The notes under the pieces: generated by a model
The model's input: the letters and a program-made list of their open reading frames with translations, nothing else
Told to the model about the DNA's origin: nothing
Databases searched by the model: none
Position numbers and translations under genes: made by a program
From: Prorocentrum cordatum
Lineage: Eukaryota
Direction: 5' to 3'
DNA length: 53,813 nucleotides
NCBI GenBank assembly: GCA_963575745.1
Contig: CAUYUJ010000286.1
Span: 62,001 to 115,813 of the forward strand
In this document: positions 1-53,813 of the stretch, piece after piece
How the letters are laid out: every line of letters begins with the position of its first letter
How positions within the stretch are numbered: the first letter of the stretch is position 1

Positions 1-450
1 AGGGGGCCACGAAGGGCTGCGACGGGGCCACGAAAGGCAGCGAGATCGAGTCCTAGGTAATCTGTGAAGGAGTCCTAAGCGTGAGCGCGACTCCTGGGTG
101 CCTGGGTGTCGGGAGCGCAGCGCTGGAGTAAATTGCCAGAAATTCCAACGCAAGGGCGCTATTCTTCAGTAAATTGCAAGGAAGTCTCCAGCGATAGCGC
201 GACTCCAGAGCGCAGGAGGAGCGATTCCTTAATAAATCGCAAGGAAGTCGCAAGCGAGAGCGCGATTCTTGAATAATATGCGACGAAGTCTCGGGCGGGA
301 GCGGGGGTCCTGGCTAAATTGTGAGGAAGTCTCCAGCGGGAGCCGTTGTTGTTGTAACCCGGGGGCCAGGGGGCCAGTTTGAGCAGGAAGACTTTCCTTG
401 ACACAAAAAAAGGGTGCGAGCCCCAGGGGGGGCACTTCAATTGAAAAAAA
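1..450. repeat. Copy 1 of a ~450-bp direct repeat (end of 21-bp minisatellite plus ~400 bp non-tandem block)
   Basis: Matches 2785-3235 at offset 2783; near-identical conceptual ORFs 53..253 and 2836..3036; both end in cacttcaattgaaaaaaa. Confidence 0.9.
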
Positions 451-505
451 TATATGTGCACCGGTGTGGGGGGATCAACAACAATTATTCTTCAAGAGTG
501 AGAGT

Positions 506-507
506 TC

Positions 508-545
<38 letters not shown>

Positions 546-580
546 CCACCACCACCACCACCACCACCACCACCACCACC

Positions 581-626
<46 letters not shown>

Positions 627-689
627 CCACAACCACAACCACAACCACAACCACAACCACAACCACAACAACAACAACAACAACAACAA
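506..689. repeat. Compound microsatellite (CAA)n/(CCA)n/(CAACCA)n
   Basis: Directly visible. Confidence 0.97.
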
Positions 690-1472
690 TCATTTTACCC
701 GAACGCGTGGTGTTCTCCCCAGTGCCAGGGTTTTCATACGACACCAGGCAATACCCCCACTTCGTGGGGGGGCATTACAAGCTCTACCAAATATCCAAAC
801 GACTCTTCGCGACCACCCAAACCCAGCTTCCCGCCCTATGACGTTGGGACACTTCACTTCGTGGCGTGCGGACGACCGTGGCTACTACACTGGCGTGGGG
901 TACACACCCACAGAACCCAATGGTTTTTGGAGATTTCGGCGTGCGCGCGCGAAGAAAAAACGAATGTGTCCCGCATGGTATTATTTGACAGGGATGATGG
1001 CCCTGGCAGGTGCGCAACCGTTGTCGCAGAAGTTCGAAAAAGTTGCTCGCAAAAGCCCGTTTGACAGAAATGTTTAAAAAGTGTTGGGTTTCCTACGAAT
1101 CCGCAAGAGCGCGCGGGATGAGATTTTGACATTTTTTTGTTGAAAAACCATTGGTTTTTTGATGTTTTTATGTTAAAATCGCTTCCGAACACTAAGCTTT
1201 TGGAAGGATTTCGTCTTGCGCGCGCGAATGTCCACTTTACCTTATTTTTTGCAAGGGATTCTTGAAATTTGATTATATTAGAACAAGAAATGTCATTTTA
1301 TAGTGTTTTTTGCAAGGGAAAGCGGATTACAACAAAACAACCGGATCTGGACACACCCTTTTACCTGAGGCTTCCTCACGAAAATGATGAAAATGTGGCT
1401 GCGGCCTAGGCGCGGCGGGGGGGCGCGCACCAGGGGGCCCAACAATAATTATTCTTTAGAATAAATAATGTT

Positions 1473-1473
1473 C

Positions 1474-1554
<81 letters not shown>

Positions 1555-1569
1555 GACAACAACAACAAT
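1473..1569. repeat. (CAA)n/(CAACGA)n microsatellite
   Basis: Directly visible. Confidence 0.95.
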
Positions 1570-1797
1570 CATTGTAAAACTGTTCGCCCTCATCTGCTCG
1601 AGTGTCCAATAACGCCTATCTCCCAAACCCTCGATACCCGCCCTCTTCGTTTTCAATCGAACCCCTTCTGGGGGGACAACAACAACAACAATCATTTTAA
1701 GACTGTTCGCCCTTATCTGCTCGAGTGTCCAATAACGCGAATTTCCCAAACCCTCGATACCCGCCCTTTTCGTCTTCGATCGAACCCCTTTTGGGGG
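1567..1797. repeat. Two-copy ~123-bp tandem duplication
   Basis: aatcatt..actgttcgccc..atctgctcgagtgtccaataacgc..cccaaaccctcgatacccgccc..tcgaacccctt.tggggg occurs at ~1567 and ~1690. Confidence 0.9.
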
Positions 1798-2039
1798 GTA
1801 TACCTTTCTTCCATGCAGGCCGGGCCCCGGCAAGCGGCGGGGCGGCCGCGGACCGTCGGCCTGGCCAGCGGCAGCGCTGATCGGCGGGGCGGCCGCGGAC
1901 CGTCGACCCGACCCCAAGAGGGACGGACAGGGGACCGACCACGACGACGACGACGACGACGACGACGTCGACGACGACGACGGCGCGACGACGGCGACGA
2001 CGGCGACGACGAGCGAAAGCGAGAGCGAGAGAGAACGAC

Positions 2040-2823
2040 AGCAGGGCCACGAAGGACACTAAGTAGGCCACGAAGGGCGACAGCGGGGACACGAAGGGAA
2101 TGCGTATGGGGCCACGAAGAGCGCGAACGAGCGGGGGCCACGAAGGGCAGATAATGCGGGGCCACAGAAGGCAACGATGGGGCCACTGAGGGTAGCACCT
2201 GGGCCACGTAGGACAATGAGGGGGCCACAAACGGCGACAGCGGGGCCACGAAGGGCATGCACATGGGGCCACAACGGGCGCGAACGAGCGGGGGCCACGA
2301 AGGGCATACGTATGTTGGGCCGCGGAGGGTACGGACGGGGCCACTGAGGGCAGCAACGGGGACACGAAGGGCAGCGAGGGGGCCACGAAGGGCGACAGCG
2401 GGGCCACGAAGGGCATGCATATGGGGCCACCACGGGCGCGAACGAGCGGGGGCCACGAAGGGCATACATATATGGGGCCACGAAACAAAGCGAGGGGGCC
2501 ACGAAGGGCTGCAACGGGGCCACGAAGGGCAGCGAGGAGGCCACGAAGGGCTGCAACGGGGCCACGAAGGGCAGCGAGGGGGCCACGAAGGGCTGCAACG
2601 GGGCCACGAAACAAAGCGAGGGGGCCACGAAGGGCTGCAACGGGGCCACGAAACAAAGCGAGGGGGAAGGGCTGCAACGGGGCCACGAAGGGCAACGAGG
2701 AGGCCACGAGGGGCTGCAACGGGGCCACGAAACAAAGCGAGGGGGCCACGAAGGGCTGCAACGGGGCCACGAAACAAAGCGAGAGGGCCACGAAGGGCTG
2801 CAACGGGGCCACGAAGGGCAGCG
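2040..2823. repeat. 21-bp minisatellite with ggggccacgaa core
   Basis: Alternating units ggggccacgaagggctgcaac / ggggccacgaagggcagcgag / ggggccacgaaacaaagcgag; explains the long spurious ORFs in all frames. Confidence 0.93.
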
Positions 2824-3235
2824 AGATCCCGATTCCTAGGTAATCTGTGAAGGAGTCCTGAGCGTGAGCGCGACTCCTGGGTGCCTGGGTGTCGGGAGCG
2901 CGGCGCTGGAGTAAATTGCAAGAAATTCCAACGCAAGGGCGCTATTCTTCAGTAAATTGCAAGGAAGTCTCCAGCGAGAGCGCGACTCCAGAGCGCAGGA
3001 GGAGCGATTCCTTAATGAATCGTAAGGAAGTCGCAAGCGAGAGCGCGATTCTTGAATAATATGCGACGAAGTCTCGGGCGGGAGCGGGGGTCCTGGCTAA
3101 ATTGTGAGGAAGTCTCAAGCGGAAGCCGTTGTTGTTGTAACCCGGGGGCCAAGGGGCCAGTTTGAGCAGGAAGACTTTCCTTGACAAAAAACAAGGTGCG
3201 AGCCCCGGGGGGGGGCACTTCAATTGAAAAAAAAA
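2785..3235. repeat. Copy 2 of the ~450-bp direct repeat
   Basis: Aligns by eye to 1-450 with scattered substitutions. Confidence 0.9.
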
Positions 3236-3404
3236 ATGTGCCGGGAGCCCCTCCGCGCGCACCCCGCCGATCGGGCGCCGCCCCAGGGGCGCGGTGGAAG
3301 GTCTCCCCCGGGGCCGCAGGCGACCCGAGCAGGGGAGGAGGAGGAGGAGGAGGGGGAGGAGGAGGAGGAGGAGGAGGAGGAGGAGGAGGAGGAGGAGGAG
3401 GAGG

Positions 3405-3504
3405 NNNNNNNNNNNNNNNNNNNNNNNNNNNNNNNNNNNNNNNNNNNNNNNNNNNNNNNNNNNNNNNNNNNNNNNNNNNNNNNNNNNNNNNNNNNNNNNN
3501 NNNN
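3405..3504. other. Assembly gap (100 N) preceded by a (GAG)n tract at ~3335-3404
   Basis: Run of exactly 100 n. Confidence 0.99.
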
Positions 3505-4056
3505 TGGCCCGAGAGAGAGCCCCCAAAAGGGGCCCGTGGGAGCTCCAAGACGGTCCCACGCGCGCCCAAGAGCGCCCCACGGTGTAATGTTGGTGGCGCC
3601 GACAGGGGGACACGAATTAGGACCCTCCCTTCTCTGATCGATGCCTTCCTGGATGGCCCCCGAGAGAGCCAAAGATCGGCGGCGCGCCCAAAGGGGGGAA
3701 GGAGAGGGGGCGGGCCATCTCGGAAGGCTTAGAACTCCTCTGGTTTTCGGAGAAGTGTTTCAGGCCTTGCCCGAACACACAGAAATCCCTGGATCTGGGG
3801 TCAAATTGGTCCCGATGCAAAATGACAGTGGGCGTAAAGCGCCCAAACCTATCTCTCTCTCTCTCTCTCTCTCTCGTCGGCCGTCGTTGTACTCTCCGTC
3901 TCTATCTCCCCTCTCCTGCTCCGTCGTACTCCTCCTCCTCCCCTTCCTCCTCCTACTCTTTTACCTCCCCCTCCTGCTCCACCTCCTTCAGAAAACAACA
4001 TACACTTTAAAAGGATGTTTTACAAAACAACAAAAACTGATGAAACAAAAAAACGA

Positions 4057-4057
4057 G

Positions 4058-4150
<93 letters not shown>
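4057..4150. repeat. Poly(A) tract of ~94 nt
   Basis: Directly visible; length may be an assembly artefact. Confidence 0.95.
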
Positions 4151-4152
<2 letters not shown>

Positions 4153-4297
4153 TGGAGGAGACAGACTGCGAAGCGAATCCGTCCGACACATGGTTTTCAT
4201 TGCGTTGTTTGCGTATATTGTTTGTTTTGATTCGTTTGGTTCCTGGCAATTCCTTCTCTATCCTCCTAACTCGCCTCCTCGCTGCTCTCATGTACTC

Positions 4298-4805
4298 CGG
4301 CGCTGAACCCTTCAAGGCTCGCGCCACGTAGGCTTCGAGCGCAAAAACCGTCGAGCTCGCGCTCGTGGCGGTCGGGGCAGAACCGTTCGGAGCTCGTGCC
4401 AGATCGCGCTGTGAGCGCAGAACCCTTCGAGGCCCGTGCCCCCATGATCTACGGCGCTGAACCCTTCGGGGCCCGCGCCACTGGCGCTGAAGCCGTCGGG
4501 GCTGGCTTCGCGCAGGCTTCGAGCGCAGGACCCTTCGGGGCTCGTGCTCTCGAGTCTCTTGTGCTGAACCCTTCGGGGCCTGCGCGACAGGCGCTGAACC
4601 CTTCGGGGCGCGTGCCGCGCAAGTGTCGAGCGCAGAAGCCTTCGGGGCTCGCTCCCCTGAGCCTCAGAGCCCTCTGGGACCTGTGCCCACCGCGCCAGGC
4701 GCGCAGAACCCTTCGGGGCTCGCGCTCTCGCGCTCGCTGGCGCGGGGTCCGTGCCGGGGAAACCCACGGCGCAAAAACCCCGCGGGGGCTCGCACCGCGG
4801 GGTCC
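4298..4805. repeat. Degenerate ~30-35 bp tandem repeat, core gc(t/a)gaacccttcggggctcg
   Basis: More than ten recurrences of gaacccttcgggg or close variants. Confidence 0.85.
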
Positions 4806-5039
4806 GTTGTCTCGATTGTACAGTCGAGGCAATGCGCTTTTGACGAAGGGAACTGTGGTCTTCCATTGAAGCTGCGCCCTGTGCTCCAGCCCCGGCGCGC
4901 AGCATGGGCGCCGCGAGGCTTTCCAGATCTAAAGTGGAAGAGCATGTTCCACATCCCTGGCCTACAAAAGGGGGCGTCTACTTCCGCGTTCGTTTTCCAC
5001 GACAGTGTCGCACTGGTTCTATCTCTATTCGCGTCAATG

Positions 5040-5290
5040 TCTCGCGCCGCGCGCATGATAAAACATAGGGTTTCGCGCACGCAATATAGACGCGAATAGA
5101 CATTTTCATTACATAGCCACGATTCGATGCAGAAACGGATACGAATCTGAATGTAAAACAAACACGAGTTTCGAAATTAGACACGAAAGTATACACGGCT
5201 ATGAAATAGACACGGTAAGACATGTTTTGACACGGATAGACACGTCACGAAGAGACACGCAACAAAGCCCAAATCAAAATAGACACCGCG
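5040..5290. repeat. Degenerate short-period repeat with (a)atagacacg core
   Basis: Motif recurs every ~20-35 bp; related tract at ~6890-7145. Confidence 0.65.
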
Positions 5291-5570
5291 CGGCAAAAAC
5301 AAGCACGGAGTTGTTCTTGCCTTTTACCTCGCAACCCCTCTCGGCCATGCTCGGTTTACACAGCACATGCGACACTTGTGCGTCGAGAAAACGATATGCG
5401 CAAGTGCAATCACCTGCAAATCTAGCCGAGTGTATCTCCCAACAGCCAGGTGATGTCTGCTGGCCGCGATCTGGCTCGGAGGACCCCTCTGATGCGCCAC
5501 GGGGAAACCGAGACAGCGCCTACCGTGCAGCGCGGCAGACGCAAGCCAGCCGGGCTCGAACAGGAGAGTA

Positions 5571-5717
5571 GGGGGCCACACGAACCCTACCCCTACCCCC
5601 CACGATTTCCGAGGCGGAGGGTGGGGTTCACTTCGTTCGGGAGCTCACGAGCGAAGTGAACCCCACCCTCCTCTCAGAAATCGCGGGGGGTAGGGGTAGG
5701 GTTCACATGTGGCCCCC
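5571..5717. repeat. ~147-bp imperfect palindrome (foldback/MITE-like)
   Basis: gggggccaca..gaaccctacccctacccccc..ggtggggttcacttcg / cgaagtgaaccccacc..ggggggtaggggtagggttc..tgtggccccc centred on gagctc at 5641-5646. Confidence 0.9.
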
Positions 5718-8700
5718 GAGAGGGGACGACGGCCAGAGAGCGCGCCAGGGCACTCTGCTTCAGCTTTGCACCGGGTCCACTCGGTGGAGTGGCGGGAAAC
5801 GGAAAACAGACCCGCTCGGCGAGCATGTGGGATGGACGGGGCATTGAGACTGCGGGACACGGGCAACATCGAAGACAACATGGCGGGAATGCGGACGGGC
5901 GGGGCGGGCGGGTGGGTGGGGGAAGGAGGGGCGGAGAGGAGGAATGGGGAAGCGCGGGGCGGAGAGCATACGCATGGCTGGGAAGCAGCAGACACGCGAA
6001 CGAAAATGGAGGCACGGAGAGGAATGCGGGGGACCTCGGAGAGGTGGGAAAACGAGGGTCAACGAGAACTTTGCAATGATATCGGAGGGCTTACGCTGAA
6101 ATCGGGAGGAGTGCCGAGGAGGCGCGAGACTTGAGGTGGACGGAGAATAAATCAAGAATGGGAAAAATAGGGGCGGGCGTGGGAATCTTGGAACGAGGGC
6201 AGAGAAATTGACAGGGGGCCTTGGGGGGTGGGGCTCAGAAGACGTGGAAAGAGCACGCGAAACTAAGAGGGGGCGCATCGCGGAGTCGAGGGGGCGGCGC
6301 GGCGGGCGCGAACAAGGCGGGGGGAGCTGGAACGAGCGCGGTGGATATTGGGGGGAGGGAAAAGTGCGGATGAGAACGACTGACATCGGATGAATAGACT
6401 GGTCGCGCAGGAGTTCGAGAAACAATTGCGTAGAACAAAATCAAAGATGAGCCCAAAATAGCCCAAAGCACCTCCAAGATGGTGCACGAGTAGCCCACGT
6501 CACCGGAAGATTTGTCCAAGACGCCTCCAGACGGCCCATGGCGCCCTCGCCTCTCCCGCTTCTCGATGCTCGAAGACGGCCCAAGAGGCCCCTCATATAG
6601 ACCCGAAACGGCGCCAGAGGCTTCCGAGGGGACCCCAACACGGCCCAACATGGCACCAAGACGGCCCAAAACGTTTCCAACGCTTGCCAAGACGGCCCAA
6701 AACACTTCCTTTCGACACACCGTTGTTTGCCAGCTCCCCTGCGGGGAAAAGAAAAAAAAAAAACACAACATCGAGCTACATTGCAAGGGTGCTCCAATCA
6801 CAAGGGATTCGGCGATGAGTTTGACTGCTCTCCTCTGTTTGTAAGGTTGTGACACAACACATGCTGCACGGAAAACAAACGCGCGCCGCGATAAATATAC
6901 AAGACCATACATAAACACGAACGATTGCATTCTGGCAAAAATAAACACGAATTGACACGTTGCAAAAAAATACTTGTGCCACAAATAGACACGCTAGAAA
7001 TTAGATACGAATGGACATGAAAAAGAGACGAAAGCAGGCCCACTCCTGGGCCAGAATTAAACGTCTACCAAAATAGACACGAAAACCATGCCGAATATAT
7101 TTCTATAGAAAGTCGCAAACAGTATAAACACTCGAAAAACACGAGTCCATGTTGTATTTATCTGGTGGTCTGTAGGCCAGGGATGATTCGCGGAAGGCCA
7201 CCAAGACCAATAGAAACGCGGAAATCCTCGGATCTGGCAAACCGCGGGGCGCTGAAGCTGCGCCACAATGCAACTCGAACTCTTGTGGCCACATCAAAAT
7301 TATGAGCCCATACAGCAAAGTGGAAACATGGAGTTCGCAACACGCGCTAAACTCTACCACAACCAATAGAAACGCAAGAATCCGCGCAAGCAGGCGCCAA
7401 GGAAGAGAAGGCGGAGGCGGAGGGGGCGGTTGCTGATGAAGAGGTTTATTCTCGACGCAACCCATAGGCAAGAAAGGCCAGCAGCAGCAACACCACCATT
7501 ACGAGCACGAGCAGCACCAACAGCAGCAGCACCATCATCAGCAGCACGATCAGGAGCATCAACAGCACCAGCAGCAGCAGCACCACCAGCGGAATGGGAC
7601 GGGAAACGACAATACAAAGCTGACGAAATGCAATCACATCATATGATATTGAAAACGCCGATGTCGCAGAATGTGCACACTGTACAAGAGCCCTTGGACA
7701 CCAGAAACTGCCGATGTGGTTTGCTCTCTTGCGTTTGGGTTGCGCTGGCAAGACGCCCCCTGATCAGTCATCGCCCCCTCACCCTACGACGCCCCTTCCT
7801 CGGCGCCTGCGCGCGCGGACCCCGGCGTTTCGAATGTTCTGAAAGAGGTGCAGGCATTATGCGAAATACGTGTTTCCAAGTTGCTGTTTGTGCCAGTGCC
7901 TGTAAAAAGAATTGCACTAAGAGTTGCATTGGCAGTTGTAGTCGGGGCTGCAGTATGAGCCGCGGCAAGATCTGCGCCAAGAGCTCCAATAGAAGCTGTG
8001 GCCGGAGCTATCAGGGCCCAATACGGTACTTAAGGGTCAGCTGCACTGCGAAATGGAGTAAGAGCTGTAGTAACAAGTATCGCAGGAGCTGCAAAAATAG
8101 CTGCACTCTGGCAGATAGCTTCACCCGTCGCACAATGCATACCAGGAGCCACAATATGACCTGGAGCGAAATATCTAAAGAAGGCGAACTATGTCATCGG
8201 AAAATGAAGCGTGGAAAAAGCATGACGATGCACAGGAGAAGGAGCACGAGAAACGGGACTCTGCCTCCCGAATCCCCCAAACCCCCTCTCGCCACAAGTT
8301 TGATCCCTCTCTTCCTCAACCCTCCTCCGCAACTCCCACCCCCTGTTTCCTCAAATGCCCTCAGACGAAAAGGACTTGCATGGGAGTGGTCCCGAGAGCT
8401 GCAGAATCACCAGGGCAATACTAGGTATGATGGCCTATCAGGGTTTCAATCAGAGGGGGCGCTCGCGCGGATTGCAATCACACTTGTATATCTAGAATGC
8501 TAAACGATATCGGTCACTGAGAGAAGCGACGACGAGGGCTTGTAGAAGATGGACGAAGAGGAGGAAGATGAGTTGGACATGAGAACTGCAAATACTGACC
8601 ATGTTGAAACTTTTCGACCTTTGAATCTTCAACAACCGCCATCAGAAACATTCATCCTGCATCCTCCTCAACATTCCTCCGAAACCACCCTCTTCAACCT

Positions 8701-9899
8701 TCGTGGTTTAACATCCACGCCATGGGCCCATCAACATACCCCAGATCGGAAGCCCGTCCTCATGTCTAGAGGTTGCCATTTTTGAGCTAGCCCGATTTCA
8801 CCCAAAACCACATGGCCAGAGGGTTTCTATGAAGCCTCGCCGTGTTCTGAAAAGGCCCCCCCTCCCTTTTGATTTCTCACCCTCGCCCGCCACCGACCAG
8901 AAGGACCCAGGAGACTTCCAAAGGCCTCTTACTTAAAATAAAGTAATATAATTACATTATAGATATCTCAAAAAATGGGCCCCGCACAAACTGCCGAGAG
9001 GCTCCCGTACTGAAGAACCCGAGACAGCATTTATGGTTGTCTCCTGGGACTGATTAGACTGCTCCCCTCTGCGTTCCACTGCGCGCTCCTGCGCCCCCCT
9101 GATCAAAGCAACTCGCCTTGGAATGTGCTTTTGGGCACGCGGGCGCGCGAAGACGAATCAAATGCCGCGCAAGCCAAGGCGGGCCGCGCCGAAGCAGAGG
9201 GAGGAACAGCGAAGCGAGCGGCGCCGGGCCCAGGCGGAACTAGGCTCAACGCGGCCAAGATGGCGCGAGAGCCACGTCAATCAAAACTGCTGGCTGGCGG
9301 TCACGAATTTTGACGCGGCCGCCAATGGCTCGTCACCACCCTCGGCCTAAGCGCCCGCTAGTGACCCGAAGAGAAATCGAAAAGCGAAGCCTAAACCTGG
9401 AAACCCAAAGAGAGAGGGCGAGATCGATCGCGCGCCACATCGCAGGTGCAACAGGCAATCCCCGGCACAACCACACTCAGAAATGTTTTTCTTCCGAGAG
9501 GCGGACTGGCGCGACGTCGGTTCGACCGATATCCGTTTCGCCTGAACTCGCTTCGCCAGGACCCCCGCTGCCAAGACTCGTTCCGCCCACGGCTCGTCTC
9601 GCCCGACTAGCCGCGCCCAGCGCGCCGCGCGGGGAAACCTTAGCCGGGAAAGAGCACCCAGAGGTGCGGTCGCACATGGGCGGACGAACGAGCGGACCAT
9701 GAGGGGCGGGCGGGGGTTGGACCAGAGCAGGCGGGCGGGCGGACACTAACGGGCGGAAGGGCGGGAGGGCCTTCGGTTCGCTGCGGGAGCTATCTGATCT
9801 CTGAGAAGGCCTTTCGACCTCCCTATGGGGCGGTTTCTCGCGCAGTCGCGCGGCTCTCGCATCGCCAGATAGTTGCGCGCGTAGCCACAGTGGCGACAA

Positions 9900-10480
9900 T
9901 TCTCGCTACCATCATGCGAAGTGTTTGGCTCGTGCTTTGGGGCAGGGCGCTAGCGCGCGGCGCGGCTTTGCGCCCTGGGCGGGCTGCGAAGGGCTGCAAG
10001 AAAAGATTTCGCGCAGCAGGCAGGCCGCCGCTCTCGCGGGCGAGTGGGCGGGCTTCCGATGCAAAGTTGAATGATTTCCAGAGGGCGGCTGCTTGCGCGG
10101 CTCCGCATGGCCCATCTACGGCCACGCTTCAGTGCGTCTGAGGTCTGTCGCGCCGAGGACTGCGCCTGGTAGTTCGCCCTGGGTGACCACCGCTGCCTTG
10201 CTCGCGCCGCGCGCCAAGAATGGCGCGTCTTCCAAGCAACCCAGCGTTGCGTGGGGCAGCCTGAGCTCGGCGCGGATCCGCCTGCAATAGGTCATCAGGC
10301 TGGCCCCGTTTTGCACGACAAGTACGAATGCCCGATGCGTTGACTCTGCTGGTGGCCAGGGGTCTACCCCGACGTGATGGGCCACTTGCATCCACGGGCG
10401 CACCGGAGAGACGTGCTTGGATGCGCTGCGATGCCACGCAAGATGCTCGCGCCTCCAGAGCTACTGCGTCGCCGTGGCCC
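9900..10480 (-). pseudogene. Possible decayed tyrosine-recombinase (DIRS/Crypton-like) fragment
   Basis: Across frames: WMQVAHHVGVDPWPPAESTHRAFVLVVQNGASLMTYCRRIRAELRL (core-binding-domain-like), then LWKSFNFASEARPL and GRKAAPRASAL. Pattern recognition only; no catalytic HxxR seen. Confidence 0.3.
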
Positions 10481-11644
10481 CTGACATCTCGGGCCCAAAA
10501 TGGGCCGCTCGCCCCCAGGGTTGCTCGGCGCGACACCGCGGCCCTGTCTCGCGGAGAGCATCCCCTCTGGAGTGACGCGGCCCATGCGGATTGCGAAACC
10601 GCGTGGACCTCGAAGGGCGGCCGCTGGAACCTGTTGAAACAGACAAACACTTTCGACCGCGCGGTGGCCCGCGGCCTGCAGGCGATGCGATTGACGTTGG
10701 CCCCGGGGCCCCCAGCGCCATATAGACGCCGCTGCGAGCGCCAAGGGGGCCTCGGAGGGCCCCTCCTAAGCCCGGCGTGGAAAAGCGACACCGTCTCTAA
10801 GGCGAGCCCCAGGAGACGTTCGCTTCCAGGTCTGAATCGACTTTGCTGTCGGCGGACGCGTTCAAAACGCGAGTGGCGCGGGCCTGCGCACAGGCAGCCG
10901 CGGCTGCCCAAACGAGAAAGACGGGACGCCAGCAAGGCCTGCCCTCCACGGAAGCCCCCCCGCTGGCCGCGCGCGGCAAAAGGGCCCTCAAGCCATGTTT
11001 GGAATTCGAACTCGGCCCCGAACCCGAGCTTTATGTTTCACGAGAGTTCAAAGTTCGAGTTCGAACCCCGACTCGAACTCGAAATTCTGCACTCGGCAAT
11101 GTTTCAGGTTCGAGTTTGGCGCACAAGGTTTTAACTGGGACCCGGCGGTCAACCGTCAACCAGGTCACAGCCGGGACCCTCGTAGAGCTCTCGGAACGCG
11201 GAGTAGTGCCGAATACAAAGAGAAAGCTCAAATAGCAGCTTGAAACCCGGGAAAAATTATCGGTGTTATACGAGGCTCGTTCCCCCAAGTGTCTTCATAA
11301 TAATATTACAGCTAGAGACTTCAGAATTCAACAGGCCGACGCGCCAGAACCTACTACGAGTGCAGGAATACTGGAGCTGTGTAGCTTGCTTTCTGTTTGC
11401 GTTAAGTGCACGAGACAAGTATCATCTTGAAAAATCCATCCCGACGGCCGACGGTTTCCCCACGTTTGTGTTGGCAGTAATACTGCAGCTAGGGACCTGA
11501 AGATTTACAGTCAGACGCGGCACAAACCGCTCCACGTTACAGAAATCCGGGTTCCCAAAACGAATGTTCAAATCTCTCACAATCTCCAAATTAGCCTGGC
11601 GAAGGACCCAACCATATGCAGTTGTGGGTATCGCATTCGGGTGA

Positions 11645-12178
11645 GCCCCGTATGTGGGGGGGACGCATGCGAACTGCGCCACTGGGACCTTCGGTGGAGC
11701 TCCCTATGAGGCCACGAAACGCTGTACTGGGCGGGGGAGACGCATGCGAACTGCGCCACTGGGACCTTCGGTGGAGCTCCCTGTGGGGACACGAAACGCT
11801 CTACTGGGTGGGGGGGACGCATGCGAACTCCGCCACTGGGAACTCCGGGGAGCTAACTATGGAGCCACGAAACGCTTCTCTGGGTGCGGGGGGGGCGCAG
11901 AACTGCGCCACTGGGGCCTTCGGTGGAGCTCCTATGGGGCCACGAAAAGCTGCCCTGAGTGAAGGAACCGCATGCGGGCTGTGCCACTGGGACCTCCGGT
12001 GGAGCTCCGTATGAGGATATGAAACGCTGCCCTGGGGAACCGCATGGGGACTGTGCCACTGGAACCTTCGGTGTCGCTCCGTATGGGGCCACGAAACGCT
12101 GCCCTGGGTGGGGGAGCCGCATGCGGGCTGTGCCACTGGAACCTTCGGTGGAGCTCCCTGTGGGGGTACGAAACAATT
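11645..12178. repeat. ~77-bp tandem repeat, ~7 copies
   Basis: gcatgcgaactgcgccactgggaccttcggtggagctccctatggggccacgaaacgctg; gcatgc at 11665, 11742 and 11819. Confidence 0.93.
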
Positions 12179-12774
12179 GTAGAGCTCTTAATCGCGCGAC
12201 TGCTTGGAACATCGAAGGAGCTTTCTCGAGATGATCTAAGAAACTCGGAAAATTACAATGTTTAGTTTTTCTCGGTTCCCTCAAGTGTTTCGATAGTAAT
12301 ACTGCAGCTAGGGACCTGAAAATTGAACTGGCAGGCACGGAATAACGCGACACACGTGAAAAAATACCGGTCCTTGAACGAATTTTCAAAATTTGCACAA
12401 AGAAACAAAAACCGACCCGAGTCAACACATTGTCTCTTTAGGTCGGGTCTGCCAACTGGGAGCCGGCGGTAAACCGTCAATCAGATTACCGCCAGCAGCC
12501 TCGTAGAGCCCTTTGATCGCGCGGCGCTGCTTGGAACACATGGAAGAAGCTTTCGGTGATCTGAAAACCTCGAAAAATACGATTGTTAGTTTTTGCTTCT
12601 AAAGTCGGTTCCCTCAAGTGTTTTGATAATAATATTGAAGCTACGAACCTGAGAATTGGACTGGCAGGCGCGGCATAACCCACGAAACGTGAAAAAATAC
12701 TGGTTCTATTTTGAGAAAGATACAAAAACCGACCCCTAGTTCCCACATTGTCCCTTTTGGTCGGGTCCGCGAAC

Positions 12775-13750
12775 TGGGCGCCGGCGGTAAACCGTCAACC
12801 TTTTCTTACCGCCGGGAAGCTCGTAGGGCTTCCTTGCCTTATATTCTGTCCAAAGAATTGGCAGAGAACGTATAGTTTTGCAGCCCGAGCGCTGATAGCA
12901 GACTGATCTCAGGCTTCTAGACATATTTCACTATTGCCCCTGACGATTCCCTTCCCATTGCTGTGATAAACAGCTCTGTAGCTCATCTGCCTGCAGCACA
13001 AGCAAAACCAAGAAAAAGTATCATTCCCATGAAAGTAGCAGAGTACGAATCAGTCTTCAGCCCTAGCGCTAATAGCAGACTGAGCGCAGGTCTAGATACT
13101 TTCAAATAGCGCGCATGATCATTCTCGTCCCATTTGAATGCCTCAGAACTCTCAAGCTCATCTGCACCTGAAGTTCAGCCCAGGAAACGAATTCCATCAC
13201 AAGAAAAATAGCAGAGTATGACTAGTTGTTCGGCATCTTGGCTCAGTACAGACCCAAGCCAAGCGTCTGGGTACTTCGGACTAGCGCGCCTCATGAGTTT
13301 CTTCTGATTTCTGTGCAGGAGAGCCCTGATGCTCATCTGCAGCTCGAGTTAAGTGAAGAAATTCACTAACATTTCGAAACAAATCGGTCGAATACAAATA
13401 GTGTTGCAGACCCAACTCGATTAGAAGACTGAATTCAGAGCTCTAGATGCAACAGACAAACGCGCTGGATGATTCTGAATCGATTTCTGTGCGTACCAGC
13501 TCTGTAGCGCTTCTACAGCTCGCGTTAAGTACAGAACACCGACAACGTATTTTAAGAAAACTGGAAGAATACGAATAGTTTCGCGGACCTAGCTCGAGTA
13601 GCAGACCGAGTTCAGACCTCTCGATGCAACAGACGATTGCGCATGATCACTCTCAATCGAATCGTGTGCGTACCACCTCTGCAGCTCTCCTACAACCCGA
13701 GTTGAATACAGAAAACGGATAGCACCTCTCAAGATGACTCGAAGAATACA
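12775..13750 (-). mobile_element. Old, diverged A-like element with decayed monomers, truncated by LINE-2
   Basis: Hairpin end at 12775-12833; monomer motifs (aagatgactcgaa.aatac, cagaccgagttcagacctct) recognisable from ~13380; a related subtype starts at ~19478. Confidence 0.65.
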
Positions 13751-13751
13751 G

Positions 13752-16524
13752 CTGCCAGGGGGGGCAGATCTCACAGACATGAGCCAGAGACAGAACCTCT
13801 TGGAATCCAGCGCTGCAGACAGCCCTCCTGAGCCATCCTTTTGTCAGGAGCGCGAGCGCAGGCGTCTCGTGTATGAGAAGGCCCTGTCAACCAAGAGTCC
13901 ATGGCTGCAGGCGCGTTGTCAGATGTTGCATGGGGCGGGGGATTGGATACGGCACAGGGGAGAACTGGGCGCCGGCGGTAAACCGTCAACCTTTCTCACC
14001 GCCGGGGGACTCGTAGAGCTTCCTGACAACATATAATGTCGAAAAAAATTGCAGAGAACGAACAGTTTTTCAGCCCAAGCGATTTCAGACCTCTCGATGC
14101 AACAGCCGAACGCCCCCGATGCTTCTGGATTGTCTTCTGCACGAGCTCTGTAGCTCTCCTAGAGCCCGAGTTACGTGCGTAAATCGACAGCACCTCTCAA
14201 GATGACTCGAACAATACGAATAGTTTCGCGAACCTAGCTCGAGTATCAGACCGAGTTCAGACCTCTGAATGCAACAAGCGGACGCGTCTGATGTCTCCGA
14301 ATCGATTCCTGTGATTACCAGCCCTGCAGCGCCCCTACAGCCCGAGTTTAGTGCAGAAAACCGACAGCACCTCTCAGAATGACTCGACCAATACGAATAC
14401 GAAAAGTTTAGCGGACCTAGTTCGGGCAGCAGACCGAGTTCCGAGCTCTGGATTCGACAGGCGGACGCGCCTGATGTCTTCAAATCGATTCCTGTGACCA
14501 CCAGCACTGCAGGCCCCCTACAGCCCGAGTTGAGTGCAGAAAAGACAGCACCTCTGAAGATAACTCGAACAATACGAATAGTTTCGCGATTCTTGATCGG
14601 GCAGCAGACCGAGTTCAGAGCCCTAGATTGAACAGACAAACGCGACTGGTGATTCTGAATCGGTTTCTGTAAGCATCAGCTCTGTAGCTGTCCCATAGCT
14701 CGAGTTAAGTACAGAAAACCGAGAGCGCCTGTCAAGATCACTCGAATAATACGAATAGGTTTGGCAATCTAGCTCGGCTAGCAGACCGAGTTCAGACCTC
14801 TGGATCCAAGAGACGAACGCGCCTGATCATTCTGAATCGATAAGGTGTGCTTACCAGCTCTGTAGCTGTCCTGTATCTCGAGTTAAGTCCAACATACCGA
14901 CAGCGCGTATCAAGATGATTCGAAACGGCCGATCCCGCCTGGACGCTTTTTGGGAATAAAAGGTACCCGATCGAGCTGAGATCAAGATGGCGAGCGGGAA
15001 TAAGATCGAATAATACGTGGGACCGGCGGTAGACCGTCAACCAGGTTACCGCCGGGACCCTCGTAGAGCTCTTTTCTCACACGGCGCTTCTCGGTACACA
15101 TGGAGAAAGCTTCTGGAGCGAGAAACAAAAAAATCGAAAAATCAAGTTTTTCTGTTTTTATCCAACGTCGGTTCCTCCAAGTGTTATAGTAATACTGCAC
15201 CTACGGACCTCAGAATTTGACTGGCAGACGCGGCATACCCCACTACAGGTGACAAAAATCTGGTTTCTCAAAATGAATGGTCAAATTTCTTTCAAATGTT
15301 AGCAAAACCGACCGAAAGTCACCACTTTGTCTCTTGAGGCCGGGTCGGCCAACTAGCTCCACCCCGCGCCGGAATTCCTCCAGCTCATCGACGCCGAAGA
15401 GCTAGCTCTACGAGGTACTAGGTCTCCAACGAATGGTTAAATTTCGAGAACAAAATTGTCAACCGACCAAAAGTCAGCAAAAGGTCCGTGGAGATGTTCC
15501 TTGCCAACTAGCTCTCCAGCGCCCCGGAATTACTCTTGAGCTTCCAGCAACAACTTGCTAAGGGAAGCTCTACGAGTTATTTCTGAAGGCGACCCCAGCT
15601 AGTACGAGGCAGCAAATGAGGAGGAGGCTGGTAGGTGGAGGAAAAGAGAGGACAGGATTGAGATCATGGCAAGGGGTCTTTGAAAAGCTTGCTGGGCAGT
15701 CATGCTGGTGGGAGAAATGGCACTTCTCGGAGAAAGCGCTCCGAGAATTCCTTCAGAAGGTGCTGGCAGAATGTGATGAGAGCTCACTGTGGGACCTATG
15801 CAATGTTAAGGGTGGAGGAAGCGACTTCGAGCAAGGAGGTGGAGGAGGTGTTGAGGGGGAGCGAGGATGAGGAATAACAGAAGGGAGACAGAGGAGAAGG
15901 AGATAAGCAAGGGCAGAAGAAAGCCAGAGGACTCGCATATAACTTCAAACAGGACACGGTGTGGAATCAGAAGCTCCCAGAAAAGACAGGTACCATCATG
16001 TGTCCATTCTCGGGGGACTCTCCCACTATCAAGCTCAGGGGGGAATGGTATACTCAGAATGAGAAATATCATAAAATATTATGGAAAACACATGTTCACA
16101 TGGAGACATGGTGCAATCAATATCCCATAAGACCACCATATTGAAAGATGACCTCTGGCGTCATATCTACCGAAAAGGAGACGAGGAGGCAGATCAATTT
16201 ACGTCGAGGGCTCGCGAGAGCCCAACCAATTCCTATATGTACAAAAAATACACAAATCTTAAGAACGGAGAAACCTTAGCTGCTGTCAGGGGTCACTTTG
16301 ACGGTGGGAGAAGCGTCTCTGGAAGTGTCGTGGGCTACTGGCTGCAGGGCCTAATTGTTGATCGTACCACACAGACCTCAGAATGGAGGACCTTGCAAGA
16401 GACGGGCTTGCTTCTGGGGCATGATGCGACGGCGAAGGAGTCCGAATTTATAGCGGCATTGCGGTTGTTCCAGACCGCCCGAGAGTTCACTACAAGAAAG
16501 GCGAGGCAGGAGGTGGGATTTTGA
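13752..16524 (+). pseudogene. 5'-truncated, frameshifted LINE-like ORF remnant (LINE-2) split by an A+B insertion at 13965-15579; ends in a permuted RNase H
   Basis: Pieces homologous to the 820-aa ORF: PWLQARCQMLHGAGDW vs AFVDSRRGLLMYNVEW; RRRLVGGGKERTGLRSWQ vs KRLRAGPERVGQRSWQ; QKKARGLAYNFKQDTVW vs QKLAKRLAIIYERQTVW; SGDS..LRGEW vs KGDS..LTGRW; RHIYRKGDEEADQFTSRAR vs RHEFREDNTRADELTHLAR; VRGHFDGG..GYWLQ vs CRGGYDGG..GFWLQ. Confidence 0.85.
13965..15579 (-). mobile_element. Complete family A element with a nested family B element (~15017-15417)
   Basis: Runs ctgggcgccggcggtaa ... gggaagctctacgagtta on +; its removal restores the LINE-2 reading frame. Confidence 0.88.
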
Positions 16525-19500
16525 CTTCGAATTCATGACTATTGAGGCCCACTCCTCTGATGGAGGTGCGCCATTTGTGATTATTTTGTTCAGAGCTACG
16601 CTGAGTTATTTCTTCTTATTTTGTTTTGTTCACAAGTGCACACTTCATTCTTCGGAGTTGTTACCTCACTCAGCTATACTGTGATTCTAAATTTTAGCTT
16701 CGCACGTCCCATCCTGGAAGCACGTAGGTGTTACTCTTGGCTGTGTGGTGGTCGGGGTCTCGTTTGGAGACTTCGGTGCAATGCCTCGTTTGGAGCTCGA
16801 GCCTGTGTGTCGGGACGGGCCTCGTTTGGAGTCGCGAGACGCTGCGCTGCGGGTGAGACATTCGCACAGTCTACGCAAACGCCAGAAAACAAGGTTCAGG
16901 GTTTATCGCCGGCTCCTAGTTCACTCGTAGATCTCCCCTAACAGCGTTAGCGGCGAAGCTAGAAGAGTAATGGCGTCGACCGTGAACCGTCAAGCTGGTC
17001 ACCGCCGGGAACCTCGTGGAGCTCCTTGCACGCGCACAAGTGCTCAGAATCGAAGCAGACAGCTTGTCGGAACATTTTTAGAAAAACGTCAAATTTGCAT
17101 TTTTCGACTCTCTCTAGAGAGCTGATTCTCCCTCAGACTAAAAGTTAAAACACTAATGCTGGGAGTGAAATCTAATGTTTCAAAACATGGTTCAAACACT
17201 GGGCGCCGGCGGTAAACCGTCAACCTTTTCCCGGGGGACTCGTAGAGCTTCCTGACAACATATAATGTCGAAAAAATAACAAAGAAAAAATAGTTTTTCA
17301 GCCCAAGCAATTTCAGACCTCTCGGATGCAACAGCCGAACGCCCCCGATGCTTCTGGATTGTCCTGTACGAGCTCTGTAGCTCTCCTACAGCCCGAGTTA
17401 CGTGCGTAAATCGACAGCATTTCTCAAGATGACTCGAACAGTACGAATAGTTTGGCAACCTAGCTCGAGTATCAGACCGAGTTCAGACCTCTGCATCCGA
17501 CAGGCGGACGCGTCTGATGTCTCTGAATCGATTCCTGTGATTACCAGCCCTGCAGCCCCCCCTACAGCCCGAGTTAAGTGCAGGAAACCGACAGCACCTC
17601 TCAGGATGACTCGAACAATACGAATAGCTTCGCGGAGCTAGTTCGGGCAGCAGACAGAGTTCGGAGCTCTGGATTCGAAAGGCGGACGCGCCTGATGTCT
17701 CCGAATCGATTCCAGTGATTACCAGCCATGCAGCCCCCCTACAGCCCGAGTTAAGTGCAGAGAACCGACAGCACCTCTCAAGATAACTCGAACAATACGA
17801 ATAGTTTCGCGATTCTAGATCGGGCAGCAGACCGAGTTCAGAGCTCTGATTCAACAGACAACGGCCACTGATGATTCTGAATCAGATTCTGTACGCATCA
17901 GCTCTGTAGCTGTCCTGTAGCTCGAGTTAAGTACAGAAAACCGAGAGCGTCTGTCAAGATGACTCGAATAATACGAATAGGTTTGCGGACCTAGCTCGGC
18001 TAGCAGACCGAGTTCAGACCTCTGGGTTCAACAGGCGAGCGCGCCTGATCATTCTGAATCGATTAGCTGTGCTTACCAGCTCTGTAGCTGTCCTAAAGCT
18101 CGAGTTATCTTGAGAAAACCGTCACCGCGTGACAAGATGACCCGAAACGGGCGATCCCGCCGCAGTGCTTTTAGGCAGTAAAAGGTACCCGATCGAGCTG
18201 AGATCAAGACGGCGAGCGGGAATAAGATCGAATATCACGGGAAAAAATACTAGAGCTCTAACGAATGTTCAAATTTCGAGAACAAAATTCTCAACCGACC
18301 AAAAGTCAGCAAAACTGGGCGCCGGCGGTAAACCGTCAACCTTTCTTATCGCCGGGGGACTCGTAGAGCTTCCTGACAACATATAATGTTGAAAAAAAGG
18401 AAGTTTTTTCAGCCCAAGCGATGTCAGACCTCCCGATGCAACAGCCGAACGCCCCCCGATGCTCCTGGATTGTCTTCTGCACGAGCTCTGTAGCTCTCCT
18501 ACAGCCCGAGTTACGTGCGTTAATCGACAGCACCTCGCAAGATGACTCGAACAAAACGAATAGTTTGGCAAACCCAGCTCGAGTATCAGGCCGAGTTCAG
18601 ACCTCTGAATGCGACAGGCGGACGCGTCTGATGTCTCCGAATCGATTTCTGTGATTACCAGCCCTGCAGCCCCCCTACAGCCCGAGTTGAGTGCAGAAAG
18701 CCGACAGCATCTTTTAGGATGACTCGAACAATACGAACAGCTTCGCGGACCCAGTTCGGGCAGCAGAGCGAGTTTCGAGCTCTGGATTCCACAGGCGGAC
18801 GCGCCTGATGTCTCCAAATCGATTGCTGTCACCACCAGCACTGTAGCCCCCCTACAGCCCGAGTTAAGTGCAGAAAACCGACAGCACCTCTCAAGATGAC
18901 TCGAACAATACGAACAGTTTCGCGATTCTGGATCGGGCAGCAGACCGAGTTAAGAGCTCTGGATTCAACAGACGAACGCGACTAATGATTCTGAATCGAT
19001 TTCTGTACGCATCAGCTCTGTAGCGGTCCTATAGCTCGAGTTAAGTACAGAAAACCGAGAGCGCCTGTCAAGATGACTCGAATAATACGAATAGGTTTGC
19101 GGACCTAGCTCGGCTAGCAGACCGAGTTCAGACCTCTGGATGCAACAGACGAACGCGTCTGATTATTCTGAGTGCAGAAGGTGTGCTGACCAGCTCTGTA
19201 GCTGTCCTATATCTCGAGTTAAATCCAATATACCGTCACCGCGTGACAAGATGACCCGAAACGGGCGATCCCGCCGCAGTGCTTTTTGGCAGTAAAAGGT
19301 ACCCGATCGAGCTGAGATCAAGACGGCGAGCGGGAATAAGATCGAATATCGCGGAAAAAAATACTAGAGCTCTAACGAATGTTCAAATTTTGAGAACAAA
19401 ATTTTCAACCGACCAAAAGTCAGCAAAAGGTCCGTCGAGATTTTCTTGCCAACTAGCTCTCCAGCGCCCCGGAATTACTGGGCGCCGGCGGTAAACCGTC

Positions 19501-22500
19501 AACCCTTCTTACCGCCGGGGGACTCGTAGAGCTTCCTGACCATGTATTATGTTCGAAAAAATACCAGAGAACGAATTGTTTTTAAGGCCGAGCTGATAGC
19601 AGATTGATCTCAGGCGGCTAGTGATATCCCATTGCTGTGCTGGGAGGAAATAGCAGAGTACGTATCCGTTTTTGGCGTCTGCGTTCACAACAGACTCGAA
19701 CCAAGCGTCTAAATGCTTCACGCCTCACGATTTCCTTCTGATTTTTCGGCCGCTCGAGTTCAGTGAAGAAAGTCACCATTATTTGGAAACAGAAAACCAG
19801 TCGAATACGAATAATTTTGTGAACCTTACTGGGATAGCAGACCGATTTCAGACCTCTCGATGCAACAGACGAACGCTCCTGATGCTTCTGGATCGGTTTC
19901 TGTGCGCACCAGCTCTGTAGCTCTCCTACAGCCCGAGTTACGTGCGAAAACCGACGGCACCTCTCAAGATGACTCGAACGATACGAATAGGTTCGCAGAC
20001 CTAGCTCGAGTAGCAGACCCATTTCAGGCCTCTGGATGCAACGGACGAACGCGCCTGATCAGTCTGCATCGGTTTCTGTGCGTATCAGCTCTGCAGCTCC
20101 CCTAGAGATCGAATAAAGTACAGAAATCCGACAGTCTCTATCGAAATGACTCGAGCGATACGAACAGTTTTGCGGACTTAGCTCGAGTAGCAGACCAAGT
20201 TCAAACCTCTGCATGCGACAGGCGAACGCGCTTGACGTCTACGAATCGGTTTCTGTGATTACCAGCCCTGTATCCCCTCTACAGCTCGAGTTAAGTACAG
20301 AAAACAGACAGCACCTCTCAAGATGACTCGAACAATACGAATAATTTCGCGGACCTAGCTCGAGCAGCAAACTGAGTTCAGACCTCTGGGTTCAACAGAC
20401 AAACGCGCCTGATGATTCCGAATCGGTTTCTGTAAGTATCAGCATTACTCTTAAGCTTCCAGCAACAACTTGCTAAGGGAAGCTCTACGAGTTATTTTCA
20501 ACCGACCAAAAGTCAGCAAAAGGTCCGTCGAGATTTTTCTTGCCAGCTAGCTCTCCAGCGCCCCGGAATTACTCTTAAGCTTCCAGCAATAACTTGCTAA
20601 GGGAAGCTCTACGAGTTATTATAAAATCGAGCCCAAGTTAGATTGTTCGTCCAGGCCGGCTCGCCCAACTGGGCGCCGGCGGTAAACCGTCAACCTTCCT
20701 TACCGCCGGGGGACTCGTAGAGCTTCCTGACAATATATAATGTTTTCAGACCTCCCGATGCAACAGCCGAACGCCCCCGATGCTTCTGGATTCTCTTCTT
20801 TGCGAGCTCTGTAGCTTCCTACAGCCCGAGTTACGTGCGTAAATCGACAGCACCTCTCAAGATGACTCTAACAAAACGAATAGTTTGGCAACCCAGCTCG
20901 AGTATCAAACCGAGTTCAGACCTCTGAATGCGACAGGCGGACGCGTCTGATGCCAGCGAATCGACTCCTGTGATTACCGGCCCTGCAGCCCCCTTACAGC
21001 CCGAGTTAAGTGCAGAAAACCGACAGCACCTCTCAGGATGACTCGAACAATACAATAGTTTCGCGAACCTAGTTCGGGCAGCAGACCGAGTTCCGAGCTC
21101 TGCATTCGACAGGCGGACGCGCCTGATGTCTTCAAATCGATTCCTGTAACCACAGCACAGTAGCCGCCCCCCAGCCCGAGTTGAGTGCAGAAAACCGAGA
21201 GCACTTTGAAGATGACTCGAACAATACGAATAGTTTCGCGGTTCTAGATCGGGCAGCAGACCGAGTTCAGAGCTCTGCATTCAACAGACAAATGCGACTG
21301 ATGATTCTGAATTGGTTTCTGTAAGTATCAGCTCTTTAGCTGTCCTATAGCTCGAGTTAAGTACAGAAAACCGAGAGCGTCTGTCAAGATGACTCGAATA
21401 ATACGAATAGGTTTGCAGACCTAGCTCGGCTAGCAGACCGAGTTCAGACCTCTAGATTCAACAGGCCAACGCGCCTGATCATTCTGGATCGATTATCTGT
21501 GCTTCCCAGCTCTGTAACTGTCCTAAAGCTCGAGTTATGTTCAGAAAACCATCATCGCGTGACAAGATGACCGAAACGGCCGATCCCGCCGCAGTGCATT
21601 CTGGCAGTAAAAGGTACCCGATCGAGCTGCGATCAAGATGGCGAGCGGGAATAAGATCGAATATCACGGGAAAAAATACTAGAGCTCTAACGAATGTTCA
21701 AATTTTGAGCACAAAATTTTCAACCGACCAAAAGTCAGCAAAAGGTCCGTCGAGATTTTTCTTGCCAACTCGCTCTCCAGACCCCCGAAACTGGGCGCCG
21801 GCGGTAAACCGTCAACCTTTCTTACCGCCAGGGGACTCGTAGAGCTTCCTGACAATGAATAATGTCGAAAGAAAATTGCAGAGAACGAATAGTTTTTCAG
21901 CCCAAGCGATTCCAGACCTCTGGACGCAACGGCCGAACGCCCCCCGATGCTTCTGGATTGTCTTCTGTACGAGCTCTGTAGCTCTGCTGCAGCCCGAGTT
22001 ACGTGCGTTAATCGACAGCACCTCTCAAGATGACTCGAACAAAACGAATAGTGTGGCAAACCCAGCTCGAGTATCAGACCGAGTTCGATCTCTGAATGCG
22101 ACAGGCGGACGTGTCTGATGTCTCTGAATCGATTCCTGTGATTACCAGCCTGCAGCCCCCCTGCAGCCCGAGTTAAGTGCAGGAAGCCGACAATATCTCT
22201 CAGGATGACTCGAACGATACGAAAAATTTCGCAGATCTAGTTCGGGCAGCAGACCGAGTTCCGAGTTCTGGATTCGACAGCCGAACGCGCCTGATGTCTC
22301 CAAATCGATTCCTCTCACTTCCAGCACTGTAGCCCCCCTACAGCCCGAGTTAAGTGCAGAAAACTGACAGCACCTCTCAAGATAACTCGAACAATACGAA
22401 CAGTTCTGCGATTCTAGATCGGGCAGCAGACCGAGTTCAGAGCTCTGCATTCAACAGACAAATGCAACTGCTGATTCCCAATCGATTTCTGTAAGTATCA

Positions 22501-22926
22501 GCTCTGTAGCTGTCCTATAGCTTGAGTTCAGTACAGAAAACCGAGAGTGCCTGTCAAGATGATTCGAATAATACGAATAGGTTTGCGGACCTAGCTCGGC
22601 TAGCAGACCGAGTTCAGACCTCTGGATGCAACAGGCGAACGCGCCTGAGCATTGTGAATCGATGAGGTGTGCTTACCAGCTCTTTAGCTGTCCTATATCT
22701 CGAGTTAAGTCCAATATACCGACAGCGCGTATCAAGATGACTCGAAACGGCCGATCCCGCCTGGACGCTTTTTGGCAGTAAAAGGTACCCGATCGAGCTG
22801 AGATCAAGATGGCAAGCGGGAATAATATCGAATATCACGGGAAAAAATACTAGAGCTCTAACGAATGTTCAAATTTCGAGAACAAAATTTTCAACCGACC
22901 AAAAATCACCAAAAGGTCCGTCAAGA

Positions 22927-23326
22927 CTGGCGCCGGCGGTCAACCGTTAACCTGGTCACCGCCGGGAACCTCGTAGAGCTCCTTGCACGCGTAAGTGTGC
23001 TCAGAATCGAAGCAGGGAGCTTCTCGGAGTATTTATAGAAAAACGTCAAATTATGATTTTTTGGTGTCAACTTTATGTCGGTTGCTCCTAATTATCTAAT
23101 GGTAAAACTTCCTCTAGAGAGCTGAGCTGCTCAGACAACAAAGCTTATATACAAATGCTCGGCGTAAAAATCTGCTTTCCCACAATGAATTGTCAAATAT
23201 CTTTCAAATCTTAAGAAAAACCGACCCAAATGTGCCACATTGTCTCTTTTGATCTGGTCGGCCAACTAGCTCCACCCAGCGCCGGAATTCCTCTAGCTCA
23301 TCGATGCCGAAGAGCTCCGCGAGGTA
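22927..23326 (-). mobile_element. Complete family B element (~400 bp) nested in an A element
   Basis: ctggcgccggcggt..tcaccgccgggaacctcgtagagctc ... gagctccgcgaggta; flanks ggtccgtcaaga | tttttcttgccaac rejoin to the A consensus ggtccgtcgagatttttcttgccaac with no TSD. Confidence 0.85.
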
Positions 23327-24577
23327 TTTTTCTTGCCAACTAGCTCGCCAGCGCCCCGGAATTACTCTTAAGCTTCCAGCAACAACTTGCTGAGGGAAGC
23401 TCTACGAGTTACTAGGCGCCGGCGGTAAACCGTCAACCTTCCTTACCGCCGGGGGACTCGTAGAGCTTCCTGACAATATATAATGTCGAAAAAAATGCAG
23501 AGAACGAATAGTTTTCCAGCCCAAGCGATTTCAGACCTTTCGATGCAGCCGAACGCCCCTGATGTTGGATTCTCTTCTATACGAGCTCTATAGCTCTCCT
23601 ACAGCCCGAGTTACGTGCGTAAATCGACAGCACCTCTCAAGATGACTCGAACAATACGAATAGTTCGGCAAACCTAGCTCGAGTATCAAAGCGAGTTCGG
23701 GCCTCTGAATGCGACAGGCGGACGCGTCTGATGTCTCCGAATCGATTCCTGTGATAACCAGCCCTGCAGCCCCATTGCAGCCCGATTTAAATGCAGAAAA
23801 CCGACAGCACCTCTCAGAATGGCTCGAACAATACGAATAGTTTCGCGAACCTAGTTCGGGCAGCAGACCGAGTTCAGAGCTTTGGATTCAACGGACGGAC
23901 GAGCCTGATGTCTCCAAATCGATTCCTGAGATTACCAGCCCTGTAGCCCCCCCAAAAAAAAACCTGAGTTAAGTAGAGGAAGCCGACAACACCTCTCAAG
24001 ATGACTCGAACAATGCAAATAGTTTTGTGATTCTAGATCGGGCAGCAGACCGAGTTCAGAGCTCTGGACTCAAAAGATAACGCGATTGATATTATGAAAT
24101 AGTGTCTGTAAGTATCAGCTCTGTAGCTGTTATATAGCTCGAGTTAAGTACAAAAACCGAGAGCGCCTTTCAAGATGACTCAAATAATACGAATAGGTTT
24201 GCGGACCTAGCTCGGCTAGCAGACCAAGTTCAGAGCTCTGGATGCAACAGCCCAACGCGCCTGATGATTCTGAATCGATTAGCTGTGCTTACCAGCTCTG
24301 TAGCTCTTCTGTAGCTCGAGTTATGTTCAGAAAACCGCCAGCGCGTGTCAAGATGACCCGAAACTGTCGATCCCGTCCGTGTGCTTTTTGGCAGTGAAAG
24401 GTACCCAATCGAGCTGAGATCAAGATGGCGAGCGGGAATAAGATCGAATATCACGGGAAAAAATACTAGAGCTCTAACGAATGTTCAAATTTCGAGAACA
24501 AAATTTTCAACCGACCAAAAATCACCAAAAGGTCCGTCGAGATTTTTCTTGCCGACTAGCTCTCCAGCGCGCCAGAA

Positions 24578-25793
24578 CTGGGCGCTGGCGGTAAACCGTA
24601 AACCTTTCTTACCGCCGGGGGACTCGTAGAGCTTCCTGACAATATATAATGTCGAAAAAAATTGGAGTACGAGTAGTTTTTCAGCCCAAGCGATTCCAGA
24701 CCTCTCGATGCAACAGCCGAACGCCCCCGATGCTTCTGGCTTGTCTTCTGTACGAGCTCTCTAGCTCTCCTATAGCCCGAGTTACGTGCGTAAATCGACA
24801 GTAACCCTGAAGATGACTCGAACAACACGAATAGTTTCGCGAAACTAGCTCGAGTATCAGACCGAGTTCAGACCTCTGAATGCGACAGGCGGACGCGCCT
24901 GATGTCTCCGAATCGATTGCTGTGATTACCAGCACTAAAGCCCCCTTACAGTTCGAGTTAAGTGCAGAGAACCGACAGCATCTCAGGATGACTCGAACAA
25001 TACGAATAGTTTGGCGGACCTAGTTCGGGCAGCAGACCGAGTTCCGAGCTCTGGATTCGACAGGTGGACGCGACTGATGTCTCCGAATCGATCCTGTGAC
25101 TACCAGCACTGTAGCCCCCCACAACCCGAGTTAAGTACAGAAAATCGACAGCACCTCTCAAGATGACTCGAACAATACGACTAGTTTGACGATTCTAGAG
25201 CGGGCAGCAGACCGAGTTCAGAGCTCTGGATTCAACAGACAAACGCGAATGATGACTCTGAATCGATTCCTGTAAGTATCAGCTCTGTAGCTGTCATATA
25301 GCTCGAGTTAAGTACAGAAAACCGAGAGCGCCTGTCAAGATGACTCGAATAATACGAATAGGTTTGCGGACCTAGCTCGGCTAGCAGACCGAGTTCAGAC
25401 CTCTGAATGCAATGGACGAACGCGCCTAATGATTCTGAATCGATGAGGTGTGCTTACCAGCTCTGTAGCTGTGCTGTATCTCGAGTTAAGTCGAATAGAC
25501 CGAAAGCGCGTATCAAGATGACTCGAAACGGCCGATCCCGCCTGGGCGCTTTTTTGCAGTAAAAGGTACCCGATCGAGCTGAGATCGAGATGGCGAGCGG
25601 AGATAAGATCGAATATCACGGGAAAAAATACTAGAGCTCTGACGAATGGTTGAATTCTTCAATACAAAATTTTCAACCGACCAAAAGTCACCAAAAGGTC
25701 CGTCGAGATTTTTCTGGCCAACTAGCTGTCCAGCGCCCCAGAATTACTCTTAAGCTTCCAGCAAGAACTTGCTAAGGGAAGCTCTACGAGTTA
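24578..25793 (-). mobile_element. Reference full-length family A element (1216 bp, ~5.5 x 177-bp internal monomers)
   Basis: Both termini present; monomer anchor c(c/t)cgagtt near 24776, 24952, 25126, 25302 and 25480; directly abuts the next copy. Confidence 0.88.
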
Positions 25794-27006
25794 CTGGGCG
25801 CCGGCGGTAAACCGTCAACCTTTCTTACCGCCGGGGGACTCGTAGAGCTTCCTGACAATATATGATGTCGAAAACAGTTGCAGAGAACAAATACTTTTTA
25901 GCGCAAGCGATTTCACACCTCTCGATGCAACAGCCGAACGCCCAGGATGCTTCTGGATTTTCTTATGTACGAGCTCTGTAGCTCTCCTACAGCCGGAGTT
26001 ACGTGCGTAAATCGATAGTACCTCTCGAGATGACTCGAAAAAACAAATAGTTTGACAAACCCAGCACGAGTATCAGACCGAGTTCAGACCTCTGAATGCG
26101 ACAGGCGGACGCGTCTGATGTCTCCGAGTCGATTCCTGTGATTAACAGCCCCGCAGCTCCCCTGCAGCCCCAGTTAACTGCAGAAAAAAGAGAGCAGCTC
26201 TCAGGATGACTCGAACAAGACGAATAGTTTCGCAAACCTAGTTCGGACAGCAGACCGAGATCCGAGCTCTGGATCCGGCAGGCGGACGCGCCTGATGTCT
26301 TTGGATGCATTCCTGTGATCACCTGCACTGTAGCCGCCTATAAATCGATTTAAGTGCAGAAAACCGATAGCATCTCTCAAGATGACTCGAATAATACGAA
26401 TAGTTTCGCGATTCTAGATCGCAGACCAAGTTCAGAGCTCTAGATTCAACAGACAAACGCGACTGATGATTCTGGATCGGTTTCTGTAAGTATCGGCTCT
26501 GTAGATGTCCTATAGCTCGAGTTTAGTACAGAAAAACTGAGAGCGCCTGTCAAGGTGACTCGAATAATACGAATAGGTTTGCGGACCTAGCTCGGCTAGC
26601 AGACCGAGTTCAGACCTCTGGATGCAACAGGCGAACGCGCCTGATCATTCTGGATCGATAAGGTGTGTTTATCAGTTCTGCGACTCTTCTATAGCTCGAG
26701 TTATGTTCAGAAAACCGTCAGCGCGTGTCAAGATGACCCGAAACGGCCGATCCCCCCAGTGCTTTTTGGCAGTAAAAAAAAAACCGATCGAGCTGAGATC
26801 AAGATTTCGAGCGGAAATAAGATCGAATATGATGGGAAAAATACTAGAGCTCTAACGAATGTTCAACTTTTCAGAACAAAATTTTCAACCGACCAAAAGT
26901 CACCAAAAGGTCTGTCGAGATTTTTCTTGCCAACTAGCTCTCCAGCGCCCCGGAATTACTCTTAAGCTTCCAGCAATAACTTGCTAAGGGAAGCTCTACG
27001 AGTTAT
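25794..27006 (-). mobile_element. Full-length family A element, head-to-tail with the previous copy; 5' terminus duplicated at ~27007-27056
   Basis: Junction gagtta|ctgggcg at 25793/25794; aagcttccagcaataacttgctaagggaagctctacgagtta occurs twice in a row. Confidence 0.85.
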
Positions 27007-28411
27007 TACCCTGAAGCTTCCAGCAATAACTTGCTAAGGGAAGCTCTACGAGTTACTATTGGTAGCGTCGAAAACCCGGAGAGCAGAGAGCAAAGAAAGA
27101 TTATACACGCCGAAAAGCTTTCCTGGCGGGCCCTCGGACGCTCTCGTGAAGTACTGGGCGCCGGCGGTAAACCGTCAACCTCCCTCACCGCCGGGGGACT
27201 CGTAGAGATTCCTGATAATATATAATGTGGAGCAAAAACAAAGAACGAATAGTTTTTCAGCCCAAGTGATTTCAGACCTCTCGATGCAAGAGCCGAACGC
27301 CCCCGATGCTTCTGAATTGTCTTCTATGCGAGCTCTGTAGCTCTCCTACAGCCCGAGTTACGTGCGTAAATCGAAAGCACCTCTCAACATGACTCTAACA
27401 AAACGAATAGTTTCGCAACCCAGCTCGAATCTCAAACGACCTCTGAATGCGAGAGACGGACGCGTCTGATGTCAACGAATCGATTCCTGTGATTACCAGC
27501 CCTGCAGCCCCCTACAGCCCGAGTTAAGTGCAGAAAACCGACAGCACCTCTCAGAATAACTCGAACAATAGAATAGTTTCGCAGACCTAATTCGGGCAGC
27601 AGACCGAGTTCGAGCTCTGGATTCGACAGGCGGACGCGCCTGATGTCTTGAAATCGATTTCTGTGACGAACAGCACTGTAGCCGCTCCAGCCCGAGTTAA
27701 GTGTAGAGAACCGACAGCACTTCTCAGAATGACTCGAAGAATACGAATAGTTCTGCGATTCTAGATCGGGCAGCAGACCGAGTTCGGAGCTCTTGATTGA
27801 ACAAAAAATGCGACTGGTGATTCTCAATCAGTTTCTGTAAGTATTAGCTCTGTATCTGTCGTATAGCTCGAGTTAATTAGAGGAAACCGAGAGCGTCTGC
27901 CAAGATGACTCGAATGAATAGGTTTCCAGACGAGCTCGGCTAGCAGACCAAGTTCAGATCTCTAGATTCAGCAAGCGAACGCACCTTATCATTCTGAATC
28001 GATTAGCAGAGCTTACCAGCTCTGTAGCTGTCCTAAATAAAGCTCGAGTTATCTTCAGAAACAGTCATCGCGTCTTAAGTTGACTTGAAACGGCCGATCC
28101 CGCCTGCCTGCTTTTTGGTAGTAAAAGCTACCCAATCGAGCTGAGATCAAGATTGCGAGCGGGAAAGATCAAATATCATGGGAAAGAATACTAGAGCTCA
28201 AACGAATGATTGAATTTCGAGAACCAAATTTTCAAGCGACAAAAAGTCACCAAAAGGTCCGTCGGGATTTTTCTTGCCAACTTGGTAGCGTCCAAAACTG
28301 GCGCCTGCGGTGAACCGTCAACCTGGTCACCGCCGGGAACCTGGTAGAGCTCATTTCACGCGTAAGAGTGCCCGGAGTCGAAAGAGAGAGCTTCTCGAAG
28401 CATTTCTTTTT

Positions 28412-28464
<53 letters not shown>

Positions 28465-28580
28465 TCGACATGAAGATGGTTCCGCCTAGTGTTTTGATAG
28501 TAAAAGTGCGCCTACAGAGCTCATACTAAGACAGAAAGGCCCTTATAGTCGTTTACAGGTGCGCAAAATCTGCTTTCTCA

Positions 28581-29413
28581 CTTGGTAGCGCCCAAAACCC
28601 GGAGACCTTCGGGACGGAAATCTTTTCTCGAGGGCTCCCTGGGTTCCCTAAAGCGCTTCGAAAGCTCCGGCAGGCACGCTGCCATGCGCGCCTGCACGCG
28701 TGCAGGCACCCGTGGACGCGCGCCTTCCTGCAATGCTCATTCAAACCCGCCCGGGGCGCGCAGAGCTCTGTCGAACGCGTGCAGAGCTCTGTTCCCGGAG
28801 AGCGTCTTGGGCTAAGTAGGGTTGTTAGAGAAGAAGCCGGCGGGCGCGCGTACGCCGCCGCACCCTTCCGCCCACCGCTTCACGTTCCCTTCCGTGAGCC
28901 CTCGGGTTCCGCAGCGCGTCCCGGAGCGTCTGTTCCAATACGTTCCCGTAGAACGTGCTCAAGAGGCCTCGCGGAGTTCCCGGGCACCGAGCTCCCACGC
29001 GTGCAGGCACGCGTGGAAGCGTCGCTCTCAGCCCCTCAGCCAGGCAAGCTTGCCAGCGCCACCACGCACGTTTACAGCCTTTCAGGGGAGCGCCAGGCAA
29101 GCTCTCCAGCACCACCACGCTTTCAAGCGTGCTTGAGGCTACTTGACACGCACCCGTCTCAGACGAGCGCAGGCACACGCGCGGTTGGGGTGCGCTTACG
29201 CGACGAGACGCGTCTGTGCGCGCGTCTCGCGCTTGGCTATCCGGGTTTTGGACGACAACAGGTCGAACCCTTCTGAAGCGATCCTGCATTGCTGCGGACC
29301 CGCTGCCGGCTCGGGCGAGTTGCTGCGGGGATCGTGGAGCGGCGGAGATGGGCTGCTGGCGGGCACCACCACCGTCCAGCTTCTAATCTGAAACCCTCTA
29401 GCTCTCTCCGGGA
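28581..29413 (-). mobile_element. Long family C element nested in a B element
   Basis: cttggtagcgcccaaaacccggaga ... ctctccggga; flanks ctttctca | aagatgaattgtc resemble B ctttctcaaaatgaattgtc. Confidence 0.75.
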
Positions 29414-32400
29414 AAGATGAATTGTCAAATATCTTTCAAAAAATTGCAACACCACCCAAAAGTTACCACTTTGTCCTTTCTGGCCGGGTCGACCAACTAG
29501 CGCCGGCGGTGAACCGTCAACGGGAGCCGCGTAGAGCTCCTTCCACGCGTCAGAGTGCTCAGAGTCGAAAGTGAGAGCTTCTGGAGGCATCTCGAAAAAT
29601 TGAGCATTGATTTTTTTCATGTCGACCGAAAGTTGGTTCCCCCAAGTGTTTCGATAGTAAAAGTGCGCCTACAGAACTAATATCAAGATGGAGAGGCCCT
29701 CATATCCGTTTACAGGTGCGAAAAAATCTGCTCTCTCAAAATGAATTGTCAAATATCTTTCAACTGGGCGCCGGCGGTAAACCGTCAACCTTTCTTACCG
29801 CCGGGGGACTCGTAGAGCTTCCTGACCATATATAATGTCGAAACAAATTGCAGAGAACGAATAGTTTTTCAGCCTAAGCGATTTGAGACCTCTCGATGCA
29901 ACAGCCAAACGCCCCTCATGCTTCTGGATCGTTTCCTGTGCGCACGAGCTCCGTAGCTCTCCTAAAGCCCGAGCTACGTGCGAAAATCGACAGCACCTCT
30001 CAAGATCACTCTAACAAAACGAATAGTTTGGCAACCCAGCTCGAGTATCAAACAGAGTTCAGACCTTTGAATGCGACACACGGACGTGTCTGATGTCTGC
30101 GAATCGACTCCTGTGATTACCAGCCCTGCAGCCCCCCTACAGCCCGAGTTACATGCAGAAAACCGACAGCACCTCTCAGGATAACTCGAACAATACAATA
30201 GTTTTGCCGACCTAGTTCGGGCAGCAGACCGAGTTCCGAGCTCTCCTTTCGACAAGCGGACGCGCCTGATCCCTTCAAATCGATTCCTGTGACCACCAGC
30301 ACTGTAGCCCCCCCCCAGCCCGAGTTACGTGCAGAAAACCGAGAAGACTTCTCAAGATGACTCGAACAATACGAATAGTTTCGCGATGCTAGATCGGGCA
30401 GCAGACCGAGTTGAGAGCTCTGAACTCAACAGACAAAGGCGACTGATGATTCTGGATCGGTTTCTCGAAGTATCAGCTCTGTAGCTGTCCTATAGCTCGA
30501 GATAAGTACAGAAAACCGAGAGAGTCTGTCAAGATGACTCGAATAATACGAATAGGTTTGCGGACCTAGCTCAGCTAGCAGACCGAGTTCAGACCTCTAG
30601 ATTCAACAGCCGAACGCGCCTGATCATTCTGAATCGATTAGCTGTGCTTACTAGCTCTGCAGCTGTCCTAAAGCTCGAGTTATGTTCAGATAACCGCCAT
30701 CGCGTGTCAAGATGACTTGAAAAAGCCGATCCCGCCTGCCTGCTTTTTGACAGTAAAAGGTACCCGATCGGGCTGAGATCAAGATGGCGAGCGGAAATGA
30801 GATCGAAGATTATGGGAAAGAATACTAGAGCTCAAACGAATTGTTGAATTTCGAGAACAAAATGTTCAACCGACCAAAAGTCAGCAAAAGGTCCGTCGAG
30901 ATTTTTCTTGCCAACTAGCTCTCCAGCGCCCCGGAATTCTCTTAAGCTTCCAGCAAGAACTTGCTAAGGGAAGCTCTACGAGTAAATATTCGCACTTGGT
31001 TGCGTCCAAAACCCGGAGAGCAAGGAGGGCACACACCCGAACTGGCGCCGGCGGTGATCCGTCAACCTGGTCACCGCCGGGAACCTCGTAGAGCTTCTTT
31101 CACGCGTAAGAGTGCTCAGAGTCGAAAGAGTGCTTCAGGGAAAAATTGATTTTGTCGTGTCGACATGAAGATGGTTGCTCCAAGTGTTTTGATAGTAAAA
31201 GTGCGTCTATAGAGCTTATACTAAGACAGAGAGACCCTCATAGTCGTTTACAGGTGCGAAAAATCTGCTTTCTCAAAATGAATTGACAAATATCTTTCAA
31301 AAATGGCGCCGGCGGTGAACCGTCAATCTGGTCACCGCCGGGAACCTCGTAGAGCTCATTTCAGCGTAAGAGTGTTCAGAGTCGAAAGAGAGAGCTTCTG
31401 GAAGCATTTCTCGAAAAAGGAAAAAATGATTTTTTTCGTGTTTCCTCCAAGTGTTTTGATAGTAAAAAAGCGCCTACAGAGCTCATACTAAGACAGAGAG
31501 GCCCTCATAGTCGTTTACAGGTGCGAAAAATCTGCTTTCTCAAAATGAATTGTCAAATATCTTTCAAAAAATTGCAAAACTACCCAAAAGTTACCACTTT
31601 GTCCTTTCTGGCCGGGTCGACCAATCGGCGCCGGCGGTAAACCGTCAACCTTTGTTACCGCCGGGGGACTCGCAGAGCTTCCTGACAACATATAATGTCG
31701 AAAAAAAAACACACAGAGAAAAAAGTTTTTTAGCCCAAGCAATTTCAGACCTCTCGGATGCAACAGCCGAACGCCCCCATGCTTCTGGATTGTCTTCTGT
31801 ACGAGCTCTGTAGCTCTCCTACAGCCCAAGTTACGTGCGTGAATCGACAGCACCTCTGAAGATGACTCGAAAAATACGAATAGTTTGGCAAACCTAGCTC
31901 GAGTATCAGACGGAGTTCAGCCCTCTGCATGCGACAGGCGGACGCGTCTGATGTCTCTGGGTCGATTCCTGTGCCCTGCAGCCCCCCCCACAGCCCGAGT
32001 TAAGTGCAGGAAACCGACAGCACCCCTCAGGATGACTCGAACAATACAAACAGTTTCGGGGACCTAGTTCGGGCAGCAGACAGATTTCGGAGCTCTCGAT
32101 TCGAAAGGCAGACGCGCCTGATTGCTCCAAATCGATTCCAGTGATTACCAGCCATGCAGCCCCCTTAAAGTTGAGTGCAGAGAACCGACAGCATCTCTCA
32201 AGATGACTCGAACAATACGAATAGTTTCGTGATGCTAGATCGGGCAGCAGACCGAGTTCAGAACTCTGGATTCGACAGACAACGGCACTGATGATTCTGA
32301 ATCAGATTCTGTATGTATCAGCTCTGTAGCTGTCCTGTAGCTCGAGTTAAGTACAGAAACCCGAGAGCGTCTGTCAAGATGACTCGAATAATACGAATAG

Positions 32401-32811
32401 GTTTGCGGACCTAGCTCAGCTAGCAGACCGAGTTCAGACCTCTTGGTGCAACAGGCGAACGCGCCTGATCATTCTGAATCGATTAGCTGTGCTTACCAGC
32501 TCTGTAGCTGTCCTGAAGCTAGATTTATCTTGAGAAAACCAACATTGCCTGTCAAGATGACCCGAAACGGCCGATCCCGCCTGCCTGCTTTTTGGCAGTA
32601 AAAGCTACCCGATCGAGCTGAGATCAAGATGGCGAGCGGGAATAAGATCTAATATCATGGGAAAAAATACTAGAGCTCTAACGAATGTTCAAATTTTGAG
32701 AACGAAATTTTCAACCGACCAAAAGTCACCAATAGGTCCGTCGAGATTTTTCTTGCCAACTAGCTCTCCAGCGCCCCAGAACTGGGAACCGGCGGTGAAC
32801 CGTCAACCTGG

Positions 32812-35311
32812 TTTTTTGGGTTTTCGGACCGATGTTCCAGCTGGGTCAACTGGCGGCCAGAATCTGCTGCGCCAAATGCACAACAGCGCTAGTAAGCGCC
32901 TCAGCAGCACTAAGTTCGGCGTCGGTTATCGTAGCACCTTCCAGGCACCACGCGGCTTCGCACACATCCCTCCAAACGAGAGGCATATTAGAGGACACGG
33001 AGTAGGGGGAGGAGGAGGGGAGAGGAGAACACGAGACACTCTTATTACAATCATATCTATGATTGATGAAACCCACTTGAAGCCAAAAGCCGCACCCCGT
33101 CCCTTTGCTGCAAACTCCCCCATCGTATCCACCACGACAGGCGATAGGTTGTAGAAAGTCCTCAAAGCTAAACATGTACTCATACTGGTTGTAGAAGCAG
33201 TGGCCCTCGCGGGCCAAATGTGTAAGTTCATCAGCCCGTGTGTTGTCTTCCCTGAATTCATGCCTATATAAATCTTTCCCCAATCCAGAACTTCGAATAC
33301 CCAGATCCCCCGCAGCACGATCTAGAACGTTAATGCATCGGTCCACACGTCTCTGGTATTGTTTATTGTCGCATCGCCATCGTCCCGTCAGCCAGTTATT
33401 CACAAGTAAACTATCCCCTTTGATTTCTACCCCGAATCCTGGACTTACAATGTCCCACACCGTCTGCCTCTCGTAGATAATCGCCAACCTCTTAGCAAGT
33501 TTTTGTGTATCTTTCTCACTCGGTATACGCTCAGTATCCCCCACCATCTCGGGAGGTGTATAGTACGCCGCTGTGCCCTTCCAGTTCTGAACAAAATACA
33601 GGAATACCTTTGGTTTATCGTACATGCACAAAAGATTCTGCCACATCTCCAGGAAAGAACGATAGCTCGTCTCGACACTCGACCACCAGGAGCTGCCATA
33701 TGTAAGAATGTATGGATACTGCCAGCTACGCTGGCCCACTCTCTCTGGACCAGCCCTCAACCTCTTGATCGTGGATGCCTGAGTACGGTTGCCGTGTAGT
33801 CGGCAACATTCTGCCATAATGTCCCTGCGCGTTGTCCACTCAACATTGTACATGAGCAATCCCCTTCTGCTGTCCACGAAAGCTCTGTTATCAGGACTGC
33901 AGTGATCAATATCATGAGCTGGGAGGGAGAGTGTGGGCAGTAGAGCCGCCGACCCACTCCCTGAATCAATATTCTCAGAAGCCAAAGAATCACCGCCAAA
34001 CCCTTGTCGTAGCCCCTGCAGTCGTCGTCTCTTCAAGGTCTGCCTGTTGAAGCTGGCGTCCTGGGTCGCAATGTGCCTGGCGAGCTCCTGTGAAACATCC
34101 TCCAGCCTATCACTCAATGCAATACTCTCAGCAACAACTTGTGAGATGACTCCCGCGAAAGATTGCGAGGGTGTATCAGCAAATCGTACTCTCTTCTGGG
34201 AAGGCCCAGGATCAGCAGCAAACGTGGCGACGTGTGCCTGGGGTGTTCCCTCGCATTCGGGGCTTCCCCAGGACTTGCGTCCTGACGCCTCCTGCAAAAT
34301 TTGGCGACGTTGCCTGAGGTGTTCCCTCGCACTCGGGGCTTCCTCAGGACTTGCGCTCTGACGCCATTGAACATGTCGACGGTGACAATCTGACAAGATA
34401 TACTCCTTGATACTTCTCATCATCGTCCAGCTCTTCCAAGCAATCATCTGTACAGCTGATGGGAAATTGGCCTCAGCGAAATGCTGTCGCACCTTGTGGA
34501 GCATCTCAGGGCGCCAGACACCCCATGTTAGCGAAGACGGCTTGCGACGGCACCACATACGCAGCAGACACATGCCCTCAAAAGCATGTATGGTTCGCAC
34601 CGCCTCAGCATCAAGCGTGAACATCTCTCCCGCATATAGCAGACGCGATTGGACCTGAGCTTGATAACGACGATATTTGTGTTTCAGCGGTACCGATCTG
34701 CATCCAAAATATGATATCTGAGCGAAAAAGGATCCTCTGGCGCATTTAAGTCGATGTGCTAGGTCCTCGTGTCCCTCGAGAAAGCTTTTACAGACAACGC
34801 AGCCCAGAATAGAAAGCGACTCCACCGGTGTGAAGGCAACTCGTTGGTCTCCGACTTGGGCCAAAATCGGCGTAGGGTCCTGGGTCCCGCATACGAGTAT
34901 CTGCAAGGATGATGACTTCCAACTCATTCCCCAGTCTGCTAAAGCAATGGTGAAAACATCAACGATCTTCTGGATTTCCTTAGCATTCCTCCCCACAAGG
35001 TACAGATTATCAGCCCAGAGCGCATGGTTGTACGTGTGGTAGGTAGCGGGGTTGTGGGGGTCGGGGATCTCGTACCCTATGTTCTGAGCGTCCAAAGAGG
35101 CAACTACAGAGGCCCACATGGCGATAACCACGATGTTGAAAGCAAGCGGGCTCTCAGTCCCACCCGTCCTCAAGCTCTTATCCCAAGAAACCCCATCCAG
35201 TTGGATCCCCTCGAAGACGATGGTGCAATTTGTAACAGCGAGCGGCTCGATAAGTGCATATTGTAAGCGTGCTGGGATCTCTAGTTTATCCATAGCGCGT
35301 GCAAGCATACT
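32812..35311 (-). mobile_element. 5'-truncated non-LTR (LINE-like) retrotransposon insertion, LINE-1
   Basis: Absent from the duplicate site at 41241-41280; ~30-bp 3' UTR ending aaaacccaaaaaa on the minus strand; ORF begins inside the RT domain. Confidence 0.9.
32846..35308 (-). CDS. N-terminally truncated LINE polyprotein: RT subdomains 4-7 and thumb, long linker, circularly permuted RNase H (820 aa)
   Basis: LRTGGTESPLAFN (QG..SP motif), LWADNLYL (YxDD position), WGMSWK, LSILGC, thumb EDLAHRLKCARGSF..VQSRLLYAGE; C-terminal GDS / H..REDN.RAD / YDGG / DAE motifs. Confidence 0.9.
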   Translation of the reverse strand: MLARAMDKLEIPARLQYALIEPLAVTNCTIVFEGIQLDGVSWDKSLRTGGTESPLAFNIVVIAMWASVVASLDAQNIGYEIPDPHNPATYHTYNHALWADNLYLVGRNAKEIQKIVDVFTIALADWGMSWKSSSLQILVCGTQDPTPILAQVGDQRVAFTPVESLSILGCVVCKSFLEGHEDLAHRLKCARGSFFAQISYFGCRSVPLKHKYRRYQAQVQSRLLYAGEMFTLDAEAVRTIHAFEGMCLLRMWCRRKPSSLTWGVWRPEMLHKVRQHFAEANFPSAVQMIAWKSWTMMRSIKEYILSDCHRRHVQWRQSASPEEAPSAREHLRQRRQILQEASGRKSWGSPECEGTPQAHVATFAADPGPSQKRVRFADTPSQSFAGVISQVVAESIALSDRLEDVSQELARHIATQDASFNRQTLKRRRLQGLRQGFGGDSLASENIDSGSGSAALLPTLSLPAHDIDHCSPDNRAFVDSRRGLLMYNVEWTTRRDIMAECCRLHGNRTQASTIKRLRAGPERVGQRSWQYPYILTYGSSWWSSVETSYRSFLEMWQNLLCMYDKPKVFLYFVQNWKGTAAYYTPPEMVGDTERIPSEKDTQKLAKRLAIIYERQTVWDIVSPGFGVEIKGDSLLVNNWLTGRWRCDNKQYQRRVDRCINVLDRAAGDLGIRSSGLGKDLYRHEFREDNTRADELTHLAREGHCFYNQYEYMFSFEDFLQPIACRGGYDGGVCSKGTGCGFWLQVGFINHRYDCNKSVSCSPLPSSSPYSVSSNMPLVWRDVCEAAWCLEGATITDAELSAAEALTSAVVHLAQQILAAS

Positions 35312-35548
35312 GTAGAGCTCTTTTCATGCACGGCGATCGTCGGAGCACATGAAGAAAGCTTCTGGAACGCGACAGAAAAAACTCGAGAAAATAGGTTTTT
35401 TTTCATTTATCCAACGTCGGTTCCTGCAAGTCTTTTGATAGTAATATTGCAGCTACGGACCTGAAAATTTTACTGGAAGACGCGGCATAACCCACTACAC
35501 GTGAGAAAAATACCGGTTCTCAAAATGAATTGTCAAATATCTTTCGAA

Positions 35549-35830
35549 CTTGGTAGCGCCCAAAACCCGAAGAGCGAAGAGACCCTTTGGGGACGGGAAA
35601 TCTTTCCTGGAGAGCTCAGCGCTTCCGAAGCGCTGGCAGAAACGCTTCCATGCGTGCCTGCACGCGTGCAGGCACGCGTGGAAGCTTGGCGGAAGCTCTC
35701 CAGGACACGTTGCCGGCTCGAACGAACCGCTCCGAGGATTCTGGAGCGACGGAAAAGAGCTCCTGGCGGACACCACCACCGTCCGGCTTCTAATCTTAAA
35801 CCCTTTAGCTCTCAGCGAGCTCTCCGGGAA
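35549..35830 (-). mobile_element. Short family C element nested in B (duplicate at 41506-41787; further copies 48412-48707 and partial 51310-51480)
   Basis: cttggtagcg.ccaaaacccg ... agctctcagcgagctctccgggaa; flanks ctttcgaa | tcttaac match B ctttcaaatcttaag (~23201). Confidence 0.8.
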
Positions 35831-38800
35831 TCTTAACAAAATCGATCCAAAGTCCTCACATTGTCTCTTTTGGTCGGGTCGGCCAACTGGGCGCCGGCGG
35901 TAAACCGTCAACCTTCCTTACCGCCGGGGGACTCGTAGAGCTTCCTGAGACTATATAATGTCGAGAAAAATTGCAGAGAACGAATGGTTTCATCCTAAAC
36001 GATTTCAGACCTCTCGATGCAACAGCCAAACGCCCCTCATGCTTCTGGATTGTTTTCTGTGCGCACGAGCTCCGTAGCTCTCCTACAGCCCGAGTTACGT
36101 GCGAAAATCGACAGCACCTCTCAAGATCACTCGAACAATACAAATAGTTTCGCGAATCTAGCTCGAGTATCAGACCGAGTTCAGACATCTGAATGCAACA
36201 GGCGGACGCGCCTGATGTCGCCAAATCGATTCCTGTGATTACCAGCCCTGCAGCCCCCTTACAGCCCGAGTTAAGTGCAGAAAATCGACAGCACCTCTGA
36301 AGAAAACTCGAACAATACGAATAGTTTCGCGGACCTAGCTTGGGCAGCAGGCCGAGTTCAGGGCTATGAATGCGACAGATGGACGCGACTGATGTCTCCC
36401 AATCGATTCCATTGATTACCAACCCTGCAGCCCCCTGCAGAAAATGGACAGGACCTCTCAAGATGACTCGACGAATACGCATAGTTTTGCGAACCTAGCT
36501 CGGGCAGCACACCGAGTTCCGAGCTTTGGATTCGACAGGCGGACGCGGATGATGTCTCCGAATCGATTCCTGTGAGTACGCGCCCTGTGGCCCCCCTACA
36601 GCCCGAGTTAAGTGCAGAAAACTGTCAGCACCGCTCAAGATGACTCGAACAACACGAATAGTTTCGCGGCCCTAGCTCGGGCAGCAGACCGAGTTCAGAC
36701 CTCTAGATGGAACAGACGAACGCGCCTGATGATTCTCAATCGATTTCTGTAAGAATGACCTCTGTAGCTGCCCTACAGCTCGAGTTAAGTACAAAATACC
36801 GACAACGCGTATCAATATGACTCGAAACAGCCAATCCCGCCGCGATGCTTTTTTGCAGAAATATTTACCCGATCGAGCTGAGATTAAGATGGCGAGCGGG
36901 AGTAAGATCGAATATGGTCAGAAAAAATACTAGAGCTCAAACGAATTGTTGAATTTCAAGAACAAAATTTTCAACCGACCAAACTGGGCGCCGGCGGTAA
37001 ACCGTCAACCTTCGTTACCGCCGGGGGACTCGTAGAGCTTCCTGACAACATATAATGTCGAAAAAAATCACACCGAAGAAATTGTTATTCAGCCCAAGCA
37101 ATTTCAGACCTCTCGGATTCAACAGCCGAACGCTTCCGGTGATTCTGGATTGTCTTCTGTACGAACTCTGTAGCTCTCCTTCAGCCCGAGTTACGCGCGT
37201 CAATCATCAGCACCTCCCAAGATGACTCGAACAATACGAATAGTTTGGCAATCTAGCTCGAGTATCGGTGAGTTCAGACCTCTGCATGCGACAGGCGGAC
37301 GCGTCTGATGTCTCTGAATCGATTGTGGCACCCCTGCTACAGCCCGAGTTGAGTGCAGGAAATCGACAGCACCTCTCAGGATGACTCGAACAATACGAAT
37401 AGTTTTGCGAACCTAGTTCGGGCAGCAGAGAAAGTTCTCTGGATTCGGCAGGCGGACGCGCCTGACGTCTCCGAATCGATTCCCGTGAGTACTAGCAATG
37501 CAGCCCCCCTACAGCCCGAGTTAAGTGCAGAGAACCGACAGCATCTCAGAATGACTCGAATAATACGAATAGTTTCGCGATTCTAGATCGGGCAGCAGAC
37601 CGAGTTCAGAGCTCTGGATTCAACAGACAACGACCACTGATGATTCTGAATCAGTTTCTGTACGTATCAGCTGTGTATATGTCCTGTAGCTCGAGTTAAG
37701 TGCAGAAAACCGAGAGTGTATGTCAAGATGACTCGAATAATACGAATAGGTTTGCGGACCTAGCTCGGCTAGCAGACCGAGTTCAGACCTCTGGGTTGAA
37801 CAGGCGAACGCGCCTGATCACTCTGAATCGATTAGCTGTGCTTACCAGCTCTGTAGCTGTCCTGAAGCTCGAGTTATCTTGAGAAAACCGACAGAGCGTC
37901 AAGATGACTCGAAACTGCCGATCCCGCCCGTGTGCTTTTTGGCAGTAAAAGGTACCCGATCGAGCTGAGATCAAGAGGGCGAGCGGGAATAAGATCGAAT
38001 ATCACGGGGAAAAATACTAGAGCTCTAGCGAATTCTTGAATTTCGAAAACAAAATTTTCAACCGACCAAAAGTCACCAAAAGGTCCGTCGAGATTTTTCT
38101 TGCCAACTAGCTCTCCAGCGCCCCGGAATTACTCTAAATCTTCCAGCAATATCTTGCTAAGGGAAGCTCTACGAGTTAAGTCAGCAAAAGGTCCGTCGAG
38201 ATTTTTCTTGCCAACTGGGCGCCGGCGGTAAACCGTCAACCTCTGTTACCGCCGGGGGACTCGTAGAGCTTCCTGACAACATATAATGTCGAAAGAAATT
38301 ACACAGAAAAAATAGTTTTTCAGCCCAGGCAATTTGAGACCTCTCAGATGCAACAGCCGAGCCTCCGATGCTTCTAGATTGTCTTCTATACGAGCTCTGT
38401 AGCTCTCCTACAGCCCGAGTTACGTGCGTAAATCGACAGCACCTCTCAAGATGACTCGAACAATACGAATAGTTTGGCAAACCTAGTTCGAGTATCAGAC
38501 CGAATTCAGACCTCTGCATGCGACAGGCGGATGCGTCTGATGTCTTTGAATCGATCCCTGTGATAACCAGCCCTGCAGCCCCCCCTGCAAGCCGAGTTAA
38601 GTGCAGGAAACCGACAGCACCTCTCAGGATGACTCGAACAATACAAATAGTTTCGCGGACCTAGTTTGGGCAACAGACCGAGTTCCGAGCTCTGGATTCC
38701 GCAGGCGAACGCGCCTGATCCGAATCGATTCCAGTGATTACCAGCCATGCGGCCCCCCATACAGCCCGAGTTAAGTGCAGAGAACCGACAGCATCTCGTA

Positions 38801-39429
38801 AGCGACTCGAACAATACGAATAGTTTCGCGATTCTAGATCGGGCAGCAGACCGAGTTCAGAGCTCAGGATTCAACAGACAACGACCACTGATGATTCTGA
38901 ATCAGTTTCTGTACGTATCAGCTCTATGGCTGCTCTGTAGCTCGAGTTAAGTACAGAAAACCGAGAGCGCCTGTCAAGATGACTCGAATAATACGAATAG
39001 GTTTGCGCACCTAGCTCGGCTAGCAGACTGAATTCAGACCTCTGGCTTCAACAGGCGAACGCGCCTGATCATTCTGAATCGATTAGCTGTGGTTACCAGC
39101 TCTTTAGCTGTCCTGAAGCTCGAGTTATCTTGAGAAAACCGACACCGCGTGACAAGATGACTCGAAACCGCAAATCCCGCCCGTGTGCTTTTTGGCAGTA
39201 AAAGGTACCCGATCGAGCTGAGATCAAGATGGCGACGGAAATAAGATCGAAGATCAAGGGAAAAAATACTAGAAGTCAAACGAATTGTTGAATTCCGATA
39301 ACAAAATTTTCAACCGACCAAAAGTCAGCAAAAGGTCCGTCGAGATTTCCTTGCCAACTAGCTCTCCAGCGCCCTGGAATTACTCTTAAGCTTCCAGCAA
39401 GAACTTGCTAAGGGAAGCTCTACGAGTTA

Positions 39430-42400
39430 ATATTCGCACTTGGTTGCGTCCAAAACCCGGAGAGCAAGGAGGGCACACACCCGAACTGGCGCCGGCGGTG
39501 AACCGTCAACCTGGTCACCGCCGGGACCTCGTAGAGCTTCTTTCACGCGTAAGAGTGCTCAGTGTCGAAAGAGTGCTTCAGGGAAAAATTGATTTTTTCG
39601 TGTCGACATGAAGATGGCTGCTCCAAGTGTTTTGATAGTAAAAGTGCGTCTATAGAGCTCATACTAAGACAGAGAGACCCTCATAGTCGTTTACAGGTGC
39701 GAAAAATCTGCTTTCTCAAAATGAATTGTCAAATATCTTTCAAAACTGGCGCCGGCGGTGAACCGTCAATCTGATCACCGCCGGGAACCTCGTAGAGCTC
39801 ATTTCAGCGTAAGAGTGTTCAGAGTCGAAAGAGAGAGCTTCTGGAAGCATTTCTCGAAAAAGGAAAAAATATGTTTTGTTCGTGTTTCCTCCAAGTGTTT
39901 TGATAGTAAAAAAGCGCCTACAGAGCTCATACTAAGACAGAGAGGCCCTCATAGTCGTTTACAGGTGCGAAAAATCTGCTTTCTCAAAATGAATTGTCAA
40001 ATATCTTTCAAAAAATTGCAAAACTACCCAAAAGTTACCACTTTGTCCTTTCTGGCCGGGTCGACCAATCGGCGCCGGCGGTAAACCGTCAACCTTTGTT
40101 ACCGCCGGGGGACTCGCAGAGCTTCCTGACAACATATAATGTCGAAAAACATCACACCGAGAAAAAAGTTTTTTAGCCCAAGCAATTTCAGACCTCTCGG
40201 ATGCAACAGCCGAACGCCCCCATGCTTCTGGAGCGTCTTCTGCACGAGCTCTGTAGCTCTCCTACAGCCCAAGTTACGTGCGTGAATCGACAGCACCTCT
40301 GAAGATGACTCGAAAAATACGAATAGTTTGGCAAACCTAGCTCGAGTATCAGACGGAGTTCAGCCCTCTGCATGCGACAGGCGGACGCGTCTGATGTCTC
40401 TGAATCGATTCCTGTGCCCTGCAGCCCCCCCCACAGCCCGAGTTAAGTGCAGGAAACCGACAGCACCTCTCAGGATGACTCGAACAATACAAACAGCTTC
40501 GGGGACCTAGTTCGGGCAGCAGACAGATTTCGGAGCTCTCGATTCGAAAGGCAGACGCGCCTGATTGCTCCAAATCGATTCCAGTGATTACCAGCCATGC
40601 AGCCCCCTTGAAGTTGAGTGCAGAGAACCGACAGCATCTCTCAAGATGACTCGAACAATACGAATAGTTTCGTGATGCTAGATCGGGCAGCAGACCGAGT
40701 TCAGAGCTCTGGATTCGACAGACAACGGCACTGATGATTCTGAATCAGATTCTGTATGTATCAGCTCTGTAGCTGTCCTGTAGCTCGAGTTAAGTACAGA
40801 AACCCAAGAGCGTCTGTCAAGATGACTCGAATAATACGAATAGGTTTGCGGACCTAGCTCAGCTAGCAGACCGAGTTCAGACCTCTTGGTGCAACAGGCG
40901 AACGCGCCTGATCATTCTGAATCGATTAGCTGTGCTTACCAGCTCTGTAGCTGTCCTGAAGCTAGATTTATCTTGAGAAAACCAACATTGCCTGTCAAGA
41001 TGACCCGAAACGGCCGATCCCGCCTGCCTGCTTTTTGGCAGTAAAAGCTACCCGATCGAGCTGAGATCAAGATGGCGAGCGGGAATAAGATCTAATAACA
41101 TGGGAAAAAATACTAGAGCTCTAACGAATGTTCAAATTTTGAGAACGAAATTTTCAACCGATCAAAAGTCACCAATAGGTCCGTCGAGATTTTTCTTGCC
41201 AACTAGCTCTCCAGCGCCCCAGAACTGGGAACCGGCGGCGAACCGTCAACCTGGCTACCGCCGAGAACCTCGTAGAGCTCTTTTCATGCACGGCGATCGT
41301 CGGAGCACATGAAGAAAGCTTCTGGAACGCGACAGAAAAAACTCGAGAAATTACGTTTTTTATGTATCCAACGTCGGTTCCTGCAAGTCTTTTGATAGTA
41401 ATATTGCAGCTACGGACCTGAAAATTTTACTGGAAGACGCGGCATAACCCACTACACGTGAGAAAAATACCGGCTCTCAAAATGAATTGTCAAATATCTT
41501 TCGAACTTGGTAGCGTCCAAAACCCGAAGAGCGAAGAGACCCTTTGGGGACGGGAAATCTTTCCTGGAGAGCTCAGCGCTTCCGAAGCGCTGGCAGAAAC
41601 GCTTCCATGCGTGCCTGCACGCGTGCAGGCACGCGTGGAAGCTTGGCGGAAGCTCTCCCGGACACGTTGCCGGCTCGAACGAACCGCCCCGAGGATTCTG
41701 GAGCGACGGAAAAGAGCTCCTGGCGGACACCACCACCGTCCGGCTTCTAATCTTAAACCCTTTAGCTCTCAGCGAGCTCTCCGGGAATCTTAACAAAACC
41801 GATCCAAAGTCATCACATTGTCTCTTTTGGTCGGGTCGGCCAACTGGGCGCCGGCGGTAAACCGTCAACCTTCCTTACCGCCGGGGGACTCGTAGAGCTT
41901 CCTGAGCATATTTAATGTCGAGAAAAATTGCAGAGAACGAATGGTTTCATCCTAAACGATTACAGACCTCTCGATGCAACAGCCAAACGCCCCTCATGCT
42001 TCTGGATTGTTTTCTGTGCGCACGAGCTCCGTAGCTCTCCTACAGCCCGAGTTACGTGCGAAAATCGACAGCACCTCTCAAGATCACTCGAAAAATACAA
42101 ATAGTTTCGCGAATCTAGCTCGAGTATCAGACCGAGTTCAGACATCTGAATGCAACAGGCGGACGCGCCTGATGTCGCCAAATCGATTCCTGTGATTACC
42201 AGCCCTGCAGCCCCCTTACAGCCCGAGTTAAGTGCAGAAAATCGACAGCACCTCTGAAGATGACTCGAACAATACGAATAGTTTCGCGGATCTAGCTCGG
42301 GCAGCAGGCCGAGTTCAGGGCTCTGAATGCGACAGGTGGACGCGACTGATGTCTCAGAATCGATTCCAGTGATTACCAGCCCTGCAGCCCCCTTACAGCT

Positions 42401-45400
42401 CGAGTTAAGTGCAGAAAACGGACAGCACCTCTCAAGATGACTCGACGAATACGAATAGTTTTGCGAACCTAGCTCGGGCAGCACACCGAGTTCCGAGCTC
42501 TGGATTCGGCAGGCGGACGCGCCTGATGTCTCCGAATCGATTCCTGTGAGCACGAGCCCTGTAGCCCCCCTACAGCCCGAGTTAAGTGCAGAAAACTGTC
42601 AGCACCTCTCAAGATGACTCGAACAACACGAATAGTTTCGCGAACCTAGCTCGGGCAGCAGACCGAGTTCAGACCTCTAGATGGAACAGACGAACGCGCC
42701 TGATGATTCGCAATCGATTTCTGTGAGAATGAGCTCTGTAGCTGCCCTACAGCTCGAGTTAAATACAAAATATTGACAACGCGTATCAAGATGACTCGAA
42801 ACAGCCGATCCCGCCGCGATGCTTTTTTGCAGAAATATTTACCCGATCGAGCTGAGATTAAGATGGCGAGCGGGAGTAAGATCGAATATGATCAGAAAAA
42901 ATACTAGAGCTCAAACGAATTGTTGAATTTCGAGAACAAAATTTTCAACCGACCAAACTGGGCGCTGGCGGTAAACCGTCAACCTTCGTTGCCGCCGGGG
43001 GACTCGTAGAGCTTCCTGACAACATATAATGTCGAAAAAAATCACACAGAAGAAATTGTTACTCAGCCCAAGCAATTTCAAACCTCTCGGATTCAACAGC
43101 CGAACGCTTCCGGTGCTTCTGGATTGTCTTCTTTACGAGCTCTGTAGCTCTCCTTCAGCCCGAAATACGCGCGTCAACCATCAGCATCTCTCAAGATGAC
43201 TCGAACAATACGAATACTTTGGCAAACCTAGCTCGAGTATCGGACTGAGTTCAGACCTCTGCATGCGACAGGCGGACGCGTCTGATGTCTCTGAATCGAT
43301 TGTGATTACCAGCCCTGCACCCCCCGCTACAGCCCGAGTTGAGTGCAGGAAATCGACAGCCACCTCTCAGGATGACTCGAAACAATACGAATAGTTGCGA
43401 ACCTAGTCGGCAGCAGAGAGAGTTTCTCTGGATTCGGCAGGCGACGCGCGGACGTCTCGAATCGATTCCGTGAGTACTAGCCAAATGCGCCCCTTACAGA
43501 CCGAGTTAGTGAGAGAACCGCCAGCATCTCAGAATTAATTTCGAGCTCGAATAATACGAATTAGTTTCGAGATTCTAGACGGGCAGCAGACCGAGAGTTC
43601 AGGAGCTCTGGGATTGCATAACAACGGCCACTGATGAATTAAGAATCAGTATTTCTGTACTATCAGCTGTGTATATGTCCTGTAGCTCGAGTTTTAGTGC
43701 AGAAAAACCGAGAGTGCATGTAAAGATGACTCAAATAATACGAATAGGTTTGAGGGACCTAGCTCGCTAGCAGACCGAGTTCAGACCTCTGGATTCAACA
43801 GGCAAACGCGCCTGATCATTCTGAATCGATTAGCTGTGCTTACCAGCTCTGTAGCTGTCCTGTATCTCGAGTTAAGTCCAATATACCGACAGCGCGTGTC
43901 AAGATGACTCGAAACTGCCGATCCCGCCCGTGTGCTTTTTGGCAGTAAAAGGTACCCGATCGAGCTGAGATCAAGATGGCGAGCGGGAATAAGATCGAAT
44001 ATCACGGGAAAAAATACTAGAGCTCAAACGAATTGTTGAATTTCGAGAACAAAATTTTCAACCGACCAAAAGTCAGCAAAAGGTCCGTCGAGGTTTGTCT
44101 TGCCAACTAGCTCTCCAGCGCGCCGGAATTTTACTCTTAAGCTTCCAGCAACTAGCTAAGGGAAGCTCTACGAGTTAAGTCAGCAAAAGGTCCGTCGAGA
44201 TTTTCCTTGCCAACTGGGCGCCGGGGTAAACCGTCAACCGTTGTTACCGCGGGGGACTCGTAGAGCTTCTTGACAACATTATAATGTTCGAAAGAAATTA
44301 CCACCGAAAAAATAGTTTTTCAGCCAGGCATTTGAGACCTCTAAGATGAGAACAGCGAGCCACCGATGATTCTAGATTGTCTTCTATACGAGCTCTGTAG
44401 CTCTCCTACAGCCCGAGTTACGTGCGTAAATCGACAGCACCTCTCAAGATGACTCGAACAATACGAATAGTTTGGCAAACCTAGTTCGAGTATCAGACCG
44501 AATTCAGACCTCTGCATGCGACAGGCGGACGCGTCTGAAGTCTTTGAATCGATCCCTGTGATAACCAGCCCTGCAGCACCCCCTGCAAGCCGAGTTAAGT
44601 GCAGGAAACCGACAGCACCTCTCAGGATGACTCGAACAATACAAATAGTTTCGCGGACCTAGTTTGGGCAACAGACCGAGTTCCGAGCTCTGGATTCCGC
44701 AGGCGAACGCGCCTGATCCGAATCGATTCCAGTGATTACCAGCCATGCGGCCCCCCTACAGCCCGAGTTAAGTGCAGAGAACGGACAGCATCTCGTAAGC
44801 GACTCGAACAATACGAATAGTTTCGCGATTCTAGATCGGGCAGCAGACCCAGTTCAGAGCTCAGGATTCAACAGACAACGACCACTGATGATTCTGAATC
44901 AGTTTCTGTACGTATCAGCTCTATGGCTGCTCTGTAGCTCGAGTTAAGTACAGAAAACCGAGAGCGCCTGTCAAGATGACTCGAATAATACGAATAGGTT
45001 TGCGCACCAAGCTCGGCTAGCAGACTGAATTCAGACCTCTGGCTTCAGCAGGCGAACGCGCCTGATCATTCTGAATCGATTAGCTGTGCTTACCAGCTCT
45101 TTAGCTGTCCTGAAGCTCGAGTTATCTTGAGAAAACCGACACCGCGTGACAAGATGACTCGAAACCGCCGATCCCGCCCGTGCTTTTTGACAGTAAAAGG
45201 TACCCGATCGAGCTGAGATCAAGATGGCGACGGAAATAAGATCGAAGATCACGGGAAAAAATACTAGAAGTCAAACGAATTGTTGAATTCCGAGAACAAA
45301 ATTTTCAACCGACCAAAAGTCAGCAAAAGGTCCGTCGAGATTTTCCTTGCCAACTAGCTCTCCAGCGCCCCGGAATTACTCTGAAGCTTCCAGCAATAGC

Positions 45401-45425
45401 TTGCTAAGGAAAGCTCTACGAGTTA
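39430..45425. repeat. Copy 2 of the ~6 kb tandem duplication (empty LINE site)
   Basis: Starts atattcgcacttggttgcgtccaaaacccggagagcaagg as at 30985; paired ORFs such as 35495..35911 vs 41452..41868. Confidence 0.9.
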
Positions 45426-47817
45426 CTAGCTATCCAGCGCGCCGGAATTACTGGGCGCCGGCGGTAAACCGTCAACCTTTGTTACCGCCAGGGGACTCGT
45501 AGAGCTTCCTGACAACATATAATGTCGAAAAAATTACACGCAAAAATAATTTTTCAGCCCAAGCAATTTCAGACCTCTCGGATGCAACAGCCGAACGCCC
45601 GATGCTTCTGGATTATCTTCTGCACGGGCTCGGTAGCTCTCCTACAGCCCGAGTTACGTGCGTAAATCGACAGCACCTCTCAAGATGACTCGAACAATAC
45701 GAATAGTTTTGCAAACCTAGCTCGAGTATCAGACCGAGTTCAGACCTCTGCATACGACAGGCACACGCGTCTGATGTCTCTGAATCGATTCCTGTGACTT
45801 AGAGCCCTGAAGCCCCCCTACAGCCCGAGTTAAGTGCAGGAAACCGACAGCTCCTCTCAGGATGACTCGAACAATACGAATAGTTTCGCGGACCTAGTTC
45901 GAGTTCGAGCTCTGAAAGCGACAGGCGGACGCGTCTGATGTCTCCCAATCGATTCCAGTGATTACCAGCCATGCAGCCCCCCTACAGCCCAAGTTAAGTG
46001 CAGAGAGCCGACAGCATCTCTCAAGATGACTCGAACAATACGAATAATTTCGCGATTCTAGATCGGGCAGCAAAGCGACTTCAGAGCTCTCGATTCAACA
46101 GACAACGGCCACTGATGATTCTGAATCAGATTCTGTACGCATCAGCTCTGTAGCTGTCCTGTAGCTCGAGTTAAGTACAGAAAACCAAGAGCGTCTGTCA
46201 AGATGGCTCGAATAATACGAATAGGTAGGTTTGCGGACCTAGCTCTCACAGACCGAGTTCAGACCTCTGGGTTCAACGGGCAAACGCGCCTGATCATTCT
46301 GGATCGATTAGCTGTGCTTACCAGCTCTGTAGCTGTCCTGAAGCTCGAGTTATCTTGAAAAACCGTCACCGCGTGACAAGATGACCCGAAACGGGCGATC
46401 CCGCCGCAGTGCTTTTTGGCAGTAAAAGGTACCCGATCGAGCTGAGATCAAGACGGCGAGCGGGAATAAGATCGAATATCACGGGAAAAAATATGAGAGC
46501 TCTAACGAATGGTTGAATTTCGACAACAAAATTTTCAACCGACCAAAAGTCATCAAAATGTCCTCGAGATTTTTCTTGCCAACTAGCTCTCCAGCGCCCT
46601 GGAACTGGGAACCGGCGGTAAACCGTCAACCAGGTTACCGCCGGGCACCTCGTAGAGCTCTTATCTTGCGCAGGGATCTTCGGAACACATGATAGAAGCT
46701 TTTAGAGCGAGAGCCGACAAACTCGAAAGATCACGATTTTTCAATTTTTCTCCACAGTCGTTCCTCCAAGTGTTTGGATAGTAATACTACCGCTAGAGCC
46801 ATAAAAAATGAACAGCAGGTGCGCCATATCTTGCTACAGGGAATGAAAATCTCAGTTCTAAAAACGAACTTCAAAACTGGGCGCCGGCGGTAAACCGTCA
46901 ACATTTCTTACCGCCGGGGGACTCGTAGAGCTGACAACATATAATGTCGAAAGTAATTATACAGAAAAAAATACTTTTGCAGCCCAAACAATTTCAAACA
47001 TCTCGGATGCAACGGCCGAACGCTGTCTAGCTCTCCTACAGCCCGAGTTACGTGCGTAAATCGACAGCATCTCTCGACATAAAGTTGGTTCCGCCAGGTG
47101 TTTTGATTGAAAGGGCATCTAGAGAGCTCATATTAAGACGCAGAGGCCCTCATAACCTTCTACAGGCACGGAAAATCTGCTTTCTCAAAATAAATTGTCA
47201 AATATCTTTCAAAAATACACAAAACCACCCAAAAGTTGTCACATTGTCCGCCTCGGCCGGGTGGGCCAACTAGCTCCACCCCGCGCCGGAATTCCTCTAG
47301 CTCATCGATGCCGAAGAGCTCTACGAGGTATGATGATGTGCGACTTGGCAGCGTCCACATGGTAGCGTCGAAAACCCGGGAGCAAAGGAAAAACGCAAGA
47401 TGACTCGAACAATACGAATAGTTTGGCAAACCTAGCTCGAGAATCAGACCGGGTTCAGACAGGCGGACGCGTCTGAAGTCTCTGAATCGATTCCTGTCAT
47501 TACCAGTCCTGCAGCCCCCCTACAGCCCGAGTTAAGTGCAGGAAACCGACAGCACCTCTCAGGATGACTCGAACAATAACGAATTTATTTCGCGACTAGT
47601 TCGGGATTGGATTCGAAAAGGCGGACACGCGACGGATGTCTGCGGAATCGATTCCAGTGATACCAAGCCATGCAGCCCCATACAGCCCGGAGTAGTTAAG
47701 TGGCAGAGAAACCGACAGCATCTTCGTGATCTCTCAAGATGACCGAACACTCGAACAATTACGAATAGTTTGACGATTCTAGAGATCGCGCAGCAGACCG
47801 TTATTAGAGCTCTGGCC

Positions 47818-48122
47818 AAAATTTTGTATAAATAAAATGATATTAAATATATAAAAAAAATATAACAAATAAAATAATAAATAAGTATAAAATAATATAG
47901 ATAAATAAAATATTATAATACATAATATAAATAAAAAATATATCGATAAAAAAAATAAATAAAGAAAATTAATAATAATAAACAACACAAAAATATTAAA
48001 ATTTAAAATAGTTAAATTACAAAAGTTTATAAATAATATAAGATATATATAATAAAAAAAATTAATAAATTTAAAATTAAAAATAAGATTATAATAATAA
48101 TAAATAAAAGTGAGAAAAAAAA
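47818..48122. other. Extremely AT-rich low-complexity island
   Basis: Almost only A/T inside an otherwise roughly balanced-GC array; upstream sequence is indel-rich. Confidence 0.85.
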
Positions 48123-48717
48123 CCGACCCCAGGTTACCACATTCTCTTAACGTCGGGTCGGCCAACTAGCTCCACCCTGCGCCTGAATTGCTCTTAGCTC
48201 ATTATCGAAGAGCTCTACGAGGTATTACTCTTGAGCTTGCAGCACCCCGCGCCGGAATTCCCCTAGCTCATCAATGCCGAAGAGCTCTACGAGGTATCAC
48301 TCTTAAGCTTCCAGCAACAAAAAAAATGCTAGGGGAAGCTCTCCGAGTTACTTGCTTCACCCCGCGCCGGAATTCCTCTAGCTCATCGATAACGGAGAGC
48401 TCTACGAAGTACTTGGTAGCGTCCGAAACCCGGAGAGCGAAGACACCCTCGGTGACGGGAATCTCTCCTGAAGAGCCCTGGCGGGTTTCCCTGCAGCGCT
48501 GCTGAAGCGCTGCCAGGAACGCTTCCATGCATTTCTGCACGCGTGCAGGCACGCTTGGATGCTTGCCGGAAGCTCTGCCGGACACGTTGCCGGGCCGCCG
48601 GAGGCGCTGCGAGGCCTGTGGACCGCCGTGGAAGAGGTCCTGGCGGGCACCACCACTGTGCAGCTTCTAATCTTAAACCCTTTAGCTCTCAGGGAGCTCT
48701 CCGGGAAAGGTCTCTAA

Positions 48718-48990
48718 TACCTCGTAGATCTCTTCGGCATCGATGATCTAAAGGAATTCCGGCGCGGGGTGCAGCTAGTTGGTCAACACGGTGTGGTGAC
48801 CTGGGTCGGTTTTTCGAAGATGGCGAGAGATCTTGAAATTCGTTTTGCAATTTGATTTTTTCATTCTATGCACTGAATCATGGCGCTTCGCATGGTGCAA
48901 TTCTCAGGGCCCTAGCTGCATTATTTCGATTAAAAGGCTAGCGGGAACCACCATTCTGTACGACCGGAAAACGATGTCTTTATGTTTGAA
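48718..48990 (+). mobile_element. Diverged family B element in inverted orientation
   Basis: tacctcgtagatctcttcggcatcgatga..ggaattccggcgcggggtgcagctagttgg is the reverse complement of the B terminus seen at 47264-47329. Confidence 0.8.
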
Positions 48991-51827
48991 GCTAGTATGC
49001 AAACTGGGCGCCGGCGGTAAACCGCCAACCTTTGTTACCGCCGGGGGACTCGTAGAGCTTCCTGACAACATATAATGTCGAAAGAAATTACACAGAAAAA
49101 ATAGTTTTTCAGCCCAGGCAATTTGAGACCTCTCGGATGCAACAGCCGAACGCCCCGATGCTTCTAGATTGTCTTCTGTACGAGCTCTGTAGCTCTCCTA
49201 CAGCCCGAGTTACGTGCGTAAATCGACAGCACCTCTCAGGATCGAACAATACGAACAGTTTGGCAAACCTAGCTCGAGTATCAGACCGAGTTCAGACCTC
49301 TGCATGCGACAGACGGGACGCGTCTGATGTCTCTGAATCGATCCCTGTGATTACCAGCCCTGCAGCCCCCCCCCCCCCTGCAGCCGGGTTAAGTGCAGAA
49401 AACCGACAGCACCTCTCAGGATGACTCGAACAAAACAAATAGTTTCGCGGACCTTGTTCGGGCAGCAGACCGAGTTCAGAGCTCTGGATTCCGCAGACGA
49501 ACACGCCTGATGTCTCCAAATCGATTTCAGTGATTACCAGCCACGCAGCCCCCCTACAGCCCGAGTTAAGTGCAGAGAACCGACAGCATCTCGTAAGCGA
49601 CTCGAACAATACGAATAGTTTCGCGATTCTAGATCGCGCAGCAGACCGAGTTTAGAGCTCTTGGTTCAACAGACGACGGCCACTAATGATTCTAAATGAG
49701 ATTCTGAACGCATCAGCTCTTTAGCTGTCCTGTAGCTCGAGTTAAGTACAGCAAACCGAGAGTGCCTGTCGAGATGACTCGAATAATACGAATAGGTTTG
49801 CGCACCTAGCTCGGCTAGCAGACCGAATTCAGACCTCTGGTTTCAGTAGGCGAACGCGCCTGATCATTCTGAATCGATTAGCTGTGCTTACCAGCTTCTT
49901 AGCTGTTCTCAAGCTCGAGTTATCTTGAGAAAACCGTTACCGCGTGACAAGATGACCCGAAACGGCCGATCCCGCCTGCCTGCTTTTTGGCAGTAAAAGG
50001 TATCCGATCGAGCTGAGATCAAGATAGCGAGCGAAAATAAGATCGAATATCATGGGAAAAAAACTGGAGCTCAAATGAATTGTTGAATTTCGAAAACAAA
50101 ATTTTCAATCGACCAAAAGTCAGCGAGAGGCCCGTCGAGATTTTTTCTTGCCAACTAGCTCTCCAGCGCCCCGGAATTACTCTTAGCTTCCAGCAATGAC
50201 TGGGCGCCGGCGGTAAACCGTCAACCTTGGTTACCGCCGGAAGACTCGTAGAGCTTCCTAGTTCGACTTAAGTTGAGAAAACCATCAGCACCTACCAACA
50301 TTCCGACTTATAGTGAATCTTTTTTGATCTGTGAATGCGACAGGCGGGCGCGTCTGATGTCTGCGAATCGACCCCTGTCATTGCCAGTCCTGCAGCCTCC
50401 TATGGCCCGAGTTAAGTGCAGAAAACCTGCAGCACCTCTCAGGATGACTCGAATAATACAGTAGTTTCGCAGACCTAATGCGGGCAGCAGACCGAGTTCC
50501 GAGCTTGGATTCGAGAGACGGACGCGCCTCATGTCTTTAAATCGATTCCTGTGACCAGCATCACTGTAGCCCCCCTCAGCGCGAGTTGAGTGAAGAAAAC
50601 CGAGAGCACTTCTGAAGATGACTCGACCAATACGAATAGTCGCGATTCTAGATCAGGCAGCAGACTGGGTTCAGAGCTCTAGATTCGACAGACAAACGCA
50701 ACTGATGCTTCTAAATCGGTTTCTGTGAATATCAGCTCTATAGCTGTCCTACAGCTCGAGTTCAGTACAGAAAATCGAGAGTTCATGTCAAGATGACTCG
50801 AATAATACGAATAGGTTTGCGGACCTAGCTCGGCTAGCAGACCGAGTTCAGACCTCTGGATTCAAGGGGCGAACGCGCCTAATCATTCTACATCGATAAG
50901 CTGTGCTTGCCAGCTCTGTAGCTGTACTGAAGCTCGAGTTATGCTCAGAAAACCGCTAGCGCGTATCAAGGTGACCCGAAACGACCGATCCCGCCACAGT
51001 GCTTTTCGAGTAATATTCACCCGATCGACCTGAGATCAAGATGGCGAGCGGAAATACGATCGAATATCACGGGAAAAAATATTAGAGCTCAAACGAATTG
51101 TTGAATCTCGAGAACAAAATTTTCAACCGAGCAAAGTCATCAAAAGTTCCGTCGAGATTTTGCAAGCCAACTAGCTCTCCAGCGCGCCGGAATTACTCGC
51201 TCTACGAGTTGCTTGCTAAGGGAAGCTCTACGAGTTAAGCTTTTTTCTGCTGTTATCTCGGAACCGACCTGGTCTATGCAGAGCTCTACAAGGGCCCCGG
51301 CGGTAACATCTTGGTAGCGTCCAAAATCCGAAGAGCAAAGAGAACACACACCGGAAAACCTTCCTGGCAAGCCCACGGAAGCACGCGTGAAGGTCTTCTG
51401 GGGCTCTGGGGGGCTCTCCGGCAGCGCTTCCGAAGCGCTGCCAGGAACGCTTCCACGCGTGCCTGCACGCGTGCAGGCTAGTAAAACCCGCGGCTCCAGG
51501 TTAACTGGCCAAGGGAGGGAGATTTCCTCGGATGGGCCAACAAAGAACATTTTGAGGCTGCTTTCAGGTGATGACGATGATGATGCATATAATGATGGAT
51601 ACCTCCTCCTCCGTGAACCGCCAGCCCCCCAAAAAAAGGGAGGGCCGCTCGGGCGTTTATACAATACGCCAAAATTGAAACATCCCTGCAGGCCTGAGCT
51701 GACAGCCCGCAGGAATTGAGGCGCAGCCCCATCCCGCTTCCCGCACTGCGGGTGCGCCAGCGCGGGGGGGCGGCGGGCGGCGGCGGCGCCAGCGCGCACT
51801 TGGTGGCTGTCCTCCCCCACCACACCA

Positions 51828-52097
51828 TAACGATGATGATGATGATGATGACGATGATGATGATGATGATGATGACGATGACGATGGTGATGATGAAGAT
51901 GGCAATGAGCAGCTGCTTCTCGAAGACGCCTCCTGGGGTCTTCCTGGGGCCGGCGGCGGGGCGCCAGACCACAGGGGAGGCCACTGGCCGCGTGCCCCCT
52001 GGGTAGGAGAAAGGAACCCCAGGGGCCCCCAGGGGGGCGACGGCCGGACGACGGCCTAAGGAGGAGCAGGAGGGGGGCGACGGCCGGACGACGACGA

Positions 52098-52140
<43 letters not shown>

Positions 52141-52643
52141 ACGACGACGCGACGAACGACAACGATGACGATGACGACGACGACGACGACGACGACGGAC
52201 GACGACGATGACGACGACGACGATGACGGCCACGACGACGACGCGCCAGGCCGCCTGCCAGGCAGTCGGACCTCGGACCGTTTTTTCTGCCGACTTTCTG
52301 GAAGGCATGGCTGCTTCAGCCTCCACTGCCACTGGCCCTGGCCAGCCACCCACCACCTGTCGCGGCGAGCCAGGGGCGCCTGGCCGCCGCCACGGGAGGA
52401 GGAGGAAGAGGATGAGGAGAGGGGGGAGGGAGGAAGAGAGGGAAGAGGGCCGACCACTGCCCCCACGGGCCCCCTTGGCGAAGGGGGAGGGGGGCCAACT
52501 CAGGCGCCCGCGGGTCTTTCCGCCAGGAGGGCCGAGGAGTCCGAGGAGGGAGGCGGAGAGGAGGAGGAGGAGGAGGCGGAGGAGGAGGAGAACGCGGAGG
52601 AGGAGGAGGAGGAGGAGGAGCAGCAGCAGCAGCAGCAGCAGCA
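51828..52643. repeat. Cluster of trinucleotide microsatellites (GAT)n, (GAC)n, (GAG)n, (CAG)n
   Basis: Directly visible at ~51830-51900, 52088-52242 and 52558-52643. Confidence 0.93.
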
Positions 52644-53636
52644 GGGGACCGGTGGGAGGACGAAAATGCAACACCCCCTGGACCCTGGACCTCTCCCGGG
52701 GCGCATTCTGACCAGAATTTCGAAGCCAATCCAGCCGCGGGCCGTGGCAAGAAAGCAAAAACGGCGGCTTGGCGGGATAGCGGCGTCGGCACTTTAATCC
52801 CCCCTGAGCACTGGACTGTCATAATTGGAAGAGGAGGGATAGTGATGGTGAGTGGCTGGCCGCTGTGCGCTGGCCCGGCCGCGGCCAGCCAGCAAAAAAA
52901 AAAAGGGCTCCCAGGGGTGTCGGCCGAGAGCCGGGCCAACACCCAAAAAGTGACACAGCGCCCGGGGCCCGGGGCCCGGGCTCGCATGGACTCGAACGGG
53001 GAGGAGGGCAGGGGGGAGGTGGAGGAAGGGGTGCGGTGCGGGGGGGAGGCGGGAGGGGGAGTGGGAGGGAGAGAGACAGGGATGGGGGAGGGAGGACGGG
53101 CCCGGGGGCGACGGGGATGGGTGGGGGAGGAGAGGGGGGAGGGGGAGACTCTGATGGGATGGGGGCGTGGTGGCGGTGGAGGGAGTCCGAGTCCGGCCCC
53201 GGCACTCGGGCTCGAGGGCCTGGCGACAGCAGGCCTGCAACTCCACTGTCAGGTGATCGCGGAAGGGGGGTTCCAGAAGGGTAGGGGGGTGATAGAGGTC
53301 TGCATGGAAGGGCCCCTTGAGAGGCCCAAGAGGGCCCTGCAGTTCCCCAGGCCTCAGAGGCCCACCTGAGGCCCATCTAACACCTGAACCAACCCTGGAT
53401 AGCAAACCTGCGACCCCTCTAGAGCCTCACCCCTCAGCGATCACCTGACGATCTGATTCCCACCCATTGTTTCTCCGTGCCTCCAAGCCCCCTCTCCCCC
53501 ACAGTCATCCCACCCGCCACCTTATCCCAACTACTCTCTCTCAAGGGGCCCGCCCGCCGGGCGCCGCCCGGCCCTTCCGTCCATCGGGGGAGTGGAGCCA
53601 CCTGGCGCCGCCGGACTCCCACGGCCACAGTGCGGC

Positions 53637-53713
53637 GAGGTTGGCGAATAGGTCGGGTCGGCGCCTTTGAATTTGAAAGGCGCCGACGCCGATCCGACCT
53701 ATTCGCCAACCTC
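53637..53713. repeat. 77-bp strong hairpin
   Basis: gaggttggcgaataggtcgg-gtcggcgccttt / aaaggcgccgac-(gccgat bulge)-ccgacctattcgccaacctc. Confidence 0.88.
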
Positions 53714-53813
53714 TGCCCCGTGGAGGTCCAGGGGGCACTGGTCAGCTCCCATCCCCCTCTGAGCTCAAGCTCGGCCCGCTCCGGGCCGCTAGCCTAGCCG
53801 CGTCTGGCCGCGG

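Follow-up and report, generated by a model that had tools for sequence, protein, structure and literature searches.

A 40-kb, nearly unidirectional nest of non-autonomous, probably Helitron-like elements in Prorocentrum cordatum

The window analysed here, a 53,813-nt stretch of Prorocentrum cordatum DNA, contains an array of nested and tandem repeats built from three or more families (A, B and D; Table 1). All coordinates are positions in this window, and unit positions refer to a reference A element (unit U). The final 3' end of the array lies at 11135, and repeat-related sequence begins at 51478. Family A, a 1.2-kb non-coding unit, makes up about 27 kb of the array; A homology covers 27,276 bases in the window without a single HSP in the opposite orientation, and a looser 3'-end motif occurs 37 times on the minus strand versus once on the plus strand. 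The limits (11135-51480) and the nearly unidirectional, minus-strand arrangement given in a preliminary description were therefore right. Its term "satellite-like" needs correction: the array is real, but its basic unit is 1.2 kb long with internal 177-bp repeats, several families are involved, and it encloses unique islands (13750-13964 and about 15580-16970) as well as a retroelement fragment. Because of these islands and this fragment, we regard the array as a transposon nest and not as a homogeneous satellite. In run X1, the summed depth was 9 on the island 15580-17198 versus about 1e5 on A.

Table 1. Positions of the array and its component features in the window
Feature	Position	Strand	Evidence or remark
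Whole array: nested and tandem non-autonomous elements (A, B, D), unique islands	11135..51480	-	BLAST tiling map
B-like element; 6.9 copies of a 77-bp satellite (about 12174-11654) replace the 177-bp repeats	11135..12455	-	
Full-length B, 402 bp, at unit 163/164 (CTAG^T) of A11 (15579-15418 + 15012-13965)	15016..15417	-	Host lacks about 13 nt at site
Mostly unique island	15580..17198	-	Only reverse-oriented 3'-end/5'-end junction of array (plus strand, about 16895-16935)
A7 (1-125) / A8 (1-50) / 5'-truncated X (20443-19478) / A8 again (48-end) / A7 again (98-end)	17199..20618	-	Direct duplications of 27 nt and 3 nt at the two sites
Full-length B, 399 bp, at unit 86/87 of A5 (23411-23326 + 22926-21791)	22927..23325	-	10 paralogous empty sites, >=90% over >=90 nt
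Head-to-tail A-A dimer at unit 50/51 of host H (27055-27006 + 24577-23412)	24578..27005	-	50+50 query: 8 uninterrupted copies at >=90% over >=90 nt
Reference full-length A, 1212 bp (unit U)	25794..27005	-	5' end to 3' end uninterrupted
3' hairpin CCGGCGGTAA(14 nt)TTACCGCCGG, then terminus CGCCCAG	25794..25834	-	
3' subterminal ATIR GGAAGCTCTACGAGT	25838..25852	-	Ends 44 nt before A 3' end
Internal array, about 4.6 x 177-bp repeat (unit about 267-1100)	25906..26739	-	TRF, motif positions
5' ATIR (unit 3-17, ACTCGTAGAGCTTCC) within 5' hairpin (unit 3-48)	26958..27003	-	Reverse complement of 3' ATIR; DNA fold
Higher-order block, ~6 kb, about 2.6 copies	29761..45428	-	Megablast self-comparison
5'-truncated retroelement fragment	32812..35311	-	Carried by a single block copy
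D element of 283 bp within B	41505..41787	-	
Further D copies	48707-48411, 35830-35548, 29406-28580 (long form)	-	
Host A(c) with three inserts	41844..48350	-	Host pieces 48350-48297, 45450-45426, 44213-44178, 42957-41844
B element enclosing A(c)	48410-48351 + 41843-41225	-	Flanks of 48350/41844 join to contiguous B: 86% over 100 nt, 91.7% over 60 nt
Full-length A at unit 108/109 of host A(c)	42958..44177	-	Joined flanks: 100% over 57 nt, 97.7% over 88 nt
Full-length A at unit 72/73 (GCTAG^TTGG) of host A(c)	44214..45425	-	Joined flanks vs uninterrupted A: 96.6% over 87 nt
A host 5' piece (51237-51212) and nested shorter A variant (51211-50200)	50200..51237	-	Host resumes 50199-49004; joined flanks vs A unit 1-57 96.5%, 97.4% over 76 nt

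An A unit has its 5' ATIR in a 5' hairpin, its leader measures 266 nt, its internal 177-bp repeats number about 4.6, and its 3' end combines a subterminal ATIR with a 10-bp hairpin and CGCC(C/T)AG; full copies have a constant length of 1195-1222 bp. The 5' word TAACTCGTAGAGCTTCCC occurs 14 times at two or fewer mismatches, always on the minus strand, against an expectation of 0.01 from shuffles (14 was reached in 0 of 100). The 3' end proposed previously (GGAAGCTCTACGAGT + CCGGCGGTAA..TTACCGCCGG + CGCC(C/T)AG) has 19 exact occurrences, all on the minus strand. The local pairing claimed for the 5' start also holds: the first 50 nt of A fold as DNA at -12.6 kcal/mol (z = -5.2), which none of 200 shuffles equalled. 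The claimed CTAG end, however, is true of one of the 19 exact A ends, the other 18 being CCAG. The energy of the 3' hairpin (z = -1.7) is unexceptional for DNA so rich in G+C; over 38 distinct sequences, however, 96.7% of 366 cells preserve its pairing, and family B shows one compensatory pair (A-T to G-C). On their own, the 5' hairpins formed by B and by the metagenome family do no better than shuffles (z = -0.6 to -1.0). TRF detected a period of 171-183 all along the array, and the terminus-like word TAACTCGAGCT is present in every copy of the internal 177-bp repeat.

Family B is a 0.4-kb relative whose ATIRs and 5' hairpin co-vary with those of A. The 5' ATIR reads ACTCG..GCTTCC in A and CCTCG..GCTC in B, the 3' ATIR GGAAGC..CGAGT and GAGC..CGAGG, and the 5'-hairpin arm GAGT and GAGG, respectively. 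The end types match in every full-length element in which both ends were paired (seven uninterrupted A and two B).

In eleven cases, a host copy is split by an insertion and continues beyond it. Resumption is exact and without target duplication at eight of these sites; of the other three, two carry duplications (27 nt and 3 nt) and one a 13-nt host deletion. All nine insertions into A hosts fall within unit positions 1-165, host copies are split at seven different unit positions, and all 11 inserts have the orientation of their host (p = 0.001). We also conducted an empty-site test, in which a chimeric query of 50 + 50 flanking nt was compared with uninterrupted copies, a criterion of the field as set out in Thomas et al. 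2014. Paralogous empty sites (1 to 10 each) were found for four of the 11 insertions; for the remaining ones, the test was constrained by host pieces of less than 50 nt or by the divergence of B hosts. At the A11 site, contigs of runs X1 and X2 carry uninterrupted A sequence onward at 15012. Divergence from the consensus is 11.6-13.4% for host pieces versus 4.0-5.4% for their inserts. As had been suggested, the elements entered one another with precision and with a single orientation. Repeated nesting does not explain the whole array, since a ~6-kb block was also duplicated and about half of the copies are 5'-truncated, adjoining the 3' end of another copy.

The base after the 3' terminus is T in all 33 readable cases. 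Among 19 independent 5' junctions, eight are preceded by AG (background 3.8%, p = 2e-7) and 15 by two purines (p = 1e-7). AGT sites were used in four of five cases in the leader versus 0 of 11 in the rest of the unit (Fisher p = 0.003). The target departs from the strict T^T usually given for HLE2, with several sites reading AG^TA. Given that 37 3' ends stand against about 19 5' ends, many copies are 5'-truncated and many junctions are not simple insertions. Head-to-tail junctions are found at 25794/25793 and 23412/23411.

In the higher-order block, 45428-41272 corresponds to 39432-35312 (94.5%) and 41254-38212 to 32811-29761 (93.8%), and the limits of similarity are positions of A termini. 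The retroelement fragment has an 825-aa open frame (35323-32846), the sole homologue of which carries PF00078; its RVT_1/RNase_H neighbours in the Atlas, at 0.87, give no more than a lead. The copies differ by 4-13% from their consensus and so give no hint of being active at present.

Across all 137 window open frames of at least 100 aa, and all 28 frames of at least 80 aa in five related metagenome contigs, which are short and non-coding, neither a Rep/helicase nor a transposase domain of any kind was found; the defining enzyme is therefore unlinked. These contigs hold related families with the same ends (70-85% identity over longer alignments, and in contig L005 up to 98% over the ~60-70-nt 3' end), and they repeat the junction types at unit 47/48, 50/51 and 72/73. 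In four public runs, the summed contig depth, which is not a copy number, was 1e3-3e5 on A, B and the 77-bp repeat versus about 0-3 on the unique flank.

We consider it likely that the array is a nest of non-autonomous HLE2 Helitron-like elements (Helitron2/Helentron, HINE-like, with a satellite-like repeat at the centre); elements of this kind are well known, but their arrangement here is unusually tidy. The Helitron2 terminal architecture recognised in the preliminary description equals the definitions published for Helitron2 (PMC3627910) and HINE/Helentron (Thomas et al. 2014). The observation made at that time is confirmed, and its interpretation, with which everything testable agreed, is partly supported. 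In the account of non-autonomous Helitron2 elements from Chlamydomonas reinhardtii (Helitron-1N1_CRe, CRe-1/2/3; Bao & Jurka 2013, PMC3627910), the 5' ATIR lies 0-2 nt from the end and forms a 5' hairpin, the 3' ATIR directly precedes a 3' hairpin, and the 5' base is T; all of this holds here too, the 5' ATIR lying 2 nt from the end. Compensatory changes preserving the pairings, short elements without target duplication, 5'-truncated "one-ended" copies, an excess of 3' ends and some duplications of variable length are further likenesses to that account. However, the 3' ATIR is 44 nt from the terminus instead of 20-30 nt, the target is RR^T instead of a site after TTTT, and our elements carry 177-bp internal repeats and home into their own leader.

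HINEs, as summarised for DINE-1 of Drosophila, HINE-Mo of a mite and Cg_HINE/pearl of oysters (Thomas et al. 2014; Vojvoda Zeljko et al. 2020; PMC4067079, PMC7492417), likewise have left and right modules, 12-15-nt subterminal inverted repeats, a 3' palindrome, a right repeat 38-60 nt from the end (44 nt here) and, in the centre, a satellite-like tandem repeat about 160-180 bp long, with no target duplication, a T-rich target, very high copy number and integration into other repeats. In these descriptions HINEs are dispersed and end in T runs (oligo-T), whereas here a 40-kb one-directional nest has hot spots in the first 165 nt, and the ends are T...YAG. Heli2Xen of Xenopus, described in PMC12001565 as a Helitron2 family with non-autonomous copies that are mainly a 166-bp minisatellite, forms tandem arrays ascribed to rolling-circle replication; those arrays are 2-7 monomer repeats, whereas here whole elements nest and the duplicated unit is a 6-kb block of several elements. 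The telomere-capping Helitrons of Paramecium (PMC13085455) are also reported to be absolutely biased in orientation, which is put down to their strand-specific insertion into a target that is itself repeated, although they belong to another Helitron clade and their target is telomeric repeats and not their own leader.

It is unlikely that the elements belong to a single-strand transposon, HUH-type or other, that is not Helitron-like, with a Rep without fused helicase (Replitron-like) or an undescribed enzyme, and that the hairpins and the lack of target duplication are merely shared. Such an origin would agree with the lack of RepHel in the window and the five metagenome contigs, with a target that is not strictly T^T, and with the resemblance of the RR^T target to the element's own 3' junction, a mimicry also seen in bacterial IS91 and IS608-type elements. 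The exact Helitron2/HINE diagnosis, as it is outlined for those elements, was nevertheless found (5' ATIR in a hairpin, subterminal 3' ATIR before a hairpin, 5' T, central repeats), and Replitrons have short direct repeats at their ends and are not known to have ATIRs. Less probable again is a SINE-like non-autonomous retroposon mobilised by a LINE recognising the 3' stem-loop. Target-primed reverse transcription would account for T-rich targets and for copies that keep their 3' end intact but are frequently truncated at the 5' end, and we observed both the excess of 3' ends with many 5'-truncated copies and a reverse-transcriptase fragment in the same orientation. But the end of this fragment, CCCAAAAAA, differs from the 3' end of A and B, and the fragment interrupts a pre-existing element in just one of the duplicated copies; moreover, neither A nor B ends in an A-tail or a microsatellite, their 5' terminus is defined and its ATIR co-varies with the 3' ATIR, most insertions lack target duplication, and no tRNA, 7SL or 5S-like part was found by Rfam and ARAGORN. 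An ordinary complex satellite, whose "termini" would be parts of a long unit shaped by unequal crossing-over and small deletions without transposition, could produce the head-to-tail junctions, the ~6-kb block, the single direction and the very high depth in the runs, but is very improbable in view of the exact resumption of hosts split at seven unit positions, the mutual nesting of three families of unrelated length, the unique islands, the inserts younger than their hosts, the constant length of full copies and the metagenome contigs holding related copies with other neighbours.

For a nest of Helitron-like elements, we infer rolling-circle chemistry and the identity of the enzyme; the structure of the elements, their exact termini, their nesting and orientation, the choice of sites and the duplication are observed here. 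In this model, a Rep/helicase gene lies elsewhere in the genome, and its product would bind each ATIR with its hairpin, at the 5' and the 3' end, nick the top strand immediately ahead of the 5' T and immediately behind the 3' C(C/T)AG, and paste the cut strand before a T, usually preceded by two purines (mostly AG), without target duplication. The preferred target would thus resemble the element's own 3' junction, YAG^T. At the sites described above, new copies repeatedly landed in the 165-nt leader of residents or right behind a resident 3' end, always on the same strand, so that nested and head-to-tail copies arose in one orientation; this strict same-strand homing into the element's own leader is the one less ordinary trait of the array. 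Recombination among the many direct copies probably duplicated the ~6-kb block, one copy of which later received the retroelement. Part of the regularity of the array is due to this single ~6-kb duplication.

Repeat sequence, read in the minus-strand sense, makes up nearly all of positions 11135-51480. The 1212-bp unit of family A (numbered here along a reference copy; see the table) consists of a 266-nt leader, about 4.6 repeats of 177 bp (TRF) and a 112-nt right module; left and right modules around a central satellite-like array are the arrangement by which non-autonomous Helentrons (HINEs) are recognized. Homology to A extends over 27,276 bases, none of them in the opposite orientation. 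Family B (~400 bp) has a leader and 3' end homologous to those of A and a different interior. Family D, an element of ~283 bp that takes part in the array, ends in ...GGGTTTTGGACGCTACCAAG and has the central palindrome GCGTGCCTGCACGCGTGCAGGCACGC. Each internal 177-bp repeat (window 25906-26739) contains TAACTCGAGCT followed by a short palindrome; TAACTCGAGCT is the 5' terminal word TAACTCGTAGAGCT minus TAG. Possibly the 177-bp repeats arose from the terminus, or they provide additional binding sites.

Both termini reported in the preliminary description recur in the window, the 5' word 14 times and always on the minus strand (chance expectation 0.01), and the 3' end in 19 exact occurrences. 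Family A starts with T-A-ACTCGTAGAGCTTCC, with a 15-nt inverted repeat (ATIR) from nucleotide 3, and B starts with T-ACCTCGTAGAGCTC; in both, the ATIR lies 0-2 nt from the 5' end, the position that characterizes Helitron2 and the Helitron2/Helentron group (HLE2). At the 5' end of A, ACTCGTAGAGCTTCC is the exact reverse complement of GGAAGCTCTACGAGT near its 3' end. The 5' ATIR of A was found, as had been described, within a local hairpin of -12.6 kcal/mol (z = -5.2; none of 200 shuffles equally good). The hairpins of B and of the metagenome family share A's topology through a compensatory change from ACTC/GAGT to CCTC/GAGG, and their energy is weak (z = -0.6 to -1.0). At the other end, the subterminal ATIR directly upstream of a hairpin was likewise recovered, in the order GGAAGCTCTACGAGT, 3 nt, CCGGCGGTAA(14)TTACCGCCGG and CGCC(C/T)AG. 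The energy of this 3' hairpin by itself is unremarkable (z = -1.7). In an alignment of 41 3' ends (5 from metagenome contigs and 36 from the window, one repeat-less window end being excluded), its pairing is preserved in 96.7% of 366 cells, and one pair changes from A-T to G-C in B. The repeats co-vary between the families: A has ACTCG/CGAGT and the 5'-hairpin arm GAGT, and B has CCTCG/CGAGG and the arm GAGG, so that in both families the 5' repeat has two alternative pairing partners, the arm of its own hairpin and the 3' repeat. Alternative pairing of the 5' repeat, with compensatory changes, also belongs to the Helitron2 model in the available text of Bao & Jurka (2013, PMC3627910). The 3' ATIR of A stops 44 nt short of the terminus, which is above the 20-30 nt given for Helitron2 in that text and inside the 38-60 nt given for the right repeat of HINEs in the available parts of the HINE papers (Thomas et al. 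2014, Vojvoda Zeljko et al. 2020; PMC4067079, PMC7492417). The terminus pattern of the elements is T-A-(A/C)CTCGTAGAGC... and ...CTCTACGAG-hairpin-C(C/T)AG.

Insertion of the elements into one another, proposed previously, was borne out by 11 cases in which a host copy breaks off, a complete element or composite intervenes and the host continues. Nesting was read by hand from a BLAST-tiling map and the junction sequences, as stack-based end pairing mis-pairs at 5'-truncated copies. As in Helitron2, most insertions have no target-site duplication: at eight of the 11 the host is exactly continuous, and the other three show two duplications and a deletion. In the empty-site test, 50+50-nt chimeric queries had to match at ≥90% identity over ≥90 nt, a criterion taken from the available text of Thomas et al. 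(2014). Four inserts passed, with 1 to 10 paralogous empty sites, and the remainder reached 96-98% over 76-88 nt (short host pieces) or 82-86% (diverged B hosts). All paralogous empty sites found lie inside other repeat copies; two copies in the window adjoin unique sequence, at 15579 and 13965. Host pieces diverge from the family consensus by 11.6-13.4% and inserts by 4.0-5.4%, as expected if the inserts arrived later.

Nested insertions and other features of the window. A(c), H, A5, A7, A8 and A11 are individual A copies.
Feature	Window position (strand)	Host or location	Junction or remark
Reference A copy	27005-25794 (-)		1212 bp
A variant	51211-50200 (-)	host A, unit 26/27	exact
Composite	48350-41844 (-)	host B	exact
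Composite	48296-45451 (-)	host A(c), unit 47/48	exact
A	45425-44214 (-)	host A(c), unit 72/73	exact
A	44177-42958 (-)	host A(c), unit 108/109	exact
D	41787-41505 (-)	host B	exact
A-A dimer	27005-24578 (-)	host H, unit 50/51	exact
B	23325-22927 (-)	host A5, unit 86/87	exact
A8 including its insert	20494-18315 (-)	host A7, unit 125	27-nt direct duplication (unit 98-125, 26/27 identical) flanking the composite, window 17199-20618
5'-truncated copy	20443-19478 (-)	host A8, unit 50	3-nt duplication (TAA) flanking the insert
B	15417-15016 (-)	host A11, unit 163/164	13-nt host deletion
D copies	41505-41787, 48411-48707, 35548-35830, 28580-29406
D tails	51310-51343, 39438-39471, 27059-27090
Block copies	45428-41272 and 39432-35312
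Block copies	41254-38212 and 32811-29761
Retroelement fragment	32812-35311 (-)	one block copy	2.5 kb, 5'-truncated
Open frame of the fragment	35323-32846 (-)		825 aa
Reverse-oriented piece	16895-16935 (+)		3'-end/5'-end junction of a diverged relative
Reverse-oriented piece	48718-48791 (+)		74 nt of a B 5' end
Unique islands	13750-13964, about 15580-16970	within array
77-bp satellite	11654-12174	B-like copy at array edge	6.9 copies
21/42-bp GGGGCCACGAAGGGCAGC repeats	2044-2825	outside array	related to the 77-bp satellite
A+T block	47816-48118	flanked by a B 5' end and by fragments of A repeats	300 bp, nearly pure A+T (TAAA-like repeats)
Assembly gap	3405-3504	left flank, outside array	100 N

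We also analyzed the bases at the junctions. T directly follows all 33 of the 3' ends with a readable AG terminus; four more ends are mutated. After removal of two copies from a 6-kb duplication and one degenerate remnant, 19 independent 5' junctions were left, of which 8 are preceded by AG (background 3.8%, p = 2e-7) and 15 by two purines (background 21%, p = 1e-7). The target is thus similar to the 3' junction of the element itself (YAG^T), which accounts for the head-to-tail junctions at 25794/25793 and 23412/23411 and for insertions right after the ...CCAAG end of D, where A or B 5' ends were found at least four times. The insertion rule of the group, according to the available parts of the sources (including PMC13085455), is T^T for Helentron and T^(T/C) for Helitron2. 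One junction T is assignable to element or target, and several empty sites read AG-T-A, so that the T^T rule seems not to hold strictly here.

The array is nearly unidirectional, as first described, with 3' ends at 37 to 1, and all 11 nested inserts have the orientation of their host (p = 0.001). All nine insertions into A hosts fall within unit 1-165. Of the five AGT sites in the leader, four have been used, versus none of 11 elsewhere in the unit (Fisher p = 0.003), and 177-bp-repeat sequence precedes none of the 5' ends of the window. D was inserted at two different B sites. The only reverse-oriented pieces are the two short ones in the table. For Paramecium Helitrons, the text available from PMC13085455 proposes that insertion into a repeated target is strand-specific and so produces an absolute orientation bias.

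It is conceivable, if rather doubtful, that the elements home into a resident copy during its own unwinding. A Rep/helicase would nick the 5' end of a resident copy and displace its top strand, and a second transposing strand would be inserted within the first ~165 nt of that displaced strand, at RR^T sites that mimic its own 3' junction. If this speculation is true, a single mechanism would produce the leader-only hot spots, the same-strand orientation and the head-to-tail junctions, and a one-directional satellite-like array would be born directly from transposition. In the literature searched, which lay outside subscription journals and Repbase, we found no report of self-targeting by homing into the own leader for Helitron-like elements, nor of an array built in this way. 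The leader bias and the 3'-junction-like sites offer a concrete, testable rule for target choice and array building by a rolling-circle transposon. Of the features of the locus, it is this self-homing rule that merits further study; the class is otherwise known.

On structural grounds, we consider it likely that the locus consists of nested non-autonomous HLE2-type elements. Family A has the terminal architecture of Helitron2 in the available text of Bao & Jurka (2013, PMC3627910), and its 44-nt distance and central repeats are also those of HINEs such as DINE-1 and Cg_HINE, as far as the available descriptions go. The array elements carry satellite-like repeats, like a Xenopus Helitron2 family that consists mainly of a 166-bp minisatellite according to the accessible part of PMC12001565. 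Pfam identified no transposase or other recognisable gene in any of the 137 window frames of ≥100 aa; an autonomous partner of the elements would encode a Rep (HUH, two Tyr) fused to a Pif1-like helicase and share their termini, and such a domain is absent from these 137 frames and from all 28 frames of ≥80 aa in five metagenome contigs (L001-L005). On the flanks, Pfam gave weak low-complexity matches only, all below curated cut-offs. Rfam and ARAGORN returned 0 matches and 0 tRNAs in the window.

Each of three rival origins fails at least one of the features tested. That the elements belong to another class of single-strand transposon is improbable. An origin as retroposons is less probable still: the features of SINEs or LINE-dependent retroposons (an A-rich or microsatellite tail, a head resembling a pol III promoter and a 3' end in common with a LINE) were not found, there being no tail, no Rfam match and no tRNA, and the 3' end of the reverse transcriptase fragment in the array is different. 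A plain satellite is the least probable; full A copies keep a nearly constant length (1195-1222 bp), unlike a freely slipping satellite. A DDE 'cut-and-paste' MITE was rejected on the 3' repeat 44 nt inside the end and the absence of a regular target duplication.

In flies, oysters and frogs, a role in seeding satellite DNA has already been ascribed to non-autonomous Helentron/Helitron2 elements with central repeats. As an HLE2-type nest, the locus would represent an unusually clear intermediate stage, with whole elements stacked by precise same-orientation self-insertion and then amplified by recombination. For annotation, the '40-kb satellite' would be better masked as three transposon families.

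Simple insertion does not account for all copies. There are 37 3' ends and about 19 5' ends (21 motif hits), and many copies begin inside the unit, right behind another copy's 3' end and without a matching upstream piece; these starts lie at unit 27, 48, 51, 73, 86, 98 and 109, 51 being the commonest. The truncations and the excess of 3' ends resemble the Helitron2 copies of Chlamydomonas, for which the available text of Bao & Jurka (2013, PMC3627910) describes 5' truncation, 3'-end excess and sometimes variable-length duplications as 'one-ended transposition'. The 27-nt and TAA duplications recall these variable duplications.

A multi-element block of ~6 kb occurs ~2.6 times at ~94% identity, and its similarity limits coincide with A termini. 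It is explained most simply by unequal recombination between direct A copies. We also considered a rolling-circle concatemer; the right edge of the block lies 58 nt past a 3' end, which makes recombination the simpler of the two, and neither reading is proven. The retroelement fragment, present in only one copy of the block, was inserted after the block duplication and replaced ~18 nt. It ends in CCCAAAAAA, and its open frame has a single database homologue (56% identity) that carries PF00078 (reverse transcriptase); Pfam gave no match on the frame itself, and its atlas scores of 0.85-0.87 are leads only. We rejected this fragment as a partner of A and B because it has a different 3' end and lies within an older element, which it interrupts.

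A metagenome scan with the conserved 3' pattern yielded the five contigs L001-L005 (1.4-2.2 kb, all non-coding), which represent related families with the same 5' word, ~180-bp internal repeats and the same 3' end. Over the longer alignments, four of them are 70-78% identical to A, and the fifth is about 85% identical; L005, one of the four, has only the ~60-70-nt 3' end in common with A (90-98%). Their junctions are as in the array: unit 48-72 stands between a 3' end and a new 5' end, unit 51 comes after 3' ends, and at 47/48 the 5' end is doubled. D is also present in L003, and contigs from other samples have different neighbours beside related copies. The 3' end had no match in prokaryote genomes and viral contigs, and a full-text literature search with the terminal words returned unrelated primers only.

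In four public sequencing runs, between thousands and 160,000 contigs match A, B and the 77-bp repeat. The summed contig depth was 1e3-3e5 on these sequences versus ~0-3 on unique flank, a sum that is not a copy number; we therefore call them only 'very abundant'. The 77-bp repeat had the greatest summed depth of all in three of the runs (X1-X3). Contigs of X1 and X2 carry uninterrupted A sequence at 15012, where the window has a B insert, and one X1 contig over 13765-13964 continues for 171 letters at the place of an A 3' end in the window, a possible empty site. Logan contigs lack the length to show the flanks of dispersed copies. The best public run shares 0.13 of the window's words, and no RNA run is among those listed.

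Within the array, two islands are unique sequence, and in the B-like copy at its edge the 77-bp satellite replaces the 177-bp repeats. The window has a eukaryotic look, with long microsatellites and a poly-A/T run, and CAA, GAC, GAG and GGA microsatellites are abundant in the flanks.

Follow-up and report, generated by a model that had tools for sequence, protein, structure and literature searches.

Few enzyme folds have been studied as thoroughly as RNase H, which is also a classic model in protein folding. In the window, a stretch of 53,813 nucleotides of Prorocentrum cordatum DNA, an open reading frame on the reverse strand ends in what a first-pass annotation took for the RNase H of a LINE polyprotein with its two halves in the opposite order. 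The locus raises the question of whether the end of this ORF is a single rearranged enzyme or a composite of remnants. In the translation of 32846..35323 (-), the four motif blocks occur in the last ~200 residues exactly as that annotation had quoted them, in the order GDS, HxFRExNxxAD, DGG, AEL, and are followed by a TGA stop codon. We consider it very probable that the ~200 residues at the C-terminus of the ORF of this L1-like LINE, which belongs to a family with an APE endonuclease and a reverse transcriptase (RT), constitute one RNase H of the archaeal/plant-L1 type ('aRNH', Pfam RVT_3/RNase_H) that is circularly permuted.

The LINE Insertion and Its Boundaries

The ORF encodes 825 amino acids and represents the 3' part of a LINE; of this stretch, the deposited protein represents only a fragment of 70 aa. 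The bounds of the element (Table 1) were derived from an uninterrupted paralogous unit within the same window: the flank at 32500-32811 matches 40943-41254 at 99.0%, and the flank at 35312-35800 matches 41272-41757 at 98.0%. The empty paralogous site at 41254-41272 places the end of the element 34 nt past the stop codon, with an A6 tail. In the junction alignment, which compares one insertion with its empty site, 18 bp of the target were replaced at insertion and no target-site duplication is seen. Two hallmarks of LINEs, the 5' truncation and the A6 3' end, are both present. Owing to its 5' truncation, the window copy is missing the APE endonuclease and the beginning of the RT; it is a dead insertion from a recently active family. 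A metagenome copy that is 69% identical, L001, has its stop codon at the equivalent position of the alignment and a homologous 3' UTR.

A second copy in the window, on the forward strand, has an equal order of halves upon frame reading: GDS lies in another frame and is followed by RHIYRKGDEEAD, FDGG, ESEF and a stop codon at 16522..16524. A search of sequencing runs revealed 20 rows sharing part of the stretch, six of them with half of its words or more; most are marine metagenomes, and no RNA runs carrying the stretch were among those listed. The dinoflagellate spliced-leader motif was not found within the window, which says little about the taxon.

Table 1. Features of the LINE insertion and of the second copy (positions in the window; D108, D169, D205 and E274 in the numbering of the AF2 model)
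Feature	Position	Strand	Evidence
LINE insertion, 5'-truncated and dead on arrival, with an open ORF	~32812..35311	-	flanks match uninterrupted paralogous unit
RT remnant, P0001 residues 40-142	34898..35206	-	Pfam RVT_1 E 0.038, 14.1 bits, below cut-off
RT motif C, W-A-D-N	35006..35017	-	A-D-N invariant in 9/9 RT-bearing A4 sequences
Basic helix before β4, ..LAKRLAIIYE, model residues 74-89	33470..33517	-	AF2 H74-89, pLDDT ~93
RNase H C-terminal half, encoded first: β4 (GDS), αB, αD, β5 (His 33260..33262), αE	33191..33448	-	profile, hhalign and AF2
Codon of GDS Asp (Asp70 equivalent; D108)	33413..33415	-	
Codon of RADE Asp (Asp134 equivalent; D169)	33230..33232	-	
Linker from old C-terminus (αE) to old N-terminus (β1)	33161..33190	-	AF2 residues 183-192, block pLDDT 82-87, adjoins short strand E181-184
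RNase H N-terminal half, encoded last: β1 (YDGG), β2, loop, β3, αA (DAEL)	32849..33160	-	profile, hhalign and AF2
Codon of YDGG Asp (Asp10 equivalent; D205)	33122..33124	-	
Ser/Pro-rich loop between β2 and β3	32978..33061	-	low pLDDT
Codon of DAEL Glu (Glu48 equivalent; E274)	32915..32917	-	
Stop codon TGA (32846..32848) and 34-nt 3' UTR ending ...GAAAACCCAAAAAA	32812..32848	-	junction alignment; UTR homologous in metagenome locus L001
Second copy, older and decayed, diverged subfamily	15582..16968	+	tblastn 33.75% identity over 80 aa, E 1.3e-7; bounds from flanking host-repeat matches

Homology to RNase HI

The window sequence by itself remains under every curated cut-off: its match to Pfam RVT_3 has E 0.19 and 12.1 bits (cut-off 21.6), that to PDB entry 4e19 has E 0.79, NCBIfam returned sub-threshold rows only, and a length-restricted search for homologous proteins with residues 560-825 gave no match. 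Among 49 relatives, RVT_3 was listed at E<=1 for 31 and scored above the gathering threshold in four. In P0086, RVT_3 positions 2-57 match residues 162-220, downstream of the GDS and RExN motifs of this protein; in 30 N-half-bearing fragments, this half was not matched by any RNase H family of Pfam.

A family profile built from 70 sequences (A1) matched the Halobacterium RNase HI (4e19) with E 3.5e-9; the match consists of two segments whose order is swapped, positions 61-136 (C-half) being aligned with 4e19 residues 134-198 (25.1 bits) and positions 149-219 (N-half) with residues 65-127 (13.1 bits). The same profile also matches 3u3g, 3aly/2ehg, 4h8k and 3hst. The window copy has all four acidic residues that the first-pass annotation had listed as kept (Asp10, Glu48, Asp70 and Asp134 in E. 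coli numbering), and they are aligned with their canonical counterparts.

The annotation had also predicted that swapping the halves should produce a single full-length match, and this is what a comparison with a canonical RNase HI reference profile (121 sequences, 135 positions) revealed. In the native order, hhalign aligned 68 columns (template 66-133) and, separately and weakly, another 55 (template 2-58, E 8.9e-4), while the swapped profile gave one alignment of 131 columns that spans template positions 2-134 of 135, at a probability of 99.3% and E 8.5e-21. Likewise, hmmsearch after the swap gave a single 59.6-bit domain in place of two of 44.6 and 9.1 bits. Taken by itself, the C-half aligned with template 65-134 (E 3.2e-20) and the N-half with template 2-58 (E 1.9e-4, probability 47.6%). 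On profile evidence, the resemblance to archaeal-type RNase HI is more than chance.

The absence of a DG/AE half upstream of GDS likewise stood up: AF2 predicts just helices and disorder there, and hhalign of the upstream 100 residues against the N-half gave E 0.63. The basic helix preceding β4 commonly carries K/R at positions 82/83 in A1 and is missing from the predicted model of P0122; no similarity of this region to helix αA was detectable by hhalign.

Predicted Structure

The AF2 model of the window domain has a mean pLDDT of 86.4 and a pTM of 0.73, with core blocks at 93-98, and the model of a distant member, P0122, which is 27% identical to the window domain, reached a pLDDT of 85.7 and a pTM of 0.79. 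In both models the strands and helices follow the order β4-αB-αD-β5-αE-β1-β2-β3-αA. In the window domain, the C-half comprises elements E101-107, H110-116, H125-145, E157-159 and H166-176, and the N-half E195-209, E212-225, E254-264 and H270-295. Each half separately superposes on solved RNase HI with 20-31% identity; for example, P0122 residues 148-221 superpose on 4e19 residues 67-133 with an rmsd of 2.5 A over 65 residues (31% identity, Z 3.8).

RNase H did not come first in searches that follow the sequential order of the chain. No PDB entry reached E<=1e-3 in Foldseek, where S. tokodaii RNase HI (3aly_A) was at rank 39 with 84 columns, and in VIA-align the RNase H rows covered half a domain each at Z 3.7-4.1 and were not ranked first. 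Higher VIA-align scores (Z 4.9-5.7) were obtained for the CinA C-terminal domain, SPOUT/RlmH-like proteins and HcgF, which were rejected as relatives: with 5-14% identity, they are generic alpha/beta folds sharing the sequential order. No usable match was found in the ESM Atlas.

Following the models, the chain would begin with β4, continue through αB-αD-β5-αE and a ~20-residue linker to β1-β2-β3, and end with the terminal helix αA. The half encoded first would thereby contribute Asp70 (GDS) and Asp134 (RExNxxAD), and the half encoded last Asp10 (DGG) and Glu48 (AEL); the four carboxylates would be assembled in one metal site.

Conservation in the Family

A phmmer search of 1.84 billion representatives, with the final 264 aa as the query, revealed 146 homologues at E<=1e-3, 56 of them at <=1e-10. 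The order of the halves was surveyed with a separate HMM for each half in these homologues and 23 cluster members, 169 proteins in all. Both halves are held by 112 of the 169, and in each of these 112 the C-half precedes the N-half; the canonical order was found in none. The other proteins contain the C-half only (45, mostly fragments), the N-half only (10) or neither (2). Two complete tandem RNase H domains, which the annotation had named as the finding that would speak against its reading, were not seen in these relatives: a second copy of either half is present in 0 of the 169 relatives. In the full-length ORFs P0004, P0016 and P0070 (1299-1455 aa), the domain occupies the extreme C-terminus and the protein ends shortly past the AEL helix. 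Because all 112 proteins share the order, the 3' end of the element is real, and the stop codon and UTR of L001 agree with it, the swapped order is a trait of the family and not damage. Since the canonical order β1-β2-β3-αA-β4-αB-αD-β5-αE is seen neither in the two AF2 models nor in the 112 relatives, the domain is a permuted homologue of type 1 RNase H and not a canonical member.

Although A1 members are only 19-49% identical overall, the GDS Asp is found in 62 of 62 aligned sequences, D169 in 69 of 70, D205 in 70 of 70 and E274 in 63 of 67, and the signature residues N165 and H159 in 69 and 61 of 70, respectively. Between the window copy and L001, dN over 200 domain codons is 0.23 and pS 0.68 (dS ~1.8, saturated), values that show purifying selection on the permuted domain. 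The only named sources of relatives are the EukProt entries Karenia_brevis and Pyramimonas_sp, and the DNA is found mostly in marine metagenome runs.

Reverse Transcriptase and LINE Affiliation

The RT of the window copy is a remnant (Table 1), and relatives match RVT_1 with 25-50 bits (34.3 for P0004, 50.1 for P0025). The full-length family profile A4 matched human L1 ORF2p with E 4.7e-21, profile positions 6-608 being aligned with residues 38-690, which take in the APE endonuclease as well as the RT as far as the palm. Among solved relatives ranked with this profile, human L1 ORF2p came first, followed by R2 proteins at E ~1e-9; a phmmer search of the PDB with the full-length relative P0004 found no match, so that the A4 profile was needed. 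The family ORF has an N-terminal APE endonuclease followed by the RT, as in APE-type (L1-like) LINEs. RT motif C is usually F/Y-A-D-D, and in human ORF2p it is FADD, whereas the window family has W/Y-A-D-N. The family is coherent, has human L1 ORF2p as its closest solved relative, and may represent the 'distinct LINE lineage' proposed in the first-pass annotation.

Proposed Origin of the Permuted Domain and Alternative Explanations

The single full-length match after the swap and the lack of tandem domains among the 169 relatives support the permuted reading. Circular permutations usually come about through a duplication and subsequent losses, and presumably an acquired aRNH domain was here duplicated in tandem, the outer halves then being lost. 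An ancestor with two tandem domains was not found among the 169 relatives, and hhalign detected no vestige of the N-half of a first copy in the upstream 100 residues or in the helix region before β4.

Given these data, it is highly improbable that the region forms no functional unit and is what remains of a tandem pair of RNase H domains or of a copy that was rearranged or is chimeric. Tandem ancestors probably existed, considering the usual duplication-loss route, but the order common to all 112 proteins with both halves, the lack of a second half copy in 169, the conserved stop position and 3' UTR, the purifying selection on the domain, and the absence of an upstream N-half trace in both AF2 and hhalign leave this explanation largely refuted. 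A chance resemblance of motifs, which the E-values of 0.19 (Pfam) and 0.79 (PDB) for the single sequence would still allow, has a negligible probability: with profile E-values of 3.5e-9 and 8.5e-21 and the catalytic residues aligned, it is already refuted.

Pairing of the halves between two ORF2 molecules by 3D domain swapping, with an active site in the dimer only, would be permitted by the order of the halves; it is very unlikely in view of the conserved ~20-residue linker between αE and β1, which is confidently modelled (pLDDT 82-98), and of the pTM values of 0.73 and 0.79 that the monomer models reach. It is also unlikely, though less so, that the permuted fold no longer cuts and instead binds nucleic acid or acts as a spacer, comparable to the inactive 'connection/tether' RNase H fold of retroviral RT. 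The family is atypical elsewhere too, given its unusual RT ADN motif, and dual or degenerate RNase H folds occur in retroelements according to the available part of PMC5348765. However, the four carboxylates and the aRNH Asn and His are kept in 88-100% of 62-70 aligned sequences despite 19-49% identity, and such residues are normally lost by inactive folds.

An active permuted enzyme would presumably act as the RNase H of other LINEs that bear one, by degrading the RNA template in the RNA:DNA hybrid that target-primed reverse transcription produces. The more inclusive proposal, namely that tandem duplication in an L1-like LINE turned an archaeal-like RNase H into a natural, catalytically active, permuted type 1 RNase H, which marks a widespread, undescribed clade of marine-protist LINEs with RT A-D-N in place of A-D-D, appears to us evenly poised between holding and failing in all its parts.

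If the permuted reading is true, a natural, selected permutant whose DEDD site is intact would give a direct view of how far the connectivity of this fold can be rewired, and a case study of duplication-driven permutation within a mobile element. It would also mark a LINE family missed by standard domain annotation, as Pfam makes no call on the domain of the window copy. With the permutation, the tether between nuclease and RT shifts from β1 to β4, which may alter the placement of the nuclease on the RNA:DNA hybrid in target-primed reverse transcription.

Comparison with Known Systems

In the literature searched, no retroelement was found to be described with an RNase H that is permuted; the 'permut' wording in the available part of PMC13524379 refers to statistical permutation tests and not to a permuted protein. 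A structure-based screen of the AlphaFold DB, CIRPIN, reported a natural circular permutation between two RNase H-like domains, and its authors stated that their literature search gave no earlier ribonuclease example except T2/BECR (PMC13552848, available part). Both that pair and the window family are permuted RNase H-like folds; the accessible text on CIRPIN names no proteins, no LINEs and no conserved DEDD site (PMC13552848).

Human LINE-1 ORF2p (8uw3, 8sxt, 9k6g) is without an RNase H domain, unlike the window family. With archaeal-type RNase HI ('aRNH'; RVT_3 PF13456 / RNase_H PF00075; 4e19, Sulfolobus tokodaii 2ehg/3aly, LC11-RNase H1 3u3g), the window domain has in common the DEDD residues, GDSxLV and HxxRExNxxAD, and the profile of this type matches both halves of the family domain. 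In contrast to it, the family chain starts at β4, ends with αA and has a new linker from αE to β1, and the subgroup of the window copy carries an extra Ser/Pro-rich insert of ~28 residues between β2 and β3.

According to the available part of PMC5348765, aRNH domains are known in plant Ta11-type L1, oomycete L1, Utopia non-LTR and Tat/Chronos/Archon LTR elements, the aRNH-bearing Repbase elements being found in plants and oomycetes only. Relative to that account, archaeal-like RNase H in retrotransposons now extends past these two groups. In these elements, as here, the RT is followed by an archaeal-like RNase H that was acquired and fused to it, and in the LINE cases the domain lies at the C-terminus of the APE and RT ORF, again as here; in the sections available, those domains are described in the canonical order (PMC5348765), whereas that of the window family is permuted.

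Order of the RNase H Halves in the Window and Across the Family

An 825-codon frame, open from stop to stop, was translated; it has a weak match to Pfam RVT_1 near its N-terminus (residues 40–142, E 0.038), and its C-terminal motifs follow in the order ...VEIKGDSLLVNNWLTGRW...RHEFREDNTRADELTHLAR...CRGGYDGGVCSKGTGCGFWL...ATITDAELSAAEAL..., then TGA. The motif order given in the first-pass annotation is thereby confirmed, the translation reading identically with TGA after the last motif. In canonical RNase HI, the half with DGG (Asp10) and AEL (Glu48), hereafter the N-half, precedes the half with GDS (Asp70) and HxxRExNxxAD (Asp134), the C-half; here the order is reversed. The window sequence alone is hardly recognisable as RNase H, with an E of 0.19 for RVT_3, covering the GDS part only, and a single-sequence PDB match to Halobacterium RNase HI (4e19) at E 0.79.

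A phmmer search with the last 264 residues of the frame against 1.84 billion representative proteins returned 146 matches at E ≤ 1e-3. In full-length family ORFs (1299–1455 aa), the RNase H domain lies at the extreme C-terminus. Only two sequences carry a species label, both from EukProt: P0123 (Karenia_brevis) and P0176 (Pyramimonas_sp), the latter sharing 77% identity with the window; the remaining sequences are from ENA, JGI or Logan assemblies.

One HMM per half, built from a 70-sequence alignment of the domain (A1), was run over these matches and 23 cluster members, 169 proteins in total. Both halves were detected in 112 proteins, with the C-half first in 112/112 and the canonical order in 0/112; because the half HMMs were built from family members, there is some circularity in detecting the halves, but none in their order. 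The C-half alone was found in 45 proteins, nearly all of them fragments ending shortly past it, the N-half alone in 10, and neither in 2. The alternative that these motifs are remnants of two tandem RNase H domains predicts two-domain relatives; the half HMMs found no such intermediate among the 169 proteins, all 112 informative ones having the swapped order, and hhalign detected no vestige of a lost N-half upstream of GDS in the window ORF. Judged by these profile matches, the permuted order is a family trait and not an accident. The permutation itself would have originated by duplication, the usual route by which circular permutations arise.

Homology and Predicted Structure

The A1 profile matched 4e19 (E 3.5e-9) as two separate segments whose order is swapped: profile positions 149–219 align to chain residues 65–127 (DG strand and AE helix), and 61–136 to 134–198 (GDS and HxxRExNxxAD). 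The next matches were S. tokodaii RNase HI, LC11-RNase H1 and Rv2228c. RVT_3 was found at E ≤ 1 in 31/49 relatives, above the gathering score in four of the 49, and its best stretch was the profile's C-terminal half in 30/31. In one relative (P0086), RVT_3 positions 2–57 fall on residues 162–220, downstream of the protein's own GDS (71) and RExN (123). The N-half alone is weak (hhalign probability 47.6%), and it had no Pfam match in any of the 30 fragments examined.

Swapping the halves had been predicted to yield one full-length match, and did so at the profile level. Against 121 aligned canonical RNase HI proteins, hhalign with the native order gave 68 columns (template 66–133, score 101.3) and a second match of 55 columns (template 2–58, E 8.9e-4), while the swapped order gave a single match of 131 columns (template 2–134 of 135, probability 99.3%, E 8.5e-21, score 123.0). 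With hmmsearch, the swapped profile recovered one domain in the protein P0180 (residues 78–224, 59.6 bits), versus 44.6 + 9.1 bits for the native order.

AlphaFold2 modelled the window domain with a mean pLDDT of 86.4, a pTM of 0.73 and core blocks at 93–98; a distant member, P0122 (pLDDT 85.7, pTM 0.79), has an identical element order. The window's subgroup (e.g., P0002, P0003, P0006, P0016) has about 28 extra Ser/Pro-rich residues separating b2 from b3, modelled at low pLDDT; distant members lack this insert. Sequential structure aligners gave no whole-domain match, as expected for a permutant. Half by half, P0122 residues 148–221 superpose on 4e19 67–133 (rmsd 2.5 Å, 65 residues, 31% identity) and residues 6–136 on S. 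tokodaii RNase HI (3aly) 38–140 (rmsd 3.2 Å, 77 residues, 30% identity); the identity is unusually high, but the Z-scores of 3.7–4.1 are not above those of unrelated rows, so these superpositions are added support and no proof alone.

The four acidic residues described earlier as kept are near-invariant in A1, whose members are only 19–49% identical to the window sequence: D of GDS in 62/62, D169 in 69/70, D205 in 70/70 and E274 in 63/67. The Asn of the archaeal-like RNase H (aRNH) signature is kept in 69/70 and the His in 61/70. From the homology of both halves and the confident single-domain models, we infer that the four carboxylates would converge on one site. Between the window copy and a related copy on a metagenome contig (L001), dN over the domain is 0.23, pS 0.68 and dS about 1.8 (saturated), so that dN/dS is well under 1.

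The LINE Insertion and Its Surroundings

The insertion is flanked by sequence matching an uninterrupted paralogous unit (40943–41254 vs. 32500–32811, 99.0% identity; 41272–41757 vs. 35312–35800, 98.0%). Alignment to this empty site (41254..41272) shows that the element replaced 18 bp of target without a target-site duplication; given flanks 98–99% identical, it is younger than the host repeat-unit duplication. The insertion starts within the reverse transcriptase (RT) on its sense strand and is therefore 5'-truncated. Its 3' end consists of TGA and 34 nt, ...GAAAACCCAAAAAA. Because the junction alignment places the element's end there, the stop codon that follows the AEL helix marks its natural end and not a cut by another insertion. 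In the L001 copy (69% protein identity), the stop falls at the corresponding residue of the alignment and the 3' UTR is homologous. The two short 3' UTRs (L001 1212..1251) share ...AGCTGGA..GGT.CGAAAACCCAAAAAA despite the protein divergence. This conserved 3' UTR may be the end recognised by the element's RT.

A repeated host unit, organised around ~177-bp tandem repeats, makes up most of the window. The repeat arrays have 2–10 copies each and lie inside a longer unit recurring at least 15 times; positions 1..12200 have a higher GC content, up to 61%. A second LINE fragment of a diverged subfamily is decayed and frameshifted, with GDS in another frame and the RExN signature altered; the permuted motif order is retained. 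About 445 nt separate its stop codon from the resumption of the host repeat.

Features of the window and of the modelled RNase H domain
Feature	Position	Strand	Basis or remark
(CAA)n tandem repeat	507–689		
21/42/158-bp GGGGCCACGAAGGGC-type tandem repeats	2044–2825		
77-bp tandem repeats	11654–12174		
~177-bp repeat arrays	~14000..51000		
Second LINE fragment	~15582..16968 (ORF 16075..16524)	+	33.75% identity over 80 aa
LINE insertion, 2.5 kb	32812..35311	-	junction alignment vs. empty paralogous site
3' UTR	32812..32845	-	
Open frame	32846..35323	-	translation
Ser/Pro-rich insert	32978..33061	-	
RT motif C	35006..35017	-	corresponds to P0004 residues 736–739 and equivalent positions in relatives
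b4, carries GDS	model E101–107		AlphaFold2, window domain
aB	model H110–116		AlphaFold2, window domain
aD	model H125–145		AlphaFold2, window domain
b5	model E157–159		AlphaFold2, window domain
aE, carries Asp134	model H166–176		AlphaFold2, window domain; linker then leads to b1
b1, carries Asp10	model E195–209		AlphaFold2, window domain
b2	model E212–225		AlphaFold2, window domain; low-confidence loop then b3
b3	model E254–264		AlphaFold2, window domain
aA, carries Glu48	model H270–295		AlphaFold2, window domain

Comparison with Known Elements

The closest solved structure to the full-length family is human L1 ORF2p (E 4.7e-21, APE plus RT). RT motif C reads W/Y-A-D-N in place of F/Y-A-D-D, and A-D-N is invariant in all nine RT-bearing members aligned (A4). 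In this it resembles GDN, a motif found in certain viral RNA polymerases.

Profile matches, Pfam, the swap test and the AlphaFold2 element order bear out the initial reading of a circularly permuted RNase H, and together support a LINE-borne archaeal-like RNase H permuted across the whole family. A full-text literature search did not turn up any account of a retroelement with a permuted RNase H. According to the accessible part of the CIRPIN paper (PMC13552848), AlphaFold DB contains two RNase H-like domains related by circular permutation, a case for which its authors found no precedent in the literature; that text leaves the proteins unnamed, and the pair may or may not correspond to the present family. 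Retrotransposon-fused aRNH is described, in the accessible text of PMC5348765, for plant Ta11-type L1, oomycete L1 and Utopia, and Tat/Chronos/Archon LTR elements, with Repbase aRNH elements placed there only in plants and oomycetes. Carriage of aRNH by retrotransposons is thus already known; what appears new is the family-wide circular permutation of a LINE-borne aRNH.
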